64,000 nt of DNA from a virus: IMG/VR virus record IMGVR_UViG_3300036790_000500, positions 43,054 through 107,053 of that record. The stretch is one strand, 5' to 3'. This document shows positions 1 to 64,000 of the stretch, one piece after another. Numbering within the stretch: position 1 is the stretch's first letter; each line of letters starts with the position of its first letter. Both the position numbers and the translations under genes were made by a program. A model generated the notes under the pieces. It did not search any database. It worked only from the letters and a program-made list of their open reading frames with translations, and was not told where the DNA came from.

Positions 1-111
1 TCCCTTAGTGAGATGGAGGAGATGGTGCGAACGTTCCTTGCAACGCCGTTCGGTGAGGGTCGTCATGCCGCTCGCGTGGATAAGGTTTGGCGGCTGGAGC
101 GTCGTCCGTGA
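1..111 (+). CDS. rpiB: Ribose-5-phosphate isomerase B (RpiB/LacAB family), 3' fragment
   Basis: Frame 1 reads SLSEMEEMVRTFLATPFGEGRHAARVDKVWRLERRP*, matching the RpiB C-terminal F..T.F.GGRH..RV.K motif. Its TGA (109-111) overlaps the GTG start of the next gene. Not in the ORF track. Confidence 0.8.
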   Translation, partial: SLSEMEEMVRTFLATPFGEGRHAARVDKVWRLERRP

Positions 112-995
112 GACTCACCGTCATCGGCGACGCCATCGAGGACGAGGTCGTTGACCTCGAGGTCCTGCATGAGGGAGCCGAGGGCCAACCCACGTATCGA
201 GAGGTTCGTCGACGTCTCATGGCCGGTGGGGCCGCGAACGTTGCTAAGCACTGCGCTCGTCTCGGGGCCCATGTTTACCTCGTTCACAGCGGAAAGCCGG
301 AGACGTTCAAGGACGACCTCACGCTGCGAGAGTCGCTGCAAATCATGCAAAACTACGAGGTCGGTCAGGGGTCGGGTCCCCGTGCCGTCATTCGCAAGAC
401 GCGGTATTATTGCGGTGACAGGAAGGTGTTGAAGGTCAACCATCCACCCGAGTGCGAGACGCAGGGGCCCGATGTCACCAGTCAAATGTTGCTCTATGGA
501 CACACTGATGCCGTGCTTGCCTGTGACAACGGTCACGGCTTCTTTAACCAAGAGAATGCCCAAGAATTGGTCCGCCTGTGTGACCGCCGAAGCATTCCTT
601 TGTTTGTAGACTGTCAGGCATCCAGCGGGAGTCCATGCTTCGAGCGATGGTTTGGAGCCAACTCTGTCTTCGTTAACAAGGATGAGGCGGAGCACCTCGG
701 GGCGGCGTGCTCTCGGTTTGAGAACGTTCACTATAAGTGCGGTTTTGCCGGTTCACGCCTCGTCAACCGGAGTACCCCTCCATATGTTCGCGAAGTATGC
801 GGCGGATACTCGGTCAAGGTCGTTGATGCAGTCGGGGCCGGCGACGCCTACATGGCCGCCTGGGCTGTCCATGGAAACCTGAACCTCGCTAACGCCTGGG
901 CGGCCCTCTCCTGTAAGCGAAGGGGAACCGAGTTGCCGGAACTCTCTGAGATTGGAGAAATAGATGCGTCTCTTGCTCGATACGGCGAACCTTGA
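108..995 (+). CDS. PfkB-family sugar kinase, HldE/RfaE kinase-domain-like (copy 1)
   Basis: VIGD..ED, GGAANVA, KTRY and the C-terminal DAVGAGD anion-hole motif. GTG start at 108 (GTGA overlap) preferred over 87. Confidence 0.85.
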   Translation: MRLTVIGDAIEDEVVDLEVLHEGAEGQPTYREVRRRLMAGGAANVAKHCARLGAHVYLVHSGKPETFKDDLTLRESLQIMQNYEVGQGSGPRAVIRKTRYYCGDRKVLKVNHPPECETQGPDVTSQMLLYGHTDAVLACDNGHGFFNQENAQELVRLCDRRSIPLFVDCQASSGSPCFERWFGANSVFVNKDEAEHLGAACSRFENVHYKCGFAGSRLVNRSTPPYVREVCGGYSVKVVDAVGAGDAYMAAWAVHGNLNLANAWAALSCKRRGTELPELSEIGEIDASLARYGEP

Positions 996-1629
996 TGACG
1001 TCAAGCGCTTTGCACAGAATGATGCCATAGCCGGCGTTACCACTAACCCGTCCCTTGTCGCGAGGGAGCAACGGGCCAACTACTTCTCACTCCTGCGTTC
1101 AATCGCTGACGTATTGGGACCGTCTCCGCATCTGAGTGTCGAGGTCATTACCCTTGACCCGGACATAATGTTAAAGCAGGCGGACAGCCTCCATGAACTC
1201 ATTCCTTGTGCGGCAATCAAGGTCCCAGTCCTCCCTGAAACGCTTCGGGTCATCACTCGTTTGCATGACATGAAGATAGCCGTGAATGCGACCGCCTGCT
1301 TCACAGCGCTTCAGGCAAAGATTGCTGAGGATGCGGGTGCGGACTTCGTCTCGTTTTTCTTCAATCGAATGATAGATGCAAAAAGCGGGCAGAGTAATCC
1401 ACGTGAGCACGCTCTCGCTGAGATTTCGACATACAAGCATCGCTTCTGTAGACAGGCCAAGGTCATTTGCGGTAGCATCAGAGAGCCGCTCGACATTCAG
1501 GACTGCTGGGCAAACGGTGCAGACTTCGTGACGGCATCGGCCAAGGTTATCGACCGCGCCGTCACACACGTGAAGACGACCGAGAGCGTGCAGCAGTTTC
1601 AGAAGGACATCGAAGCATGGCTCGCATAA
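964..1629 (+). CDS. talC: Transaldolase, short TalC/FSA type
   Basis: LLLDTANLDD, GVTTNPSL, Schiff-base IKVP, VNATACF and GSIR motifs; 221 aa. Confidence 0.9.
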   Translation: MRLLLDTANLDDVKRFAQNDAIAGVTTNPSLVAREQRANYFSLLRSIADVLGPSPHLSVEVITLDPDIMLKQADSLHELIPCAAIKVPVLPETLRVITRLHDMKIAVNATACFTALQAKIAEDAGADFVSFFFNRMIDAKSGQSNPREHALAEISTYKHRFCRQAKVICGSIREPLDIQDCWANGADFVTASAKVIDRAVTHVKTTESVQQFQKDIEAWLA

Positions 1630-1997
1630 GCAAGAGGACGCTGGCAGAGCGTCATATCCAGGCCCGCGGATGGGGCCGAGAGCATTGGATTGAGAACCTT
1701 CCAGAGTATTGCGGGAAGATACTCGTGATTGACCCGGGAAAGCGCGGCTCATTTCACTTCCATCAAAACAAGATGGAAACGATGCTGGTTATTAAGGGAG
1801 CAATGCGGCTCAGGCTGCTCGACACCGACACGGCAGAGGAGTACTTTCAGGTGCTTATAGAGAACGAAAGCATTCTGCTTAAGCCAGGCCAACCCCATCA
1901 GATAATCAACGATTACAGTGACGAGGAGTTGGTGGTCATCGAGTTCAGCACCATCCATGAGGAGACCGACAGTAAACGCATTCAGAAGGGGGACTGA
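1617..1997 (+). CDS. Cupin-fold sugar isomerase/epimerase-like protein
   Basis: GWGREHW..N...YCGKIL, HFHQNKMET, PGQPHQ and EFST..EETDS.RI.KGD motifs. Confidence 0.8.
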   Translation: MARISKRTLAERHIQARGWGREHWIENLPEYCGKILVIDPGKRGSFHFHQNKMETMLVIKGAMRLRLLDTDTAEEYFQVLIENESILLKPGQPHQIINDYSDEELVVIEFSTIHEETDSKRIQKGD

Positions 1998-2000
1998 GGA

Positions 2001-2924
2001 ATGCGTTTCAATATGGTGGGAGCCTTTCTTCGCAACTTCCCGTTTGGGACGGAAATCGCCTTCGCGAAGGGCCTCGAGCGCCGCGGCCACACGGTCCATC
2101 GCATCGACCCGGGATATCCGAACCAGGTCTGGGACGATGACGCCGACGCCACGATAGTCTTCAAGTGGATTGACCTCGGTCTGAAAGACGTCTACGAGCG
2201 GCTCGAACGCTGTGCCGGTCTGAAGGTCGTCTACCAGCCCGACGACGCCAGGTTTCCACACATCAAGGAGATGATAAGGGGGATGCGTGGCTTCTGTACG
2301 CACCTGCTGTCGTTCGATGACTACGGCGCGGAATACGCGTTGACCGTCGGATACCTCGATGCGGAGACGCTGCGAGTGACCGCCGATGATGAACTGTACT
2401 GTCCCGACTCGAATGTGGAGCGGGACATCGACGTTTCGTTCGTGGGTAGCCTGACCGCTGGCCCGAACCACGCCTCCCGCATGGAGATGTGTCGCCTGGT
2501 ACAGGCCTGGGCGAACGCTAACGGTAAGACCACGTGGTTCGGGGAGACGTACTTCAGCGTTCCCGGCTACCCCTCTCCACTCGACATCTACAGGCGCTCC
2601 AAGGTCGTTCTTAATCATGCGACGGACGTTGGTCAGCCGTTCGGATGGGGGCACGGTTTTCAGTGCAGACACTTTGAGGTGGGGATGGCCGGAGTGTTCC
2701 TGCTCTCGAACATGGTGTATGGGGAACGGTTTGAACTGCTCCATACCCAGTATGGAAACGAGACCCAGTTAATCAACAAGTTGGAAACATACCTCGGCAC
2801 CGGTGGAGGGGTTCTCTTTGACCGAGAGGTCCTCGCAGGCTTCCATCGCAATAACATTCTTCGTGAACACATGCCGGAGCATCGCGCTGACCAGATAGTG
2901 AGTTTCGTCAAGAGGAACACGTGA
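2001..2924 (+). CDS. Glycosyltransferase (CgeB/Glyco_trans_1_2-like)
   Basis: DIDVSFVGS, YRRSKVVLN, RHFEVGMAGVFLLS and C-terminal H..EHRA..I motifs. Confidence 0.8.
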   Translation: MRFNMVGAFLRNFPFGTEIAFAKGLERRGHTVHRIDPGYPNQVWDDDADATIVFKWIDLGLKDVYERLERCAGLKVVYQPDDARFPHIKEMIRGMRGFCTHLLSFDDYGAEYALTVGYLDAETLRVTADDELYCPDSNVERDIDVSFVGSLTAGPNHASRMEMCRLVQAWANANGKTTWFGETYFSVPGYPSPLDIYRRSKVVLNHATDVGQPFGWGHGFQCRHFEVGMAGVFLLSNMVYGERFELLHTQYGNETQLINKLETYLGTGGGVLFDREVLAGFHRNNILREHMPEHRADQIVSFVKRNT

Positions 2925-3553
2925 GGAACATCGCAGACACTGGGGTTGGTTGTAAACTGAATCTCGGTTGCGGGGACGACGTGCGAGAGGGACACGTTAA
3001 CGTCGACTTTAGGCAGACCCATCCGAACGTCATCATCGCCGACCTCTCCAGGTTTCCCTGGCCGTTCGCTGATGCTTGCGCCTCACAGGTCCTGATGCTG
3101 GACTTTCTTGAGCATTTCCCATGGGCCCAGACGGCGCAGATACTACTTGAGTGCTATCGGGTGCTTGAGCCGAGTGGGGTCGTGGTGGTCCAGGTCCCGG
3201 ACGCCCTTCATACGACCCGGGCCCTGACGCAACGGGGGCACTACCGCTGCAACCGATGTGGCGCGGGGTTCCATGACGGCGAGGTCACGGGCACACGACC
3301 TGGGTGCCCTGGGTGTGGACAGACCAGGGACGAGGTCTCCGAGGTCGCCATGCGAAGGTTCTACGGCGGTCAGGACTACCCGGGAAACTGGCATCAGACC
3401 TGTTTCACGGAGCAGATGTTGAGGTCGAAGGCCAAGGCCGCAGGCCTGGAGCAAATCGAGCGTGGAACACACGACGCTAAGGCCGGCGACGACGAACATT
3501 ACTGGGCGAACTGGACGCTGCACATGACGTTCAGGAAGGGTGACTTGTGGTAG
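2921..3553 (+). CDS. SAM-dependent methyltransferase (type 11-like) with CxxC...CxxC insertion
   Basis: KLNLGCG, VNVD, DL..FPWPF, FLEHF and ECYRVL..SG motifs; insert CNRC...CPGC. Confidence 0.8.
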   Translation: MRNIADTGVGCKLNLGCGDDVREGHVNVDFRQTHPNVIIADLSRFPWPFADACASQVLMLDFLEHFPWAQTAQILLECYRVLEPSGVVVVQVPDALHTTRALTQRGHYRCNRCGAGFHDGEVTGTRPGCPGCGQTRDEVSEVAMRRFYGGQDYPGNWHQTCFTEQMLRSKAKAAGLEQIERGTHDAKAGDDEHYWANWTLHMTFRKGDLW

Positions 3554-4617
3554 AAGACCGCTCCCGAAACCTCCGCGTCGCCTTCGTCGGTCAGTCCCGC
3601 TCCCCTAACGACATGCCTGAGGGGTATTGGCCAACGTTCTTGAAGTTCCATATGGAACTCCCGTATTACTTTGCCATGAACGCTCCGATGGACGTGACCG
3701 TCACCACGACGGAGCCGGTCACGCACGAGTTCGAGAGCAATCTAGGCTCACTTCGCTGCATCACTGAGGATGAGTTCTGTGACAATCCGCAGACCGGGAT
3801 GAACTACGACGTCGTCGTGCACTGGCGGAAGTGGTTCGAGTCCCTGTACTGCATGGGCGGACGGAACGTCATCCTCTCCCAGGACCACTCGTACTCCCGT
3901 GACTGGTTGGAGACGGCCAAGGACGCCTATGTCGATGGCCTACTCGACGGCGTCCTGGTCTTCCCGACTTGGCATCGACGCAACACGGAACGCGAACTGA
4001 CCGGGGTCCTGCCCTCCAGCCGCCTCTACGAGGGTCTGACCTTCGGCGTGGACACCTCTGTCTATTACCCCATGGAGAAGGACCCCTTCCATCTCCTGTG
4101 GGCCTCCGACCCCGGCAGGGGCCTCGATGACTTCATCAACCCGTTCCTAAGGCTCTGGCAGCGCGACCGCCGGTTCCGCCTGACGGTGACCTATCCGGAC
4201 TACGTGAGGCCCGAGGCAGTCGCTCGGTTCTCAAGTTTTCTATCGCATCCGGCCGTTAGCCATCGGCCGAGACTACGCAACGGCCCTGAACTCTGGAACC
4301 TCTTCAACTCGGCCGGCTTCCTGCCGTATTCCTCCAATTTTCCAGAGCCGTCGAGCCGTTGCCATCGCCAGGCCATGGCCGCCGGCTGCTGCGTGCTCTA
4401 TCCCCCGAACATGGGAACGCCGTCCGAGACCATCGAGAGCGGTTTGACGGGAGTAATCGAGAGTCCTCGGCTCTGGTCTGACGTGATACCTACGCTTGTG
4501 AAAACCGGACAGTGGGAGGAACTCGGGCATAACGCTCGCGTGTTCGCTCACTCCGAGAGGTGGGCGGTCCAGGCCCAGCGTTTCTACGACTTCTTCTCCA
4601 GGGGACTCCAGCAGTGA
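3547..4617 (+). CDS. Glycosyltransferase (GT4/GT-B-like)
   Basis: LLWASDPGRGLD, YSSNFPEPSS...QAMAAGC, SETIESGLTG and terminal W..QA..F motifs. Confidence 0.8.
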   Translation: MVEDRSRNLRVAFVGQSRSPNDMPEGYWPTFLKFHMELPYYFAMNAPMDVTVTTTEPVTHEFESNLGSLRCITEDEFCDNPQTGMNYDVVVHWRKWFESLYCMGGRNVILSQDHSYSRDWLETAKDAYVDGLLDGVLVFPTWHRRNTERELTGVLPSSRLYEGLTFGVDTSVYYPMEKDPFHLLWASDPGRGLDDFINPFLRLWQRDRRFRLTVTYPDYVRPEAVARFSSFLSHPAVSHRPRLRNGPELWNLFNSAGFLPYSSNFPEPSSRCHRQAMAAGCCVLYPPNMGTPSETIESGLTGVIESPRLWSDVIPTLVKTGQWEELGHNARVFAHSERWAVQAQRFYDFFSRGLQQ

Positions 4618-5603
4618 TTGACATCCAAGCCGAGGACTTCGTCCAGGCATTCGACATGACCCAGGCCACGGTCGGCCAGGTCGGTTACGGCTTCATTGGA
4701 AACGCAGTCGTTGAGTTGTTTCGACCGCACTGTCAAGTTGCGGTTTACGACAAGGCCGGCTACGGGGGCAAGGAGCGTCCACCCAATGTCACGCTTTGCG
4801 AGGACCTCGACGGCGTCGTGGCTAACGCTGAGGTCGTCTTCGTGGCCGTTCCGACCCCGATGAAGCCGTCGGGTGAGTGTCACACGGGCATCGTCGAAGC
4901 GGTGCTTCAAGACATCCAGAACTCCGCCGTTCGCATCGGTCGGGATGTGATGTCGTTCATCGTGGTCATCAAGAGCACGATGCCACCGGGCTTCACGGCG
5001 CGGATGCAGGAGAGGTACGCGCTCCGCATCCTCTTCTCTCCCGAGTTCCTGACGGAGGCGAACGCGGTCCAGGACTTTAAGAAGGCCAATCGCGTGATTC
5101 TCGGCGGTGAGGTAGAGGACGCTCGGGTCGTCTTCAAGTACTTCGAGGGAGTGTGGCCGGACCGCCAGCCGAACACTTGGATAAACGGCGAGGGAGGCCA
5201 CCCAGACGGACCGGTACAGGTCATTCAATGCGACAGCACCGAGGCCGAGATGGTCAAGTTGTCGACTAACGTTCACCTGACGGCAAGGGTAATGGTCTCC
5301 AACGAACTCTATCAAATCTGTCAGAAACTGGGAATCGACTACGACACCGTGCGACTGCTCACGCAACTTGACCGTCGCATCGGTCTCAGCCACATGAATG
5401 TGCCGGGTCCGGACGGTTCCCTGGGGTTCGGAGGCCATTGCTTCTGGAAAGACACACAGAGCCTTAAGTTCATTACGGAAAATCTGGGGACTCTCGGTCT
5501 ATCTGGTCGCTCTATCTTTCACACTCTCGTTGAGAGAAATCTTGAAATTCGTGAAGACCGTGACTGGGAAAAGCAACCCGGCAGGGCGGTCATCAATGAG
5601 TGA
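4614..5603 (+). CDS. UDP-glucose/GDP-mannose 6-dehydrogenase family protein (short form without C-terminal domain)
   Basis: VGYGFIG Rossmann motif, FVAVPTP, IKSTMPPG, FSPEFLTE, AEMVKL and catalytic GFGGHCFWKD. GTG start at 4614 via GTGA overlap. Confidence 0.88.
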   Translation: MIDIQAEDFVQAFDMTQATVGQVGYGFIGNAVVELFRPHCQVAVYDKAGYGGKERPPNVTLCEDLDGVVANAEVVFVAVPTPMKPSGECHTGIVEAVLQDIQNSAVRIGRDVMSFIVVIKSTMPPGFTARMQERYALRILFSPEFLTEANAVQDFKKANRVILGGEVEDARVVFKYFEGVWPDRQPNTWINGEGGHPDGPVQVIQCDSTEAEMVKLSTNVHLTARVMVSNELYQICQKLGIDYDTVRLLTQLDRRIGLSHMNVPGPDGSLGFGGHCFWKDTQSLKFITENLGTLGLSGRSIFHTLVERNLEIREDRDWEKQPGRAVINE

Positions 5604-6069
5604 GCGGTTTACGATTAACCTCGATGAACTCGAGTTCAACGGAGAGGCTGGGCTGCTGACCAACGTTCGTGGCCGCTGCATCGTGGCCAACGGCTGCTTC
5701 GACATCATCCATCCCGGTCATCTCTCTCTCCTCGCTAGCCTCGACACGCTGGCCTACCAGATGAAGTTGCGGCCCATCGTGGCCATGAACTCGGACGCTT
5801 CAGTTCGACGATTGAAGGGCGACGCCCGACCGATAGTCCCCCAGGAGAGCCGGTCCCTCCTCATCAACTCCCTGAAGTGGCCCCTGACGGTGGTCCTCTT
5901 TGACGAGGACACACCGCAACGGTTGATGGACGTGTTGCAGCCGGCCGCCGTTCTCAAGGGCTCCGAGTACCCGAAGGAAGCCGTGATACGATGGAGGGAC
6001 AGCCAGGTCGTCACGGTGGACATGGTCCCCGGGTGGTCGACCTCAAGGATAGTCGGCGATACGAGGTAA
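5596..6069 (+). CDS. HldE/RfaE domain II-like heptose-1-phosphate nucleotidyltransferase
   Basis: ANGCFDIIHPGH (HxGH), NSDASVRRLKG..RPI, FDEDTP, KGSEY and WSTSRI motifs. ATG at 5596. Confidence 0.88.
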   Translation: MSERFTINLDELEFNGEAGLLTNVRGRCIVANGCFDIIHPGHLSLLASLDTLAYQMKLRPIVAMNSDASVRRLKGDARPIVPQESRSLLINSLKWPLTVVLFDEDTPQRLMDVLQPAAVLKGSEYPKEAVIRWRDSQVVTVDMVPGWSTSRIVGDTR

Positions 6070-6070
6070 G

Positions 6071-7027
6071 TTGAAGAGGGTTCTGGTCATCGGGGACGTC
6101 ATCAAGGACGTCTACACCGACTGCGTTTTTAGAAAGATGTGTCCGGACGCGCCGACGGTCCCCGCGGCTCTCGTCGACCGAACTTCCTTCCGGCCCGGGG
6201 GTGCAGCGAACGTTGCCCTGAACATCGCCCAATTGGCACCCGGCGTCCACGTCGACCTAATCGGCGTCGTCGACGTGGACCTAAAGCGAACCATCGGAGC
6301 CATTTCTGAACAGATGGTTGCAATGGATTGGGCGGTCCTCGGGAGCCCCCTCGAGAAAAACCGTGTCTCCGTTGACGGTGAACTTCGGTTGCGTCTCGAC
6401 GACCAGGGAAAACTAAACCCCTGGTACGGCAGCCACATCGCCCTCAACCTGAGGGACTACCTCGGCTACGTCACTCCAGACCTCATAGTCTTGTCTGAGT
6501 ACGCCGGAGGGACGGTGGATGACCAATCCCTGGACCTTCTGCTTGAGCATCGCTCGAGGCTCCTGGTGGACACTAAGCGGACGGACCTATCGGTCTTCGC
6601 CGTGGGGGGCCAGTCCACCCTGCTTTGCAAACTGAACCATGAGGAGTGGATGAACGTCGTCAAGACCGATTCGACCCCTGAAGGCCACTTCAAGTACCTC
6701 GTCGTGACGGAGGGTCGAGCCGGGTCCGTCCTCCGTCGAATGGAGCGGTTGCTCGCGTCCCAGACAGGGGTCACCGTTGCCCGACACATCACCCATACGC
6801 TTCGAGTCTCGGCCGTCATGGCCGAGACGGTTGACGTCTGTGGCTGCGGGGACACGTACCTAGCCGGCATGGTCGCATCGCTCCTGGACAACGCGGACCC
6901 GTACACCGCCATGCAGTTCGGTGCCGCCGCCGCGGCCACCGTCGTCACGAAGCCTCGGGTCGCTGTGGCGGACCGCGCACTCACCCTGCAGATACTTGGA
7001 AGGACTCACGAAGATGAAACTCTCTAA
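6071..7027 (+). CDS. PfkB-family sugar kinase, HldE/RfaE kinase-domain-like (copy 2)
   Basis: RVLVIGDVIKDVY, CPDAP.VP, PGGAANVALN, LVDTKR, KLNHEE and DVCGCGDT motifs. Confidence 0.85.
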   Translation: MKRVLVIGDVIKDVYTDCVFRKMCPDAPTVPAALVDRTSFRPGGAANVALNIAQLAPGVHVDLIGVVDVDLKRTIGAISEQMVAMDWAVLGSPLEKNRVSVDGELRLRLDDQGKLNPWYGSHIALNLRDYLGYVTPDLIVLSEYAGGTVDDQSLDLLLEHRSRLLVDTKRTDLSVFAVGGQSTLLCKLNHEEWMNVVKTDSTPEGHFKYLVVTEGRAGSVLRRMERLLASQTGVTVARHITHTLRVSAVMAETVDVCGCGDTYLAGMVASLLDNADPYTAMQFGAAAAATVVTKPRVAVADRALTLQILGRTHEDETL

Positions 7028-7187
7028 CGAAGCCCTGGTGTCAATCATTGAGGCATTGCGTCTCGGTCTCACCGAAGGCGTGGACGTCTCCGAGTTGCTG
7101 AAGCGGCTCGACCTCGAACCAAACTCAGAGAACAGGCTCACACCAATAAAACCAGTGAATGAGGTTTTCACGCTGAAAACGGAGTGA
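7014..7187 (+). CDS. Small hypothetical protein
   Basis: ATG at 7014 (MKLSNEALVSIIEALRLGL...) fits the operon packing. Confidence 0.6.
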   Translation: MKLSNEALVSIIEALRLGLTEGVDVSELLKRLDLEPNSENRLTPIKPVNEVFTLKTE

Positions 7188-7189
7188 CC

Positions 7190-7390
7190 GTGGCTCGCTT
7201 TGATTACGAGTGTCAGAAGTGTAAGAGGGTCGTTGAGATTGAGCGGTCGGTCCATGACGAGTCTGACGTTCTTTGCTGCGAGCCCGACTGCGGTGCGATA
7301 CCGATGCTTCAACTGATTAGCAGGTCTACCTTCCACTTGAAGGGCCTCGGCTGGGCAGCCGAGGGATACTCGAAGAACGGAGTTGATTGA
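7190..7390 (+). CDS. FmdB-family zinc ribbon protein
   Basis: FDYECQKC...CCEPDCG...FHLKGLGWAAEGY; GGAG at 7181-7184. Confidence 0.8.
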   Translation: MARFDYECQKCKRVVEIERSVHDESDVLCCEPDCGAIPMLQLISRSTFHLKGLGWAAEGYSKNGVD

Positions 7391-7698
7391 TGATTCTGCT
7401 CGCTTGCTCCGTCGCATTGAACGTCGGCCTGGCTTTTCTCCTAGTTCGAATCGGTCGTCGACTACTGCAGTTCGATGAGGCCCTAGCGATTCTCACCGAG
7501 CCGATGCAGGACTACGCGGAGTACCTGAAGAAAGTGATGGACGCAGAGGGCGTGCTTCATGACAGTCCTGAGATTGTAGCCTTCCATAAGGCGAATCGAA
7601 ACGCACTGAAACTGATTGAGGGAGTCATCCAGGAGTCCTTCGCCGATAGGCCCAAGAAGCCGCGGCTGTCTAAGCTTCCCCGACCAGTCGTGAGGTGA
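7387..7698 (+). CDS. Small membrane-anchored hypothetical protein
   Basis: N-terminal hydrophobic helix ILLACSVALNVGLAFLLV. Confidence 0.6.
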   Translation: MMILLACSVALNVGLAFLLVRIGRRLLQFDEALAILTEPMQDYAEYLKKVMDAEGVLHDSPEIVAFHKANRNALKLIEGVIQESFADRPKKPRLSKLPRPVVR

Positions 7699-7702
7699 CG
7701 CA

Positions 7703-8377
7703 ATGCCAATGTACTTCGGCCCCGAGGTCGACGCCAAGATATCGGAATACGTCAAGGAGACTGACGTCCCCACGAAGAACAAGATTTTCGAAGACAGCAT
7801 CCGACCGGCGCTGCTCAAACTAATCGAGAGTCAACTCTACATGTACGGGTTCTATAAGATTGATGACCCGGACATGCTCAAGAACGAGTGCCTGTCAAAC
7901 CTATACGAGATTCTTCCCAAGTTCGACCCAAACAAGGGCAAGAAGGCCTTCTCGTACTTCAATGTCGTCGTCAAGAACTGGTTCATCTGGAAGATTCGCG
8001 ACAAGAACAAGCGGCTAAGGCAGCAGTCTGAGAACTTCTACGGCATCGACCACGACGTCGTCCGCAACGACCCATCGCTGATATCCGCCTCACACGAGGA
8101 TAACATCGTAGATGCGGAGTTCCTGCTCTCTCTTCATCGGGACATGGACAAGTGGCGACCGCTCCTTCAGAAGGACCAGGAACGAAAGGTCCTGGATGCC
8201 ATTCGGTTTCTCCTTCAGAATCCAGACCTGGTGACTATCTTTAACAAGAAGGCCGTCTTCTTTTACATTCGTGAAATCACGGGGTTGACCATGAAGCAGG
8301 TCAACCATAACATGAATAGATTGAGGGCCTTATACTCGGAGTTCCGAGAGAGGTTCCACAGTGGGGAAGAAGAGTGA
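7703..8377 (+). CDS. Phage late sigma factor (T4 gp55-like)
   Basis: Region-2-like ECLSNLYEILPKFDPNKGKKAFSYFNVVVKNWFI; lies immediately before the structural genes. Confidence 0.8.
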   Translation: MPMYFGPEVDAKISEYVKETDVPTKNKIFEDSIRPALLKLIESQLYMYGFYKIDDPDMLKNECLSNLYEILPKFDPNKGKKAFSYFNVVVKNWFIWKIRDKNKRLRQQSENFYGIDHDVVRNDPSLISASHEDNIVDAEFLLSLHRDMDKWRPLLQKDQERKVLDAIRFLLQNPDLVTIFNKKAVFFYIREITGLTMKQVNHNMNRLRALYSEFRERFHSGEEE

Positions 8378-8675
8378 AAAGGACTTGCTTGCAGAGAAGG
8401 TCGCCAAGGTCCTCGCCGATGCAGGCGACGACCGCGACCGAATCTCAAAGTTTCTCGACGACCTAATCAACTCGGTCTCGGGAACCGAGGTCATTGGCAT
8501 CGCGGAGTACGTCTCTAAGATTGCTGACGCTCTGACACGGCAAAACCAACTCCGCGTGGCCGCCCTCAAGGTGGAGCAGAAGGCCGGCGCGGCTGTATCT
8601 GATGATGACTCCGATGACATCGCTGGCGAGATTGGTCTGCCGTTCGAGCAGGAACTCGATGAGAGTTCGAACTGA
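8361..8675 (+). CDS. Hypothetical helical protein
   Basis: ORF fits the operon; acidic C-terminus. Confidence 0.6.
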   Translation: MGKKSEKDLLAEKVAKVLADAGDDRDRISKFLDDLINSVSGTEVIGIAEYVSKIADALTRQNQLRVAALKVEQKAGAAVSDDDSDDIAGEIGLPFEQELDESSN

Positions 8676-8833
8676 TGGTGGACCGCTCCCGCGTCGATAG
8701 GTTGCAGAAGATTGCCATCGAGATGGACGAGATTGTCCGTGAGATAGGTCCGAAATGGATTAAGTTGGCTCACCTTCGTAAGGAGAGCCAATCGATAATG
8801 GAGGAGTTGAGGGACGATGCCGAAAAGTTTTGA
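8675..8833 (+). CDS. Small coiled-coil hypothetical protein (52 aa)
   Basis: TGATG overlap; MVDRSRVDRLQKIAIEMDEIVREIGPKWIKLAHLRKESQSIMEELRDDAEKF*. Fills the gap and is below the ORF-track cutoff. Confidence 0.6.
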   Translation: MVDRSRVDRLQKIAIEMDEIVREIGPKWIKLAHLRKESQSIMEELRDDAEKF

Positions 8834-9416
8834 TTGGTATCGTCGGCCCGAACTCATCATCGCGGACCTGGTGCAGCGCGCCGGTCGCGGCGAACTCGAG
8901 GGTCGTCGGCAGTATTATCGTGCCGTCGTACTCGCGGTGGACCTTGAGGGAGGACTGCTTCAGAACAAGGGCGGCTCCGGTTCAATCACTGTGAAGCGCT
9001 CCGACGGGTCCTCCCAGACGTATAGCGCCGCTCCAGGGCTCGAGAACCCACGCGGTTCCGTGAAGGCCCGGATTCTAACTGATGGGTTCGACCGCCTCAT
9101 CACGGACGATGAGACTCGGGTCTTCTGGCCCATGTTTCCCACCGACCAGTTGGGCGTTCCCGTGGCTCCCGGTGAACACGTCTACGTGACCTTCGAAGGG
9201 AAGGGGACTGAGCACGGCCTCTGGCTCTCGCGGGTGTCTGGACAGGACTCCGCAGGCAGTTTTCAAGGCGTCGATTCGTACACGGCCCCCTCTGCGCAAC
9301 AGAGCGCGATGGACAACTTCGAACCGAATGACCCAGAGTACCAGCGAACGGACGCGTCGGCCGGCATGGCCCCAGGGGTGAGTGCCATGCGGTTCTTCGA
9401 CGGCGGAGACGACTAA
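8817..9416 (+). CDS. Baseplate hub/spike N-terminal OB-fold-like protein (gp5-N-like)
   Basis: RAVVLAV, VKARI and WPMFP...PVAPGEHVYVTF...WLSR; lies upstream of gp25. Confidence 0.6.
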   Translation: MPKSFDWYRRPELIIADLVQRAGRGELEGRRQYYRAVVLAVDLEGGLLQNKGGSGSITVKRSDGSSQTYSAAPGLENPRGSVKARILTDGFDRLITDDETRVFWPMFPTDQLGVPVAPGEHVYVTFEGKGTEHGLWLSRVSGQDSAGSFQGVDSYTAPSAQQSAMDNFEPNDPEYQRTDASAGMAPGVSAMRFFDGGDD

Positions 9417-9994
9417 TGGGACAGGACATGGTCTACGAGGTCGTTCCGAGGCTGCAACGTCGAGTGGGTGACGCGGTCCTGGCCAACCAGAACAATGCGA
9501 CTATTCTTCTCGGTCGTGACCGCCCGGGAGGCGTCGACAGCGGCTACGGCAGCGGTCCTGGAGCGGGGGCCGTTCATGCGATTGCGGGACGAGCGAACGC
9601 CGATGACCCCTCCATCGCTGACGATTCCGTCACGCTTTATCTGTCTGCGAAGTCAGACCCGGACGACAACTCAGGAACGACCTCCGTGGGAACCGCGGTT
9701 AAGGGCGTGCCCACGGCCGTCCTGCGGGCTGACTGCGTCCGCATCGTGCCGCGCCGCGACTTCAAACTCTCAGTCGGCTCAGCATACCTCATCATGCAGA
9801 GCGACGGTACGGTCGTGATTGAGGGAAACGTTTCACTCGGAGTGGGTGCCGCCCAGCGGCTCATCCGCGGCGACCTCTTCAACCTAGCGTTCGCGGCCCA
9901 CACCCACGTGTCCGCGGCCCCAGGAAACCCGACTTCGCCACCGACAGCCCCCCTTCCGGACTCCCTCTTCAGTTCTAAAGTCCTGGTCTTCTAA
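9416..9994 (+). CDS. Baseplate central spike C-terminal protein
   Basis: Beta-strand repeats ending in AHTH (HxH metal-binding tip) and PTSPP; precedes gp25. Confidence 0.65.
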   Translation: MGQDMVYEVVPRLQRRVGDAVLANQNNATILLGRDRPGGVDSGYGSGPGAGAVHAIAGRANADDPSIADDSVTLYLSAKSDPDDNSGTTSVGTAVKGVPTAVLRADCVRIVPRRDFKLSVGSAYLIMQSDGTVVIEGNVSLGVGAAQRLIRGDLFNLAFAAHTHVSAAPGNPTSPPTAPLPDSLFSSKVLVF

Positions 9995-10043
9995 GGCAGT
10001 AGAGCCGCCTCGGCTTTGCTGAGGCGCCGCTACCTATAGCCTG

Positions 10044-10430
10044 ATGAGTTACGGAGTTTCCTTTCCGCTCGCCTATGCGACCGGTTCGGTCGGTTACCTA
10101 GAGCCAACAAACGACATCGTTTCGGCCCTTCAGTCGAACGTCCGTTGCCTCCTCCTCACCAACTGGGGAGAGCGCGTCATGCACGCGGACATGGGTGGCA
10201 ACTTCCGCGGCTTTCTGTTCGAACCGATGACGAACACCCTGCGCGCCGCCGTCGCCGCTCGGGTCAAGCAGCAACTATCCAAGTGGCTGCCGTTCCTTAC
10301 CCTGACAGGCCTCACCGTCACGTTCTCCTCTGAGGACGCCTCGATTTCCGACCCTGGGTTTCGCGTCGAGATGGCAATGTCGTACGGCAACGTGCCCGTC
10401 AACCTCTCCCTGCTCTATCCGCCCTCCTGA
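10044..10430 (+). CDS. Baseplate wedge protein, gp25/GPW family
   Basis: GVSFPL and LLLTNWGERVMHADMGGNFRGFLFEP...WLPFL motifs. Confidence 0.9.
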   Translation: MSYGVSFPLAYATGSVGYLEPTNDIVSALQSNVRCLLLTNWGERVMHADMGGNFRGFLFEPMTNTLRAAVAARVKQQLSKWLPFLTLTGLTVTFSSEDASISDPGFRVEMAMSYGNVPVNLSLLYPPS

Positions 10431-10438
10431 GGTCACCG

Positions 10439-12274
10439 ATGGCAAGCACTCCCGCACCGCCGAACGTCTATAAGCAGCGCATCGTCAGCCTCCTCAACCG
10501 TGACTTCCGCTCGTTCAAGCGGGACCTCCTCACGTACAGTTCGGCCTATGCCACGGCGTCCTTCTCGGACTACAACGAGTCCTCGCCAGGCATGTCCTTT
10601 CTGGAGATGGGTGCGTACATCGGCGACGGTCTGAGTTACATGCTCGACCAGGCGTTCAATGAGGGCACCGACGCCGCGACGCAGATGAAGAACGTCCAGG
10701 CCAACGCTAAGATGCGCGGCTATCGACCGCTCGGCAAGCGTCCCTCGGTCGGTCAACTTGCCTGGGCCGTCGAGGTTCCGGCCACCGTCGACAACACGGG
10801 GGCCGTGGTTCCCGACGACAGTTACACGCCGGCGCTTCTCAAGGGCTCACAAGCCATATCCCAGAATGGAACGCCGTTCGAGACCCTTGCTGACGTCTAC
10901 TTCACCGCTTCACTCGGGAGAATGGTGACCGGTTCGGCCTTTGACCCGACCACCGGTGTGCCGACCTCGTTCGCAATTCAATGCACAGTGGACGTGGTGG
11001 CCGGCAAGACCGTCACTGACTCCGTTGCAGTCACCGACTTTCAGCAGTTCCGGCGCATCGACCTCGGACAGACGGACGTCATTGAGGTGATTGACGTCTT
11101 CGACAGCCAGGGCAACGAGTGGTACGAGGTCGACTACCTCGCGCAGGACTGGGTCTTCGTCGCTGAGACGAACACCAACGATGACTCCGACACCGTTCCG
11201 TACGTAATGAAACTCCAGACGGCGCCGTATCGCTTCGTCATCGACCGCGACATCACGACGGGCGTCTCCACGTTGGTGTTTGGGTCCGGAGACGGTCTGA
11301 ACTTCGACGATGAGTTGGTCCCGAACGTGGGGTCATATGCCTTGCCGCTGGCTGGGAGACAGACCTATAGCACCTTCTCCATAGACCCCCAGAACTTCCT
11401 GCGAACGAGAAGCCTGGGGCTCTCACCGCACAACACGACCCTGACGATAAACTACCGCGTCGGCGGCGGCTCGGCCACCAACGTCCCCGCTCGTTCCGTG
11501 CGTCAGGCCTCGAACGCCGTCCTGTCGTTCCCGAGTACGAACCTGAACACCACCACACTCGGTGCAGTAGAGGGTTCAATCGGGTGCCTCAACCTCGCGT
11601 CCATGACGGGCGGCGGTGAGTCCGAGACCATTCGAGAAATCAAGGCCAATGCCGCGGCCTTCTTCGCTGCCCAGAACAGAATCGTGACCCGCGAGGACAT
11701 CATCGCGCGAGCCTACTCGATTCCGGCCCCGTTCGGCATGCCGGCCCGTGTCTATGCAAAGCCGAGCCTGAGCGGCCGGTATGCGTTCGACCTGCACATG
11801 CTCTCGTACGACAGCACCGGAAACCTGGTCGTGGCCACGCCGACCCTGAAGTCGAACATGGCCACCTACCTCAGTAAGTTCAAAATGCTGACGGACGGAA
11901 TCAACATCCTTGACGCGGACATCCTAGACCTGCGGGTCTACTTCGGCGTGACGGTCACGGCGGGCTCGAACGCCTCCCAGGTGCTCTTGAACTGCACGAA
12001 CGCCTTGACCAGTTACTTCGCTCAGGGAAACCTCCAGATAGGTCAGCCGATTGTCGTGTCTAACGTCGTCGCCGTCCTCGACGGCCAGACCGGCGTCCAG
12101 GCGGTGACCGACGTCTCGTTCACGAACGTCTACGGCATCACCGATGGGCTCCAGTACTCGGACGACCGCTTTAACATCTCCCAAAACCTGCAGAACGGCA
12201 TGCTGGTCTGTCCCCCTGAGGCGACCTTCCAGGTCAAGTTTCCCACGAAGGACATAGTCGGGAGCGCTTCGTGA
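10439..12274 (+). CDS. Baseplate wedge protein, T4 gp6/baseplate J-like
   Basis: RDFRSFK, FSDYNESSPGM..LE..AY.GD, LVFGSG, YRVGGG and AQNRIVTRED motifs. Confidence 0.9.
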   Translation: MASTPAPPNVYKQRIVSLLNRDFRSFKRDLLTYSSAYATASFSDYNESSPGMSFLEMGAYIGDGLSYMLDQAFNEGTDAATQMKNVQANAKMRGYRPLGKRPSVGQLAWAVEVPATVDNTGAVVPDDSYTPALLKGSQAISQNGTPFETLADVYFTASLGRMVTGSAFDPTTGVPTSFAIQCTVDVVAGKTVTDSVAVTDFQQFRRIDLGQTDVIEVIDVFDSQGNEWYEVDYLAQDWVFVAETNTNDDSDTVPYVMKLQTAPYRFVIDRDITTGVSTLVFGSGDGLNFDDELVPNVGSYALPLAGRQTYSTFSIDPQNFLRTRSLGLSPHNTTLTINYRVGGGSATNVPARSVRQASNAVLSFPSTNLNTTTLGAVEGSIGCLNLASMTGGGESETIREIKANAAAFFAAQNRIVTREDIIARAYSIPAPFGMPARVYAKPSLSGRYAFDLHMLSYDSTGNLVVATPTLKSNMATYLSKFKMLTDGINILDADILDLRVYFGVTVTAGSNASQVLLNCTNALTSYFAQGNLQIGQPIVVSNVVAVLDGQTGVQAVTDVSFTNVYGITDGLQYSDDRFNISQNLQNGMLVCPPEATFQVKFPTKDIVGSAS

Positions 12275-13632
12275 TTTACAGAATTTATCCAACGGCCGAC
12301 ACGTTCCTAACGGACAACTACGTCTACCCGAACTACACCCCGATGACCGGCGCGAACGTGGGTGCCGCTCCTGAGTTGCAGGTCTTCAAGCGAGCGGGGG
12401 TTTCGGGCGCGGTCGGTTCAATCGGTTCATCGAGCCTCGGTCGAATCCTGATGCAGTTCGACCTAACCCAGTTTTGTTCATTGACCGGTTCCGGCGACCT
12501 CCCCTCGAACGGCACGTTCACGCTGCAACTGAACCACAAGACGACCGGCGGCCGCCGTCCCACGAGTTTTGACCTCGTCGTGAGTCCGGTCCAGGCTCCA
12601 TGGGACGAGGGCTCGGGCCAGGACGTTGAGCAACTCCAAGACGCAGGCTGGGCGAACTGGACGATGCGTGATTCCCAGAACTACTGGGGCACGCCGGGCG
12701 GCGACTTCTGGACCGACATCACCGCCTCCCAGCACTTCGATACGGGCCTTGAAGACCTCAGCGTCGATGTCACCTCGATGGTTGGAGACTGGCTGGGGAG
12801 CGAGTTCGCCAACTACGGCTTCGGGATTATGCTTACCTCGTCCATTGAGTCGAACTCGGTGTACATCGACTACTACAAGAAGGTCTTCTATGCGCGTGAA
12901 ACGCAATACCAGGACCGCGCCCCATATCTCGAGTATCGAGCCAATGACTTCACTCATGACGACCGTGTGAACGCGCAGTGGGGCCAACCGGTCACCCTGT
13001 ACCTGTATAACGTCATCGGCGGCGTCTTTGCAGACATCCCGCAGCCGATTCTGATGTCCGTCTCGGACGCCTCTGGAACCCTAACGAGCGTCACCGCAAG
13101 CCGCGGACTCGTTCCCGGGGTGTATAGCGCCTCCTTCGTGTTGCCCACTGGCTCCTATAGCGGCTCTGTCTTCTATGACTTATGGGGTAGCGGTTCGTAC
13201 GCCTATTCCACTGGAACGTTCTCCCTCGTGGGTGGACTGCCCATCAACTCGATTCAACGCCCGCAACTCACGGCTCGGGTCCGGAACCTCCAAGACGAGT
13301 ACTCCTGTGAGGACTCGCCTGTCTTGGAGGTGTTCTTTCGGAAGCGTCCATTGACGGTCCAGGTCGTGCAGACGGCCTCGCTCAGTCCAACTCCGTACAT
13401 CGTGGAGCACGGCTACTGGGCCATTGAGAACGACAGCACCGGCCAACGGGTGATTCCGTTCGGGACCGGTTCGCTCCAAGAGACGCGCCTCTCGTACGGG
13501 GCTGACGGCAACCAGTTTCGGCTCTTCATGTCAAACCTGCACGCAGGCAACGCCTACCGGGTCCTCTTCCTCGTGAACGACAACGGGGCCCAGCAGGTCA
13601 TTGACAATCAGATTCTCTTCAAAGTCGTGTGA
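12271..13632 (+). CDS. Virion protein with DNRLRE-like domain
   Basis: YPTADTFL, RILMQFDL, WDEGSG, PGGDF, DVTSMV..WL, NYGF and FYARET...PYLE motifs. Confidence 0.65.
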   Translation: MIYRIYPTADTFLTDNYVYPNYTPMTGANVGAAPELQVFKRAGVSGAVGSIGSSSLGRILMQFDLTQFCSLTGSGDLPSNGTFTLQLNHKTTGGRRPTSFDLVVSPVQAPWDEGSGQDVEQLQDAGWANWTMRDSQNYWGTPGGDFWTDITASQHFDTGLEDLSVDVTSMVGDWLGSEFANYGFGIMLTSSIESNSVYIDYYKKVFYARETQYQDRAPYLEYRANDFTHDDRVNAQWGQPVTLYLYNVIGGVFADIPQPILMSVSDASGTLTSVTASRGLVPGVYSASFVLPTGSYSGSVFYDLWGSGSYAYSTGTFSLVGGLPINSIQRPQLTARVRNLQDEYSCEDSPVLEVFFRKRPLTVQVVQTASLSPTPYIVEHGYWAIENDSTGQRVIPFGTGSLQETRLSYGADGNQFRLFMSNLHAGNAYRVLFLVNDNGAQQVIDNQILFKVV

Positions 13633-13637
13633 GTTAA

Positions 13638-16562
13638 GTGACCGACATCTTTCAACTCTTTGATGGCACGATGGGCGCGGGTGCGGCCGCGTCCGTCTCT
13701 AATCAAAGCGCCGGTTCGTTCTCAAGTGTCACGACCGATAACGACCTCATCTCGACGCTGGCCTCCGGCAGCGACGCGGTGTCCCTGCTCGTCGATTACT
13801 CAGACTTCGCGAACTTCGTCACGTTCAACTCAGCCCAGAGTTACGTGACCGTGACGGCCGACCAGGTCGTCAATGAGTATCCGATGGGCGGCTCCGCCAA
13901 CGACCTGCAGGTCTTCATCAACTCGCTGGACGGGTACCAACAGTACTTTCTGACGAATTGGCCGTCATGGGCCGGTCACCTGCGGCTGAACCCCGCCGTC
14001 TCCGCGTCGTACGTCAGCATCTCTGACAACGGAGTCCAGGACGGCGTGGCCCGAACGGCCATGCTCAGTCCCGGTACCGGGTCAATCACCGTCCAGGCGT
14101 GGATTGATGTGCCGGTCCTGACCGGGAGCAGCGACGTGCAGGTGGTCTTTCAGAAGGCCGCTCCCGGTGGGACTGACGGCTATACCGCCTTCGTCTCCGG
14201 CTCAGCGGTCTACTTCCAGGTCTCGTCCGGCTCTACGCTGGCGACGGTCTCGGGTTCCCTATCGCTGATGCCGTCGTTCTTCTCGGCCGTCCTCGACCGC
14301 GGCTCTGCGACGGGTTCACTCTCGATGTACGTCGGTACCTCGGGCACGTACCCGGTCCGCACCGACTTCACGTCGGTGCTCCTCGGGTCTCGCTTCGACC
14401 TCGCGTCCGGCTCGTTCTACATCGGCTCCGGCTCAGTGGTGAGTAAGGTCGTGCGACCGTTCACGGGCTCGTTGGACGACGTCAGCGCATGGTTCATTCC
14501 GCGGGCCTGCCAGGACATCACCGGCTCGTACAACAGGAGAACGTTCGCGCAGTACGGACTAACGGGGCTTTGGCGTTTCAATGACGCATCACCGAGTACA
14601 CCGTCCGTCATCGGCGGAGTAATTCACGATTCGTCCGGTAACAGGCTGGACGGCCGAGTCCAGATGTACTTCTCGGGTTCCAGGGGCTCGGGGTCGCTGA
14701 CCAACGATTCGGTCGACCCAATTCTCTCGTTGGATGACCCGACCGTCGTGAGTTACGTCGTGAACGCGCAGGTCACCGGCGCTCTCTACGACCGAAATAA
14801 CCAGAGTTTAATCTTCAACCTCTTTCCGGACGCGTTCTCGAGCGTCGACCCCGCGTCACAAGCGGTGTTCGAGAGTTTTACGTTGATTCTGGCACGGCAC
14901 TACGACCGGCTCAAACTCTACATTACGCAACTGCCGAACCTTCGTCGGGTGAACTACGACGAGTTCGACCAGGCACCGGACGAACTGCTGGACCAGGTCG
15001 GCGACTTCATGGGTTGGAACCTCCAGGGCAGTTTCGTGACGACTGACGCCCTGAAGTACTTCCTCGGTCGAAACGTGACCCTTGGGCCCGAGGGCAACGC
15101 TCCGCTCGACACTCAACTCTTCGACATCAAGGCCCAGTTCTGGCGTCGAGTGCTGCAGAACCTGGTGTATCTGTACAAGACGAAGGGAACCCGAGAGGGC
15201 GTTGAGGCCCTGATGCGGGCCTATGGCGTCGATGATAACTTCGTTCGTCTGAAGGAGTACTCGAATCGAAACGAGCAGCAACTCGTTCTCAATCGAGTAG
15301 AAGCCGAGAAAAGCGTGTTCGCGCTTCAGGTCTCCGGGTCCGTGGCCGTCTCAGCGGCGGCGTTAAACTCCTCGCTTACGTCCGACCGCGGCGACTTCTC
15401 AATCGAGGCCCGCGTGCGGTTTCCTCTCCCGGATGATGACCTGATGCCGCCGACGCAACTGTCGGGGGTCATTGCGTCGCTCTCCTCTGGCTCATCGGCG
15501 GTCTCCGTCTGGTACAGCAAGCCCCTGGCCACGTCGCTCACCGGAAACATCTACGTCTCGAGTTCCGCGGGAGTTCTGCAACTCACGTCGGCGTCCGTGT
15601 TCGACGATAACTTCTACAACCTGAGCGTGGTTCGCGAACACGTCACCGGTACGATGACCCTCGACGCCCGGCGGTACTCGAACGGTGACTTGGTCTTCGT
15701 GACCAGTTCCGTGGCCGTGAGCGGGTCCGGAGCCTACCCCGGTTTCGTTCCGTACACGGGCTTCGCCGTCGGCTCCACGAACACGAACGGTGAGTTTTGG
15801 GTACAGGAGACCCGTGCTTGGTCATCCCATCTTCTGGCGGATGAGGTCGATGCGCATGCGCAACACTTTGAGAGTTACGGGCGCGACGAGAGCCATAGGA
15901 ACGACGACCTTCGAGTACACTGGCGGCTCGCCGACGGAGCATACGTCACCGCGACCGGAGCACTCACCGTTCTAGACTCGACTCCGTACGGCGTCAACGG
16001 CTCAGGCACGAACTTCGTCCCTAACACCCAGCCGTTCACGAAGTTCCTCGTCGACTACGCGTATATTCCGAGCGTCGATTGGAACGGGCAGAAGGTCAGA
16101 ATCTTCTCTGGCTCGACAATCGACCCGCAGGACGCCTGGCACGACGACCGGTTCGTGGCCCTCGAGTTCAACATGTACGACGCTCTAGACGAGGACATCT
16201 CTCATCTAATGACCTCGTATCAGGAGTTGAATAACGTGCTCGGTCTTCCGGTGAATCGGTATCGGGAGGAGTACGAGGGCCTGCAGCAGATGCGGGAGAC
16301 GTACTTCAAACGGCTCCAAGGCCAACTCAACTTTAGAGTATTTGTGGACATGCTGGACTTCTTCGACACGTCATTCGTCACGATTGTGCAGAGGATGCTG
16401 CCGGCCCGGGCCCTCTTCAAGGGTGATGAGTTGGTCGTAGAGAGCCACATGCTCGAGCGGCCCAAGTACCAGTATCAACTTCGACCCGTCCATGAGGGTC
16501 TGATTGACATCTCTGGGTCCATTTCGGTGACGGACCTCTATGATATCTACTGCTCACGATGA
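13638..16562 (+). CDS. Baseplate wedge/tail protein with LamG-like domains
   Basis: YLYKTKGTREGVEALMRAYG (P2 gpI/gp7-like); FTGSLDDV..W and LWRFND (LamG-like); VVESHMLERPKY. Confidence 0.7.
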   Translation: MTDIFQLFDGTMGAGAAASVSNQSAGSFSSVTTDNDLISTLASGSDAVSLLVDYSDFANFVTFNSAQSYVTVTADQVVNEYPMGGSANDLQVFINSLDGYQQYFLTNWPSWAGHLRLNPAVSASYVSISDNGVQDGVARTAMLSPGTGSITVQAWIDVPVLTGSSDVQVVFQKAAPGGTDGYTAFVSGSAVYFQVSSGSTLATVSGSLSLMPSFFSAVLDRGSATGSLSMYVGTSGTYPVRTDFTSVLLGSRFDLASGSFYIGSGSVVSKVVRPFTGSLDDVSAWFIPRACQDITGSYNRRTFAQYGLTGLWRFNDASPSTPSVIGGVIHDSSGNRLDGRVQMYFSGSRGSGSLTNDSVDPILSLDDPTVVSYVVNAQVTGALYDRNNQSLIFNLFPDAFSSVDPASQAVFESFTLILARHYDRLKLYITQLPNLRRVNYDEFDQAPDELLDQVGDFMGWNLQGSFVTTDALKYFLGRNVTLGPEGNAPLDTQLFDIKAQFWRRVLQNLVYLYKTKGTREGVEALMRAYGVDDNFVRLKEYSNRNEQQLVLNRVEAEKSVFALQVSGSVAVSAAALNSSLTSDRGDFSIEARVRFPLPDDDLMPPTQLSGVIASLSSGSSAVSVWYSKPLATSLTGNIYVSSSAGVLQLTSASVFDDNFYNLSVVREHVTGTMTLDARRYSNGDLVFVTSSVAVSGSGAYPGFVPYTGFAVGSTNTNGEFWVQETRAWSSHLLADEVDAHAQHFESYGRDESHRNDDLRVHWRLADGAYVTATGALTVLDSTPYGVNGSGTNFVPNTQPFTKFLVDYAYIPSVDWNGQKVRIFSGSTIDPQDAWHDDRFVALEFNMYDALDEDISHLMTSYQELNNVLGLPVNRYREEYEGLQQMRETYFKRLQGQLNFRVFVDMLDFFDTSFVTIVQRMLPARALFKGDELVVESHMLERPKYQYQLRPVHEGLIDISGSISVTDLYDIYCSR

Positions 16563-16595
16563 TGTGGCCATGGGGGCCTAGGTAAAGAAACACAG

Positions 16596-17345
16596 ATGGC
16601 AGACAACACCATACTCAACCTCGGAACGGGCGGCGACACCCTTCGCACTGAGGACGTCGGCGGCGGCGTCAAGGTTCCCGTTTCGAAGATTCACACGGGA
16701 GCCTCGGACGTGGACGGCGGTCCCGTCACGACCGCTAATCCGTTTCCCGTGCAAGTCGTCTCCGGCTCCCAGACAAGCCTGTTGCAGGGAGGCGTGCTCG
16801 CGGGACCCGCGAATCCGATTTCGACGCAGACAGTGTCCGGTTCCCTAGTCAGTCTGCTACAGGGTGGGCTCGCCGTCTCGGCCGGCAACGCCGTTCCGGT
16901 GCAGGTCGAGAATCCGGTGAGCATCACGGCGAACGGAAGCACCGTTTCGTGGACCGCACAGTTACCGGTCATTGAACCATGCGGCCAGGTCGTCTCCGGT
17001 TCAACGGTCTCGACGGTCAACTACGCCTTCGGTGACTTCAGTACGTCGGGCTCCGCCAATCAACTCGTGGGACAGCAGGGAACAGGCGCAGGCAAGCGCA
17101 TTCGCGTGCTTTCGGCCGTCCTCTCCTCGGCGAACGCCGTGAACGTACGCTTCACGACGGCGAACCCAAACGGTTCGACCGGCAGCATCAGCGGTCAGTT
17201 CTTCGTGGCGGCATCGGGCGGCTTCGTCCTGCCCTTCAACCCCCACGGTTGGTTCCAAACGAACGTCAGCGAGAGCCTGAACGTCGCCACGACGGGTGGC
17301 ACCGACGTCGGAATCGGAATTACCTGGGTCCTTGCGGGGCAGTAA
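16596..17345 (+). CDS. Virion fibre/decoration protein with ANP.PV repeats
   Basis: Three V...NP.PV repeats; the C-terminal domain resembles that of 52544-54100. Confidence 0.6.
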   Translation: MADNTILNLGTGGDTLRTEDVGGGVKVPVSKIHTGASDVDGGPVTTANPFPVQVVSGSQTSLLQGGVLAGPANPISTQTVSGSLVSLLQGGLAVSAGNAVPVQVENPVSITANGSTVSWTAQLPVIEPCGQVVSGSTVSTVNYAFGDFSTSGSANQLVGQQGTGAGKRIRVLSAVLSSANAVNVRFTTANPNGSTGSISGQFFVAASGGFVLPFNPHGWFQTNVSESLNVATTGGTDVGIGITWVLAGQ

Positions 17346-17355
17346 GGAGTAAGCG

Positions 17356-18873
17356 ATGCCCCTCTCCAGCGTCACCCGGGACGCCCTCGGCGGCTGGTAC
17401 TTTCCGTCGGGCTCGACCGAGTGGGCGACCCTGCTCGCCGGGTCCGGCCTCGGGCTGCCGGTCTCCGTCTGGTCGCTCCAGGAGAGGTCCGGCGGCGTCT
17501 TCGGCGACAGCGTGCAGGGGAACGGGAACAACGACCTCGTCGTCGGTACCTCGACGGCGGAGTACGTCCCTGGATGGTCTCGCATCGGCATCATTCCCAG
17601 CTTCAGCAACACCACCAATCCGAACCTGAATATCGCGGTCAGCAGCTCACTGCTCCTCACGGTCGTGAGGCCGAGGGCCCTCCAGACTGCCTCTACCGGG
17701 ACCGTCGTTGGCCTCGGGGTCAATACCTCGTATCGGGCCATTGCCTTTACCGGCGAGGTCGGCGTACAGCCGGGTCACACCGGTTCCTGGATGTACGCCA
17801 CCATCGACGGCTCGGCCCAGCCCACCGGGTCTCTGCCTGTCACGTCGGGCCAGGTCTATCTCGTCGCTCTGCGTGTCAACCTGACGGCCGGCTCGACCGG
17901 ACTCGTCACCGAGTACGAGACGATAACCCAGACGCCGTACACGGTCCCTCCGAACACGGGCGCCGGAATACTCTGGGGAGCGGCGTTGACGAATACCGCG
18001 AACGTCGACTTCCTCTACGGCGCCCTCTGGCAGGGCCCCACGGCGGAGATGACGGACACGCAGGTCCAGTCGCTCTTCAACCTGATGAAGTACGGGACGG
18101 TGGCCCGCGGCGTCACCCAGGACACGACCTCGGGCTGGCGCGCCCCGCGGGACCCCACCGAGTGGGCCCTGCTGCTCACCGGCTCCGGCGTTCCCGTCCC
18201 GAGCGCGGCCTACAACATGACCGAGACGAGCAGTCCGACGGCGGACAACGTGGGCCAGGACATGTTCTACAGCGACCACCTGACCGCCGGCACCGTCGGC
18301 GTCGGCGGGACGTTCCCCGGTTGGTCGCGACCGGGATTCCAGACGTACGACGGCGGCGCGTACGGTGTGCAGACCGCGAACACCCTGACGGGCGCCTCCC
18401 GGGCCGTCCTCATGTACTACGGCATCAGCGGCTCCGCCGAGCTGCTCAACATGCTCAACTACATGGGCAACGGCCTCGACGTCTCCCTCGTCTCGGGGAG
18501 CATCTACGCCGTCGGCGGAAACCGAGTGGGGACCGGCGTGCGGGGGTCCGTCCCCGCGGCGTTGCCCAGCGTTCGGCCCTTCCTCTACGTCGTCAACGAC
18601 ACGGCCGGCACCAACAAGTACTACTCGACCGTCGAGAGCGTGGTCGGCTCGGCCGGCATCGTCGACGCGAACACCATCACCCTCGGCTCGAACGTCAGTT
18701 CCCAGCCGGCCCCCTCCGGCACGCTCCTCTACGCCGCCGTCTGGACCGGCAGTTACGCGGAGATGACGGACACCCAGGCGGCGACCCTGCTGCGGCTGGC
18801 GCAGTTCGGCACGCTGTCGAGCGGGTCGGCGGTGGCGCGCAATCTCCTCATGCTCATGGGTTACGGGAGTTGA
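17356..18873 (+). CDS. Virion appendage protein with internal two-domain duplication
   Basis: Both halves contain VT.D...GW..P...TEWA.LL.GSG, PGWSR.G and LY.A.W.G..AEMTDTQ; AGGAG upstream. Confidence 0.7.
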   Translation: MPLSSVTRDALGGWYFPSGSTEWATLLAGSGLGLPVSVWSLQERSGGVFGDSVQGNGNNDLVVGTSTAEYVPGWSRIGIIPSFSNTTNPNLNIAVSSSLLLTVVRPRALQTASTGTVVGLGVNTSYRAIAFTGEVGVQPGHTGSWMYATIDGSAQPTGSLPVTSGQVYLVALRVNLTAGSTGLVTEYETITQTPYTVPPNTGAGILWGAALTNTANVDFLYGALWQGPTAEMTDTQVQSLFNLMKYGTVARGVTQDTTSGWRAPRDPTEWALLLTGSGVPVPSAAYNMTETSSPTADNVGQDMFYSDHLTAGTVGVGGTFPGWSRPGFQTYDGGAYGVQTANTLTGASRAVLMYYGISGSAELLNMLNYMGNGLDVSLVSGSIYAVGGNRVGTGVRGSVPAALPSVRPFLYVVNDTAGTNKYYSTVESVVGSAGIVDANTITLGSNVSSQPAPSGTLLYAAVWTGSYAEMTDTQAATLLRLAQFGTLSSGSAVARNLLMLMGYGS

Positions 18874-18876
18874 TGG

Positions 18877-19194
18877 ATGGCGCTCGGCGGCATCATCATT
18901 TACATCCAGAACCTGCAGGACGCGACGCCTCCTGCGCCTCCCGTAGTCCCGTCTCGGCTCTTTAATCGCAGAAATTGGCTCTATCGTCCGAGACGCGGAA
19001 TGATGGTGTCTGGGCGTCAGCCAGCGAGTGTGCCGACCGGCATGTTCATTGGCTCCGCCGCAGTCACGCGGACACGATGCACGCCGCTGAAGAAAACGTT
19101 CGTGATTACGACCACAGACAGCCTAGACATCGGTGGCGACGTGATGACCTCGGCCGTCGGTCCGAGCGGTTGCATCTCAAGGTCCGGTCCCTAA
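18877..19194 (+). CDS. Hypothetical protein
   Basis: ORF fills the gap between flanking genes; weak support. Confidence 0.45.
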   Translation: MALGGIIIYIQNLQDATPPAPPVVPSRLFNRRNWLYRPRRGMMVSGRQPASVPTGMFIGSAAVTRTRCTPLKKTFVITTTDSLDIGGDVMTSAVGPSGCISRSGP

Positions 19195-19196
19195 CA

Positions 19197-21251
19197 ATGA
19201 GACTCAGTAAGACCGTCTTCACATCATCGATTTACCTTGATGGAGCAATTTCCACGGGACGTCGATACGAGGTCGCGAAGTACAACGCTAAACTCCTCGG
19301 CCTATCTGCGAATTCGATTGGAATTCCTCCGGGTCCATCGACCGTGGTCGTCGATGCCGTGTCGACAGGCACGCTGACGAGCCCCTCGTGGACCCATGCG
19401 TCGGTCGGCTTCAACCAAGCGTTCGTTGGGATGTCGCTCTCGGCCAGTTTCTACGAGGCGAAGGAACTCAACTACTACTTCTCCGGTACCGAGGTCCTGG
19501 AGCAGACCCCTGCTCCAGTGAGCGCCCAACTCTATTACTCGAAGCAGACCAAACTTCAGACAATCATCATCAAGCACACGGCGTCGTTCCTTGACACAGT
19601 TGTTCCGGTCGGCTCCCAGTTTTCCGGCGTCTTCAACACGTACACTCCAAGAAGTTTTTTTCCAGGAACCGGAACGCTCTGTTATCCGAATACGAACCCG
19701 AACTTCGGGTTGCCCGATGTCATCGGACCCACGAAGTTCTTCCTTAACGTGCCGCAGTCAGGCAAACTGGTCGACATTAAGGTCTGGATTGAGTTCGTTC
19801 AGGCGAGTGCTTCGGGGCTTATCGGAAACTCTCCGCTCGCTAACGTGGCCATCTCGCTTCGCAGTCCGAACGTGAGTTGGAACGGCGCTCTCGGTTTTGG
19901 CCACGCGCATCCCATTCTGAACAATTCGACGCTCATAAACCAAATCGGTAATTTAAACGGGGTTGTCTTTCCTAACGCTGAACTCTATGCGAATTCGTTT
20001 CTGCTGTGGGAGGGAAGGAACCAGACCCCCTCGGCTCCCTTCGGTCTTATAAACTGGCCGGGCGGCGGCCGCGTCTCAGACCTTCCGACATGGGATTACG
20101 ACCGCGGAATGCGCGTCGTCTTCTCCGATGGAGGGATTAACAATCCGCGACGACTAACTCTTGATGTCTCCACTTCAGGAAACTTCGTTGGTTCGCCGAA
20201 CTCATCCGGAAGCACTGTGACCGGCAGCGCGTGGGGCGCCGGTGTCCCCTGGACGTCTGATGTGACCGCCGTATCCGCTAGTCACACCGCCTCGGGCTCA
20301 CCGCCACCCGGCTGGCTGACGGGACCGGGCGGAGTCGCGAGCGTCAATGAGTGGCCGACGACGGGAGTCAATTACGGTGCGAACTACCTGCAACCGGTGT
20401 ACCCGCTTCTTGACCCCATTCTCGTGAAAAAGAGAATGACGGGAGTAGGATTCTCGTATGATGACACCGGAAATTACGCAAATCCCCAGGTTTCCATGGC
20501 TCAAATTCCGACGCCGTCGGCGTGGCTGGGTGCTCGCCCCGGGCTAAGGGGTTCAGAAATTAGCGGCACTTGGGTGTTGATGTTTTCCGAGATTGGCTAT
20601 GCATGGTACGATGGAAATTGGGCCGCCACAGGAACGATTTTCTTCCGTCAGGCTCGCCTCGAGATTACGTACGAGACACCGCAGTGGACGGCCCCGGCAC
20701 GCGTTAGACGCACCAGTGCCGGAGCCCAAGCGATTGGAGAAACGTCGTATAAGTACGAAATCTCTGGGACTGACACGATTTGCTGTAATTTTTTTGACTT
20801 GCAATACGAATATCCGTTTAATCCGATTGGCGGCTACTTTACCAGTAAGACCGTGACGGAGGTCTGGGTGAATCCGCCGCCGCTGGCTCAGGTCGGGCGA
20901 ACGTTCGGGGTCACATACAACACTGGGTCTACAGGCGCCGGCGCGAACTGGGCCTTGCTCTATCGCTTGAGCGGCACGCTTGCGGGAATCTCCGGGTCCG
21001 TTCCAGGATGGCTTACGAACGCCGACCCGTCCGGCATGCCTAGCATTCCAGTGTCGTCCGCCTCCCTGGCTCCGCCGTCGAACTCATCGAGCATCGACTC
21101 GAGCCTGGTCGCAAGCGCTGCCACTTTCATCTCCCCTCCGAAGACCCTCGATGGCGCTCGAAGCCTGTCCCTGGTCGCGCAGGACATCAATCCCACCAAG
21201 TCGCTGCCCCAGTTGGCCGTCGACTTCGTCTCCGGAACGACCGGGGGCTGA
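19197..21251 (+). CDS. Putative tail appendage/receptor-binding protein with an interrupted proprotein-convertase P-domain-like fold
   Basis: VPQSGKLVDIKVWIEF...ISLRSPN followed much later by GSEISGTWVL...ARLEITY. ATG at 19197 preferred. Locally lower GC. Confidence 0.55.
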   Translation: MRLSKTVFTSSIYLDGAISTGRRYEVAKYNAKLLGLSANSIGIPPGPSTVVVDAVSTGTLTSPSWTHASVGFNQAFVGMSLSASFYEAKELNYYFSGTEVLEQTPAPVSAQLYYSKQTKLQTIIIKHTASFLDTVVPVGSQFSGVFNTYTPRSFFPGTGTLCYPNTNPNFGLPDVIGPTKFFLNVPQSGKLVDIKVWIEFVQASASGLIGNSPLANVAISLRSPNVSWNGALGFGHAHPILNNSTLINQIGNLNGVVFPNAELYANSFLLWEGRNQTPSAPFGLINWPGGGRVSDLPTWDYDRGMRVVFSDGGINNPRRLTLDVSTSGNFVGSPNSSGSTVTGSAWGAGVPWTSDVTAVSASHTASGSPPPGWLTGPGGVASVNEWPTTGVNYGANYLQPVYPLLDPILVKKRMTGVGFSYDDTGNYANPQVSMAQIPTPSAWLGARPGLRGSEISGTWVLMFSEIGYAWYDGNWAATGTIFFRQARLEITYETPQWTAPARVRRTSAGAQAIGETSYKYEISGTDTICCNFFDLQYEYPFNPIGGYFTSKTVTEVWVNPPPLAQVGRTFGVTYNTGSTGAGANWALLYRLSGTLAGISGSVPGWLTNADPSGMPSIPVSSASLAPPSNSSSIDSSLVASAATFISPPKTLDGARSLSLVAQDINPTKSLPQLAVDFVSGTTGG

Positions 21252-21281
21252 GATTGTCTTCCGATGCAACTAATTGATTGA

Positions 21282-21908
21282 ATGGGGTTCCTGGATAAGA
21301 AGAGCCGGGTGATTGACGTCGCGCTCACCGAGCGCGGACGGGAACTCTATGCCCTTGGGCAACTCGATTTCGCTTACTTCGGGCTCTTTGATGACGGCAT
21401 CGATTACGACCCCTGGACCACCGGCAGTTTCTCTGACACTGACATTCAAGAGCAAATCGAGGCATTTCCGATGCTCGAGGCCCCGCTCGTGCGGGACGTC
21501 CGAGGCGCCACGGCTCCCCTCGAGCCCATCGACCACCTCTTCACAGCCGCGGCCGGGTACACCGAGATACCGTACATGGACAACCCCCTGGACGGCTCCA
21601 CAGTGAGTCTACAGGCCGACCAGCGGGGGAGTGCCGGCACATACCGGAGGACCGGCACGAGCCTCGCTCAGATAAGCATGCACATCAACGGCGAGGTCGA
21701 GGCAGGGAACCCCGGTTACCTCGTTCGCGTCTACGCCAGCGGCTCCACCGGCATCCAGGCGCTCGACCTTCGATGGGACCTGACCGGTCGTCGCTCCTAT
21801 GACCCTTTCATCGCGGTCGTCGTTGACGATGAGAGGTCCGTCGACGTCGCCACCGTCGCGAATCCGAGTTCACGCCGAGCCTTCGTTTCACCGAGAATCA
21901 AGCGATGA
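21282..21908 (+). CDS. Baseplate/tail-collar-like structural protein (N-half motif)
   Basis: MGFLDK...IDVALTERGRELYA.G...YFGLFDDGIDY; paralog of 28300-29013. Confidence 0.65.
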   Translation: MGFLDKKSRVIDVALTERGRELYALGQLDFAYFGLFDDGIDYDPWTTGSFSDTDIQEQIEAFPMLEAPLVRDVRGATAPLEPIDHLFTAAAGYTEIPYMDNPLDGSTVSLQADQRGSAGTYRRTGTSLAQISMHINGEVEAGNPGYLVRVYASGSTGIQALDLRWDLTGRRSYDPFIAVVVDDERSVDVATVANPSSRRAFVSPRIKR

Positions 21909-24625
21909 TTACGAAGTTGCCGGCCGGCGTTCCCGGTGTTCCCTCCGCGACGGCTTTGAAGACCGCCGTTGGAGCGCTCGCGTCGAACGCCGTCGCGGAG
22001 GTCTCGGCGATTCGCAATGCGTTCACGACGAGGGTCTCGCCCGTCCTGACGGTGGGCTCGGGCTCGGTCTCCACGTTTTTGGGAGCGCTTTCGGTTCGGG
22101 TCAGCAGCACGCTCGCCACGAACATTATCAACTCGACGGCCGACATGGGCGTCGCCTCCTCACCCGTCGGCAGTATCGTTTCCCCGCCCGCGCCTGAACT
22201 CGATTTCGTGCGCATCGGTAACGGACAGAAGCGCGGTCGAGGCACCCTCGATTCGTTCTATGCGAAGGTCGTGGTCTCACTGACCCAGGCCGACGCCGCC
22301 GAGGCCTCGTACGTTCGCATCCTGCGAGCCAGCAACGGAGTCTTGTCGAGCGCGCCGTCTCCCGGCTTCTCGGCGATGATTGACGCGATGCCGGCCACGG
22401 TGTCTCGCAAGAACACTGACTGCGTTGCGCAGACGGCCTTTCGTGCCGCTGCCGTCGGCGTCGGTAATAGACTGACAACGGCGGTTCACGACGATGTATT
22501 CACGGGGACACGCGTCGTAGTCGCCTCCGCTAGCCTCCGCCCGCTTCCCACCCCGGTGAATACGAATAGGACGACGAGCAGTCCGGCCGGCCTGGTCACG
22601 CTGGCGAACGCCGACCGAAGCGTTCTCGAGAACGTCACTTTCTATGTGAACCAGCGCTCATCGACCATTCCGGGCCAGTTGCAACTCCCGCTTCAGGTAG
22701 TCAGCAAGCAGGGCATGAACGTCCTACAGGGGTCCGGCGTCTCGTCGGCCTCACCGATTGTGCAGGCCTCCAACGCAGCGGGCTTCGCTGAGGTCGCTCG
22801 TCTCACGGTGGCCAATCGCCCGACCGTCGGCGGCTACGTGGAACTCGAGTGGACCGACGGGGCGGTGACATACGGCTCCAGTTACAGTTACTACGCCGTC
22901 GTTGGCAACTCGCTCGGTCTCGAGGGGCCGCGCTCCCGCATCATCAAGGCGGACGTGATTCGCGTCGTGCCTCCCAAGGCGCCCGTGACCCTGTTCTCCG
23001 TCATCTCGGATGAGCCGAGGTTCTCACTGGTCTGCTCGGGTTCGTTCCTCGACCACATCGAGGTGTTTCGTCGGGGCGGAAAGCCGCCCCAGACCGTCCC
23101 CCTTCTGAACACCGCGCAGGCGGCCTTTGATGAGGGTCCGCCAGTCACGACGGACTCAGGGTATTACCACATCGGTGACGTCGGCTTGGGAATCGACCGC
23201 TCGGCTGTGTACGTCGACACGGACGTCCTCGCCGGTCAGGCCTACGACTATCGCATCTTCACCGTCGATTCGTTCGGGTTCAAGTCATCGACCCCGTTCT
23301 CATGCTCAATCACCCTGCCGGACTACGGCTCCCGTGCCCCCTTGGCCCTGCCGGCGATTACCGCGGAGCAGTCACAGGGAGGCGAGGCCGTGACAGTGAC
23401 GCTCGCCGCAGACGACGACCGTGTGACGTCCTTCATTGTCTCGCGAATCGAATGTAAGACGCATGAGGAAGCCTTTCGGTCACCGACCACGCCCTCGTAC
23501 TTCACCCTAGGAACCCCAAGGAGCGCCAAGCGCTTTCGTTCACGCAGCGGTCCGTCCCTCGACCGAAACTCGTCGAAGGCCTGGACCGGAGTTCTTACGG
23601 CCGTCTCGGGAGCGGCACAGTTCGTCGACCAAGCCGTGACATTCGACCGCGTCTATCAGTACGCTGTGAAGTCCGTCGACGTCCGCGGCAACACGACAAC
23701 GTCCGTGCTCTCCGCGCCGGTGATGGTCGCCGTTAAGCCGGTCTCCGACAGCCCCGTCGCTGTGACCGCCGCAGTCGTCCTCGAACCGACGACCGGTGCA
23801 CCGACGGCCGTGACCGTTGCATGGGGCGCGGGCACGAACGACTTCTCGCCGAATGACCTAATCGGAGACCAGGACGTGTTGGCGTCCACGGCCCAACGCT
23901 CCGTCTATCAGGTGGAGCGCCGTGCCATCGGCGCCAGCAAGTGGGAGGTCATGCCGGCGACGACCGACCTGAGTTTCTCTGACCCTGTTTCGACCGCGCC
24001 AGCGCCTAAGTTTCGGCCGCCGTACGCCGCCGTTAACCTCGAGTACGACTACCGCGTCATCGCGATGCAGAGTGGAGCGTACCTGAGCACCTATACCGAC
24101 CCGGTTCGAATCGTTGTGGCACCCGGAATCACTGCGCCTCCAATTCTGTATGTGAGGTCCACGCCGAGTTCGGTTCGACCGGTTGTACTCGCAGTCTCTT
24201 GGAGGTATGACGGTCAGTTCGTCGACCAATGGGAGATTCAGCGTGCCGTTACGAACAAAATCTACGGCTCTAAAATATTCTCCATGGCGTCAGCCGATGC
24301 CCAGTCCCTTGACTACCAGTGGTTTGCCACCGTTCCTCGTGAAGCGAGCCAGGGAGTGGGGGTGAGCGCCGAAGCGGTCCCGTTGCCAACGACCGTTGTT
24401 CCGGGAAACAGGTTCGTTCTTGACCCCTGGGTGTCGCTCGCGAACTCATACTTCTATCGAGTGCGCGCTCTCGACGCGAACGGAAACCCGTCCGCGTGGA
24501 CGTACGGCGGAATCCAACTCACGGACTCTCCGTTCGATAGGAAGTTCATGAGTTCCCTCACGGCGGCTCAGAAGTCCTCGATGGCCACCGACCCCCGACC
24601 TGTCTCCGACTGGAAGGAAGCATGA
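21905..24625 (+). CDS. Large virion protein with multiple FN3-like domains
   Basis: Repeated D..V....Y.Y.V.A/SVD motifs (YSYYAVV, YDYRIFTVD, YQYAVKSVD, YDYRVIAM, YFYRVRALD). Confidence 0.7.
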   Translation: MITKLPAGVPGVPSATALKTAVGALASNAVAEVSAIRNAFTTRVSPVLTVGSGSVSTFLGALSVRVSSTLATNIINSTADMGVASSPVGSIVSPPAPELDFVRIGNGQKRGRGTLDSFYAKVVVSLTQADAAEASYVRILRASNGVLSSAPSPGFSAMIDAMPATVSRKNTDCVAQTAFRAAAVGVGNRLTTAVHDDVFTGTRVVVASASLRPLPTPVNTNRTTSSPAGLVTLANADRSVLENVTFYVNQRSSTIPGQLQLPLQVVSKQGMNVLQGSGVSSASPIVQASNAAGFAEVARLTVANRPTVGGYVELEWTDGAVTYGSSYSYYAVVGNSLGLEGPRSRIIKADVIRVVPPKAPVTLFSVISDEPRFSLVCSGSFLDHIEVFRRGGKPPQTVPLLNTAQAAFDEGPPVTTDSGYYHIGDVGLGIDRSAVYVDTDVLAGQAYDYRIFTVDSFGFKSSTPFSCSITLPDYGSRAPLALPAITAEQSQGGEAVTVTLAADDDRVTSFIVSRIECKTHEEAFRSPTTPSYFTLGTPRSAKRFRSRSGPSLDRNSSKAWTGVLTAVSGAAQFVDQAVTFDRVYQYAVKSVDVRGNTTTSVLSAPVMVAVKPVSDSPVAVTAAVVLEPTTGAPTAVTVAWGAGTNDFSPNDLIGDQDVLASTAQRSVYQVERRAIGASKWEVMPATTDLSFSDPVSTAPAPKFRPPYAAVNLEYDYRVIAMQSGAYLSTYTDPVRIVVAPGITAPPILYVRSTPSSVRPVVLAVSWRYDGQFVDQWEIQRAVTNKIYGSKIFSMASADAQSLDYQWFATVPREASQGVGVSAEAVPLPTTVVPGNRFVLDPWVSLANSYFYRVRALDANGNPSAWTYGGIQLTDSPFDRKFMSSLTAAQKSSMATDPRPVSDWKEA

Positions 24626-26460
24626 CCACTTTCATCGGAAAGGGGTCTGCCACCGACTCACAAGTCACGACTTCAGCGGGAACGGTCGGTTCAACCTTTG
24701 GAAACCGTCCGCCGGCCGGCCCGGTCTTCACGGCCACGGCGACCTCCGAGAACGTCACCCAGCAACTCGCAGACGTTCTCAAGGGCCTCGGTGACAACGG
24801 CTCGGACCTCGTCGTAAACGCGTACCTCTCCTCGTGCACGTTCGTGGCGCAGGCCCTGAACATCGATTGGAACGTGAACAGCGGAGCGACCGTTGGCCAG
24901 ACCGCAGACCTCATGCGGGCCGCGGTCGTCACACGCTTTCAGGAAGCCGCCCCCATCATCGCCGCTGCAGCGAGCCAGGGATACGTGTTGCCGGCCGACC
25001 CAACGCCGACGTTCAATGCCATCAACGCGACGCGGGCCCTCTTCGCTCAGTTGACGATTAGTGACGACGTGTCCACTCAACTCAGCGAGGCGGCCATTGG
25101 CCTCAGCCAGGTCGTGGCGGCCTATCAGGCCGGAACGATAACGTTCAATCGGAGCCAACCGGCCGCACAATTATCTTCGTTTGAGGTCTCAGTCGATGGA
25201 ATGACTTCGCCGTCCGGTGACGCGCTCGCCGACGTACTGGGATACCAGCCCGATGCTAACATCGTGAAGCAGCAGGCCGCCCTGTCGTCACTCGCCGGAC
25301 TCGACTTCAGTAAGCGCCAGCCGTACCTGCTCTTTACCGCCGATGTCATCACGAACGGAAAGAGACAGAATGGAACAATCGTTGCCTGGCAGGTGATGCA
25401 TGACGCGTCTGCCTACAGCGTCGTTCGCACCGACGTCTTCGGTCAGGTCACGTACCCCGCGATTACGCTGGCCAATGCGGACGTCCAGGCCTCGACGGCC
25501 CAGTTGCTAACCGACAACAACTTTCAACAGGTCCTCTCGTATTACGACTGGATTACGCCGTCGAACGTCTATGCGTTCGTCGATAGCGGCACGATGCCGA
25601 ACACGCTCTACTCGTATACCGTAACGGGCCTGCAAGCGATTGCACCCTCGTCCCCGTTCCTGTTCAACGTTCCCATGAGCGCTCTCTACTTGTCCGCCGC
25701 CCAGGCGGCCCAGGTCCAGGCCCTGATAGCGGCCGACCTGACGGAGTTCGCTGACTCGGGTTCAATCAATTCCGTTAGTCCGTATCCGGCCCTCGCCCAG
25801 GCGGTGTATGGCGATTCCAGTCTGGGTTGGATTCTGGCGGGAGTAAACGTGCAGGCCAGCCAGACCCGCGGCGACGACTACGACGCGACCCTCCTGTTGA
25901 CGTACATGGGTGCCCAGGCCACGGACATAATCCAAGAGGCCGCGGCCGGCCGCCTGTTCGTCCCGAACGACATCAACTCCGTCCATGCGAACGTCGATGC
26001 CGCGATTTCCTCGTATGGGGTCTCCCAGACGCTCTTGGCGGTCTTGGATGCGACCGGCATGACGCTGTTCATTTCGGGTAAGGACGACCCATTGGGTTCG
26101 CAGCCGACCGTTGAGGCACTCGCGGACGCCACTGGCGGCCTCGCTAAGGTGCTGTCAGCCATCGACCCGCAGACGGCCACATTGGACCCACAGGTCTTGG
26201 CTGCGGCCCTATCCGTTCCCACCACTGATTCCGCCGCTAAGTCCTATACTTTCCAGGAGGTTTCGTCCGGCGCGCCCACGGCCGTTCACACGTTCCAGTT
26301 CGGTGTGAACGCCGGGTCTTCGCCTCCAGTCGCGGTCGCTCCCTCTCTCTCTTCTGTTCTTGGAACGCAGACCATCGACCTTACGACCTACATTGGCATT
26401 TCCTCTCTGATGCAGTTGCTGAGGACCGTGTACGACTTCTATCCGGGGTCATTGACTTAA
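24622..26460 (+). CDS. Virion structural protein (one FN3-like motif)
   Basis: FVDSGTMPNTLYSYTVTG; A/S/T-rich; ATGA overlap. Confidence 0.6.
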   Translation: MTTFIGKGSATDSQVTTSAGTVGSTFGNRPPAGPVFTATATSENVTQQLADVLKGLGDNGSDLVVNAYLSSCTFVAQALNIDWNVNSGATVGQTADLMRAAVVTRFQEAAPIIAAAASQGYVLPADPTPTFNAINATRALFAQLTISDDVSTQLSEAAIGLSQVVAAYQAGTITFNRSQPAAQLSSFEVSVDGMTSPSGDALADVLGYQPDANIVKQQAALSSLAGLDFSKRQPYLLFTADVITNGKRQNGTIVAWQVMHDASAYSVVRTDVFGQVTYPAITLANADVQASTAQLLTDNNFQQVLSYYDWITPSNVYAFVDSGTMPNTLYSYTVTGLQAIAPSSPFLFNVPMSALYLSAAQAAQVQALIAADLTEFADSGSINSVSPYPALAQAVYGDSSLGWILAGVNVQASQTRGDDYDATLLLTYMGAQATDIIQEAAAGRLFVPNDINSVHANVDAAISSYGVSQTLLAVLDATGMTLFISGKDDPLGSQPTVEALADATGGLAKVLSAIDPQTATLDPQVLAAALSVPTTDSAAKSYTFQEVSSGAPTAVHTFQFGVNAGSSPPVAVAPSLSSVLGTQTIDLTTYIGISSLMQLLRTVYDFYPGSLT

Positions 26461-26461
26461 G

Positions 26462-28273
26462 ATGCCGCGCAAGTTCATACTGGGACTCGGGGCGCTCGCG
26501 CCGGCGGCCCTATCGGCCAACGTCGGTGGTGTGCAAGCCACGATTCTCACCGGTTCCATCCTCAATGGAATCACGAGCGTCCTCTCGACGAACAACTCCC
26601 AGATAGTCACGCAACTCGGCTCGAGCGCCGGCAATCAAACGCAAAATGCAGTCTCCTCCGAGAGCAGCACGACTGCCTATCACTCGACCCTGTTCGAGGA
26701 CTTCGGTGTGGAGGCGACGCCGACTTACAACTTCTATACGCCTGACGAACAGACCAATGCCCAGGCGAACCCCTCTGCGAGTCTCGCGGACCTTCCGCGT
26801 TACGTCACGGTGACATGGAACCCGACGCCGGTCCAACGCATCCTCACGCCGGCCGTGAAGGGAGTCCGCAGTTACGGGGGCCACGGTCCGGTGCTGCCCG
26901 CCATTCCCATCTCGACCGCGAAGAGGTCCGTGAGCAACGGCTACGTGTCCCCGGGAGCGGTGCAGGCGCTGCTCGTTCCACCCGTTCAGGCACCCACACC
27001 GCCGACTTTCAGTGAGGACCTCTTCCTCGCCGACCCGACCGCAGGTGGCCTCAGCGCGGCCGCGGCGATAGACAGCGGCTCACTCTACCACACGCCGGCG
27101 GTCACTCCACCGTCCCTACGCATCCGGGTCAACTTCGTCGACCCGTCCATCGCCGGTGCCCTCAATTCGAATCGAATCGCCGTTGCGACCGACCAGGTCC
27201 ACCTAACCTCCCTCGGTTCACTCTCGAAACTCATGGGAGGCCTCGAGGTCATCTCTGAGTTCAATCAGGACGTTCCCCTTAGGAACCCGATTCCGAAGTT
27301 TCCGACGCCGACCCAGACCCCGGGGCTGGCCTACGTCGGTTACGTCCTCGAGAGGTATACCCTAGACGTCAGCGGCTCCATGACGCTAACCAAGACCGTG
27401 GACCTCGACGACGCGACCGACGACAACTACGTCGATAGAGAGGTCACCTACGGTGCGAACTACACGTATCGGATTCGCACCGTGGTCCAGTGGACCCACG
27501 CGGCCAACGTGGACTTTCCGGGCTCCTCAAGCCTCGTGTTGCTCCCGGCGTTCGACACCTCGGCCGGCTCCAACGGCCAGCAGTCATCGTTCTACGCGGG
27601 TCAGTGGTCCGACTGGTCACGGGTCCAGGTGCTTGATACCTCAACTCCGTCCTATCCAGACGAGTTTACCGTTCGTCCGGTCTCACCGCTCGGACAGGTT
27701 CACGTCTCTTGGAAGATGCCCGCGGACCCACAGCAGGACCTCTCCTCCCTGTATCTCCTACGGGCAACTCTTGTCCGCGGTCGGCTCTCCGATTGGGTCC
27801 AGGTCGGCCAGTTCGTGCCCGGAAACGGGCTCTACGTCGATTCCCACGTGGCTCCCTTCGAGGAGAGCCACACGAGTTACGTGTACTCGATGTACTCGGT
27901 GAGTTACCACGGTGCCTTCTCGACCCTCTGTGAGAAAGTACAGGTCCGACTGACCGACCGATACAAGTACATCGGGGAGGAGCCGCTCGTCCTGCTCGGA
28001 CCGGCCGGGGACGACCCGTTCGACCCGGCCTCCGGAGCGGCCCCTCCGCCCGTGACTGAACTTGTTGCGGCCTCCCGAGCGGTCTTTTACGTCCGCGGAG
28101 CCAGCAGCACCCTTCCGCTCTTTGGAAGGACGTATACCGTTGAGATTCAATCGCTCTCGACAGGGGAGCGGGCCGAGGTGACCCTCGAGGTCGACACGAC
28201 GGACGTAGACCAAGTCCCCGCCCCGTCGACTCCGACTCCGGTCGTGGCCGTCGGGCGTTCGCCCTCCACCTAA
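26462..28273 (+). CDS. Virion structural protein with FN3-like domains
   Basis: YVDREVTYGANYTYRIRTV, VHVSWKMP and YVYSMYSV motifs. Confidence 0.65.
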   Translation: MPRKFILGLGALAPAALSANVGGVQATILTGSILNGITSVLSTNNSQIVTQLGSSAGNQTQNAVSSESSTTAYHSTLFEDFGVEATPTYNFYTPDEQTNAQANPSASLADLPRYVTVTWNPTPVQRILTPAVKGVRSYGGHGPVLPAIPISTAKRSVSNGYVSPGAVQALLVPPVQAPTPPTFSEDLFLADPTAGGLSAAAAIDSGSLYHTPAVTPPSLRIRVNFVDPSIAGALNSNRIAVATDQVHLTSLGSLSKLMGGLEVISEFNQDVPLRNPIPKFPTPTQTPGLAYVGYVLERYTLDVSGSMTLTKTVDLDDATDDNYVDREVTYGANYTYRIRTVVQWTHAANVDFPGSSSLVLLPAFDTSAGSNGQQSSFYAGQWSDWSRVQVLDTSTPSYPDEFTVRPVSPLGQVHVSWKMPADPQQDLSSLYLLRATLVRGRLSDWVQVGQFVPGNGLYVDSHVAPFEESHTSYVYSMYSVSYHGAFSTLCEKVQVRLTDRYKYIGEEPLVLLGPAGDDPFDPASGAAPPPVTELVAASRAVFYVRGASSTLPLFGRTYTVEIQSLSTGERAEVTLEVDTTDVDQVPAPSTPTPVVAVGRSPST

Positions 28274-28299
28274 GTACACTGACCAGACAGGGAGACACT

Positions 28300-29013
28300 G
28301 TGGGATACAACGACAACACTACCGACTTCTTCATCGATTCCTGCCTCACGGACCAGGGTCGACAACTGCTGGCACGCAACGACGGCAGTTTCTCAATCTC
28401 GAGGTTTCGCCTCGGTGACGACGAGGTGGACTATCGAAACTGGAACGAGTTGACCGGCTCGGACAACAAGGACCAGAAGATTCTCGATACCCCTGTCTTC
28501 GAGGCCTTCGCCAACGAAACAATCGCTCTGCGAAACCCGCTCGTGACGATTCGAAACGCCTCCCTTCAGTTCCTTCCCAGCATGGTAGCGAACCCGAGCC
28601 AGGCGGCCCTGAAGGACCGAACGGACGCGACCGGCGGCGGCGTGGCCGTCACGGTCTCGCAGCAGACCACGCAGTCCCAGGCGGTCATTCCGGCCGAACT
28701 CGTAGATTTCAGTTACATCGTGCAGGCCGACAACGACCTGATTTACGTGGCCGACGAGAGCCCCGTGGCCATCACGGCCTTCGGTGCGGCGCGGTACATC
28801 GTTCCAGCGGCGTCCGGCCAGTCCACCGCGGCCAACGGCTCCCAGTGCGTCTTCACCCTTCGCGTACAGACCCTGAACTCGAGCATCTTCGACATCCTGG
28901 CGGGCGCCTCGACGCCCCAGCCGCGGACCATCAATACGACGGTCACCGTGACCGGCCAGCAGAGCGGACTCAGCGCACAGATTCCGGTCAGCATCCTTGA
29001 GTTCGTGAGTTAA
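28300..29013 (+). CDS. Baseplate/tail-collar-like structural protein (N-half motif)
   Basis: MGYNDN...IDSCLTDQGRQLLA...ISRFRLGDDEVDY...TPVFEA. Confidence 0.7.
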   Translation: MGYNDNTTDFFIDSCLTDQGRQLLARNDGSFSISRFRLGDDEVDYRNWNELTGSDNKDQKILDTPVFEAFANETIALRNPLVTIRNASLQFLPSMVANPSQAALKDRTDATGGGVAVTVSQQTTQSQAVIPAELVDFSYIVQADNDLIYVADESPVAITAFGAARYIVPAASGQSTAANGSQCVFTLRVQTLNSSIFDILAGASTPQPRTINTTVTVTGQQSGLSAQIPVSILEFVS

Positions 29014-29016
29014 GGC

Positions 29017-29202
29017 ATGAAGGCTCGGACCTGCGAGACTTGTGGAACGGAGTATCCGGAGGGGGCCGGACTACACACCTGTTCCATGGAGTGCGGCATG
29101 GGACACCATGTTATTTACGCGAATCATTATGTTTTGACGAGAGTATTCGGGCTTGACCTCTCGCCAGGCAGTCTCAACGTTGCAGTTGAGGAAGTTGTCT
29201 AA
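29017..29202 (+). CDS. Small Cys/His-rich hypothetical protein
   Basis: CETC...HTCSMEC..GHH; 61 aa. Confidence 0.45.
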   Translation: MKARTCETCGTEYPEGAGLHTCSMECGMGHHVIYANHYVLTRVFGLDLSPGSLNVAVEEVV

Positions 29203-29220
29203 GCCTAGGAGATTATTACA

Positions 29221-30216
29221 ATTTCGTTTAAAACCTTCAATCTGCAAGACGACTTCAGTCCGCTGAGCACCGCGGTAAACGAGACGATTATCATCACAGG
29301 GTCAATCATCTCGAACATCCTGGACGTCAAGTACTACCAAAACATCGCCTCGGGCTCAGTCGGCGTAGACCAGGGCGGGTACTTCGAGACCGTCTATGAC
29401 AGTGCCCCGAGTTCGTCCCTCTCGACGGCGCTCCTCGACATAACGTACGGCCAGGCGACCGGCTCGAAATACAACGTTCAGGCGACCGTTACGTCGAGCC
29501 TCGTCGAGAAGGTGAAGATTTATCGCCAGTTCGCGGCGGTCCTCCTCGGCAGTCCGGACGCGACCTTCACGATTAACTCGACCACTCGACAGGAGGCCGT
29601 CTTCATCGCCATGAAGCGGAACCTGGCCAAGGACGAACTCAAGAAGGGAACGGTGGCCCTGACGATTAACTCGTCGGCGCCGTCCCAGTACACCGCCTCC
29701 GATGCCGGAGCGGCGGCGACCTTCAAGCAGTCCCTCGGCGGCGACTACGCGCCCCTCAAGTACAACGGCACGGGCTCGGAGGTGGGGCAGGTCTGGTACA
29801 ACGCTGGCATCATCGTCCTGCATCCCGACTCGACCTGGGGGGCCGTCCCGGTCTGGTCGGGGACCGTGACGCTGATTAACGCCCAGTCGTCGGGCTGCAT
29901 CAACAACGTCGTTGACGGCGTCCGCACGCACCTCGAGAACCTGCAACTCAACAACCAAACGAACCTCCAATCGTCGATTTACTTCTGTCGGGCCTTCAAC
30001 AGCGAGTTCAACTACTCGTCGAACCCGACCTTCGTGGACTCGACCGGCCTCATTCTGGTAACCTCAGGCAGCAACATCCTCACGACCCGCACGTACGTCA
30101 CGACCATCGGCCTGTACGATGAGAACGACAACCTGCTCGCGACCGGCAAGGTAAACAAGCCTGTCTTGAAGTCGCCCGAGACTGAAGCGATTTTCCGACT
30201 TCGTTTGGACTACTAG
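29221..30216 (+). CDS. Baseplate/tail-collar-like structural protein (C-half motif), probable ATT start
   Basis: The frame is open from 29209 with AGGAG at 29207-29211 and ATT at 29221 (MSFKTFNLQ...). C-terminal YFCRA..SEFNYSSNPTF...TTIGLYDENDNLLA.GK..KP..K...RLRLDY. Confidence 0.75.
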   Translation: MSFKTFNLQDDFSPLSTAVNETIIITGSIISNILDVKYYQNIASGSVGVDQGGYFETVYDSAPSSSLSTALLDITYGQATGSKYNVQATVTSSLVEKVKIYRQFAAVLLGSPDATFTINSTTRQEAVFIAMKRNLAKDELKKGTVALTINSSAPSQYTASDAGAAATFKQSLGGDYAPLKYNGTGSEVGQVWYNAGIIVLHPDSTWGAVPVWSGTVTLINAQSSGCINNVVDGVRTHLENLQLNNQTNLQSSIYFCRAFNSEFNYSSNPTFVDSTGLILVTSGSNILTTRTYVTTIGLYDENDNLLATGKVNKPVLKSPETEAIFRLRLDY

Positions 30217-30267
30217 TCGTACTCACTTCAAAGCACTTATCCCGTTGCTGTCGAGGTCTCTCCCTAA

Positions 30268-32151
30268 GTGCCAGCGTTTAAGAAGTTCGGACCGGGCGAC
30301 CAACTCGATAGCGTGATGGTCCTTGAGCCGAGTTACGCGCTCGCCTCGGGAACGAACGGCTGGCACGGCTCTCCGGACGGCTCCGGCTCCATATCGCTCT
30401 ACGGCGGGACCCGTCGAAGTTCGACCGGTGTGGTAAAGCGAATCGAGTACCAGTCGCTGAATCCCATCGCGGAACAGGTCGGCAACCCGATTCTGCAGAT
30501 GCCCACAACGGCGTCAATCCAGTTCGTTTACATGACGAGCGACGAGATTGACCTGAACTATCAGGTGACCGCGACCCGGTGGGGCGCCGAGCACTGGGGT
30601 ACCGTCGGCCGGCTCTATCAAGACTACTACCAGATTGACCCGGACTACGTGACCGGGTCGTACGACTACTACTGCCTGTACTTCAATCAGTTCTCACAGA
30701 ACATCGTCAACTTCCCGTCGCCGTACGCCGCGGGGCTGCCGCTGACGGGTTCATTCACGGTTGAGGGCTGGGTTAAGCCGTTCATCACGGCCAGTAACTC
30801 CCAGGACTTCACGATTGCCTCGATGAATCGGGTCTTCTGGTTCGGCATCACCGGCTCGACCGGCCAACTCGTGATGTCGTCCTCCTACGGCGCCCTCACC
30901 TCGTCGTATGGCCCGGCCGCGCGCCGGTGGTCCCACGTCGCCTGCAGTTTCAATGCAACGACCGGCACCGGCTCGTTCCTGATTAACCTCAACGATGCCG
31001 GGCAGTTCAAGCAAACGACGTTCTCCGCCAGCCTCGGTGGCTTTCAGCCGGTCTTTAGCCTCGGTGCGAAGGCCTCGGGTTCGACCGAGGTCGCGTCGAC
31101 CTCGGTCGGACAACTGTATCGGGTCTTCCATGGCTTCATGGGGGAACACCGGCTCTGGTATCAGGCCCGTACGGTGGCGCAACTCTCTGCCTCATGGAAC
31201 GTTCAACTGACCGCGTCCAGTCCTGTCCTCACGGGTTCAGTGATAAGGACCGGCTTCACCGAGGGCCCGCTTGCCACGTTCCCGACGGACACGAACTCGA
31301 ACTCACCGCGAAACGGCTCCGGCACCGTTGACTGGGCCTCCCTTGAGCAACTCTCCGCCAACGCGGCCGCCGGTCGCCTTCCCTGGGGCTACCTGGTCTC
31401 ATTCGATGACCGAATTGCCCCGGTCTGGCAGCCGAACGACAACGTCTCGTTCCGTCCCTATAAGAACCTCAACGGTCCACCGGACTCCAGTCCGAACCTG
31501 GTTCAGGCCCTCTCCCTCACGGGTTCAGGGCTCACGGGCCTGGGATGCGCGCCTGTGCAGCGGATGCTGGTCATCGACGTGCCGCAGGCGTTCTATGGCA
31601 GGCAACTTCAACCGAACAGCGTGTCCGTCACCGATTGGACGTACTCCTCGAGTTCCTACGGGCTGGTGCGGACCCTGGTCGACGACGGCCGCGGCAACCT
31701 CTATCTCTCCGGGTCGGCCTGTTCCTCCTCCCTTGCGAGCAAGGAGGACTACGCCGGTGTGCAGTGGAACAAGGTCGGCAACGTGTTCTACGGCGAAGGT
31801 CTCATCGTCATCAAGGACCAGTCGCTTCTGGACTTCGGCCGGCTTGACGGAGTCTCTAACGACCCCAGCAACGTGTTGCAGGTCGGCTTCATGGGACAGA
31901 CCCGGACTCCGGTGAAGACCCTGATGTGTCGGCTCGACCACGGCGAGTTCAACGCCTCGAATAACCCCACGTTCTATACGACCGGCTCGGCCGGGGAGCG
32001 CATCGCCCGGCATCCGAGCGGCTCCGTCTACGTCTCCACCGTTGGCATCTATAACTCAGACCGTGAGTTGGTCGCCGTCGCGCGCCTGGCCGACCCCGTG
32101 CGCAAGCGGACCCGAGACCGGATAAACATTCGGTTGCGCGTCGATTTCTAG
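30268..32151 (+). CDS. Baseplate/tail structural protein with LamG-like domain and C-half collar motif
   Basis: FTVEGWVKP and WSHVACSF (LamG-like); VGNVFYGEGLIVI; EFNASNNPTF...STVGIYN...LVAVARLADPVRK...RLRVDF. Confidence 0.75.
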   Translation: MPAFKKFGPGDQLDSVMVLEPSYALASGTNGWHGSPDGSGSISLYGGTRRSSTGVVKRIEYQSLNPIAEQVGNPILQMPTTASIQFVYMTSDEIDLNYQVTATRWGAEHWGTVGRLYQDYYQIDPDYVTGSYDYYCLYFNQFSQNIVNFPSPYAAGLPLTGSFTVEGWVKPFITASNSQDFTIASMNRVFWFGITGSTGQLVMSSSYGALTSSYGPAARRWSHVACSFNATTGTGSFLINLNDAGQFKQTTFSASLGGFQPVFSLGAKASGSTEVASTSVGQLYRVFHGFMGEHRLWYQARTVAQLSASWNVQLTASSPVLTGSVIRTGFTEGPLATFPTDTNSNSPRNGSGTVDWASLEQLSANAAAGRLPWGYLVSFDDRIAPVWQPNDNVSFRPYKNLNGPPDSSPNLVQALSLTGSGLTGLGCAPVQRMLVIDVPQAFYGRQLQPNSVSVTDWTYSSSSYGLVRTLVDDGRGNLYLSGSACSSSLASKEDYAGVQWNKVGNVFYGEGLIVIKDQSLLDFGRLDGVSNDPSNVLQVGFMGQTRTPVKTLMCRLDHGEFNASNNPTFYTTGSAGERIARHPSGSVYVSTVGIYNSDRELVAVARLADPVRKRTRDRINIRLRVDF

Positions 32152-32246
32152 GCGTACTCAGGATAGAATTCTAGGCCACGTAAACATCATCCCGTTCATC
32201 AGGATGTCCGTCACCCCGTGCCTACCTTGTGCATGGAGCATATCTC

Positions 32247-32852
32247 ATGCTGATTTGCGGATGGGACATCTCCACGTCAGCCATCGGTGTCTGCGTCTGT
32301 GACCGGGACGGAACGTTCATGGAGCACGACCTCATTCTTCCCAAGGGTGAGACCCACCACGAGAAGCACCGCGACGCGGCCACCAGGGTCCAGCAGTGGT
32401 TGGCGGCCTTCGGCATCAAGGAGTGCGTCCACGTCGTGGAGCAACACCTCGGCGGCTTCTCGGGCGGCTTCTCGTCGGCCCAGACAAAAATGGCCCTGGC
32501 GTCGATGAACGCCGTCATCAGTTACGTCCTCGGCCTCCACTCGAAGGTCATTCACATCCTCCCCGTCACGACAAAGGCCATCATGAGGCTCGTGAAGCAG
32601 GACGGCGAGGACAAGAAGGACGCGGTGGTCCGCATGTTTCGGGCCGCCGTGCCGTCCTTTCCCTATCGGGAGACCAAGGCAGGAAACTGGGTCAAGGGAA
32701 CCGATGACATCGCCGACGCCTGGCTGCTTGCCTCGGCCGGAGGTCGTATAATCCGGGGTGAGGCCTCGCTTCCAAGTGGACGTAAGAAGAAAACTGCAAG
32801 CGATAAGCCGAAGGCTCGGCGAGCCAAGGGTAAACGCGAAGCGGAAGGGTGA
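32247..32852 (+). CDS. RuvC-like Holliday junction resolvase
   Basis: ICGWDISTSAIG, VVEQ, K..V and DDIADAW acidic residues; GGAG at 32235. Confidence 0.8.
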   Translation: MLICGWDISTSAIGVCVCDRDGTFMEHDLILPKGETHHEKHRDAATRVQQWLAAFGIKECVHVVEQHLGGFSGGFSSAQTKMALASMNAVISYVLGLHSKVIHILPVTTKAIMRLVKQDGEDKKDAVVRMFRAAVPSFPYRETKAGNWVKGTDDIADAWLLASAGGRIIRGEASLPSGRKKKTASDKPKARRAKGKREAEG

Positions 32853-33714
32853 GTACGGCTTCCTGTGTCCGGGTCGGCCGGGCTCCGGTGGCTGCCCGTC
32901 TGCGCGTGAGGACAAGGTCAAACTCTTCGTCAATCCGGAGAGCGACCGCTTCAACTGCTGGGTCTGCGGCTTCCATGGCGGTAGCCTGGCGCCGCTCATG
33001 GTTCGTCGCTCCCCGGAGTTGTATGAGTACCTGGGCGAGCGGCCCGACGACCCCAAGGACCGCTTCCGCGTTCCGGAGGCCAAGGAGCGCTGCCAGTCCC
33101 TCCCGTCCGGTTTCACTCCGATTCGTCTGAGAGGGGCGATTGGCGAGGCCCCATACCTCCATTACCTTCGGCGCCGGGGTGTCACCGACGAGGACGTGGT
33201 GCTCTACCGAATGGGTTATGTGCCCTCCGGTCAGGAGGGCGGTCGGGTGGTGGTGCCGACGTTCGATTGCAACGGTGCGGTCTGCTTCTGGTCAGCGCGG
33301 ACGATACATCCGAGCGTTCGACCGAGTTACCGGCTGCCGCATGCCTCGAAGGACGTGGTGAGCAACGAGCACATGGTCGATTGGTCAAAACCTGTCTATC
33401 TGGTCGAGGGAGTCTTCGATGAGGTCGCGATTGGGCCACAGGCCATCGCGCTCTATGGGAAGTTCATGATGCCGCAGTTGGCTCTGCGACTTGTTGAGAA
33501 GAGGCCGCCGATGGTTAACGTGTGCTTGGACGACGACGCTGACCGCGAGGCCTTCAGCCTCATGCAGCGATTGGTTGGGTACGACGTGCCCTGCGCGATG
33601 GTGCGACTGGACTCCAAGGACCCAGCGACGGCTGGGGGCGCGGCGGTTGAGCGCGCGGCGTCTGAGGCCTCCCGGGTGACGGGCTCAATCGGTCTCGTGG
33701 GGATGCGTCTATGA
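32776..33714 (+). CDS. DNA primase-like protein (Zn finger + TOPRIM)
   Basis: CP...C...FNCWVC, YLRRRG, RVVVP, WSART, LVEGVFD, LDDDA and KDP motifs. Start uncertain (32758 or 32776). Confidence 0.8.
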   Translation: MDVRRKLQAISRRLGEPRVNAKRKGEYGFLCPGRPGSGGCPSAREDKVKLFVNPESDRFNCWVCGFHGGSLAPLMVRRSPELYEYLGERPDDPKDRFRVPEAKERCQSLPSGFTPIRLRGAIGEAPYLHYLRRRGVTDEDVVLYRMGYVPSGQEGGRVVVPTFDCNGAVCFWSARTIHPSVRPSYRLPHASKDVVSNEHMVDWSKPVYLVEGVFDEVAIGPQAIALYGKFMMPQLALRLVEKRPPMVNVCLDDDADREAFSLMQRLVGYDVPCAMVRLDSKDPATAGGAAVERAASEASRVTGSIGLVGMRL

Positions 33715-33751
33715 CTTCAGACCGACCCGTTGACGCGAAGGGGTACACTGG

Positions 33752-36700
33752 ATGCGCATAGCCCATGTCTCGGACTTACACTTAAGGAACAGCAAGTATC
33801 GCTCGGAGTACGCAGTGGCCCTACACCGGCTCCAGCGACAACTCGCTGACCTGCAGCCGGACCTCATCGTCAACACCGGTGACACGGTCCACAGCAAACT
33901 CGCGGTCTCCCCGGAACTCTTCGATGACGTTGCGAAGCACATGCAGGAGATGACCCGAGTTGCCCCGTATTGGCTCATCCTCGGAAATCACGACCTAAAC
34001 CTGAAGAACAAGAGCAGGATGGACGCGATATCACCCGTCGTGAACGCGCTCCAGGGTTCGACCGCGAACCAATTGAAACTTCTCGAACCGGGAATGCATC
34101 GGGCCCCGGGAGGCCTCAATCACGGTTTCATCCTTTGGAACTATTGCATCAAGGGTCACGACGCCGCGGCCATCGACCCGCATCCGGACGACATCAACAT
34201 CGGTCTATACCACGGTTCAATCTCCGGCTGCGTGACTGACATCGGCTTCACCATGGAGGACGGAGAGGCCGAGGTCTCCAAGTTTGACGCCATGGACTAC
34301 GTGCTGTTGGGTGACATCCACAAGCGTCAGTCGTTCCGGGGAGGTCGGATGCAGTATCCGGGTTCACTCATTCAGCAGAACTACGGGGAGGAACTCGTGA
34401 AGGGGTTCCTCCTCTGGGACATCAAGTCAAAGACCGAGTTCACGTGTGACTTCCATCCGGTCGAGGCCCCGGGCCGGTTCCATACGATTCAGGTTCCGGC
34501 CTCCCTGGACCTGAGCACCCACGTCGTTCCCGCGGGTTCCCGCCTGCGGGTCCTCGTTGAGGGGGACCTGACCCCCTCGAAGCGGCTTCAACTGGAGCGT
34601 GACGTTCGAGAGCGGTACCAACCCCTTGAGGTCATCGTACCGGACGCCTCCGCCGAGCGAACCCAGGAGCCGACCGACATCGATAGGTTGATTGCCGACC
34701 GTCGCGCCGTCGCGACGGAGTACCTCGAGGAACACGGCTTCACGGACGTGGCCAACGAGGCCCTCAGGCTCTTCACGGAACACGAGCAAAGCATCGAAGA
34801 GGAGGCCAGTGCCCCGGCCTACGGTACGACTTGGAGCCTGAAGCGGGTGGCCTGGGACAACGTGTTGAACTACGGCGAAGGCAACTCGATTGACCTAACG
34901 AACCTCAAGGGGGTCGTCGGCATCTTCGCCCCCAACGCGGCCGGAAAGTCGTCGATATTCGACGTGATACTACAGGCCCTGTTCGATAAGGTGACCAAGG
35001 ACGTCCCCAAGAACATCGACGTCGTGAACGACAACAAGGACCGCGCTACCATGGAGGTCGAGTTCGAGGCCGGCGGCACGCCCTATTCGATTCGTCGTGA
35101 AATCGAACGAATTAGTTTCGGTCAACGAACGATGAGTGAGACCAAGCAGTGGGGCAAGACCACTCTCGACTTCACTTCCGTTGACGACGACCTGAACGGC
35201 ACTTCCAGGCCTGAGACCGAGCGTCACGTTAGGTACCTGATAGGAACGTTCGAGGACTTCTGCCTCACGACGATGGTCAGTCAGAACCCGATATTCGCCC
35301 TGCCCGGAGGCGGTGACGTCGTCAACTGCAAGGAGACCGACCGACGCAAGATACTGTTTCGATTTCTGCAGTTAGATGTCTACGAGCGGGTCCTGAGCCG
35401 CGTGAAAGACGAACTGAAGACCCTGATGGGCCGTCTGAGCGGTCTCGACCCTGTGAAGTTGCAGATGGAGTTGCTGGCTCTAATCGAGGAGAAGAAGGGA
35501 CGCGAGCGGGAGGTCCCCGGGTTCGAGCGAACAATCGCTCGACTTGAGACAGACCTCAAGGAAGCGGCCGCGGCGTTAGAGCGCACCGACATCAAGCACA
35601 CAATCGCTGCGATTAAGGATAAAAAGCGATACGGGGCCGAACTCACGAAGGCCCAGACCCTACTCGCCGAGGCGGAGACCGAACTCCTTGCGAAGCGTCA
35701 CGGGCTTGAGGGCCTGCGCGCTTCGCTGGCGCACCTCGGCGAACGCCCACCTGAGCCTGAAATCACCCTCGCGGACCTGACTGCGGAACTCGAACGGGTG
35801 CGAGAGCGTCGGGAGACGACGAAGCGTCGTCGGTCCCTACGGCTCGCGGAGATGTCCACGGGCCAAGAGGCGCTGCGGACCCTGGATGACATCCCGTGCG
35901 AGGGAAAGTTCCCCAGTTGCCGGTACATCGTCGATGCCACCGAGTTTGAGAAGATTGAATCCGAGGTCCAGGCGGCCATCGAGAACCTAACTGCGGACAT
36001 GGCGGTCGATGAGAATCGAGCGAATGGGCTCACTCAATTGAGGGTCATTCACGAGTTAGTTCAACGCTGGGACAGGGACCATAACCGGATTCAACTGTCG
36101 ATAGTTGAGGCGACGGCCGAACTGACCACCAAGGACTCAGTTCGCGCGACGTTGACCAATGAAGTTCATCGTTTACAGGCACTCCTCAAGGAGGCCGAGG
36201 ACATCCTCAGAGGCTCATCGAATGAGCAAGCGAGCGCGGCCCGTGACCTCCATGTCTCTCTCTCTTCAGAACTCAAGAGCGTGAAGCAGACTCACGCCGA
36301 CGCCTTGAAGAGCATCGGTGGATTGGAGGTCCATCTGATGAAGTTGCAGGGAGACGTTGACTCCCTAGAGGGTCTACGGGAGACCGTAAGGGTCCATGAG
36401 GCGGTGGTTCAACTCTGTGGAAAGAACGGTCTTCCCTACCGCATCCTCGCCATGGTGCTGCCGGTCATCAACGCAGAGATTGCAAAGATATTGACCGGCG
36501 TCGTGGGCTTCAACGTGTTCTTTGAGGACGACCCTGAGGAGCAGACCGTGCGTCTATACCTTCGGTATGGCGATTACAAGAGCCGTCCGTTGTCCCTATG
36601 CGGCGGCGCTGAGCGCTTCATCGCTGCCCTCGCGATTCGAGTGGCCCTTCTCAGCGTCTCATCCATTCCGAAGACTGACATTCTCATTATCGATGAGGGA

Positions 36701-36874
36701 TTCGGGAAACTTGACCCGGAAAACCTCGAGGCTCTACACCGGATGTTTGAATACCTAAGGCAGGCGTTCGGCACTATCTTTGTGGTCTCCCATGTGGATT
36801 TCATGAAGGACATCGTCGACCACTCGATTGAGATTACGAGTCAGGACGGATACGCACACGTGGAGGTCACATGA
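33752..36874 (+). CDS. Fused Mre11/SbcD nuclease - Rad50/SbcC ATPase (gp47-gp46-like)
   Basis: HVSDLH, NTGD, GNHD, YHG and LGDIHK phosphoesterase motifs; then Walker A APNAAGKSS, coiled coil, LCGGAE, Walker B ILIIDEGFGKLD and VSH. Confidence 0.9.
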   Translation: MRIAHVSDLHLRNSKYRSEYAVALHRLQRQLADLQPDLIVNTGDTVHSKLAVSPELFDDVAKHMQEMTRVAPYWLILGNHDLNLKNKSRMDAISPVVNALQGSTANQLKLLEPGMHRAPGGLNHGFILWNYCIKGHDAAAIDPHPDDINIGLYHGSISGCVTDIGFTMEDGEAEVSKFDAMDYVLLGDIHKRQSFRGGRMQYPGSLIQQNYGEELVKGFLLWDIKSKTEFTCDFHPVEAPGRFHTIQVPASLDLSTHVVPAGSRLRVLVEGDLTPSKRLQLERDVRERYQPLEVIVPDASAERTQEPTDIDRLIADRRAVATEYLEEHGFTDVANEALRLFTEHEQSIEEEASAPAYGTTWSLKRVAWDNVLNYGEGNSIDLTNLKGVVGIFAPNAAGKSSIFDVILQALFDKVTKDVPKNIDVVNDNKDRATMEVEFEAGGTPYSIRREIERISFGQRTMSETKQWGKTTLDFTSVDDDLNGTSRPETERHVRYLIGTFEDFCLTTMVSQNPIFALPGGGDVVNCKETDRRKILFRFLQLDVYERVLSRVKDELKTLMGRLSGLDPVKLQMELLALIEEKKGREREVPGFERTIARLETDLKEAAAALERTDIKHTIAAIKDKKRYGAELTKAQTLLAEAETELLAKRHGLEGLRASLAHLGERPPEPEITLADLTAELERVRERRETTKRRRSLRLAEMSTGQEALRTLDDIPCEGKFPSCRYIVDATEFEKIESEVQAAIENLTADMAVDENRANGLTQLRVIHELVQRWDRDHNRIQLSIVEATAELTTKDSVRATLTNEVHRLQALLKEAEDILRGSSNEQASAARDLHVSLSSELKSVKQTHADALKSIGGLEVHLMKLQGDVDSLEGLRETVRVHEAVVQLCGKNGLPYRILAMVLPVINAEIAKILTGVVGFNVFFEDDPEEQTVRLYLRYGDYKSRPLSLCGGAERFIAALAIRVALLSVSSIPKTDILIIDEGFGKLDPENLEALHRMFEYLRQAFGTIFVVSHVDFMKDIVDHSIEITSQDGYAHVEVT

Positions 36875-37155
36875 AACTGTTCATTAAGGATTCAAGCGGG
36901 AACGAGAGCCTGACGGCGACAACCGTCGTGTTCACGATGTTAGTGGTTCTGCTGAAGGTCCTCCTTAACGGAGCGTCCATCACGATTGCGAGCCATTCGT
37001 ATTCCTTCGGAACCATCGATGCGTTGACCATCGGAGCCCTACTCGCTCCGACCCTGGGAGCGTATACCGCGCGTCGCTGGAACTCATCCGACCCGGTGGT
37101 CCCGGTTGCGACTGGCGATTCCGCTGGTTCTAAGCCGAATGACGGTGCCGCGTGA
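36871..37155 (+). CDS. Putative holin (two hydrophobic helices)
   Basis: D..G.ESLTAT.V.F..LVVLLK and IGALLAPTLGAY..RRW; 94 aa. Confidence 0.5.
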   Translation: MKLFIKDSSGNESLTATTVVFTMLVVLLKVLLNGASITIASHSYSFGTIDALTIGALLAPTLGAYTARRWNSSDPVVPVATGDSAGSKPNDGAA

Positions 37156-37997
37156 TTGCTGTCATCGCGAAGGCGTTCTCCAATGTCTGGATTGGGCTCA
37201 AGAGGTACGCGACGCCGCTGCTCGCGCTTGCAGTCGTTCTCGTTCTGTTGTACGGGGGATATAAGTGGGGGGCGCGTTCTGCCAACTCCGAAGTCGCGAC
37301 GCTAACCGAGAAACTCGCTGAGAGCGAGAAGACCGTCGAGTTGAAGCAGGGCCTATACGCCACGACGCTCGTTCAGGCTAATGACCTCCAGTCCCTTTTA
37401 ACGGGTAAGGATGCACAGGTTCAGGCCCTGCAGAAGCAACTGACCGATAGCCAGGCCCAACTCCTCACCACACAACAGTTGGTCGTCCAATGGAAGTCCG
37501 CCTACCAGGGAGCCTTGAAAGCGACTCAGACGAACGGGGGAGCCACTCCGACCCCCGTGGACGGAGCGGTCGAGGTCCCCGTGGCCCTCGGGCGAACTCG
37601 AGTGGACTTCACCGGCGGCCTGGGCCCGATTTCGGCGACTGGCTATACCCTCACGAATCCTCCCGAGGCCTATCTCAGCCTGATTCAAACCCGACCGCTG
37701 AAATTGACCGTTTCAGTGGCCAGGGAGAGGGACGGAACCTGGACCTCGTATGTGACGTCCTCCGAGCCGAACATCGGTGTTAACGTGTCTCTCGGTGGAG
37801 TCGACCCGGGAGTGCTCGCCCCGTCGTGGTACGAGCGTATTTGGGTTGACGGTGGAATTGACTTCCTCGGCGGCAAGCGTGCCTCGTTGGGCCTCTCCTA
37901 TCGCATGGACCGCTGGGCCCTAGGCGCGGGCTGCTCACTCGAGACAGGATGGTCGGCCGGCTGCGGTTTGACGGCGGGGTTCAGGCTGTTCAAGTGA
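37152..37997 (+). CDS. Membrane-anchored coiled-coil protein with C-terminal amphipathic beta-strands (spanin candidate)
   Basis: N-terminal TM helix, Q/L-rich coiled coil and four alternating beta-strands ending GFRLFK. Confidence 0.5.
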   Translation: MIAVIAKAFSNVWIGLKRYATPLLALAVVLVLLYGGYKWGARSANSEVATLTEKLAESEKTVELKQGLYATTLVQANDLQSLLTGKDAQVQALQKQLTDSQAQLLTTQQLVVQWKSAYQGALKATQTNGGATPTPVDGAVEVPVALGRTRVDFTGGLGPISATGYTLTNPPEAYLSLIQTRPLKLTVSVARERDGTWTSYVTSSEPNIGVNVSLGGVDPGVLAPSWYERIWVDGGIDFLGGKRASLGLSYRMDRWALGAGCSLETGWSAGCGLTAGFRLFK

Positions 37998-38308
37998 AGC
38001 AACGTAAGAGCCGAGGGGTGGTCACGCCGGTCACCCTGAATGACCTGTATCGGGAGCGCGGGGAGTTCACCGCCAAACTCATAATCGACCCACGTGAGAG
38101 CGGGAAGATTGACACCGTCGACGTCCACGTTTGGAACTCGGACGGCCGGCCAATGGACTTCACGGCTAAGCGCTGGGGAACCAAACTGACTGTCACTTTC
38201 AAGATTGATGAGAAAACCTCAGACGGCGTCGGCGTCATTGACATGCTGCTTCGAGGGAAACAGTGGGTCGAGTCCCGGGAGCGTCTGTCGTTTTGGATTG
38301 TTACATGA
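37994..38308 (+). CDS. Hypothetical beta-rich protein
   Basis: GTGA overlap at 37994. Confidence 0.6.
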   Translation: MKQRKSRGVVTPVTLNDLYRERGEFTAKLIIDPRESGKIDTVDVHVWNSDGRPMDFTAKRWGTKLTVTFKIDEKTSDGVGVIDMLLRGKQWVESRERLSFWIVT

Positions 38309-38535
38309 CCGAGGAAGAGAAACAGGCGCTTCGGGTGCCGATGTGGTGCCCCGTCTGCGACTACGTCATGAAGAACGGACCGGGCGGAGACAACAAAACC
38401 TATTTCAAATGGGGATGTTGCAGACACTGCCACGTTGAGTTCATTGAGGACCGGGAGTCACGTTGGAAGTCCGGCTGGCGTCCGTCCGCCGAGGACGTGG
38501 CTGGGTTTATCAAGAAGTTGTACGGCCGGGGCTGA
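38305..38535 (+). CDS. Small zinc-finger protein
   Basis: CPVC...CCRHC...RWKSGWRP; ATGA overlap. Confidence 0.7.
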   Translation: MTEEEKQALRVPMWCPVCDYVMKNGPGGDNKTYFKWGCCRHCHVEFIEDRESRWKSGWRPSAEDVAGFIKKLYGRG

Positions 38536-38550
38536 CTGAGGTCGGGTCCC

Positions 38551-38556
38551 TACTTA
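38551..38556 (+). promoter_or_regulatory. Putative late promoter core TACTTA (TAnnTA family)
   Basis: Intergenic; the same TAnnTA pattern occurs at 10031, 16579, 28271, 44437, 52302 and 61335. Confidence 0.45.
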
Positions 38557-38578
38557 TCCCGAACGGGAGAAGAGGACC

Positions 38579-39001
38579 ATGCCGAAGCCAAAGGACGCAG
38601 AGGGATTTGATGTAGCCGGAGAGCGCTATCGCCAACACGAGGACCCCCGGGCGTCCCTCGCCCAGGCAATGGCAGACTACAGCACCTCCGTTCCCAGTCG
38701 AAACTTCACTCATCGAGTGAACGGCAACAGCGTGACGCTGTACTGCCATGCCCACGAGCAGGCTCTGGGTGACCCCGGTAAGCGGGCCCTCTGCTTGGAT
38801 GCTGCTGCCAAGGCCATGGACAACTACGTCAAGGGCCTCAAGAAGCATTACCGCGAGTGCGGTGCGGGCACCCTTGCCATCGATGAGGTGAAGCACTCCC
38901 GGGGACACACGCTCCAAAAAACCGGTCTGAACGACCGTTGGGAGTTGGTCTATCGGCGGACGTATGAGGTTTCGGACCTCGTCGAGGTCCCTGAGGACTG
39001 A
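38579..39001 (+). CDS. Hypothetical protein upstream of terminase
   Basis: Clean ORF with GAGG RBS and an upstream TACTTA motif. Confidence 0.65.
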   Translation: MPKPKDAEGFDVAGERYRQHEDPRASLAQAMADYSTSVPSRNFTHRVNGNSVTLYCHAHEQALGDPGKRALCLDAAAKAMDNYVKGLKKHYRECGAGTLAIDEVKHSRGHTLQKTGLNDRWELVYRRTYEVSDLVEVPED

Positions 39002-39004
39002 TTC

Positions 39005-40684
39005 ATGCGCAAGGCCTCCGTCAAGGAGGAGATTATCAAGTGCGGACTGGACCCGGCGTACTTCATCAACAAGTACGTTAAGATTAGGCATCCCGTTCGC
39101 GGTCTCATTCCGTTTAAACTATTTGAGTACCAGGGCAAGACCCTCGAGTTCTTCAGAAAGAAGCGCTTCAACGTCGTTCTGAAGCCTCGGCAGATGGGCT
39201 TCACCGAACTCACGGCCGCGTTCATCACGTGGCTGATGCTCTTTCACCCGAACCAGTCGATTCTGGCCCTCGCGACCAAGTCCGACACCGCGAAGCAAAT
39301 CGTTCGCCGGTGTCGAGTGGCCCTGAAGTCGCTTCCGAGGTGGCTCCTAATCGCTGACATCACGACCGACAACAAGACCGGTCTTGAGTTGGCCAATGGG
39401 TCGTTCGTGAAGGCCGTCAGCAAGTCGGCCGACGCCGGTCGTTCGGAGGCGCTGTCGCTCCTGGTCGTTGACGAGGCGGCGCACATCGAGGGCTTCGATG
39501 ACATCTGGACCGGCATCAAGCCGACCATCTCCGCCGGCGGTCGAATCATCATGCTCTCGACGCCGAAGGGCGTTGGCAACGTGTACCACCAGACCTACAC
39601 CGAGGCCTTGGAGGGCAGGAACGACTTCAACCCGATTCGGGTTGACTGGTGGGAGCATCCCGAGCACGTCGAGGAACTCACCCTTGACCCGAAGACCAAC
39701 AAGTACACCTCGAAGTGGTTCAAGCGGGAGACCAAGGGCTTCTCCCAGCGACAGATTGCGCAGGAGTACGAGTGCGAGTTCCTGGGTTCGGGTGACACGT
39801 TCTTCGCGCCTGAGGACATCGCCCGCATCATGCAGACCCAGGTCGAACAGTCCATGGACGAAGGCCTGCATGTCTACGCTGAGCCCCTGCCGGGACGCAA
39901 GTACATCCTCGGGATTGACTCCGCGACCGGCCGCGCCTTCGATTGCGGCGGCGTCCAGGTCATCGACATTGAGTCCATGGACCAAGTGGCCGAGTTGAAC
40001 GTCCACCAACTGCCCAATGACTTCGCCCAGGCCCTGATGGCGCTGGGCTACAGGTACAACACCGGACTCCTGGTTGTGGAGAACAACGCCGTCGGAATGG
40101 CGGTCATCGAGCACATCAAACTCGCGGGCTACCCGAACTTCTTCTACTGCAAGAAGGGGACCAAGGCCGGCGACAAGTTGGGGGAGTCAGGCAACGCCGC
40201 CGAGGGGTCGATGCCCAAGGACTTCATTCACGGCGTAATGACCCTCGGACCGAACCGCTCCTTCATGCTTAGCAAACTTGAGGAGTTCATTCGGACCGGC
40301 ATCGTTCGCGTCCGTAGTCCCCGCTTTCGAGCGGAGATGGAGACGTTCGTATGGAACGGTGACCGGGCGGAGGCCCGGAGCGGTAAACGCGACGACCTCA
40401 TCATGGCCATGGCCCTGGCCGTCTGGGTCCGTGACAACATCTACGGCGGGGTCTATAACACCCCGGGCCTAGCTGCGGCCATGATGAACGCCATGAAGAT
40501 TAACCGGACCCAGAACACCCAGGTCCAAGGGGCATCCAAGAACCCAGACCACGTTCCGGTGCGGTCCATGGGCACCTTCAACATCAGCACCTCGGCCAGA
40601 CCACATGTGGTTCCGCTGCCGAGCGGTCGAGGCTACATAGACCTCATGGCTGAGATGGGCATGTACGTTCCGAGGAGGCGCTGA
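39005..40684 (+). CDS. terL: Terminase large subunit (T4 gp17-like)
   Basis: VVLKPRQMGFT, LLVVDEAAHI, MLSTPKG, QEYECEF, LGIDSATG, VVENN and DDLIMA motifs. Confidence 0.95.
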   Translation: MRKASVKEEIIKCGLDPAYFINKYVKIRHPVRGLIPFKLFEYQGKTLEFFRKKRFNVVLKPRQMGFTELTAAFITWLMLFHPNQSILALATKSDTAKQIVRRCRVALKSLPRWLLIADITTDNKTGLELANGSFVKAVSKSADAGRSEALSLLVVDEAAHIEGFDDIWTGIKPTISAGGRIIMLSTPKGVGNVYHQTYTEALEGRNDFNPIRVDWWEHPEHVEELTLDPKTNKYTSKWFKRETKGFSQRQIAQEYECEFLGSGDTFFAPEDIARIMQTQVEQSMDEGLHVYAEPLPGRKYILGIDSATGRAFDCGGVQVIDIESMDQVAELNVHQLPNDFAQALMALGYRYNTGLLVVENNAVGMAVIEHIKLAGYPNFFYCKKGTKAGDKLGESGNAAEGSMPKDFIHGVMTLGPNRSFMLSKLEEFIRTGIVRVRSPRFRAEMETFVWNGDRAEARSGKRDDLIMAMALAVWVRDNIYGGVYNTPGLAAAMMNAMKINRTQNTQVQGASKNPDHVPVRSMGTFNISTSARPHVVPLPSGRGYIDLMAEMGMYVPRRR

Positions 40685-43600
40685 TGGCCGGTGAAGAGAC
40701 AGTCTGGCGCAGGCTAACGCGGCTGTTCCGCAGCGGGCCCATCGTCCGCCATAAGATTGCGAACGGCGAACGCCTCCAGGAGCCGCAGGGCACGGCCCGG
40801 GCCTTCAAGAAGGAACTGAGTTCGCTCTACGTCCGAGCCCTGGCCTCCTACGCCAACTACGAGCGGCTCTCGAGATACTGCGTCACAGGAGACACTCTTG
40901 TTGCAGTGAACCTCGAGGAGGGGAACATCCGCATCGATGAACTCGTTCAAAGAGTTGCAAACGGCGAGGACATTCGGGTCTTTTCGTATGACAACTCACG
41001 TGATGAGTTAGTTGCGACTCCCATCGAAAGGGCGGTATGCAACGGTGAACGGGAAGTCTGTGAAGTTGAACTAGACGATGGAAGCGTCATTCGCTGCACC
41101 CCTGACCATCGTTTCATGCTGCGCGACGGAACGTATCGTGAGGCCAAGGACCTCACACCGAGCACAGCACTCATGCCGTTCCACCGCAAGGAGTGGGGCG
41201 GCAAGCGCGGCGAGTACCGGTACGTCTACTCGTACTCCCGCGGATGGGTTCCAGAGCACGTCATTGTCGCCGAGAGCGTCACCGGTGAGCGGTACGTCCG
41301 CGAGGGCGGCATCCACATCCACCACAAGAACTTCAAGCACCGTGACAACAGAGCGGACAATCTTCAACCGCTGCCGGCCGCCGACCACCTGGCGCTTCAC
41401 GCCCGTATCAACAACAAGCGCTTCGAGGACCCAACGGAACGGGAGAAGCAGGCGGAGCACGCGCGACGTCGATGGGCCACCGGAGGTGACCTCAGGACGT
41501 CACAGGAGAATGGCTCCATTGTGTCTGAGCGAGGTCGGGAGGCGCACCGTGCCTGGATGGTGGACTTCAATAAGAAGAACAAACCGGGGACAGGCAATGC
41601 AGGACGGACCGACCAGGTCGGTCTCGATAACGCCAACGCAGACAAGTCACTGACCTATCAGACCATCTGTGACGCGTATCGTCCCAACATGGAACTATCG
41701 ACGCTCTGCTCTCAGGTCGGAGCGTCTCGATACAAGGTCCTCAAGCGTCTAAAATGGGCCGGCTTCCAATCATTCGACGACTTCGAAGAGAACTACACCA
41801 ACCACAAAGTCGTCGCGGTGCGCATGACTGGAGCAGTCGAAAAGGTCTACGACCTCACCGTCGCACCCCATCATAACTTCGCTATCTCATCGCAGAGTGG
41901 AAAAAGTTTAATAATAATCCACAACAGCGATTACAACGAAATGGAGTATACACCCGAGTTGCACTCGGCCCTTGACATCTACTCCGACGAGGCCACAGTC
42001 AAGAACGACGACGGCAACGTAGTGGAGGTCACGTCCAGGAACGCAGAGATAAAGGAGGTCCTCGAGACCCTGTTCTTCGACATCCTGAACCTCAACTTCA
42101 ATGCCTGGTCGTGGATGCGGCATTTCTGTAAATTTGGCGATTTCGTCCTCTTCGTGGACGCTGACGAGGAGCACGGCATCCTCAACCTGGTGCCGATTCC
42201 CATCAATGAAATCGAGCGTGAGGAGGGCTTCGACGCCAAGGACCCGCTGGCGGTCCGCTTCCGCTGGCTCACCCGCGGCAACACTATTCTGGAGAACTGG
42301 CAGGTCGTGCACTTCCGTCTCCTCGGAAACGATGCCTACCTGCCATACGGGTCGTCCGTCCTCGAGCCGGCCCGTCGCATCTGGCGGCAGTTGATTCTCA
42401 TCGAGGACGCGATGCTCGTCTACCGCGTCGTTCGCTCCCCCGAGCGGCGCGTGTTCCACATCGAGGTCGCGAACACGCCACCGGACCAGATTGATGCCTT
42501 CATCGAACAGGTGAAGACCCAACTCAAGCGCAACACAATCGTCGATAACGAGACCGGCCGCGTCGACCTCCGGTACAATCCGCTGTCTGTGGAGGAGGAC
42601 TACTTTCTGCCGAAGCGCGGCGACGTTCAGTCCCAGATAGACACCCTGGCCGGCGGACAGTTTCCAGTACGCCGAGATACCCTTATTCCATTGCTCGATG
42701 GACGGCTCATCACCATCGAGCAGTTGGCCGCCGAGTACGACGACGGTAAGGAGAACTGGGTTCACTCAGTCAAATCCGGGTCGAACGCTTTCGTTCCGGG
42801 CAAGGTCGTTTGGTGCGGACGCAATTACGCCTGTGACCGCCTACACCGAGTTTGGTTGGACGATGGCTCATACGTCGACATGGCTCCTGAGCATCCAATC
42901 GTGATGCGTGACGGCAGTAGCAAGCGCGCCGATGAGGTCAAGCCCGGCGAAAGCGTCATGCCTTTTCGTTGCCGCCGTGAATGGCTCGGAGACCATGACT
43001 ACGAGATGGTCCAAGACACCGCCGATGACACGTGGAAGTTTATTCATCGACAGGTAGCCGGCCCTCATGGCATCTCTGAGGCCCACCTCCGTAGCGGTGA
43101 GGGCGCCGTGGCCCTTCACCACGTGGACTTCAATCGCTTCAATAATCGACCGGATAACCTCCGTTGGATGGGCCGGCTTGAGCACATCAGGTTGCATGGG
43201 GAGAACGCCGCTCGAAACCTCCACACGCCTGAGATGGACGCTGAGAATGCTCAGCGAATGATTGAGTACAACAGGTCTCCTGAAGGTCGAGCCGCCAGGG
43301 CCGCCCGGGATTTCCTCGATGTGACACCGGCCAATCATACCGTGCTCCGGGTCGAGATACTGGACGGCGTGACCGATGACGTCTTCTGCATGACCGTCGT
43401 CGGTCCTGACGGTGAGGACGACCGCCACAACTTCGCTGTCGTGACCAGGCTTCAAGACGGCTCCATCCCATCCAACTGGGGAGGACTGTTCGTAAAAAAC
43501 ACCGGAGACATTGATGACGTCCGGTACATCCAGTCGAAGATGTTCGCGGCCATCAAGATTCCTCGGGCGTATCTCGGGTACGAGGACCAGATTGGCTCGA

Positions 43601-44433
43601 AGTCGACCCTGGCGCAGGAGGACGTGAGATTCGCCAAGACGATTGAGCGCATCCAGTCCCTCTTCGTCTCCGAGTTGAACAAGATTGCCATCATTCACCT
43701 CTATCTGCTCGGCTATCAGGGCTCGGACCTGACGAACTTCGACATCACGCTGGCCTCCCCGTCGACGGTGGCAGAGCAACAGAAGTTGGAGTTGTGGCGG
43801 ATGAAGCTTGAGGTCGCGGGGATGGCCCAGGAGGGCGTCTTCGACCGCAACTTCGTGTATCGCAAGATATTCAGTCTAAACGACAAGCAGATTGCGGCCA
43901 TCAAGGACGGCAAGCGGACCGACAAACTGGAGGACGCCCTCCTGGAGTCGATTCAGGCGCCGCCGCCCCCCGGCGGTGAGCCCCCTCCGGCCGGCGGTCC
44001 TGAGCCCGAGCCGGCCGCTCCGGGAGCGGACGAGTTGCCGAACACCCTCGGCGGTCCCGCTCCCGGCGAGGGAGGTGGCGGAGGCGGTGAGCCGCCGCCG
44101 GTCACCGCCGGTCTCTCTCTCCCCGGCTCCGTGATGGCCGAGGCCAAGTTCAACCGCGGCTCGACCGGCAACCGGGCCGAGTTGGCCGTCGACAGGGGCC
44201 GCAACCTCTTCTCGACCGGTGAGGACCCCCTGAAACTGACCTTCGGGACCGAGAAGCAGACCGCGTCCGACCCGTACGACCGCCGAACCCGCAACCGCGG
44301 AATCACCCGACCGTTCTCCGAGACGTCCGCGGAACCGGACTTCGATGAGATGCCCGGCTCGTCCCAGGTGGACGAGGTTGAGGAGATGTTGCAGAAAGTT
44401 TCAGAGTGGCTTAACCGCCGAGACGGTCGCTGA
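40684..44433 (+). CDS. Portal protein (T4 gp20-like) with two inteins; about 621 aa after splicing
   Basis: ALDIYSDE, EDAMLVYRVVRSPERRVF, EEDYFLP, IDTLAGGQ, DIDDVRY and KIPRAYL motifs. Confidence 0.95.
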   Translation: MAGEETVWRRLTRLFRSGPIVRHKIANGERLQEPQGTARAFKKELSSLYVRALASYANYERLSRYCVTGDTLVAVNLEEGNIRIDELVQRVANGEDIRVFSYDNSRDELVATPIERAVCNGEREVCEVELDDGSVIRCTPDHRFMLRDGTYREAKDLTPSTALMPFHRKEWGGKRGEYRYVYSYSRGWVPEHVIVAESVTGERYVREGGIHIHHKNFKHRDNRADNLQPLPAADHLALHARINNKRFEDPTEREKQAEHARRRWATGGDLRTSQENGSIVSERGREAHRAWMVDFNKKNKPGTGNAGRTDQVGLDNANADKSLTYQTICDAYRPNMELSTLCSQVGASRYKVLKRLKWAGFQSFDDFEENYTNHKVVAVRMTGAVEKVYDLTVAPHHNFAISSQSGKSLIIIHNSDYNEMEYTPELHSALDIYSDEATVKNDDGNVVEVTSRNAEIKEVLETLFFDILNLNFNAWSWMRHFCKFGDFVLFVDADEEHGILNLVPIPINEIEREEGFDAKDPLAVRFRWLTRGNTILENWQVVHFRLLGNDAYLPYGSSVLEPARRIWRQLILIEDAMLVYRVVRSPERRVFHIEVANTPPDQIDAFIEQVKTQLKRNTIVDNETGRVDLRYNPLSVEEDYFLPKRGDVQSQIDTLAGGQFPVRRDTLIPLLDGRLITIEQLAAEYDDGKENWVHSVKSGSNAFVPGKVVWCGRNYACDRLHRVWLDDGSYVDMAPEHPIVMRDGSSKRADEVKPGESVMPFRCRREWLGDHDYEMVQDTADDTWKFIHRQVAGPHGISEAHLRSGEGAVALHHVDFNRFNNRPDNLRWMGRLEHIRLHGENAARNLHTPEMDAENAQRMIEYNRSPEGRAARAARDFLDVTPANHTVLRVEILDGVTDDVFCMTVVGPDGEDDRHNFAVVTRLQDGSIPSNWGGLFVKNTGDIDDVRYIQSKMFAAIKIPRAYLGYEDQIGSKSTLAQEDVRFAKTIERIQSLFVSELNKIAIIHLYLLGYQGSDLTNFDITLASPSTVAEQQKLELWRMKLEVAGMAQEGVFDRNFVYRKIFSLNDKQIAAIKDGKRTDKLEDALLESIQAPPPPGGEPPPAGGPEPEPAAPGADELPNTLGGPAPGEGGGGGGEPPPVTAGLSLPGSVMAEAKFNRGSTGNRAELAVDRGRNLFSTGEDPLKLTFGTEKQTASDPYDRRTRNRGITRPFSETSAEPDFDEMPGSSQVDEVEEMLQKVSEWLNRRDGR
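40879..41925 (+). mobile_element. Intein 1 in portal (349 aa) with HNH endonuclease
   Basis: Begins CVTGDT; block B CTPDHRF; HNH IHHKNFKHRDNRADNL; block F VYDLTV..HHNF; ends IHN followed by Ser. Confidence 0.92.
42664..43500 (+). mobile_element. Intein 2 in portal (279 aa), Pro-initiated, with HNH endonuclease
   Basis: Begins PVRRDTLIPLLDG; block B APEHP; HNH LHHVDFNRFNNRPDNL; block F VFCMTV...HNF; ends VKN followed by Thr. Removal restores GGQF|TGDIDD. Confidence 0.85.
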
Positions 44434-44459
44434 GCATAGGTACGAACGGAGGAATTGAG

Positions 44460-45308
44460 ATGCGGAAGCTGTCTCACAACAAGCGCAGGAACGTCGGACT
44501 CGTCTACGAGTTCCTTTCAAGGGTCGTGACTGAGGCCGTCATGGCCAAGGACCAGTCCCGAACGGCGGCGGCTCTGGCCATCGTCTCGGAGCACCTCGCA
44601 GAGGGGTGCCCGCTCTATTCGGAACTCTCCCTGCATCGACAGGTGATGGAGACCAAGGGCGTCTCCGAGCGTCTCGCTAGACGCATCGTGGATGAACTGA
44701 AGGCCGCCGGCGTGCGAACGTCCGCGGCCCGGCCCATCCTTGAGCGAGCAAAGACCGAACTCATCCATGAAATGAACCGGGCCCTCGGTCGAGAGGTCTT
44801 CGACCGATATCGCATCCCGGACTACACGGCACACGCGTCCGTGAGCATCCTGATGACTCGCGGCATGTCCGGGCGCATCGATGAGGGCGTCGACCTGGCC
44901 CGGGTCGAGGACCACCTCCTCGAGTACCTGACTCGACCTGCGAGTGAGGCCGTTCGATACGACCCCGATGCCTCGCTGTATGCCTACAAGACCGCCGTCG
45001 GTCTCTTCGAGCAGGAGTTCGGGCGGGAGTTGACCTCCGCGCAGGCCGAGTTGCTTCAGGAGTACGTTCGCGTGAGCCTCGGCGGCAACCCGGCTCCATT
45101 CGAGCGGACGTTCGAGCGGCAGCGCCGGCACCTCCATGAGGCCCTTCGGACCAGGCGGACCGACGACGTCTTCCGCGACGACGCCGAGATGGCCACCCGT
45201 CTCGACGAGGCCCTTGCTGAACTCGATGGGCTGCGTCCGTCCGTCGACGACGAGGCCGTCGAGAGCCTCCTTCTCTTTCACAATCTGCACCGTGAGGTCT
45301 TCTCCTGA
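44460..45308 (+). CDS. Head-module hypothetical protein
   Basis: Begins HNKRRNVGLVYEFL; helical; follows portal; GGAGG RBS. Confidence 0.7.
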   Translation: MRKLSHNKRRNVGLVYEFLSRVVTEAVMAKDQSRTAAALAIVSEHLAEGCPLYSELSLHRQVMETKGVSERLARRIVDELKAAGVRTSAARPILERAKTELIHEMNRALGREVFDRYRIPDYTAHASVSILMTRGMSGRIDEGVDLARVEDHLLEYLTRPASEAVRYDPDASLYAYKTAVGLFEQEFGRELTSAQAELLQEYVRVSLGGNPAPFERTFERQRRHLHEALRTRRTDDVFRDDAEMATRLDEALAELDGLRPSVDDEAVESLLLFHNLHREVFS

Positions 45309-46762
45309 TGAGCAAGAACAACAAGAATGAGGCGCCCATGAACTGGGACGTCTCCGACACCCCGGAGGAGCCGATGCAGTCGCGTGACCCGCGCAAGGCC
45401 CCGCCGATTCCCGTCCGCGTTACCCACGTGAAGGACGCCTCCGGTCGCCCCGTGAAGCCGCCGAAGTTCCTGCCGGGGGCGACCAACGCCCCGTACACTC
45501 GGACCCGTCAGGAGGCCCGCGCCGGCACCGCCACGCTCGCTCCCACCGGCACCGACCAGACCCCGCCGCCGGGCTCGTCCAACAGCCAAGGGGGTCGGAC
45601 GTGGATGGTCACCGTTCCCGGCCTCGGTGAGTACCGCGTCGAGGACGCCGGCACGGCCGAGGAGGCCAAGCAGGGCCTTGCCACCTGGTTCCAGGAGGAC
45701 CAGGAGCAGGGACAGGCCCGCTACCTCGACCCGAAGCGCTTCACCGTTCGTCCGGCGATGGCCGGCGAGGGAGTTGGGGCCGCAGCCATGGGCGGACAGG
45801 CCCAGACCGCTAGTCCCGATGAGGCCTATGAGGCTCGACTCAAGGAGGCGATTCGCGCCCACGTTCGTGAGGTCGTTCGCAAGAAGGCCGGCGGCGGCGG
45901 GTACGTCCTCTACGGTCCGAACAAGGGCAAGAAGAAGAACCCCAAGCCCGCCGGTGAGTTCCCGACGCGCCTCGCCGCCAAGCGCGCTGAACTCGCCCGT
46001 TTTCCACCCAAGGACCCTGAGCAGTTGAAGAAGATGCGCTCGCGCCTCGATAAACTCAACAAGGACCCGAAGAAGCGCGCCGCGGCTGAACTCAAGGACC
46101 TGACCGGGCGAAAGGCCGCCAAAAAGAGCGGCTCACCGGCCGGGTCCCGGAAGAAGAAGACCGAGGCCATCGTCCGAATGATGGTTCGAGACATCCAGGA
46201 ACGCCTCTTCCGTGACGAGGAGGTCCCGGGTTCGCCGTGGGACGAGCGGATTGATTCGCTGCATCCCGAGGCGCTCGCCTCGGACAAGAAGTTGGCGGCC
46301 CATCACAAGAACATGGAGACCGCCTCAATCGGTGCCCTCGGTGACGCCCACAAGTCCCTGGCCAAGGCCCTGCGCGGCATGGCCAAGGTTCACCCCGGCG
46401 ACGTGGCCCATGACCCGGAGCGTCGGAAGACGTTCATGCCGGTCAACCTGGACGTCGACGGCGATGAGATTGGACCCATTCACCTCTACGTCGACGGCGG
46501 CCACGTGAAGATTGAGATGTCACCGGACGCCCGTGAGGCAATCGGAAAGCTTGAGCCTCCGCAGGCCCGGGACCTCCGTGGAGGCCTGATGTCGTTCGAG
46601 GAGGACTACCTTCCGAGAATCGATAGGGCGAAGAAGGCCTGGAACGAGCGCGACGCGTACCTCGACAAGATGCACGGCAAACTGAAGAAGCAGGTCGGCG
46701 GCATGTCGGACGTGGAGTCCCACCTGGCTCGCCAACTTCTGAACAAGAACCGGAGGCGCTGA
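45308..46762 (+). CDS. Putative prohead core/internal protein (basic, K-rich segment)
   Basis: LKEAIR..VREVVRKK...YVLY...GEFPT...AK.AE; located between portal and protease. Confidence 0.6.
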   Translation: MSKNNKNEAPMNWDVSDTPEEPMQSRDPRKAPPIPVRVTHVKDASGRPVKPPKFLPGATNAPYTRTRQEARAGTATLAPTGTDQTPPPGSSNSQGGRTWMVTVPGLGEYRVEDAGTAEEAKQGLATWFQEDQEQGQARYLDPKRFTVRPAMAGEGVGAAAMGGQAQTASPDEAYEARLKEAIRAHVREVVRKKAGGGGYVLYGPNKGKKKNPKPAGEFPTRLAAKRAELARFPPKDPEQLKKMRSRLDKLNKDPKKRAAAELKDLTGRKAAKKSGSPAGSRKKKTEAIVRMMVRDIQERLFRDEEVPGSPWDERIDSLHPEALASDKKLAAHHKNMETASIGALGDAHKSLAKALRGMAKVHPGDVAHDPERRKTFMPVNLDVDGDEIGPIHLYVDGGHVKIEMSPDAREAIGKLEPPQARDLRGGLMSFEEDYLPRIDRAKKAWNERDAYLDKMHGKLKKQVGGMSDVESHLARQLLNKNRRR

Positions 46763-46765
46763 GCA

Positions 46766-47371
46766 ATGGTCACCAACCGCCGAATCCTTCGTGAATGGGA
46801 GGCCTTGGTTCCCGACCGCGGCTTCATCGTGGAGTCGCGTGAGCAGAACAACGGTCGCCTGTTCCTCAGGGGGCCGATGCAGCGTGCCGAGGCCCCGAAC
46901 CAGAACAAGCGCATCTATCCCCGCAGCCTCCTCAGGCGTGAGTTCGAGAACTACCAGAAGCAGGTCCGGGAGGGACGGGCCACCGGTGAACTCGACCACC
47001 CTGAGACGTCAACGGTGAGCCTAGAGAAGGTCTCCCACGTCGTCCGGGAGATGGGATGGGAGGGCGACACCTGGGTCGGCCGAATTGAGGTCCTGCCGAC
47101 CCCCTGTGGGAAAATCGCCGAGACGTTAATCGAGTCCGGCATCACCCTCGGCATCTCTAGCCGAGGCGTCGGCAGCACGAGCACGAATGAGTCCGGTCTC
47201 GACATGGTGCAGGACGACTTCACCCTCGTAACCTTTGACCTCGTGCAGGAGCCGAGCACCCACGGTGCCTTCATGACCCTGGGTGAGTCCGTCGACCGGA
47301 GCGGAGGTCCGGTCCTGAGTCGCGCCGACCGCATCAATCGCGTGTTGAATGACATTAGGAGTCGCAAGTGA
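46766..47371 (+). CDS. Prohead maturation protease (T4 gp21-like)
   Basis: NQNKRIYP, GELDHP, KVSHVV, LPTPCG, GISSRGVGS and FDLVQEPST motifs. Confidence 0.95.
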   Translation: MVTNRRILREWEALVPDRGFIVESREQNNGRLFLRGPMQRAEAPNQNKRIYPRSLLRREFENYQKQVREGRATGELDHPETSTVSLEKVSHVVREMGWEGDTWVGRIEVLPTPCGKIAETLIESGITLGISSRGVGSTSTNESGLDMVQDDFTLVTFDLVQEPSTHGAFMTLGESVDRSGGPVLSRADRINRVLNDIRSRK

Positions 47372-47976
47372 GCCAGCCCGCCAAGGCCCTTCGTGAGGCA
47401 ATCGATAGGATGGTTCGTGAGTCCCTCGAGCGTCTTCTGCCCGAGGTGATGAACGAGGTCCTGCTCCGCGCCATCGCCAACTCCGGTGTCATGACCGAGC
47501 GACGGGAGCCGGCTTCCCGTCAACCCCCGGTGCGTCCGCAGGCCCGTCGCTCTTCGCAGCAGCAGAAGCCGCGCCGCCCCGACCTGAGCGGCTACCTCGA
47601 TGAGTCCGCCGGCGCGGACTTCTATGAGCGGGCCGTCTCGCGGATGCCGCAGCGTGACGACGACGCGACTGAGGAGACGGTGAGTGAGGAGCGGCAAGCC
47701 CCGTCACTGTCCTCCCGTCTCAACTCGCTTCCTCCTGAACTTCGGGAGATGGCCGAGGACATGGACCTCTCCGCCGACACGGACTTCGGCTCAGTCGACC
47801 CGAGTCCGGTGGCCGCTGGGAAGTCGATAGGGCTCGACTTCTCCGCGATGAAGCGGACGATTAACATGACGGAGGGCTCGAAGGGACCGGCCCTTGACCC
47901 ACGAGCGAAGGCCAAGTTCGAGGAACAACGAATCGCTCGCATGCGCGCGGAGCTTGACGGTGGAAAACAGGTCTAA
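47368..47976 (+). CDS. Putative prohead core protein
   Basis: LREAIDRMVRES N-terminus; head module. Confidence 0.6.
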   Translation: MSQPAKALREAIDRMVRESLERLLPEVMNEVLLRAIANSGVMTERREPASRQPPVRPQARRSSQQQKPRRPDLSGYLDESAGADFYERAVSRMPQRDDDATEETVSEERQAPSLSSRLNSLPPELREMAEDMDLSADTDFGSVDPSPVAAGKSIGLDFSAMKRTINMTEGSKGPALDPRAKAKFEEQRIARMRAELDGGKQV

Positions 47977-48562
47977 GACGCTCTCCCTGCTGCGAGAGGC
48001 GTTCCTGGCCGAGGACCCATCGGGTTACAGCCAGGCCCAGGCCCACCCCGAGCCGATGGACCCGAACGACCGACTTAGGCAACAGACCCAGGCCCGGTCC
48101 GGAGACTATCCGTACGACATGCCCGTGATGTACGGCCGCGACGTGGGCACCGACATGGGTGGCGCGGCCTACCAGTTGCCCGCACCCGACGGCAAGCCCC
48201 CCGTGCCGCAGCATCGGAAGGCCAGCGACTGGCAGCCGAAGGACGCCTACGGCCTCCAAAGCGGCCAGGAGAACGAGGACCGCGGCTACGACGCCCTGGA
48301 CCCCGACGTCGGCCGCTCCGACTACTACGAGCCCGGGAGCCAGGCCGACGACGCCGCCGAGTTCGGCTACGGTAAGCACGGATTGGGCGGCGACGGCCTC
48401 GGCCTGGAGGACTACTTCCCGGCCCACGCCACGCACAAGAGCCTGAGCGACTTCCTTGACTCGGAACCCGACCACGACGGCGGGGACCGGGACGAGCGGA
48501 CTACTTACGACGAATGGATTGAGGAGATGTCCGTCAGTCCCGAGGAGATTCCCAGCACATGA
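47960..48562 (+). CDS. Acidic hypothetical protein
   Basis: GTG at 47960 with GGAG upstream; LLREAFLAE; D/E-rich. Confidence 0.6.
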   Translation: MENRSKTLSLLREAFLAEDPSGYSQAQAHPEPMDPNDRLRQQTQARSGDYPYDMPVMYGRDVGTDMGGAAYQLPAPDGKPPVPQHRKASDWQPKDAYGLQSGQENEDRGYDALDPDVGRSDYYEPGSQADDAAEFGYGKHGLGGDGLGLEDYFPAHATHKSLSDFLDSEPDHDGGDRDERTTYDEWIEEMSVSPEEIPST

Positions 48563-49077
48563 AGGTCACCATCACTGAGTTCCGCTCCCTCCTCGCTGAG
48601 GCCGTTCGGCAGGTAGTCGCAGAGGCGAAGAGGAAGCCGAAACTGCACGCCCCTCGTTCCGAGGAGTCAATCGCTGACGAACGGGACCGGCAACTTCGCG
48701 GACTTCCGGGCTTCCATCACTCCGAGCCGAACAGTTTCGCCAAGCCGCTCGGCAAGCGTAACATCGTAAAGCGCCAGGGAGCCGCGGGAATGGGCAATTG
48801 GACCTCTGAGGCGCTCGAGCCCAGTGGCGGCTCCGTCAAGAGCAAGGCCCAGGAACTAATGGCCTTCTGTAAGTGGTCAGGCATGGACCAGAGGAAGGCC
48901 ACGGAGTACGTCGCGAGGTACCTGAAGCAGAACTCCCCGTTGGTCAATCCCGAAGACAACGGCTTGGACGACCCCCAGGACCTCGGCATCGAATCGACGC
49001 CGATGGCCAACGAGGGGCTCAAGGCCTTGGTGCGCATGGTCGTTGACGAGGAAGTCCGGGTCAAGCGTGGACGTTAA
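48559..49077 (+). CDS. Putative prohead core protein
   Basis: MKVTITEFRSLLAEAVRQVVAE...LKALVRMVVDEE. Confidence 0.6.
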   Translation: MKVTITEFRSLLAEAVRQVVAEAKRKPKLHAPRSEESIADERDRQLRGLPGFHHSEPNSFAKPLGKRNIVKRQGAAGMGNWTSEALEPSGGSVKSKAQELMAFCKWSGMDQRKATEYVARYLKQNSPLVNPEDNGLDDPQDLGIESTPMANEGLKALVRMVVDEEVRVKRGR

Positions 49078-49261
49078 GCCCTTCAGGCCGGTCCAAGTGA
49101 CCACCGAGGAGTGCGACGGCTCCTTTGATAGGATGCTCCGTCGCTTCATCCGGCGCAGTCGGGAGTCCGGCGTGATGGAGGAACTGCGGGACCGCCGCGG
49201 CTTCGTGAAGCCGTCCCAACGCCGTCGCCGGCGTCCCAAAACCCGTCCCGCGGGTCGATAA
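49067..49261 (+). CDS. rpsU: Ribosomal protein bS21 homolog
   Basis: VQV.....GSFDRMLRRFIRR..ESGVMEELRDRRGFVKPSQRRRRR matches the bS21 pattern; GTG at 49067. Confidence 0.85.
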   Translation: MDVKPFRPVQVTTEECDGSFDRMLRRFIRRSRESGVMEELRDRRGFVKPSQRRRRRPKTRPAGR

Positions 49262-49293
49262 CTGTCGGAGCGTCTTTTTAGGACCCAGAACCA

Positions 49294-50376
49294 ATGAGCA
49301 TCGTCAAGAACGCCGTCAAGGAGTCGAAGGACGTCGCCCGCCTCGCGGTCGATGCGGCCAAGAACGAACTCATCGAGCAACTGACGCCGACGATTAAGCA
49401 AATCATCGACGGACAACTTCGAGCGGGAACGCTCGGTCGCGACGTCCTCGCCCTGGAGGGCGTGAACAGGATGCGACAGGCCGCCGACGGATACGGCGGC
49501 ATCTCTGACTTTGAAGAGGGCAAGGACATGAAGAACAAGAAGGATAAGATGGAGTCCGTTGCCGCCCTTTTCCCGGGCGTCACGGAGGTCTCCGACGTCG
49601 CCGAGTCCGAGGACATGGACGAGGCGGCCTGTGAGGACAACGACGACGGCCACGCCGACATGAAGGAGTCTGACGAGATGGGTAACGAGGGTGACGGCAT
49701 GGACGAGACGATTGAAATCTCGGAGTCGGAGTTGGACGCGATGTACGCGGAGGCCCTGCAACTCGAGGTCGACGTGTCCAAGGGCTTCAAGGACATGGCC
49801 AAGCCCCATGAACTCGGCGCCGGCGCGAAGTACAACAACACCACGGAGCCCGGCTCGCTCGAGAAGTTGAAGAGCGGCGAGCACGAGTGGGACGATGAAC
49901 TTCCCCCGCACAAGCAGGACTTCATCCCGGAGCAACTTCGGAACCTGGTCCGCAACGGTGTTGCGGAGAACAAGGCGCTGTCCGAGCAGAACGGTCAACT
50001 TCGTGAGATGGTGCGGAACCTCCACGGCAAACTCACGGAGATGAATCTGCTAAACAGCAAGATTCTCCACGTCAACAAGTTCATGACGGCGCACCGCCTC
50101 ACCGCGGAGCAGAAGAAGACCGTCATTGAGAGCATCGATAAGGGAAGCACGGTGAAGGAAGTCAAGAGCATCTACGGGATTCTCGAGAGTTCCTTCAAGT
50201 CGGCCGGAGCGGTAAACGAGTCCACCGCTCGCCGGGCCCCCCGTGCGGATTCCCAGAAGCGCCGCACGAGCGGCGCGCCCGACACCCGAGTCCTCCGTGA
50301 GTCGGCGGACAAGGCGGAGGGCCGCGGCTTCAGCCGCTGGCAGCACCTCGCCGGACTAACGAACGGCAAGGACTGA
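49294..50376 (+). CDS. Prohead scaffolding protein (gp22-like)
   Basis: Acidic middle region, coiled coil, EMNLLNSKILHVNK and terminal RWQHLAGL; directly upstream of the capsid gene. Confidence 0.8.
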   Translation: MSIVKNAVKESKDVARLAVDAAKNELIEQLTPTIKQIIDGQLRAGTLGRDVLALEGVNRMRQAADGYGGISDFEEGKDMKNKKDKMESVAALFPGVTEVSDVAESEDMDEAACEDNDDGHADMKESDEMGNEGDGMDETIEISESELDAMYAEALQLEVDVSKGFKDMAKPHELGAGAKYNNTTEPGSLEKLKSGEHEWDDELPPHKQDFIPEQLRNLVRNGVAENKALSEQNGQLREMVRNLHGKLTEMNLLNSKILHVNKFMTAHRLTAEQKKTVIESIDKGSTVKEVKSIYGILESSFKSAGAVNESTARRAPRADSQKRRTSGAPDTRVLRESADKAEGRGFSRWQHLAGLTNGKD

Positions 50377-50416
50377 ACCTCTACCCAGGACCGACTGAGA
50401 CTCAGGAGAACGAACA

Positions 50417-52168
50417 ATGAGTGAGAATCTGATTAGGGAAATGTCCCGGGACGTGGTTCAGCAGAACCTCCTTAAGGAGGGGAAGCGAATCCACGCCAAG
50501 TGGCAGAAGACGGGCCTCCTCGAGGGCCTCGACGACAAGCGCGGCGCGATGATTGCCCGCCTCATGGAGAACCAACTCAAGGAGTTCCTCCTCAAGGAGA
50601 ACTCCACCCAGAGCGACATCATTGGCTTCCAGAACGTGGCCTTTCCCATCATCCGGCGCGTGTTCGCCGGTCTGATTGCGAACGAACTCGTCTCGGTCCA
50701 GCCGATGAGCCTGCCCTCGGGTCTGCTCTTCTACATGGACTACCGGTACGACACGCAGAAGGCCGGTGACCAGGCGGACAACTTCGCCACGGGCGGCTCT
50801 ATCTTCGGTGACCGCAACTCGCTTCAGGACGCCAAGGGCTCGGGCGGCCCGTACAACTACTCGCCGTCCTTCTCGCTCCGTGAGCGCGTCTCGACGGCGA
50901 CCTTCTCGGCCTCGTTCGCAGTGCCGACCATCGTCGACATCGAGTGGGACCCGGAGTTGTCGGCGTCGATGACGCCGACTCCGGCCGGATTCGCGAAGAT
51001 GACCGTGACGAACGGCTACGCGGCGCTCGTTGCGTCGGGTGGCCTCTCGTCGGCGGCCGAACTGAAGATGGCGGTGCCGGTCTCCGGTACCTCGACCTCC
51101 TGGGCCTACGTGTCGCCGGGTAACTCCAGCAACACGGACGGCGTGCCGGTCCAGTTCGCGCAGGCCGCCGGCGTCGGTGGCCTCCACGTCTATCGTCGGT
51201 TCACCAAGGTGGCCCCGAACGGCGTCGACCTGACCTTCATCGTCTCAGGCACTGCCGCTGACGTGAACGGCGCCGCCGCAGGCGGTCCCGCGGGCGCCGC
51301 GGCCATCAAACTCAGTTGGCCCATCGCGCCGACCCTCACGGGCGGCACCTCGGGCACCCTGACGCTCGATGCGAACGAGTCGGACCTCGGCGGCCCGGCG
51401 ATGCCGGTCATTCCGCAACTCGACTTCCAGATTCAGTCGGTGGCTGTCACCGCCAAGAGCCGTAAACTCAAGGCGCAGTGGACTCCGGAACTGGCTCAGG
51501 ACCTCGCTGCGTACCAGAACCTGGACGCTGAAGTTGAGTTGACCCAGGTCCTCTCGGAGCAGATTGCTCTCGAGATTGACCGTGAAATCCTCGCGGAACT
51601 TCTGTTCCGGGCGACGGGCGCGAACTACTACTGGTCGCGCGCTCCGGGCAGGTTCCTGGACAAGACGACGGGCAGCCAGGTCACGGGCGCGACCTTCACC
51701 GGTACGGTCCGTGAGTGGTACGAGACCCTAATCGAGTGCATCATCGACGTTGGCAACCAGATTCAGCGGAAGACGCTCCGCGGAGCCGCGAACTTCCTCG
51801 TGACGTCCCCGGACGTCTCGACGATTCTCGAGGCCTCGGTGCTCTACAAGCCGATTTACGACGCCACGGACACGATGCAGACCACGATGGGAATCGGTAC
51901 CGAGAAGATTGGTACCATGTCGCAGCGGTACACGGTCTACAAGGACCCGTACTTCCCCCGCAACAAGATTCTCATCGGGTACAAGGGCTCGAGTTTCCTC
52001 GAGACGGGCTTCGTCTACGCCCCGTACGTGCCGCTCATCGTGACTCCGGTCATCTACAAGTACGATGACCTTACTCCGACGAAGGGCGTCATGACGAGGT
52101 ACGCGAAGCAGTTGGTCAGGAGTGACTTCTACGGTACCCTTACCGTCCAAGACATGAACTACCCGTGA
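50417..52168 (+). CDS. Major capsid protein (T4 gp23-like)
   Basis: KWQKTGLLEGL, LVSVQPMSLPSGLLFY, KSRKLKAQWTPELAQDL, EIDREIL, YAPYVPL and GVMTRYAK motifs. Confidence 0.97.
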   Translation: MSENLIREMSRDVVQQNLLKEGKRIHAKWQKTGLLEGLDDKRGAMIARLMENQLKEFLLKENSTQSDIIGFQNVAFPIIRRVFAGLIANELVSVQPMSLPSGLLFYMDYRYDTQKAGDQADNFATGGSIFGDRNSLQDAKGSGGPYNYSPSFSLRERVSTATFSASFAVPTIVDIEWDPELSASMTPTPAGFAKMTVTNGYAALVASGGLSSAAELKMAVPVSGTSTSWAYVSPGNSSNTDGVPVQFAQAAGVGGLHVYRRFTKVAPNGVDLTFIVSGTAADVNGAAAGGPAGAAAIKLSWPIAPTLTGGTSGTLTLDANESDLGGPAMPVIPQLDFQIQSVAVTAKSRKLKAQWTPELAQDLAAYQNLDAEVELTQVLSEQIALEIDREILAELLFRATGANYYWSRAPGRFLDKTTGSQVTGATFTGTVREWYETLIECIIDVGNQIQRKTLRGAANFLVTSPDVSTILEASVLYKPIYDATDTMQTTMGIGTEKIGTMSQRYTVYKDPYFPRNKILIGYKGSSFLETGFVYAPYVPLIVTPVIYKYDDLTPTKGVMTRYAKQLVRSDFYGTLTVQDMNYP

Positions 52169-52202
52169 TAGCGGCCTAACCCAGGCAATGGGTTAGACGG
52201 TC

Positions 52203-52236
52203 AAGGCCCGGCGGCGAGAGTCTCCGGGCCTTTGTT
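52203..52236 (+). terminator. Probable intrinsic terminator after the capsid gene
   Basis: AAGGCCCGG...CCGGGCCTT stem (52203-52232) with a GAGA loop, followed by TGTT. Confidence 0.65.
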
Positions 52237-52543
52237 GTCTCCGCCGCATGCCTCGCTTTCGGGTACAAGGCGCCGGCTCGAACGCAGAGACGAGCCGGCC
52301 CTACTTACCATTGCTCTCTCTCTCTAACAGTAGCATACTGCATCTTTACAGAGTGAAGTGACCTGTCCCGAGCGAAGGCCTTCGGTGCCGGTCTCGGGGT
52401 ATCAACTTGCTCTCCCAAACCACTCAATTCGTTCATCTCCTGGTCACCGTCGTGACCCTCTGGGTGGTGGTCCGTCGTGGCCAGGCCCCGTCCCTCGACG
52501 CCACGAGCGTCCGCCGCTGTGAGCGCTGCCGAGGAGCCCTTCG

Positions 52544-54100
52544 ATGCCGATGAGCACCCCGTCCCCGACCACCGTGACGCTGCTCTCGGGCAGCACCACC
52601 GAAACCACCTCGGGTGGCACGCCCAACGGTAGGTCCAACCCGACCTGGGTGACCGGCTCGGTTTACGTCCTGAACCAAACGGCCGGCGGCGCGGCCTCCA
52701 ACGTCGTCGCCAACAGCGGCTCCGTCGTGGGCCTGCTCATGGGCGGCCAACCGGTCTCGACCGGCAATCCGGTCGTCGTCACTGGCAGCGTCTACGTCAT
52801 CAATCCATCGGGCGGCGGCTCCGGCGGCAACATTACGTCACAGAGCGGAAGCGTCACCGGCCTGCTCATGGGTGGCCAACCGGTGGCGGGCGCCAATCCC
52901 CTCTGGGTGACCGGCTCCGTGGGCCTTACCAACTCACCGGCCTCCACCACAGTCATCTCTGGAAGCGTCTCGGGGCTCCTCGTTGGAGGGCAGCCGAACT
53001 CCCAGGCCAACCCGCTTCCGGCGCTACACGTCAGCGGCTCCGTGACCGGTCTCCTGGTCGGGGGACTTGGCGTCTCGACCGCGAACCCCGTGCCGGTGGT
53101 CCAAGAGGGAACGGTCACGGTCACGGGGTCAATAGGCTTCACCCAGGGAATCGCGATAACGGCGCTTCCCAGTGTCACGGTCAGCAACTTCCCTGCGACG
53201 CAGGCAATCACCGGTAGCGTCGGGTTGACCGCCGCGGTCACCGTCGCCAATCCGCAGACCACTGTGACGACCGTCTCCGGCTCCGTGGCCGGGTTGCTCC
53301 AGGGCGGTCAGGTCGTCTCGACGGCCAATCCGCTTCCCATCACGGGTTCCGTCTACATCATAAATCCGTCGGGGGGAGCCGGAGGAAGCGTTACCGCGCA
53401 GAGCGGCTCGGTCACCGGTCTCCTCATGGGTGGACTGCCTGTCTCCAGCGGCAACCCGCTCTGGGTCACCGGGTCCGTCTATGTCTTGGACCCAGGCGGC
53501 GGAGCGGGAGGCAGCGTGACGGTGCAGTCCGGCTCCGTCACCGGCCTGTTGGTCGGCGGCCAGCCCGTCTCCGCCGCCGACCCCGTCCCCGTCTCCCAAC
53601 AGGGGACCGTCACCGTCACCGGCTCCGTCGGCTTCACCCAGGGTGTCGCGGTCACCAACTTCCCCGTCACCCAGAACGTGGCCTCCGGCTCGGTCGTCGG
53701 ACTGCTCATCGGCGGCGTCCCGGTAAATTCCACGAATTGGGTGCCTGTGCAGGACGTGGCCGGCACGCTGGCCGACGAGACGGGCGTCGTTCGGACCGTC
53801 AACCGGTCGTTCGCCAATGCGACGACGTCCGGAAACACCCAGGTCGTCGCGGCCCAGGGAGCCGGCGTTCGCATCCGGGTCATCGCGGTCCACGTCATGA
53901 CGGACACCGCCATGGCCATAAAGTTTCAGTCCGCGACGAGCGACATCTCGGCCGGAATGGTCCTGGCGGCAAACGGAGGCTACGTGAAGCAGGAGAACGA
54001 ACACGGCTGGTTTCAGACGGCGGCGAACGCCGCTCTGAACATTAACCTCGGGGTAAACGGCAACGTCGGCGTCGATGTGGTCTGGGTACAGGCGACCTGA
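52544..54100 (+). CDS. Repeat-rich head fibre/decoration protein
   Basis: About eight SGSV.GLL.GG.PVS..NP..VTGSV repeats; GAGGAG RBS; C-terminal domain shared with 16596-17345. Confidence 0.75.
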   Translation: MPMSTPSPTTVTLLSGSTTETTSGGTPNGRSNPTWVTGSVYVLNQTAGGAASNVVANSGSVVGLLMGGQPVSTGNPVVVTGSVYVINPSGGGSGGNITSQSGSVTGLLMGGQPVAGANPLWVTGSVGLTNSPASTTVISGSVSGLLVGGQPNSQANPLPALHVSGSVTGLLVGGLGVSTANPVPVVQEGTVTVTGSIGFTQGIAITALPSVTVSNFPATQAITGSVGLTAAVTVANPQTTVTTVSGSVAGLLQGGQVVSTANPLPITGSVYIINPSGGAGGSVTAQSGSVTGLLMGGLPVSSGNPLWVTGSVYVLDPGGGAGGSVTVQSGSVTGLLVGGQPVSAADPVPVSQQGTVTVTGSVGFTQGVAVTNFPVTQNVASGSVVGLLIGGVPVNSTNWVPVQDVAGTLADETGVVRTVNRSFANATTSGNTQVVAAQGAGVRIRVIAVHVMTDTAMAIKFQSATSDISAGMVLAANGGYVKQENEHGWFQTAANAALNINLGVNGNVGVDVVWVQAT

Positions 54101-54102
54101 GC

Positions 54103-54900
54103 ATGGCGTTAACCACACGAGACGGGCTCATCGCGGCCTTGGCCGGCAGCCAGGACATGACGTATTACAAGTCGGCCTCACGCACCACGGTCGCCGGCGT
54201 CTGGTTCTCCATGTTTGACCTCGCGGGAAACCCCGGAGCGGGCGTGCTAGCGGGCACGAGCACCGCCGCCGGCGTTGTACCCGATGACACCGTTCCCGGA
54301 ACGATTCCCGTGAACTCCTTCTCGGGCAGCAACACCGGGTACGTCTCGAACGTCGATTACGGGTCATCCGTGGCGTGTCGTTTTCGGGTCTATGACATGC
54401 TCTTCAAGGCGGGCGCGTTCACCTTTAGCGCCAGCGGAACCCTCTCCGGTCAGCCGAGTTACTCGTCTCGGGTCCCCGGCGGAGACTACGACGGCCTCCA
54501 GATTTGGCTGGAGACGGTCACGGCGTTCACGGGAAACCAGAGCATTAACATAACGTACACCAATCAGAGCGGCGTTGTGAAGAGCACCGGAGTGATAGCG
54601 ACGGGTGCCGCTCCGACCGTCGGCCGCCTGTTCCAGGTCCCACTCGCCGCGGGAGACACGGGAGTGCAACAGATAAACGGGGTCGTTTCGACGGTCGCTA
54701 CGGTGGGAACGTTCAACGTCCTCGTCCTTCGTCGGCTCGTCTCCTGTCGGGTGCGAATGGTCAACGACGGCGGCGTCAAGGGTCCCGACCTGACCGGGCT
54801 TCCCATAGTCTATTCCAACAGCGCTCTCTACGTGATGGTGGCCACCGACAGCACCGCGACCGGCGTTCCTGAACTGCAAATCTCGGTCATCAACGGTTAA
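54103..54900 (+). CDS. Virion decoration-like protein, paralog A
   Basis: Tandem paralog of 54907-55695 (YDMLFK, TYTNQSG, PLA.GDTGVQ, GTFNVLVLRRL). Confidence 0.7.
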   Translation: MALTTRDGLIAALAGSQDMTYYKSASRTTVAGVWFSMFDLAGNPGAGVLAGTSTAAGVVPDDTVPGTIPVNSFSGSNTGYVSNVDYGSSVACRFRVYDMLFKAGAFTFSASGTLSGQPSYSSRVPGGDYDGLQIWLETVTAFTGNQSINITYTNQSGVVKSTGVIATGAAPTVGRLFQVPLAAGDTGVQQINGVVSTVATVGTFNVLVLRRLVSCRVRMVNDGGVKGPDLTGLPIVYSNSALYVMVATDSTATGVPELQISVING

Positions 54901-54906
54901 GCCCAA

Positions 54907-55695
54907 ATGCCTCTCACGACGCAGGCAGAGTTACTTCAGGCGATGAATCGACAGCAGGACCTGCAGTACGTTAAGACGGCGTCCGCGACCTCGGTCGCCG
55001 CGACGTGGTGCTCCCTCTTTAACCTCGCTGGGATTCCCGTCGCGGGAACGCTCTCCGGTTCCGTCGCCGTCGTGCCGACCAGTGCGACGACGGGGTGTCC
55101 CTCCATTCAGCCCTTCACGGGAAGCACCGGCTACATCACGACCGTTGAGCACGGCTGCTCCGTCGCCACCCGCTGGCGGCTCTATGACATGCTCTTCAAG
55201 ACGGGGACGCAGAACGTCCTCAGCACGGGTACCCTCTCCGGCCAGCCGAGTTACTCCAGTCGGATACCGAACGGCGACTATGCCGGAACCCAGATATGGA
55301 TTGAGGCCGTGACGGCCTTCACGGGGGTTCCCGCGTTCACCGTGACTTACACGAACCAGAGCGGCGTGACAGGACAGACAACGGGCGGCGTGGTCGCCCC
55401 GTCCGCCCTAAAGTTAGCGAACATGTTTCAGATGCCCCTGGCGTCGGGAGACACGGGTGTGCAGAGGATAGAGAGCGTCGCCTGCGGCACCGCCACGGTC
55501 GGGACGTTCAATGTTCTGGTCCTCCGACGCCTTCTCTCGGGCAGGGTCGTCACGCCCGACGATAGCGGCGTCAAGGGTCCCGACCTGACCGGGCTGCCGC
55601 AGGTCTACGCCACCAGCGCTCTCTACGTGATGGTGGCACCGGACAGCACGTCCACGGGGGTCCCTGAGTTCGTCTTCGACGTCTGCAGCGGGTGA
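54907..55695 (+). CDS. Virion decoration-like protein, paralog B
   Basis: Tandem paralog of 54103-54900 with the same motifs. Confidence 0.7.
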   Translation: MPLTTQAELLQAMNRQQDLQYVKTASATSVAATWCSLFNLAGIPVAGTLSGSVAVVPTSATTGCPSIQPFTGSTGYITTVEHGCSVATRWRLYDMLFKTGTQNVLSTGTLSGQPSYSSRIPNGDYAGTQIWIEAVTAFTGVPAFTVTYTNQSGVTGQTTGGVVAPSALKLANMFQMPLASGDTGVQRIESVACGTATVGTFNVLVLRRLLSGRVVTPDDSGVKGPDLTGLPQVYATSALYVMVAPDSTSTGVPEFVFDVCSG

Positions 55696-55698
55696 CGA

Positions 55699-55881
55699 GT
55701 GGCGCAACTATTCCTTCAAAGCCCCGGATTCGCGGCGGAACAGGCCGACAGCGGAACCACTCTGTTGTTAAGCCTGGGAACGTATTCGACAATCGTTGAC
55801 AGCGAGTTGTTCTCCGCTCCCGCTCCACCGCCGCCGGTAGGCAGCACGGCCGTCCTCATGCCCTGCCTCGACTGCGGATAA
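55699..55881 (+). CDS. Small hypothetical protein
   Basis: 60-aa ORF that fits the operon spacing. Confidence 0.45.
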   Translation: MAQLFLQSPGFAAEQADSGTTLLLSLGTYSTIVDSELFSAPAPPPPVGSTAVLMPCLDCG

Positions 55882-55922
55882 AAACGGTCCGTCTCCCCGT
55901 TCGACGGCTATTTTAATGAACC

Positions 55923-56261
55923 ATGGCCAGCGAAGCCCAGTTCAATACCACCGCCGTCTCGGGCTCGGACCAGCACTGGTTGGTCGCAAGCACCGTCAGC
56001 ACGACCCTCATTCTCTCGGCCTCCCAGGAGCAGCGGAGCCACGCGTCAATCTTCAATGACAGCCCGGCCACCCTCTACTTGAAGTTCGGTTCAGACTCGA
56101 GCATGGCGACCGGCTCGTCCGGCGTCTGGGACGTCAAGTTGACCTCTGGAACGTACTTCGAACTGCCGAAGCCCGAGTGGCAGGGCGAGGTCTGGGGCTC
56201 CTGGGACAGCGGCTCGGCGGGCGGCTTCGCTCGCGTCTTGCAACTCGGAACTCCTCGCTGA
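55923..56261 (+). CDS. Small beta-rich virion protein
   Basis: R...SIFNDSPATLYLKFG...L.SG.YFELP...GEV.G.W pattern seen in small head decoration-like proteins. Confidence 0.6.
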   Translation: MASEAQFNTTAVSGSDQHWLVASTVSTTLILSASQEQRSHASIFNDSPATLYLKFGSDSSMATGSSGVWDVKLTSGTYFELPKPEWQGEVWGSWDSGSAGGFARVLQLGTPR

Positions 56262-56341
56262 TGCCGCTTTTTAAGCCCGGTCAACCCATCGCGAGCATCC
56301 TCCGCCCCGTGGACAAGTCCAAGGGCGGTAAGCGCTGAGCC

Positions 56342-57499
56342 ATGCCCTTCACTCCCGGTTCAACTGCCTTCGGTGTTTACGACAACGACGCGATGTTCGC
56401 GTCCGATGCGGACCACATCGTGAAGTACGTTTCGGTGAAACTCGGCGGCGGATTGCCTCCGATAGTCGGACCGGACGGGACCCACGTACAGGTGGAACTC
56501 TCGTCGTCGGACATCTACACATGCTTCGAGGAGGCAACGGTCGAGTACTCCGCCATCGTGAACGCCTATCAGGCGAAGTCCGCGATGGCCTCGTATCTCG
56601 GGTCCAACACAGGCTCGTTGACCGGTGGACAGAACCGGTATCCGGCCAACTCGCTTGAGTGGGCCCGACGGCAGGCCCAGCCCTTCGGTGAGGAGGCCTA
56701 CGTCGGCGGCAATCGCACGCTCTATAGCGCTTCAATTCAACTCCAACCGGGCGTGCAGGACTACGACCTCCAGGAACTCCTGAACCCGACCGGGTCGGAC
56801 GGGTCCCCCTGTCGAATCATCGTTCGTAAGATATTCCACTTCTCTCCGTTCGCGACCGCGCGCTTCTTTGGAACGACCGCGGCCATCAACTACCTGAACG
56901 GCCAGTTCAACTTTCAGAGTTTCACGCCGGAGTCGGTCTTCTACATGCTCCCGGTCTGGGAGGACGTCCTTCGCGGGGCCCAGTTTGAACTCTCGAACAA
57001 GGTTCGACGGTCCAACTACAGTTTCGAGATGCACGGGCCGGACAACGTTCTGAAGGTCCTTCCCTGTCCGAACTGCGACAACACGATGTTCCTGACCTAC
57101 AACCTCATGGACATGTCCATCGAGCCGGTCGACCCGAACGACCCGATGACGTACGGGGTGTCCAACCTCAGCGACATTCCGTTCGGCAACATCTCGTACT
57201 CGAGCATCAACTCAATCGGTCGACAGTGGATATGGAAGATGTCTCTCTCCTACGCTAAGGAGGTCCTCGGTCTTATTCGTCGAAAGATGCTGACCGTGCC
57301 CATCCCGGGCGGTGACCTCCAACTCGACGGCAGCGACCTGGTGAACGACTCTCGCCAGGAGATGGACGCGCTGCGCGGGGAACTCCGGGACCTACTGGAC
57401 TCCATGACCTACGACAAGTTGGCCGCCAAGGAGGCCGAGCAGGCCGCGAACCTGACTCGGTTGCTGAGCGGGGTCCCGATGCGGATATACACCGGCTGA
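56342..57499 (+). CDS. Neck protein (T4 gp13-like)
   Basis: KLGG...VELS...FEEA..EYS, QDYDL and AKEVLGLIRRK...PIPGGDLQLDG motifs. Confidence 0.85.
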   Translation: MPFTPGSTAFGVYDNDAMFASDADHIVKYVSVKLGGGLPPIVGPDGTHVQVELSSSDIYTCFEEATVEYSAIVNAYQAKSAMASYLGSNTGSLTGGQNRYPANSLEWARRQAQPFGEEAYVGGNRTLYSASIQLQPGVQDYDLQELLNPTGSDGSPCRIIVRKIFHFSPFATARFFGTTAAINYLNGQFNFQSFTPESVFYMLPVWEDVLRGAQFELSNKVRRSNYSFEMHGPDNVLKVLPCPNCDNTMFLTYNLMDMSIEPVDPNDPMTYGVSNLSDIPFGNISYSSINSIGRQWIWKMSLSYAKEVLGLIRRKMLTVPIPGGDLQLDGSDLVNDSRQEMDALRGELRDLLDSMTYDKLAAKEAEQAANLTRLLSGVPMRIYTG

Positions 57500-57515
57500 T
57501 TTTTGAGGAGAACGA

Positions 57516-59051
57516 GTGTACCAAAGCGCCTGGTGTAAACTGCAGCGAGTGGTCCTGAAGCGGGAGAGCCTCAATGAGGGTCGGTCGTTCCGGGGCACGA
57601 CGGACATCCGCATGAAGGACCTCCAGGCCCTCGTTGATGAGATGAGGGAGAAGGGAATCAAGGCCGGCCGCCTCGCCCCCGAGGGCGGCGTCCTCGATTG
57701 CGGAGGCTGGCCGTTCGACCCCAACATTTGGAAGGGGTTCGGTCCGCAGTCGGGCGCGGCCCTCGCCAAGGCCTCGACGGACAGTTCTCGCGACGTCTAC
57801 ACCCAGCACGTCCCCCAGGGCGGGACCGTGACCAAGAAGAACTACGGCGGTCGCGTGGGCTACACCCCCGGTCCGACGCGGCCCCATGCGAACGACAGCC
57901 TCGGCTCCACCATGGACCGCTACGACGTCGTGATGGTGGCGGATGTCGGGCAACGCGTCACCAAGACCGGTAAGACGGTTCAGACGGGCTCGCTTCAACG
58001 CCTGGTCTACTCACCGGCCATCGGAACCGGAGAGGAGCGGCGGGCCCGCCTCGAGGCCCTCCTCGCAGGCCAGACGCCTCCGCCCATCGGTCGCCGCCCC
58101 CAGCCGGAGGTGCCGGTGCCGGACCGCGACACGACCGGTCCTGCGGCCCAACCGGTCCGCCGCCAGGGTCAGAACGTTCGGCCGAGCAAGGACGAGAGTT
58201 TTCTCTATGAGATGTTTCTGGAAGAGGCGGTGGAGCAACCACTCACTCCCGAGCAGGTCGAGGGGATGGCACCCGGCGCCGTTGAGGAACTCCGTCAGGA
58301 ACTGGAGAGCCCAAACGAATGGAACCATCGCCGTGGAGCGTTTGCACGCGTCACCTTCGTGAAGGTTCCGAAGGGCAAGGGTGTCGGCCTCCGCGCTCGC
58401 GCGCCTTTTGCGGCTAAGATTCCCGTACCTGACTCCGATGACTTTGAGGTCTGGAATTACTATCCAGACCTCCACATGTGGAGGCTCGCTCCGGCTAAAG
58501 GTCCACTTCCGGCCTTCAAGCGTGACGCGATATCGATGGCTGATGCAGAGAAGGATTTTCCGAATGCGATGCCGTACTTTGACCACCAGGTGCTTGGGGT
58601 AGTTGGTCACGATGCGAAGGCGAATTTCTATCGGAGCGGTGGTTATCCCGATGGAACGATTAATGTCAAGGTTCAACAAAAGGGCGGAAAAACCTCAACT
58701 TGGAGTTGGTCGGAGAAGGACCAGGAGTGGCAGTCGGCGTCTCCACGACGGGACCTTAGCAAGGACACGGCCGAGACGCTTCTTCGGGATTACGCTGGGA
58801 AGTGGGTGACCGGAAGCGACCTTAAGCGAATCGCCAAGGAACTCGGTGGTGGTGACATGGGGTCCAGCATCCTAAAGTTCGTCGGCCGCCTCATCGCCGC
58901 AGGTGTTTTCTCAGACTGGGAGATTCCGGAACAGACTTCACTGGGCCGGCTGCACGGCCGTCCGGTGACCAATTGGGGTCCCGGCGGTAGCATCCGCACC
59001 CGTTTCAAGGTGTGTAGACCGGGTGAGGAGCCCCGCACCACCTATGGCTAA
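57516..59051 (+). CDS. Hypothetical multi-segment protein (possible internal head protein)
   Basis: GAGGAG RBS; LNE and LEE motifs; lower-GC second half. Confidence 0.6.
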   Translation: MYQSAWCKLQRVVLKRESLNEGRSFRGTTDIRMKDLQALVDEMREKGIKAGRLAPEGGVLDCGGWPFDPNIWKGFGPQSGAALAKASTDSSRDVYTQHVPQGGTVTKKNYGGRVGYTPGPTRPHANDSLGSTMDRYDVVMVADVGQRVTKTGKTVQTGSLQRLVYSPAIGTGEERRARLEALLAGQTPPPIGRRPQPEVPVPDRDTTGPAAQPVRRQGQNVRPSKDESFLYEMFLEEAVEQPLTPEQVEGMAPGAVEELRQELESPNEWNHRRGAFARVTFVKVPKGKGVGLRARAPFAAKIPVPDSDDFEVWNYYPDLHMWRLAPAKGPLPAFKRDAISMADAEKDFPNAMPYFDHQVLGVVGHDAKANFYRSGGYPDGTINVKVQQKGGKTSTWSWSEKDQEWQSASPRRDLSKDTAETLLRDYAGKWVTGSDLKRIAKELGGGDMGSSILKFVGRLIAAGVFSDWEIPEQTSLGRLHGRPVTNWGPGGSIRTRFKVCRPGEEPRTTYG

Positions 59052-59568
59052 GAAGTTCATCACGGAGAGGGAACTGGCCCTCGTCCACAGTTGGAGTTCC
59101 GAGTTGATGCAGGAGGTCTCCAAGCAGGACGTCCTGTACTACGCGATTGATTACGAGGCCAGTCGGGTGCATGACATCTACGACGAGGCCGTGGAGAAGG
59201 CGTACATGGCGCCGGTCCTCATCTCGGCCCGCACAGAGTTCAATCAGATAGCCACGACGGTTGGCAACGGGGTGGAGGACGCGGGCTACACCCTTAGCGT
59301 AGAACTCCACGTGAGCGAGTGCAACCAACGGAACGTGCATCCCCGTGAGGGCGACTTCATCGAGCACGGACAGGTGATGTTCGAAATCACCACCGTCGGC
59401 TACGCCGAGGCCGTGTTCGGTCAGATTAACGATAAGATGGCTTACAAACTCACTTGCGTGCCTAGCCGCGAGAGCCAGTTCAAGGCGGACAGTTCGACCC
59501 GAGACGGGGTCGACAACACACATCCGGTCCAACCCGCCCGACCGCGTTCCCTCGGTGATGACCTCTGA
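59044..59568 (+). CDS. Neck/head-closure protein (T4 gp14-like)
   Basis: VLYYAID...HDIYDEA..K and PREGDFI...FEI motifs; ATG at 59044. Confidence 0.75.
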   Translation: MAKKFITERELALVHSWSSELMQEVSKQDVLYYAIDYEASRVHDIYDEAVEKAYMAPVLISARTEFNQIATTVGNGVEDAGYTLSVELHVSECNQRNVHPREGDFIEHGQVMFEITTVGYAEAVFGQINDKMAYKLTCVPSRESQFKADSSTRDGVDNTHPVQPARPRSLGDDL

Positions 59569-59581
59569 AGAAAGGCTACCA

Positions 59582-60391
59582 ATGAAGCGACTTTACCTCC
59601 TCATGATTGTTATGTTCGCGGGAATCGCCGCCTTTGCCGGTTGCTGCCTCGGACCGAGCCCACGCTGGGCCCACTACGAGAGCCCGAACGACGCCCAGCA
59701 CTCGGTCTACAAGATTAAGGCCGAGATGGTCGTTGACGTCTCCTCAATCGCTGATGACCTCGGCCTCGCCCCCGACGACCCGACCACCAAAACCGCCAAG
59801 TGGTCCGGCACGGCCTGGGTTCAACAGAGTAGCACCAAGGAATCGTACATCGTCACCGCCGGTCACGTCTGCGAGGAGGCCGGCGGCATGTACTCATATG
59901 AGACCGTTGACTTCGAGAAAATGAAACTCGTGGAGCACAAGTTGCCAATCCTCAGCGTCAACTACACGCTCATTGACCAGGACGGCACTGAGTTCCATGG
60001 GGCCAAGGTGGTCCTGGACGACGACAGCGTTGACCTCTGCATGCTTGGAATCGCCGGTGACCTCGGTTCACCCCTGGCAATCTCGGGTCACGACCCGAGA
60101 TACTCCCAGGAGGGGTGGTACATCGGGGCCCCGTACGGCATTTGGGGCGGCGGCATCGCCGGCGTCTATAAAGTCGTTTTCTCGGGTCGGGGAAACGTCT
60201 TCGGCACGCGGCCGATGATGGCCTTCAGTTCGGCCTCGGCCGCCCCTGGCGCGTCGGGCTCACCCATCATGTTCGACGGTGAGGTCGTCGCCGTGCTCAC
60301 CGAGGGCGCGGACGGGTTCATGACATACACCCAGGGAGTCCCGCGAGATATCCTACAGGCCTTCTGCGACCGGGCCCACCACACGGAGTGA
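59582..60391 (+). CDS. Trypsin-like serine protease with lipoprotein-type signal peptide
   Basis: MKRLYLLMIVMFAGIAAFAG|C lipobox; catalytic TAGHVC, DLC and PGASGSP. Confidence 0.85.
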   Translation: MKRLYLLMIVMFAGIAAFAGCCLGPSPRWAHYESPNDAQHSVYKIKAEMVVDVSSIADDLGLAPDDPTTKTAKWSGTAWVQQSSTKESYIVTAGHVCEEAGGMYSYETVDFEKMKLVEHKLPILSVNYTLIDQDGTEFHGAKVVLDDDSVDLCMLGIAGDLGSPLAISGHDPRYSQEGWYIGAPYGIWGGGIAGVYKVVFSGRGNVFGTRPMMAFSSASAAPGASGSPIMFDGEVVAVLTEGADGFMTYTQGVPRDILQAFCDRAHHTE

Positions 60392-61303
60392 ATGCCTTTG
60401 ACCGATGAGGCCCCGCCGCCGTTTGAGCCGTCCGCGAGGACGATTCGCATCGAGGACATCGACCGCGGCGTGGTGGACTTCTTCGCGCGCGTCGTGGCGG
60501 CCCACTGCAAGAGCCCCCAGGGCGAGCGGGTGCTCGTTCCCGTCAAGTTCTCGTCGGGAGAGCGCTGGGTGGCCTCGGCCGACCGCGCCGGCATTCGAGA
60601 CCGGGACGGCCGGCTCATTCTGCCAATCATCCAGGTTAGACGTCAGGGCATCGACGCCCTGAACAACAAGACCGCCCTGGGAGCCAACGTGCCGCGGATG
60701 CAGGTCTCCCGCCTGGTCTCCGCTAAGACCTCAGACCTGAGGAACCTCGACCAGTCCCGGCCGATATCACTGCGCCGGCTGCGCGGCGGCTCGGTCTATG
60801 ACGTCTACACGGTGCCGTTCCCCAGCAACAACAACTTCCCCTACTTCGTTCGCATTCAGACCCAGAACCAGACCCAGATGAACGACATCATCGAGAAGTT
60901 GCTGTCTAAACTGGAGTTCTTTAACGTGCCGTCGTTCGTCATCTCCCTGGCCGGGGAGACCCGTCAGACGGGAATCAAGCAGGGCGACGGCGACACGGAG
61001 TTGCTCCCCGAGGACCACTCGGAGTTCGAGGAGAGGAAGCCGCTCGACAACTATTACTGCGTCGGGTACATCGAGGGCAAGATTGATGACCAAGGCAACC
61101 TGGAAGAGTTCACCGACCAGGAGCGCATTCTTCAGTTACAGTTTGGCTTTAGCGTCCCCACGGTCCTGATGCTGGACCCGGAGGGGGAACGCCCCGCGGT
61201 TCAGGTCCAGCGAACGGCCTTCGGGCTCTCTCTCGGTCGCGAGGAGGCCCACGTGATTGACGACCCCGCTGAGGCCGACCGCATCTTCGGGCGACCTAAA
61301 TGA
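60392..61303 (+). CDS. Tail terminator/sheath stabiliser (T4 gp15-like)
   Basis: IEDIDRGV, VPVKFSSGERW, RDRDGRLILPII and QMNDIIE motifs; precedes the sheath gene. Confidence 0.75.
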   Translation: MPLTDEAPPPFEPSARTIRIEDIDRGVVDFFARVVAAHCKSPQGERVLVPVKFSSGERWVASADRAGIRDRDGRLILPIIQVRRQGIDALNNKTALGANVPRMQVSRLVSAKTSDLRNLDQSRPISLRRLRGGSVYDVYTVPFPSNNNFPYFVRIQTQNQTQMNDIIEKLLSKLEFFNVPSFVISLAGETRQTGIKQGDGDTELLPEDHSEFEERKPLDNYYCVGYIEGKIDDQGNLEEFTDQERILQLQFGFSVPTVLMLDPEGERPAVQVQRTAFGLSLGREEAHVIDDPAEADRIFGRPK

Positions 61304-61334
61304 GGGCCCGACGGCTTGTCTAGAAAGCCGTGTC

Positions 61335-61340
61335 TATTTA
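61335..61340 (+). promoter_or_regulatory. Putative late promoter core TATTTA before the tail sheath gene
   Basis: AT-rich hexamer in a GC-rich spacer, just after the CGGCTT..AAGCCG hairpin. Confidence 0.45.
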
Positions 61341-61390
61341 ACGCCGGGGTTTTCTCCCCAACGGTCGTTTCGAAGAGGATGAGCAACTAA

Positions 61391-63763
61391 ATGGCGCAGA
61401 GCTTCCTGTCCCCCGGTGTCCAGACGAACGAGGTCGACCAGTCGTTCCTGCAGGCGGGAGCGCCGCAACCGGCTGCAATCATGATTGGACGGACCGCCAA
61501 GGGTCCGGCCTTCTATCCAGTCACGGTTAGCAACTACTCGGACTTCGTCTCCCAGTTCGGTGACGTAGACCCGACCGGTCGCCTCGCGAGCGCCCTACCG
61601 TACGCGGCTCGCAACTACCTGATGAACTCGACGTCCCTGACGGTCGTTCGCGTCCTCGGTTCCGCCGATGGCACGACGGTCAACAACGGGTACAACGTCG
61701 GTACAATCTTCGGCATCTGCGACACCTCAGGTTCGACGAATTCTACCGGTTCCGTTCTGGCGGTCGTCCATACCTCACAGCCCTTCGTCTCGATGAGCCT
61801 CGCGGGTGTCGCCGGAGACGCCAATCGGTTCGTGATTAAGTTCGGCACAGTCTTCGCGACTACGGCCAGTTTCCTCACGAGTTCCGACGACTACGTCGGA
61901 AAGTCCCTGAACAGCGACCCCACGCAGTACGGCACCTATGGCCACTACGTCTATCAGATTTTCGGCTATCAGACCCAGAACGTGTCGGCCTCGTGGTCGG
62001 CCGTCAACTCCATCTCCTCCTCGTTCACGGCGTTTAACCGCGACTACGACCACGGTCGGTCGGCCTTCATTAAGAGCCAGCCGGTCGGCGGAATCGAGTA
62101 CGACCTCTTCCGCTTCAACACCCTGGGCCGCGGTCGGGCGACCAACGACGACATCAAGATTCAAATCGACAACGTGAAGCCGTCGTCGGTCCCGAACGTC
62201 TACCCGTACGGCACCTTCGACGTCCTCGTTCGCTCCTTCTATGACAACGACAGCCGACCGGTTGTCCTCGAGACCTGGGCCGGCTGCACCCTCGACCCGA
62301 ACAGCCCGAACTTCATCTCCCGTCAAATCGGTGACGTCGACGAATCGTTCAACACCGCAACTCGTAAGTTCGCCATCAACTCCGGAAAGTATCCGAACAA
62401 GAGCCAATACGTTCGGGTCGAGATTCCCACGAACAACAACCCGCCTCCCACGGCGCTTCCGTGGGGCTTCCGCGGCTACTTTAAGACCCTCTTCTCCGGT
62501 TCGAACGCCGGCACCGGCGGCGCCCTCGGCGCCGCTCAGGTTCCGCCGCTGCAGTACGTCGTGAACCAGTTCGACACGAACGGCAACTACAACGGCAACA
62601 TCGTCTGGGGTGTGCAGTTCCTCTCGGGCGGCGTCGTTGACCGGATGCGGGCGATGCCTGACGGGGCGGTCAACGCGCTCGCTCCGCTCACGGCCTCGGA
62701 CCCGGACTTCTCGCTCCGGTTCCTCTCTGGAACGTACATCAACGGAAGCCTCCGGTTCGCCTATAACACAGCAACTCCGGTCAACTACCTTCCAATCTTT
62801 AGTTCGGCGTCCCTTCAGACCTTCACCGTTCCGTTCTGGGGTGGCTTCGACGGTTGGGACCTCCGCGTGGCGGACCCGCTGTACCTGAACAACACAGACG
62901 GAACCTCGGTGATTGGCGTCGTCGCCTCGCAGCGCGCCGTCGACTGCGTCGCCAATCCCGACCAGGTCGCGGGTAACACGCTCGCCCTTCCGGGCCAGAC
63001 CAACATCGCGGTCTGCGACTATGCGCGAAGCCTGGTCAACAGCCGCATGGACATGTACTACGTGATGGACGTGACGGGCGCGACGCCGAACGAGGTCATC
63101 GCGAACCTGAACGCCCGTCAAATCGACGACAACTACAGCGGCTGCTACTACCCCGACCTCTGGATTAAGGACCAGACCTCGAACAACATCCTCCGGATGC
63201 CGCCGTCGGTCGGCGTGATGGGCGCCCTCGCCTATAACGATAGAGTGGCCCAGGCGTTCTTCGCTCCCGCTGGCATGAACCGCGGCGGCCTCGGCCAGTT
63301 CGGCGTGATTGACATCGTCGACCGCCTGGACCACCAGGACCGCGACCAACTCTACGAGGCCCGCATCAACCCGATTACGAAGTTCCCCGTCGAGGGCATC
63401 GTGATATTCGGGCAGAAGACCCTGCAGTTGAAGCAGTCGTCGCTGACCCGGGTCAACGTTCGTCGTCTGCTCATCCTCGCGAAGGGCGCGGTGGCCTCGG
63501 TCGCCAACACCCTCCTCTTCGAGCCGAACAACCCGGCCACTTGGACCCGGTTCGTCAACAAGGTGAACCCAATCCTGGACGCCTATCGCAGTGCCCAGGG
63601 CATCAACCGGTTCAAGGTCGTGATGGACAACACCACGAACACCCCGGACAAGATTGACGCGAACGAGATGTACGGGAAGATATTCCTTGAGCCGGTCCAG
63701 GCCGCTGAGTTCGTGAGCATCGACTTCGTCATCACGGCGGCCGGAGTGACCTTCGGTAGTTGA
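61391..63763 (+). CDS. Tail sheath protein (T4 gp18-like)
   Basis: FLSPGVQTNEVDQS, GRTAKGPAF.P, YYPDL, FAPAG.NRG, INPI, FGQKTL and RVNVRRLL motifs. Confidence 0.95.
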   Translation: MAQSFLSPGVQTNEVDQSFLQAGAPQPAAIMIGRTAKGPAFYPVTVSNYSDFVSQFGDVDPTGRLASALPYAARNYLMNSTSLTVVRVLGSADGTTVNNGYNVGTIFGICDTSGSTNSTGSVLAVVHTSQPFVSMSLAGVAGDANRFVIKFGTVFATTASFLTSSDDYVGKSLNSDPTQYGTYGHYVYQIFGYQTQNVSASWSAVNSISSSFTAFNRDYDHGRSAFIKSQPVGGIEYDLFRFNTLGRGRATNDDIKIQIDNVKPSSVPNVYPYGTFDVLVRSFYDNDSRPVVLETWAGCTLDPNSPNFISRQIGDVDESFNTATRKFAINSGKYPNKSQYVRVEIPTNNNPPPTALPWGFRGYFKTLFSGSNAGTGGALGAAQVPPLQYVVNQFDTNGNYNGNIVWGVQFLSGGVVDRMRAMPDGAVNALAPLTASDPDFSLRFLSGTYINGSLRFAYNTATPVNYLPIFSSASLQTFTVPFWGGFDGWDLRVADPLYLNNTDGTSVIGVVASQRAVDCVANPDQVAGNTLALPGQTNIAVCDYARSLVNSRMDMYYVMDVTGATPNEVIANLNARQIDDNYSGCYYPDLWIKDQTSNNILRMPPSVGVMGALAYNDRVAQAFFAPAGMNRGGLGQFGVIDIVDRLDHQDRDQLYEARINPITKFPVEGIVIFGQKTLQLKQSSLTRVNVRRLLILAKGAVASVANTLLFEPNNPATWTRFVNKVNPILDAYRSAQGINRFKVVMDNTTNTPDKIDANEMYGKIFLEPVQAAEFVSIDFVITAAGVTFGS

Positions 63764-63774
63764 GGAGACACGCG

Positions 63775-64000
63775 GTGGTCAATCGTAAGTTGCTCGGTGA
63801 GATGTTCGGCGTGGTCGTGTCCGAGGACAGGGTCGCGACCCGCGCCCTCACCGACATCATCGCGAAGGCGATAGCCGGCGGGGGGCTCTCTCCCCTTGAG
63901 CGGCAGTGGGCCGACCAACTCACCCAGGCCATCGCGAAGTCCGGTCCCGAGGCGCTCAGTTATCCCGTCCTTGGGCTCAAGGCCCCGAAGGCCGAGCCCA
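63775..64000 (+). CDS. Hypothetical protein, 5' fragment
   Basis: GAGGAG at 63762, then GTG and an open frame (MVNRKLLGEMFG...) to the window end. Confidence 0.55.
   Translation, partial: MVNRKLLGEMFGVVVSEDRVATRALTDIIAKAIAGGGLSPLERQWADQLTQAIAKSGPEALSYPVLGLKAPKAEP

Follow-up and report, generated by a model that had tools for sequence, protein, structure and literature searches.

A candidate O-glycosylation acceptor motif, [ST]-G-S, in the outer virion proteins of a clade of T4-like phages

The tripeptide [ST]-G-S occurs in marked excess in the window, i.e. the whole 64,000-nucleotide stretch of DNA, from an uncultured T4-like phage, analysed here, and this excess is confined to the outer virion proteins (tail, baseplate and fibre). 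It is suggested that [ST]-G-S may serve the whole clade as an O-glycosylation acceptor motif, recognised by a pair of GT4-type glycosyltransferases, a reading that may well hold but is put forward tentatively. When all tripeptides of the late proteins were scanned, SGS ranked first (41 seen vs 9 expected) and TGS second (32 vs 7.5), and both kept these ranks when the tandem-repeat protein was omitted (z 11.7 and 8.9, respectively). The same scan gave no comparable SGS/TGS excess in early/replication and non-structural proteins, and [ST]GS was not in excess over the 43 kb preceding the window.

Expectations for individual proteins were derived from 1000 composition-preserving shuffles of each protein. 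The hand counts of [ST]GS in an earlier note on this DNA proved exact, protein by protein, and stand well above the shuffled expectation, e.g. 18 vs 1.7 in 13638-16562 (Table 1); its report of none in the Mre11-Rad50 fusion or the terminase and one each in the primase and a portal intein was reproduced on recounting (0, 0, 1 and, for the portal, 1). The motif had also been listed for gp25, gp6, the neck and the sheath, which stands for the neck and the sheath, whereas the gp25-like and gp6-like proteins, whose genes were used to anchor the retrieval of related loci, are at chance. The major capsid protein carries eight [ST][GA][ST] sites at residues 160-428, five of them within 160-312, and its match to the major-head-protein family starts at residue 329.

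Table 1. Genes of the window in the sugar-gene island and the late region
Coordinates	Strand	Feature	Evidence
87..995	+	PfkB-family sugar kinase	PF00294 E 3e-10; TIGR02198 E 4e-13, 49 bits vs cut-off 345; best match HldE domain I (heptose-7-phosphate kinase), far under the curated cut-off
964..1629	+	Fructose-6-phosphate aldolase/TalC-type transaldolase	PF00923 E 2.5e-35; TIGR00875 E 1e-42; possible source of sedoheptulose-7-phosphate
1617..1997	+	Small cupin, like C-terminal domain of mannose-6-phosphate isomerase	PF07883, PF01050; TIGR01479 E 9e-9; candidate sugar-phosphate isomerase
2001..2924	+	Glycosyltransferase (Glyco_trans_1_2)	PF13524 E 4.5e-6, 27.1 bits vs cut-off 25; G001 orthologue at 47% identity
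2921..3553	+	SAM-dependent methyltransferase	PF08241 E 7e-6
3547..4617	+	GT-B fold, GT4-like glycosyltransferase	ESM Atlas feature score 0.99 to Glycos_transf_1 clusters; structure TM 0.85-0.87; no family match in Pfam, PHROGs or NCBIfam
4560..5603	+	Nucleotide-sugar 6-dehydrogenase (makes uronate)	PF00984, PF03721; TIGR03026 E 1e-37
5398..6069	+	HldE domain II-like sugar-1-phosphate nucleotidyltransferase	PF01467 E 4e-11; TIGR02199 E 9e-31, 107 bits vs cut-off 181; homology limited to residues 93-219, so true start probably further downstream
6071..7027	+	Second PfkB kinase, HldE domain I-like	TIGR02198 E 4.5e-32, 111 bits vs cut-off 345
7703..8377	+	gp55-like late sigma factor	phrog_234 E 2.8e-6; between sugar island and baseplate genes
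10044..12274	+	gp25-like and gp6-like baseplate wedge genes	phrog_43, phrog_219; 1 motif each, chance
12271..13632	+	Baseplate or fibre-module protein	5 [ST]GS vs 0.7 expected
13638..16562	+	974-aa protein, LamG/concanavalin-like jelly-roll domain	18 [ST]GS vs 1.7 expected
16596..17345	+	249-aa protein	5 motifs vs 0.9; NPxxV-[ST]GS-VxGLLxGG repeat in common with 52544-54100 (BLASTP E 3e-17)
18975..21251	+	758-aa fibre or baseplate protein	13 [ST]G[ST] vs 2.7 expected
29221..30216	+	About 331-aa protein	5 [ST]GS; apparent start codon ATT
30268..32151	+	627-aa protein, Laminin_G_3 domain	PF13385 E 1e-8; 11 [ST]GS vs 1.3 expected
50417..52168	+	Major capsid protein	phrog_138 E 5e-74, residues 329-564; 1 [ST]GS, chance
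52544..54100	+	518-aa repeat protein, just downstream of capsid gene	About 17 tandem 21-22-residue repeats, [ST]GS in each
55923..56261	+	112-aa late protein	3 [ST]GS vs 0.5 expected
56342..57499	+	Neck (gp13-like) protein	phrog_211 E 2.5e-4; 2 motifs vs 0.4 expected
61391..63763	+	Tail sheath	phrog_23 E 9e-62; 3 [ST]GS vs 0.8 expected

The enrichment extends to homologues of these proteins. The 12271..13632 family is enriched across seven genomes (27 seen vs 3.8 expected), 73 full-length homologues of the 974-aa protein carry a mean of 14.4 motifs (1.6 expected), and the G001 orthologue of the 758-aa protein has 13 [ST]GS against 2.9 expected. Homologues of 29221..30216 are 330-336 aa long, with six motifs in G002 and five in G003 (0.5-0.6 expected), three homologues of 30268..32151 (31-45% identity) have 10 motifs each in columns that are partly shared and partly different, and neck homologues have 3-4. 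The repeat protein 52544..54100 contains 17 [ST]GS (2.0 expected) spaced 20-30 residues apart, and its homologues differ in repeat number.

Enriched families fall into 27 single-linkage clusters without detectable mutual similarity, eight of which have more than one member and six of which span at least two genomes; the largest is held together by common LamG-like and C-terminal domains. The proteins concerned had been described as unrelated, which is right for several families, but others share domains: a LamG-like domain is common to 13638-16562 and 30268-32151, the C-terminal domains of 29221-30216 and 30268-32151 are paralogous, and 52544-54100 and 16596-17345 share the 21-22-residue tandem repeat, so that the motif counts of the latter two are not independent events. 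The excess in several dissimilar families, together with its absence from early/replication proteins, suggests a trans-acting factor. Such a pattern, spanning many families and late proteins only, would suit any trans-acting reader, and the factor could be one other than a glycosyltransferase, for instance a host enzyme or the B12-radical SAM enzyme carrying out another post-translational modification, or a fibre-assembly chaperone specific to the clade. This is considered improbable: the B12-binding radical SAM enzyme of the sugar-gene island has some weak matches to RiPP-modifying enzymes, but its gene has no orthologue in the closest relative, G001, or in the wider clade, no kinase, ligase or protease is conserved with the motif, and an adjacent GT4-type pair is alone among the island genes in being conserved clade-wide.

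Since the 94 motifs are encoded by 56 different 9-mers, the signal lies at the protein level and not in a DNA word. Enrichment of xGS was found only where x is S or T, that of [ST]Gx only for S and, to a lesser degree, T, and that of SxS and TxS only for G and, to a lesser degree, A, while SSG, GSS, TSG, GTS, NGS, DGS, SGN and SGD were all at expectation in these specificity counts. Among homologues of the 974-aa protein, about 95-100% of sequences have S or T at position 1 of the conserved sites, and these two residues replace each other freely. Judged from sequence, this specificity looks more like a recognition motif than a generic turn. The main alternative, a serious if somewhat doubtful one, is that [ST]-G-S is an inherited structural idiom, namely a tight β-turn made of an ST-turn cap and a type II' G-S loop, which would have been fixed early in the β-sandwich and fibre domains of the clade, with the sugar island serving host-surface remodelling, auxiliary metabolism or another acceptor. 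A generic turn preference should, however, raise N-G, D-G, G-N and G-D and also favour V, I or Y ahead of G-S, and no such enrichment is seen; moreover, T4, phiM9, Kuja and DLP_6 show no motif excess although their fibres are β-rich.

G-S is a classic type II' two-residue hairpin loop. In an AlphaFold model of residues 125-400 of the 974-aa protein (pLDDT 83), which has a LamG/ConA-like fold, 10 of the 13 motifs occupy loops or two-residue hairpins, mostly right before a strand, and the other three overlap a strand end or start; two motifs form exact two-residue hairpins. The placement in turns envisaged in the earlier note holds for the loops and tight hairpins of this one confident model of a LamG domain, and in the poor model of 52544..54100 (pLDDT 52) the SGS sites are three-residue breaks between strands. 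Such strand-loop-strand junctions favour the structural alternative, as does the sharing of LamG-like or repeat domains by many enriched proteins, whereas the spread of the excess over families of no detectable mutual similarity speaks against it. So do the tail sheaths, which are homologous and yet differ between lineages: seven clade sheaths hold 37 motifs in total (6.7 expected), with 3-9 [ST]GS each (4-12 as [ST]G[ST]), compared with none in T4 gp18 and one in S-RSM4. The motifs of the clade sheaths all fall within the variable middle of the protein, and the sheath of the window has none in its conserved C-terminal core. Within this family the motif tracks lineage and not fold.

The excess is common to uncultured relatives of 28-66% GC and is also seen in the cultured phages Flavobacterium immuto, Microcystis Mel-JY01 and Rhodothermus RM378. 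Genome-wide, SGS and TGS rank within the top 10 tripeptides in every clade member (1 and 2 in G000, 1 and 4 in immuto, 1 and 6 in G005, 3 and 7 in RM378). The expected co-occurrence of enrichment with glycosyltransferases was seen in all sufficiently complete relatives with the excess, and four outgroup phages lacking the conserved transferase pair showed no motif excess; it is weakened by cyanophage S-RSM4, where the excess is moderate (ranks 13 and 50; z 4.5 and 3.4) and neither GT1 nor GT2 gave a hit, a combination that a structural idiom would allow. As motif and transferase pair are both traits of one clade, their co-occurrence represents a single evolutionary event and cannot count as an independent correlation. 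For the 974-aa family, about 20 inherited sites account for the excess, and motifs at private positions are at the chance rate (1.2 vs 1.6 expected), so there is no sign of ongoing gain in this family, again in line with an inherited idiom. The motif is thus neither newly nor, as first proposed, convergently acquired in this phage, but is an old, clade-wide trait.

The GT4-type pair (G000:C1:30094-31425 and the N-terminal domain of 32706-35801) was found in the clade alone among 50,697 phage records and is kept in phages whose hosts range from Cyanobacteria, Flavobacterium and Rhodothermus to unknown high-GC hosts. That one enzyme pair is retained where cell envelopes differ so much points to a phage-made acceptor, and an inherited structural idiom gives no account of a pair that is a core gene set in phages of unrelated hosts. 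The nearest solved structure to the conserved 443-aa transferase is chlorovirus B736L (E 3e-9), for the C-terminal GT-B domain only.

The island containing the pair spans about 20 kb, encodes up to 10 glycosyltransferase domains and directly precedes the late genes, with which it shares the strand. The cluster of soluble glycosyltransferases and sugar-nucleotide enzymes was recognised correctly by the earlier note within the window, but it reaches about 13 kb further, upstream of the window. Other island genes encode RpiB, a ribulose-5-P epimerase-like enzyme, a GT9 heptosyltransferase domain with LPS heptosyltransferases as its best, weak match, and the B12-radical SAM enzyme. No NCBIfam model matched the transferases 2001-2924, 3547-4617 and L001:16150-17052, no BAHT-type match was obtained among the proteins scanned against NCBIfam, and no phosphoglycosyl transferase, flippase, polymerase or oligosaccharyltransferase was matched in Pfam among the larger island genes (i.e. 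all but three small ORFs). The island's transaldolase, RpiB and aldolase genes are similar to auxiliary metabolic genes known from phages, which would fit an island unconnected with the motif. Heptose, uronate and methyl genes are restricted to near relatives while the motif is clade-wide, which makes a BAHT-like heptosyltransferase an unlikely reader of the motif; the heptose/uronate coat first proposed as the basis of the motif is thus not supported for the clade.

It is very improbable that the island glycosylates phage DNA and that the protein motif is unrelated to it, even though T4 glucosylates hydroxymethylcytosine and GT-B enzymes acting on DNA are classic for T4-like phages. One preprint describes phage glycosyltransferases that hypermodify DNA with glycans (bioRxiv 10.1101/2023.12.21.572611), and G001 has a divergent thymidylate-synthase-family gene. 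However, LC-MS of immuto DNA shows only dA, dC, dT and fdPreQ1 (bioRxiv 10.1101/2023.04.13.536721), which argues against DNA as the transferase target, Mel-JY01 and RM378 keep the GT pair but have no ThyA-family gene, the record (52% complete) gave no ThyA or Tet/JBP hit, and a set of up to ten transferase domains with a heptose pathway far exceeds the needs of any known DNA glycosylation.

Under the favoured O-glycosylation reading, modification would be cytoplasmic and would target the phage's own outward-facing virion proteins. The soluble GT-B/GT4-type pair would attach the first sugar or sugars to the hydroxyl of a Ser or Thr located in a short loop or tight β-hairpin of a baseplate, fibre, neck or sheath protein that is folded or still folding, with [ST]-A-[ST] and [ST]-G-T as putative weaker acceptors. 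Lineage-specific island genes would then extend and decorate the glycan, the set here comprising an NDP-heptose-like pathway fed by RpiB, the ribulose-5-P epimerase-like enzyme and the TalC-type aldolase, as well as the GT9 domain, the sugar 6-dehydrogenase, the SAM methyltransferase, the B12-radical SAM enzyme and further transferases. We infer the action of the transferases on the motif proteins, the residue modified and the nature of the glycan.

Among known systems, virion O-glycosylation is reportedly found in the mycobacteriophages Che8, Corndog and Myrna, as Freeman et al. are said to have described in Cell Host Microbe in 2023. There too, phage-encoded soluble glycosyltransferases and accessory methyltransferases from lineage-variable gene sets are said to act in the cytoplasm on the phage's own virion proteins, but the acceptors are reportedly capsid and tail-tube subunits with Ser/Thr-rich C-terminal extensions and no defined short sequon, whereas the candidates in the T4-like clade are baseplate, fibre, neck and sheath proteins with a defined tripeptide across folded domains and a conserved GT4 pair. 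Glycosylation is reportedly proven in the mycobacteriophages and is what we infer in the T4-like clade. GtfA/GtfB O-GlcNAcylate serine-rich repeat adhesins such as GspB and Fap1. They are reportedly likewise two paralogous side-by-side GT-B/GT4-type proteins acting on Ser-small residue-Ser acceptors, with further transferases extending the glycan. However, no specific sequence relationship was found, B736L and not GtfA being the nearest solved structure, both proteins of the phage pair retain the EX7E motif, and the phage acceptors would be isolated tripeptides in folded β domains instead of long low-complexity serine repeats.

Modification of TibA/AIDA-I by the bacterial autotransporter heptosyltransferases TibC/Aah is also cytoplasmic O-glycosylation of many serines at short turns of a repetitive β-structure, and TibC heptosylates Ser preceding small residues, in N-S-G-G and T-S-A-A, in the β-helix of TibA (Yao et al. 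2014, eLife, PMC4358343). The phage similarly has an NDP-heptose-like pathway, a GT9 domain and the repeat protein 52544-54100, but its GT9 domain is weakly nearest to LPS heptosyltransferases with no BAHT-type match, most of the clade has the motif but no heptose genes, and TibC modifies Ser only whereas position 1 of the phage motif takes Thr as readily as Ser. Chloroviruses such as PBCV-1 are eukaryotic giant viruses with N-linked glycans on the major capsid protein, unlike the phages; they make their own glycan with cytoplasmic glycosyltransferases, independently of host machinery and at non-canonical sequons, and their virus-encoded GT4 B736L (NY-2A, PDB 3OY2) is, among solved structures, the nearest to the conserved phage transferase.

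The virus record is 107 kb long (GC 61%; completeness 52% by CheckV estimate), and its last 64 kb form the window. All real genes lie on the + strand; judged from sequence, the source is a T4-like phage that has diverged very far. A megablast search with the late region gave no match among cultured phages; by protein, the closest cultured phages are Mel-JY01 (from Microcystis) and immuto (Flavobacterium), at ~35% identity in the terminase and gp6, followed by LR756508, a 484-kb uncultured phage, and RM378 (Rhodothermus). An earlier note had proposed that the tripeptide Ser/Thr-Gly-Ser ([ST]GS) serves as an O-glycosylation sequon in the virion proteins of this phage. Its hand counts of [ST]GS proved exact, and comparison with composition-preserving shuffles, which it had suggested, placed every one of them far above expectation. 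The count for 29221-30216 applies when the gene is read from an ATT codon, as its homologues require: 331 open codons follow from ATT, the homologues in the relatives G002 and G003 have 336 and 330 aa, and the earliest ATG/GTG/TTG start would give merely 234 aa; a rare start codon, or a start that is otherwise unusual, is probable. The contrast drawn with other proteins also held, [ST]GS being absent from the Mre11-Rad50 fusion and the terminase and present once each in the primase and the portal.

Features of the window and of the sugar island that begins upstream of it (plain coordinates are window positions; G000:C1 is the contig of the whole record and L001 a locus that includes DNA upstream of the window)
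Feature	Position	Strand	Remarks
974-aa protein	13638-16562	+	18 [ST]GS, 1.7 expected
Late protein	30268-32151	+	11 [ST]GS, 1.3 expected
Late protein	52544-54100	+	17 [ST]GS, 2.0 expected
Late protein	12271-13632	+	5 [ST]GS, 0.7 expected
Late protein	55923-56261	+	3 [ST]GS, 0.5 expected
Late protein	29221-30216	+	5 [ST]GS, read from ATT
gp25-like and gp6-like baseplate wedge proteins	window	+
gp55-like late sigma factor	window	+
Primase; RuvC-like resolvase	window	+
Large terminase	window	+
Prohead protease; gp23-like capsid protein	window	+
Neck protein; sheath	window (sheath gene at 61391)	+
Mre11-Rad50 fusion, 1040 aa	33752-36874	+	SbcD/Mre11 N-terminal, SbcC/Rad50 C-terminal
Portal, 1249 aa	40684-44433	+	HNH/intein-type inserts
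AT-rich word copies	49274, 55908, 56267, 61334	+	15-75 nt 5' of late genes
Island 1: GT4 transferase, 443 aa	G000:C1:30094-31425
Island 2: SDR epimerase/dehydratase
Island 3: GT4-GT9-GT2 fusion, 1031 aa	G000:C1:32706-35801 (L001:7706-10801)		5' of window
Island 4: weak GT2-like protein
Island 5: GT4, 366 aa
Island 6: B12-binding radical SAM enzyme	G000:C1:38497-40104 (L001:13497-15104)		5' of window
Island 7: GT1_2 transferase
Island 8: weak GT9-like protein			below threshold
Island 9: L-ribulose-5-P-epimerase-like class II aldolase
Island 10: RpiB
Island 11: HldE-domain-I-like kinase
Island 12: TalC/FSA aldolase
Island 13: cupin
Island 14: second GT1_2
Island 15: SAM methyltransferase
Island 16: GT4-like protein			seen by ESM Atlas only
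Island 17: nucleotide-sugar dehydrogenase
Island 18: HldE-domain-II-like nucleotidyltransferase
Island 19: second HldE-domain-I-like kinase

When all tripeptides were scanned in the late proteins without the tandem-repeat protein, SGS ranked first (41 against 9.1 expected, z 11.7) and TGS second (32 against 7.5, z 8.9), while the same scan of the non-structural proteins gave no comparable signal and no excess was found in the 43 kb 5' of the window. A short acceptor-type motif over-represented in late proteins and at expectation in early ones, the pattern by which a sequon is recognized, is therefore present. An origin at the DNA level was ruled out, since the 94 motifs are written with 56 different 9-mers, which places the signal at the protein level. 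The counts in 52544-54100 and 16596-17345 are not independent events, as both proteins carry a common 21-22-residue tandem repeat, NPxxV-[ST]GS-VxGLLxGG; a LamG-like domain is common to 13638-16562 and 30268-32151, and a C-terminal domain to 29221-30216 and 30268-32151.

The specificity of the motif is narrow. Enrichment of xGS was confined to x = S or T, that of [ST]Gx to S and, more weakly, T, and that of SxS and TxS to G and, more weakly, A; the flanks showed a mild hydrophobic preference at positions -1 and +3 only, and the classic turn dipeptides NG, DG, GN and GD were at expectation. An artefact of composition or low complexity was ruled out because the permuted SSG, GSS, TSG and GTS were likewise at expectation, and it is further countered by two giant S/G/T-rich proteins of the low-GC relative G005 (2568 and 1142 aa; G005:C1:66171-77328, loci L256-L257), which, opposite to the fibre proteins, are depleted in [ST]GS (32 against 79 expected and 9 against 30, respectively). 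Glycosyltransferase genes lie directly 3' of these giant proteins.

The excess extends to the relatives of this phage. Full-length homologues of the 974-aa protein (73 sequences at 39-63% identity) carry a mean of 14.4 motifs where 1.6 are expected, and in gp6-anchored loci from 33 viral contigs (28-60% GC, 33-71% gp6 identity) the genes 3' of gp6 show a 5- to 16-fold excess nearly throughout, one short locus having ~3-fold. The baseplate and fibre modules of immuto and Mel-JY01 hold 61 motifs against 13.8 expected and 45 against 6.7, respectively, and the structural region of RM378 holds 27 against 6.6; upstream non-structural genes show little or no excess, with 1 motif in immuto (1.2 expected) and 6 in Mel-JY01 (1.9 expected), of which four fall in a putative chitinase that adjoins the baseplate genes. 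Genome-wide, SGS and/or TGS stand within the top 10 of ~8000 tripeptides in every clade member. A general property of T4-like virions was ruled out, as T4 virion proteins show no excess (7 motifs against 11.5 expected) and the genome-wide ranks in phiM9, Kuja and DLP_6 are above 1000; the cyanophage S-RSM4 is intermediate (ranks 13 and 50). Single-linkage clustering grouped the enriched proteins into 27 clusters, of which eight are multi-member; six of the eight cover at least two genomes and two consist of paralogues inside one genome. In seven sheaths of the clade, 37 motifs were counted where 6.7 are expected; all lie in the variable middle and none in the conserved C-terminal core, compared with no motif in T4 gp18 and one in the S-RSM4 sheath. 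Within this family it is lineage, not fold, that the trait tracks.

The position of the motif was addressed with an AlphaFold model of the 974-aa protein covering residues 125-400 (42 aligned sequences, pLDDT 83, pTM 0.80), a stretch that forms a concanavalin/LamG jelly roll. The model contains 13 motifs. Ten are placed in loops or in two-residue hairpins, mostly directly before a β-strand, and include two exact two-residue hairpins (strand-S, G-S, strand); the remaining three overlap with a strand at its end or start. A poor model of the tandem-repeat protein (pLDDT 52) gave a weak hint of SGS in three-residue breaks between strands. Within the 974-aa family (the 73 homologues) the excess sits at ~20 homologous sites, each kept in 22-93% of sequences, where position 1 is almost always S or T, freely interchanging, G is near-invariant, and position 3 prefers S over T and T over A; rare columns hold 1.2 motifs per sequence against 1.6 expected, the chance rate. 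Four homologues in the 30268 family (31-45% identity) carry 10-11 [ST]GS each, or 11-15 counting [ST]G[ST], in columns that are partly shared and partly different. The trait is therefore old and maintained, not recently acquired.

G-S is a textbook type II' hairpin loop. This and the location of the excess at inherited sites count against the glycosylation reading, and the motif may instead be an inherited structural idiom, which we regard as a serious possibility, somewhat less likely than glycosylation. The narrow specificity of the motif, its occurrence in dissimilar families, its restriction to the outer virion and its lineage-specific presence in sheaths fit a trans-acting factor that reads the motif; that such a reader would be something other than a glycosylation system is considered quite unlikely.

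The cluster of transferase and sugar genes that had been noticed 5' of the late genes is present, but is larger than first described: the island starts at G000:C1:30094, ends at window position 7027, covers ~20 kb and comprises 22 genes. Up to 10 transferase domains were counted (four GT4, two GT1_2, and one strong and one weak each of GT9 and GT2), and a Pfam scan of the island genes except three small ORFs found no phosphoglycosyl transferase, flippase (Wzx), polymerase (Wzy) or oligosaccharyltransferase. Among the scanned genes, soluble transferases thus occur without lipid-carrier, flippase or oligosaccharyltransferase machinery, the genomic arrangement of phage virion glycosylation systems of the mycobacteriophage type. 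Genes of heptose type include the two HldE-domain-I-like kinases, the HldE-domain-II-like nucleotidyltransferase, the TalC-type aldolase and the SDR epimerase, which matches HldD-like proteins; all heptose-pathway matches are below cut-off, those to HldE domains I and II scoring 49-111 bits against curated cut-offs of 181-345. A complete GmhA-HldE-GmhB-HldD pathway was not found at curated cut-offs, and neither SIS-type GmhA nor HAD-type GmhB was detected among the island proteins of this record, which is 52% complete; the cupin may stand in place of the pathway isomerase. It is a fair guess that the glycan of this phage would contain heptose and uronate and be methylated. The radical SAM enzyme has its best matches among PhpK, HpnJ and BchE-type methyltransferases, and no orthologue of it was found even in the closest relative, G001.

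Across the clade, orthologues exist for only two of the 22 island genes: the GT4 of 443 aa and the 1031-aa fusion, the latter through its N-terminal GT4 domain. The domains of the fusion are GT4 at residues ~1-320, GT9 at 575-666 (PF01075, E 5.5e-11) and GT2 at 756-865. This GT4 pair, adjacent in every genome that has it, was found in G001, immuto (gp181 and gp180, the latter a separate gene corresponding to the first domain of the fusion only), Mel-JY01, the relatives G005 and G007, and RM378, where the match to the second transferase is marginal (37% over 54 residues, E 7e-4). Its members are distant paralogues (21% identity), each with an intact EX7E motif. In a search of 50,697 phage records, the 443-aa transferase was confined to Mel-JY01, the four immuto records, LR756508 and RM378; its closest solved structure is the chlorovirus glycosyltransferase B736L. 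All clade contigs covering the syntenic place have both the pair and the motif excess, and T4, phiM9, Kuja and DLP_6 have neither. This co-occurrence of excess and GT4 pair amounts, however, to one evolutionary event in one clade, and in S-RSM4 a weaker excess goes with the lack of any GT1 or GT2 match; both points count against the glycosylation reading. The relative G006, with a strong excess and no pair, was rejected as a counter-example, being collinear with G005 and ending before the position of the pair, and the fragments G002 and G003 start inside the tail module and are therefore uninformative on transferases. Unlike the pair, the remainder of the island varies by lineage. In immuto (locus L274, NC_055915.1 49172-59988) the genes after the pair encode a GT2, two WecE-type aminotransferases, a methyltransferase, a mannosyltransferase, an epimerase and an acetyltransferase-like 'pilin glycosylation protein', which replace the heptose genes and suggest an amino-dideoxy sugar where this phage would have heptose.

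The analogy with bacterial heptosyltransferases of the BAHT type made in the earlier note is mechanistically apt if glycosylation is right, TibC being known to modify Ser in N-S-G-G and T-S-A-A turns (PMC4358343). The enzyme assignment, however, was wrong: on this reading the heptose genes would be decoration confined to certain lineages, and none of the proteins scanned against NCBIfam matched a model of BAHT type. BAHTs (TibC/Aah) are a subfamily of GT9-like heptosyltransferases. The GT9 domain of the 1031-aa fusion was not assignable to that subfamily: in NCBIfam it has weak matches, all to LPS heptosyltransferases III, RfaQ and RfaF, and none to a BAHT-type model.

The GT4 pair belongs to the core genes of phages that infect Cyanobacteria, Flavobacterium, Rhodothermus or unknown high-GC hosts, which is most simply explained by an acceptor made by the phage itself. 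That the target of the island is DNA is very improbable, since LC-MS of immuto DNA gave dA, dC, dT and fdPreQ1 only (bioRxiv 10.1101/2023.04.13.536721) and Mel-JY01 and RM378 have no ThyA-family gene; a Tet/JBP search is uninformative, the control genomes also lacking a match. The best single explanation is that the GT4 pair O-glycosylates [ST]GS, a reading given slightly less than even odds. In such a system, the pair would attach a glycan at [ST]-G-S on baseplate, fibres, neck and sheath, and the downstream sugar genes would be swapped in each lineage to vary the coat, with heptose/uronate here and amino-dideoxy sugars in immuto. The wider proposition of a clade-wide, self-made virion glycan at a defined three-residue O-glycosylation sequon, with the GT4 pair as enzymes and lineage-varied decoration, in T4-like phages that infect Cyanobacteria, Bacteroidota and unknown high-GC hosts, is tentative and given somewhat less than an even chance. 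To our knowledge, it would be the first case in tailed phages of virion glycosylation directed by a sequon. Literature searches on immuto and Mel-JY01 turned up neither proteomic or glycan data nor any account of glycosylated virions.

Were [ST]GS a sequon, it would provide a sequence rule for spotting glycosylated virion proteins in metagenomes and a compact two-enzyme system, of possible use in glyco-engineering, that modifies folded β-domains at a tag of three residues. It would also explain the large 'LPS-like' sugar islands of lytic T4-like phages, which may build a variable particle glycan coat and so affect how the host is recognized, how stable the particle is and how immunity or defence is evaded. 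A purely structural motif would represent a rare, lineage-wide turn 'dialect' across several protein families and counsel caution in inferring modification from the excess of a motif. Because three clade members (immuto, Mel-JY01 and RM378) are in culture, either answer is cheap to obtain.

The T4-type late promoter TATAAATA does not occur in the whole record. The AT-rich word [CT]T[AT]TTT(T)A[AG] has four + strand copies in the 107 kb, all intergenic and preceding the genes at 49294, 55923, 56342 and 61391 (sheath), and is a candidate late-promoter element; with TATAAATA absent and this word at four late genes only, promoter-based timing of island expression was dropped. The late genes 54103-54900 and 54907-55695 are neighbouring paralogues (56% identity over the full length, BLASTP E 1e-97), neither matching a PHROG family. 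Homology of the portal is broken into blocks by inserts matching HNH endonucleases at ~residues 186-268 and 776-853, which would fit the presence of one or two inteins, and the Mre11-Rad50 fusion is kept as one protein in G001, G002 and G003.
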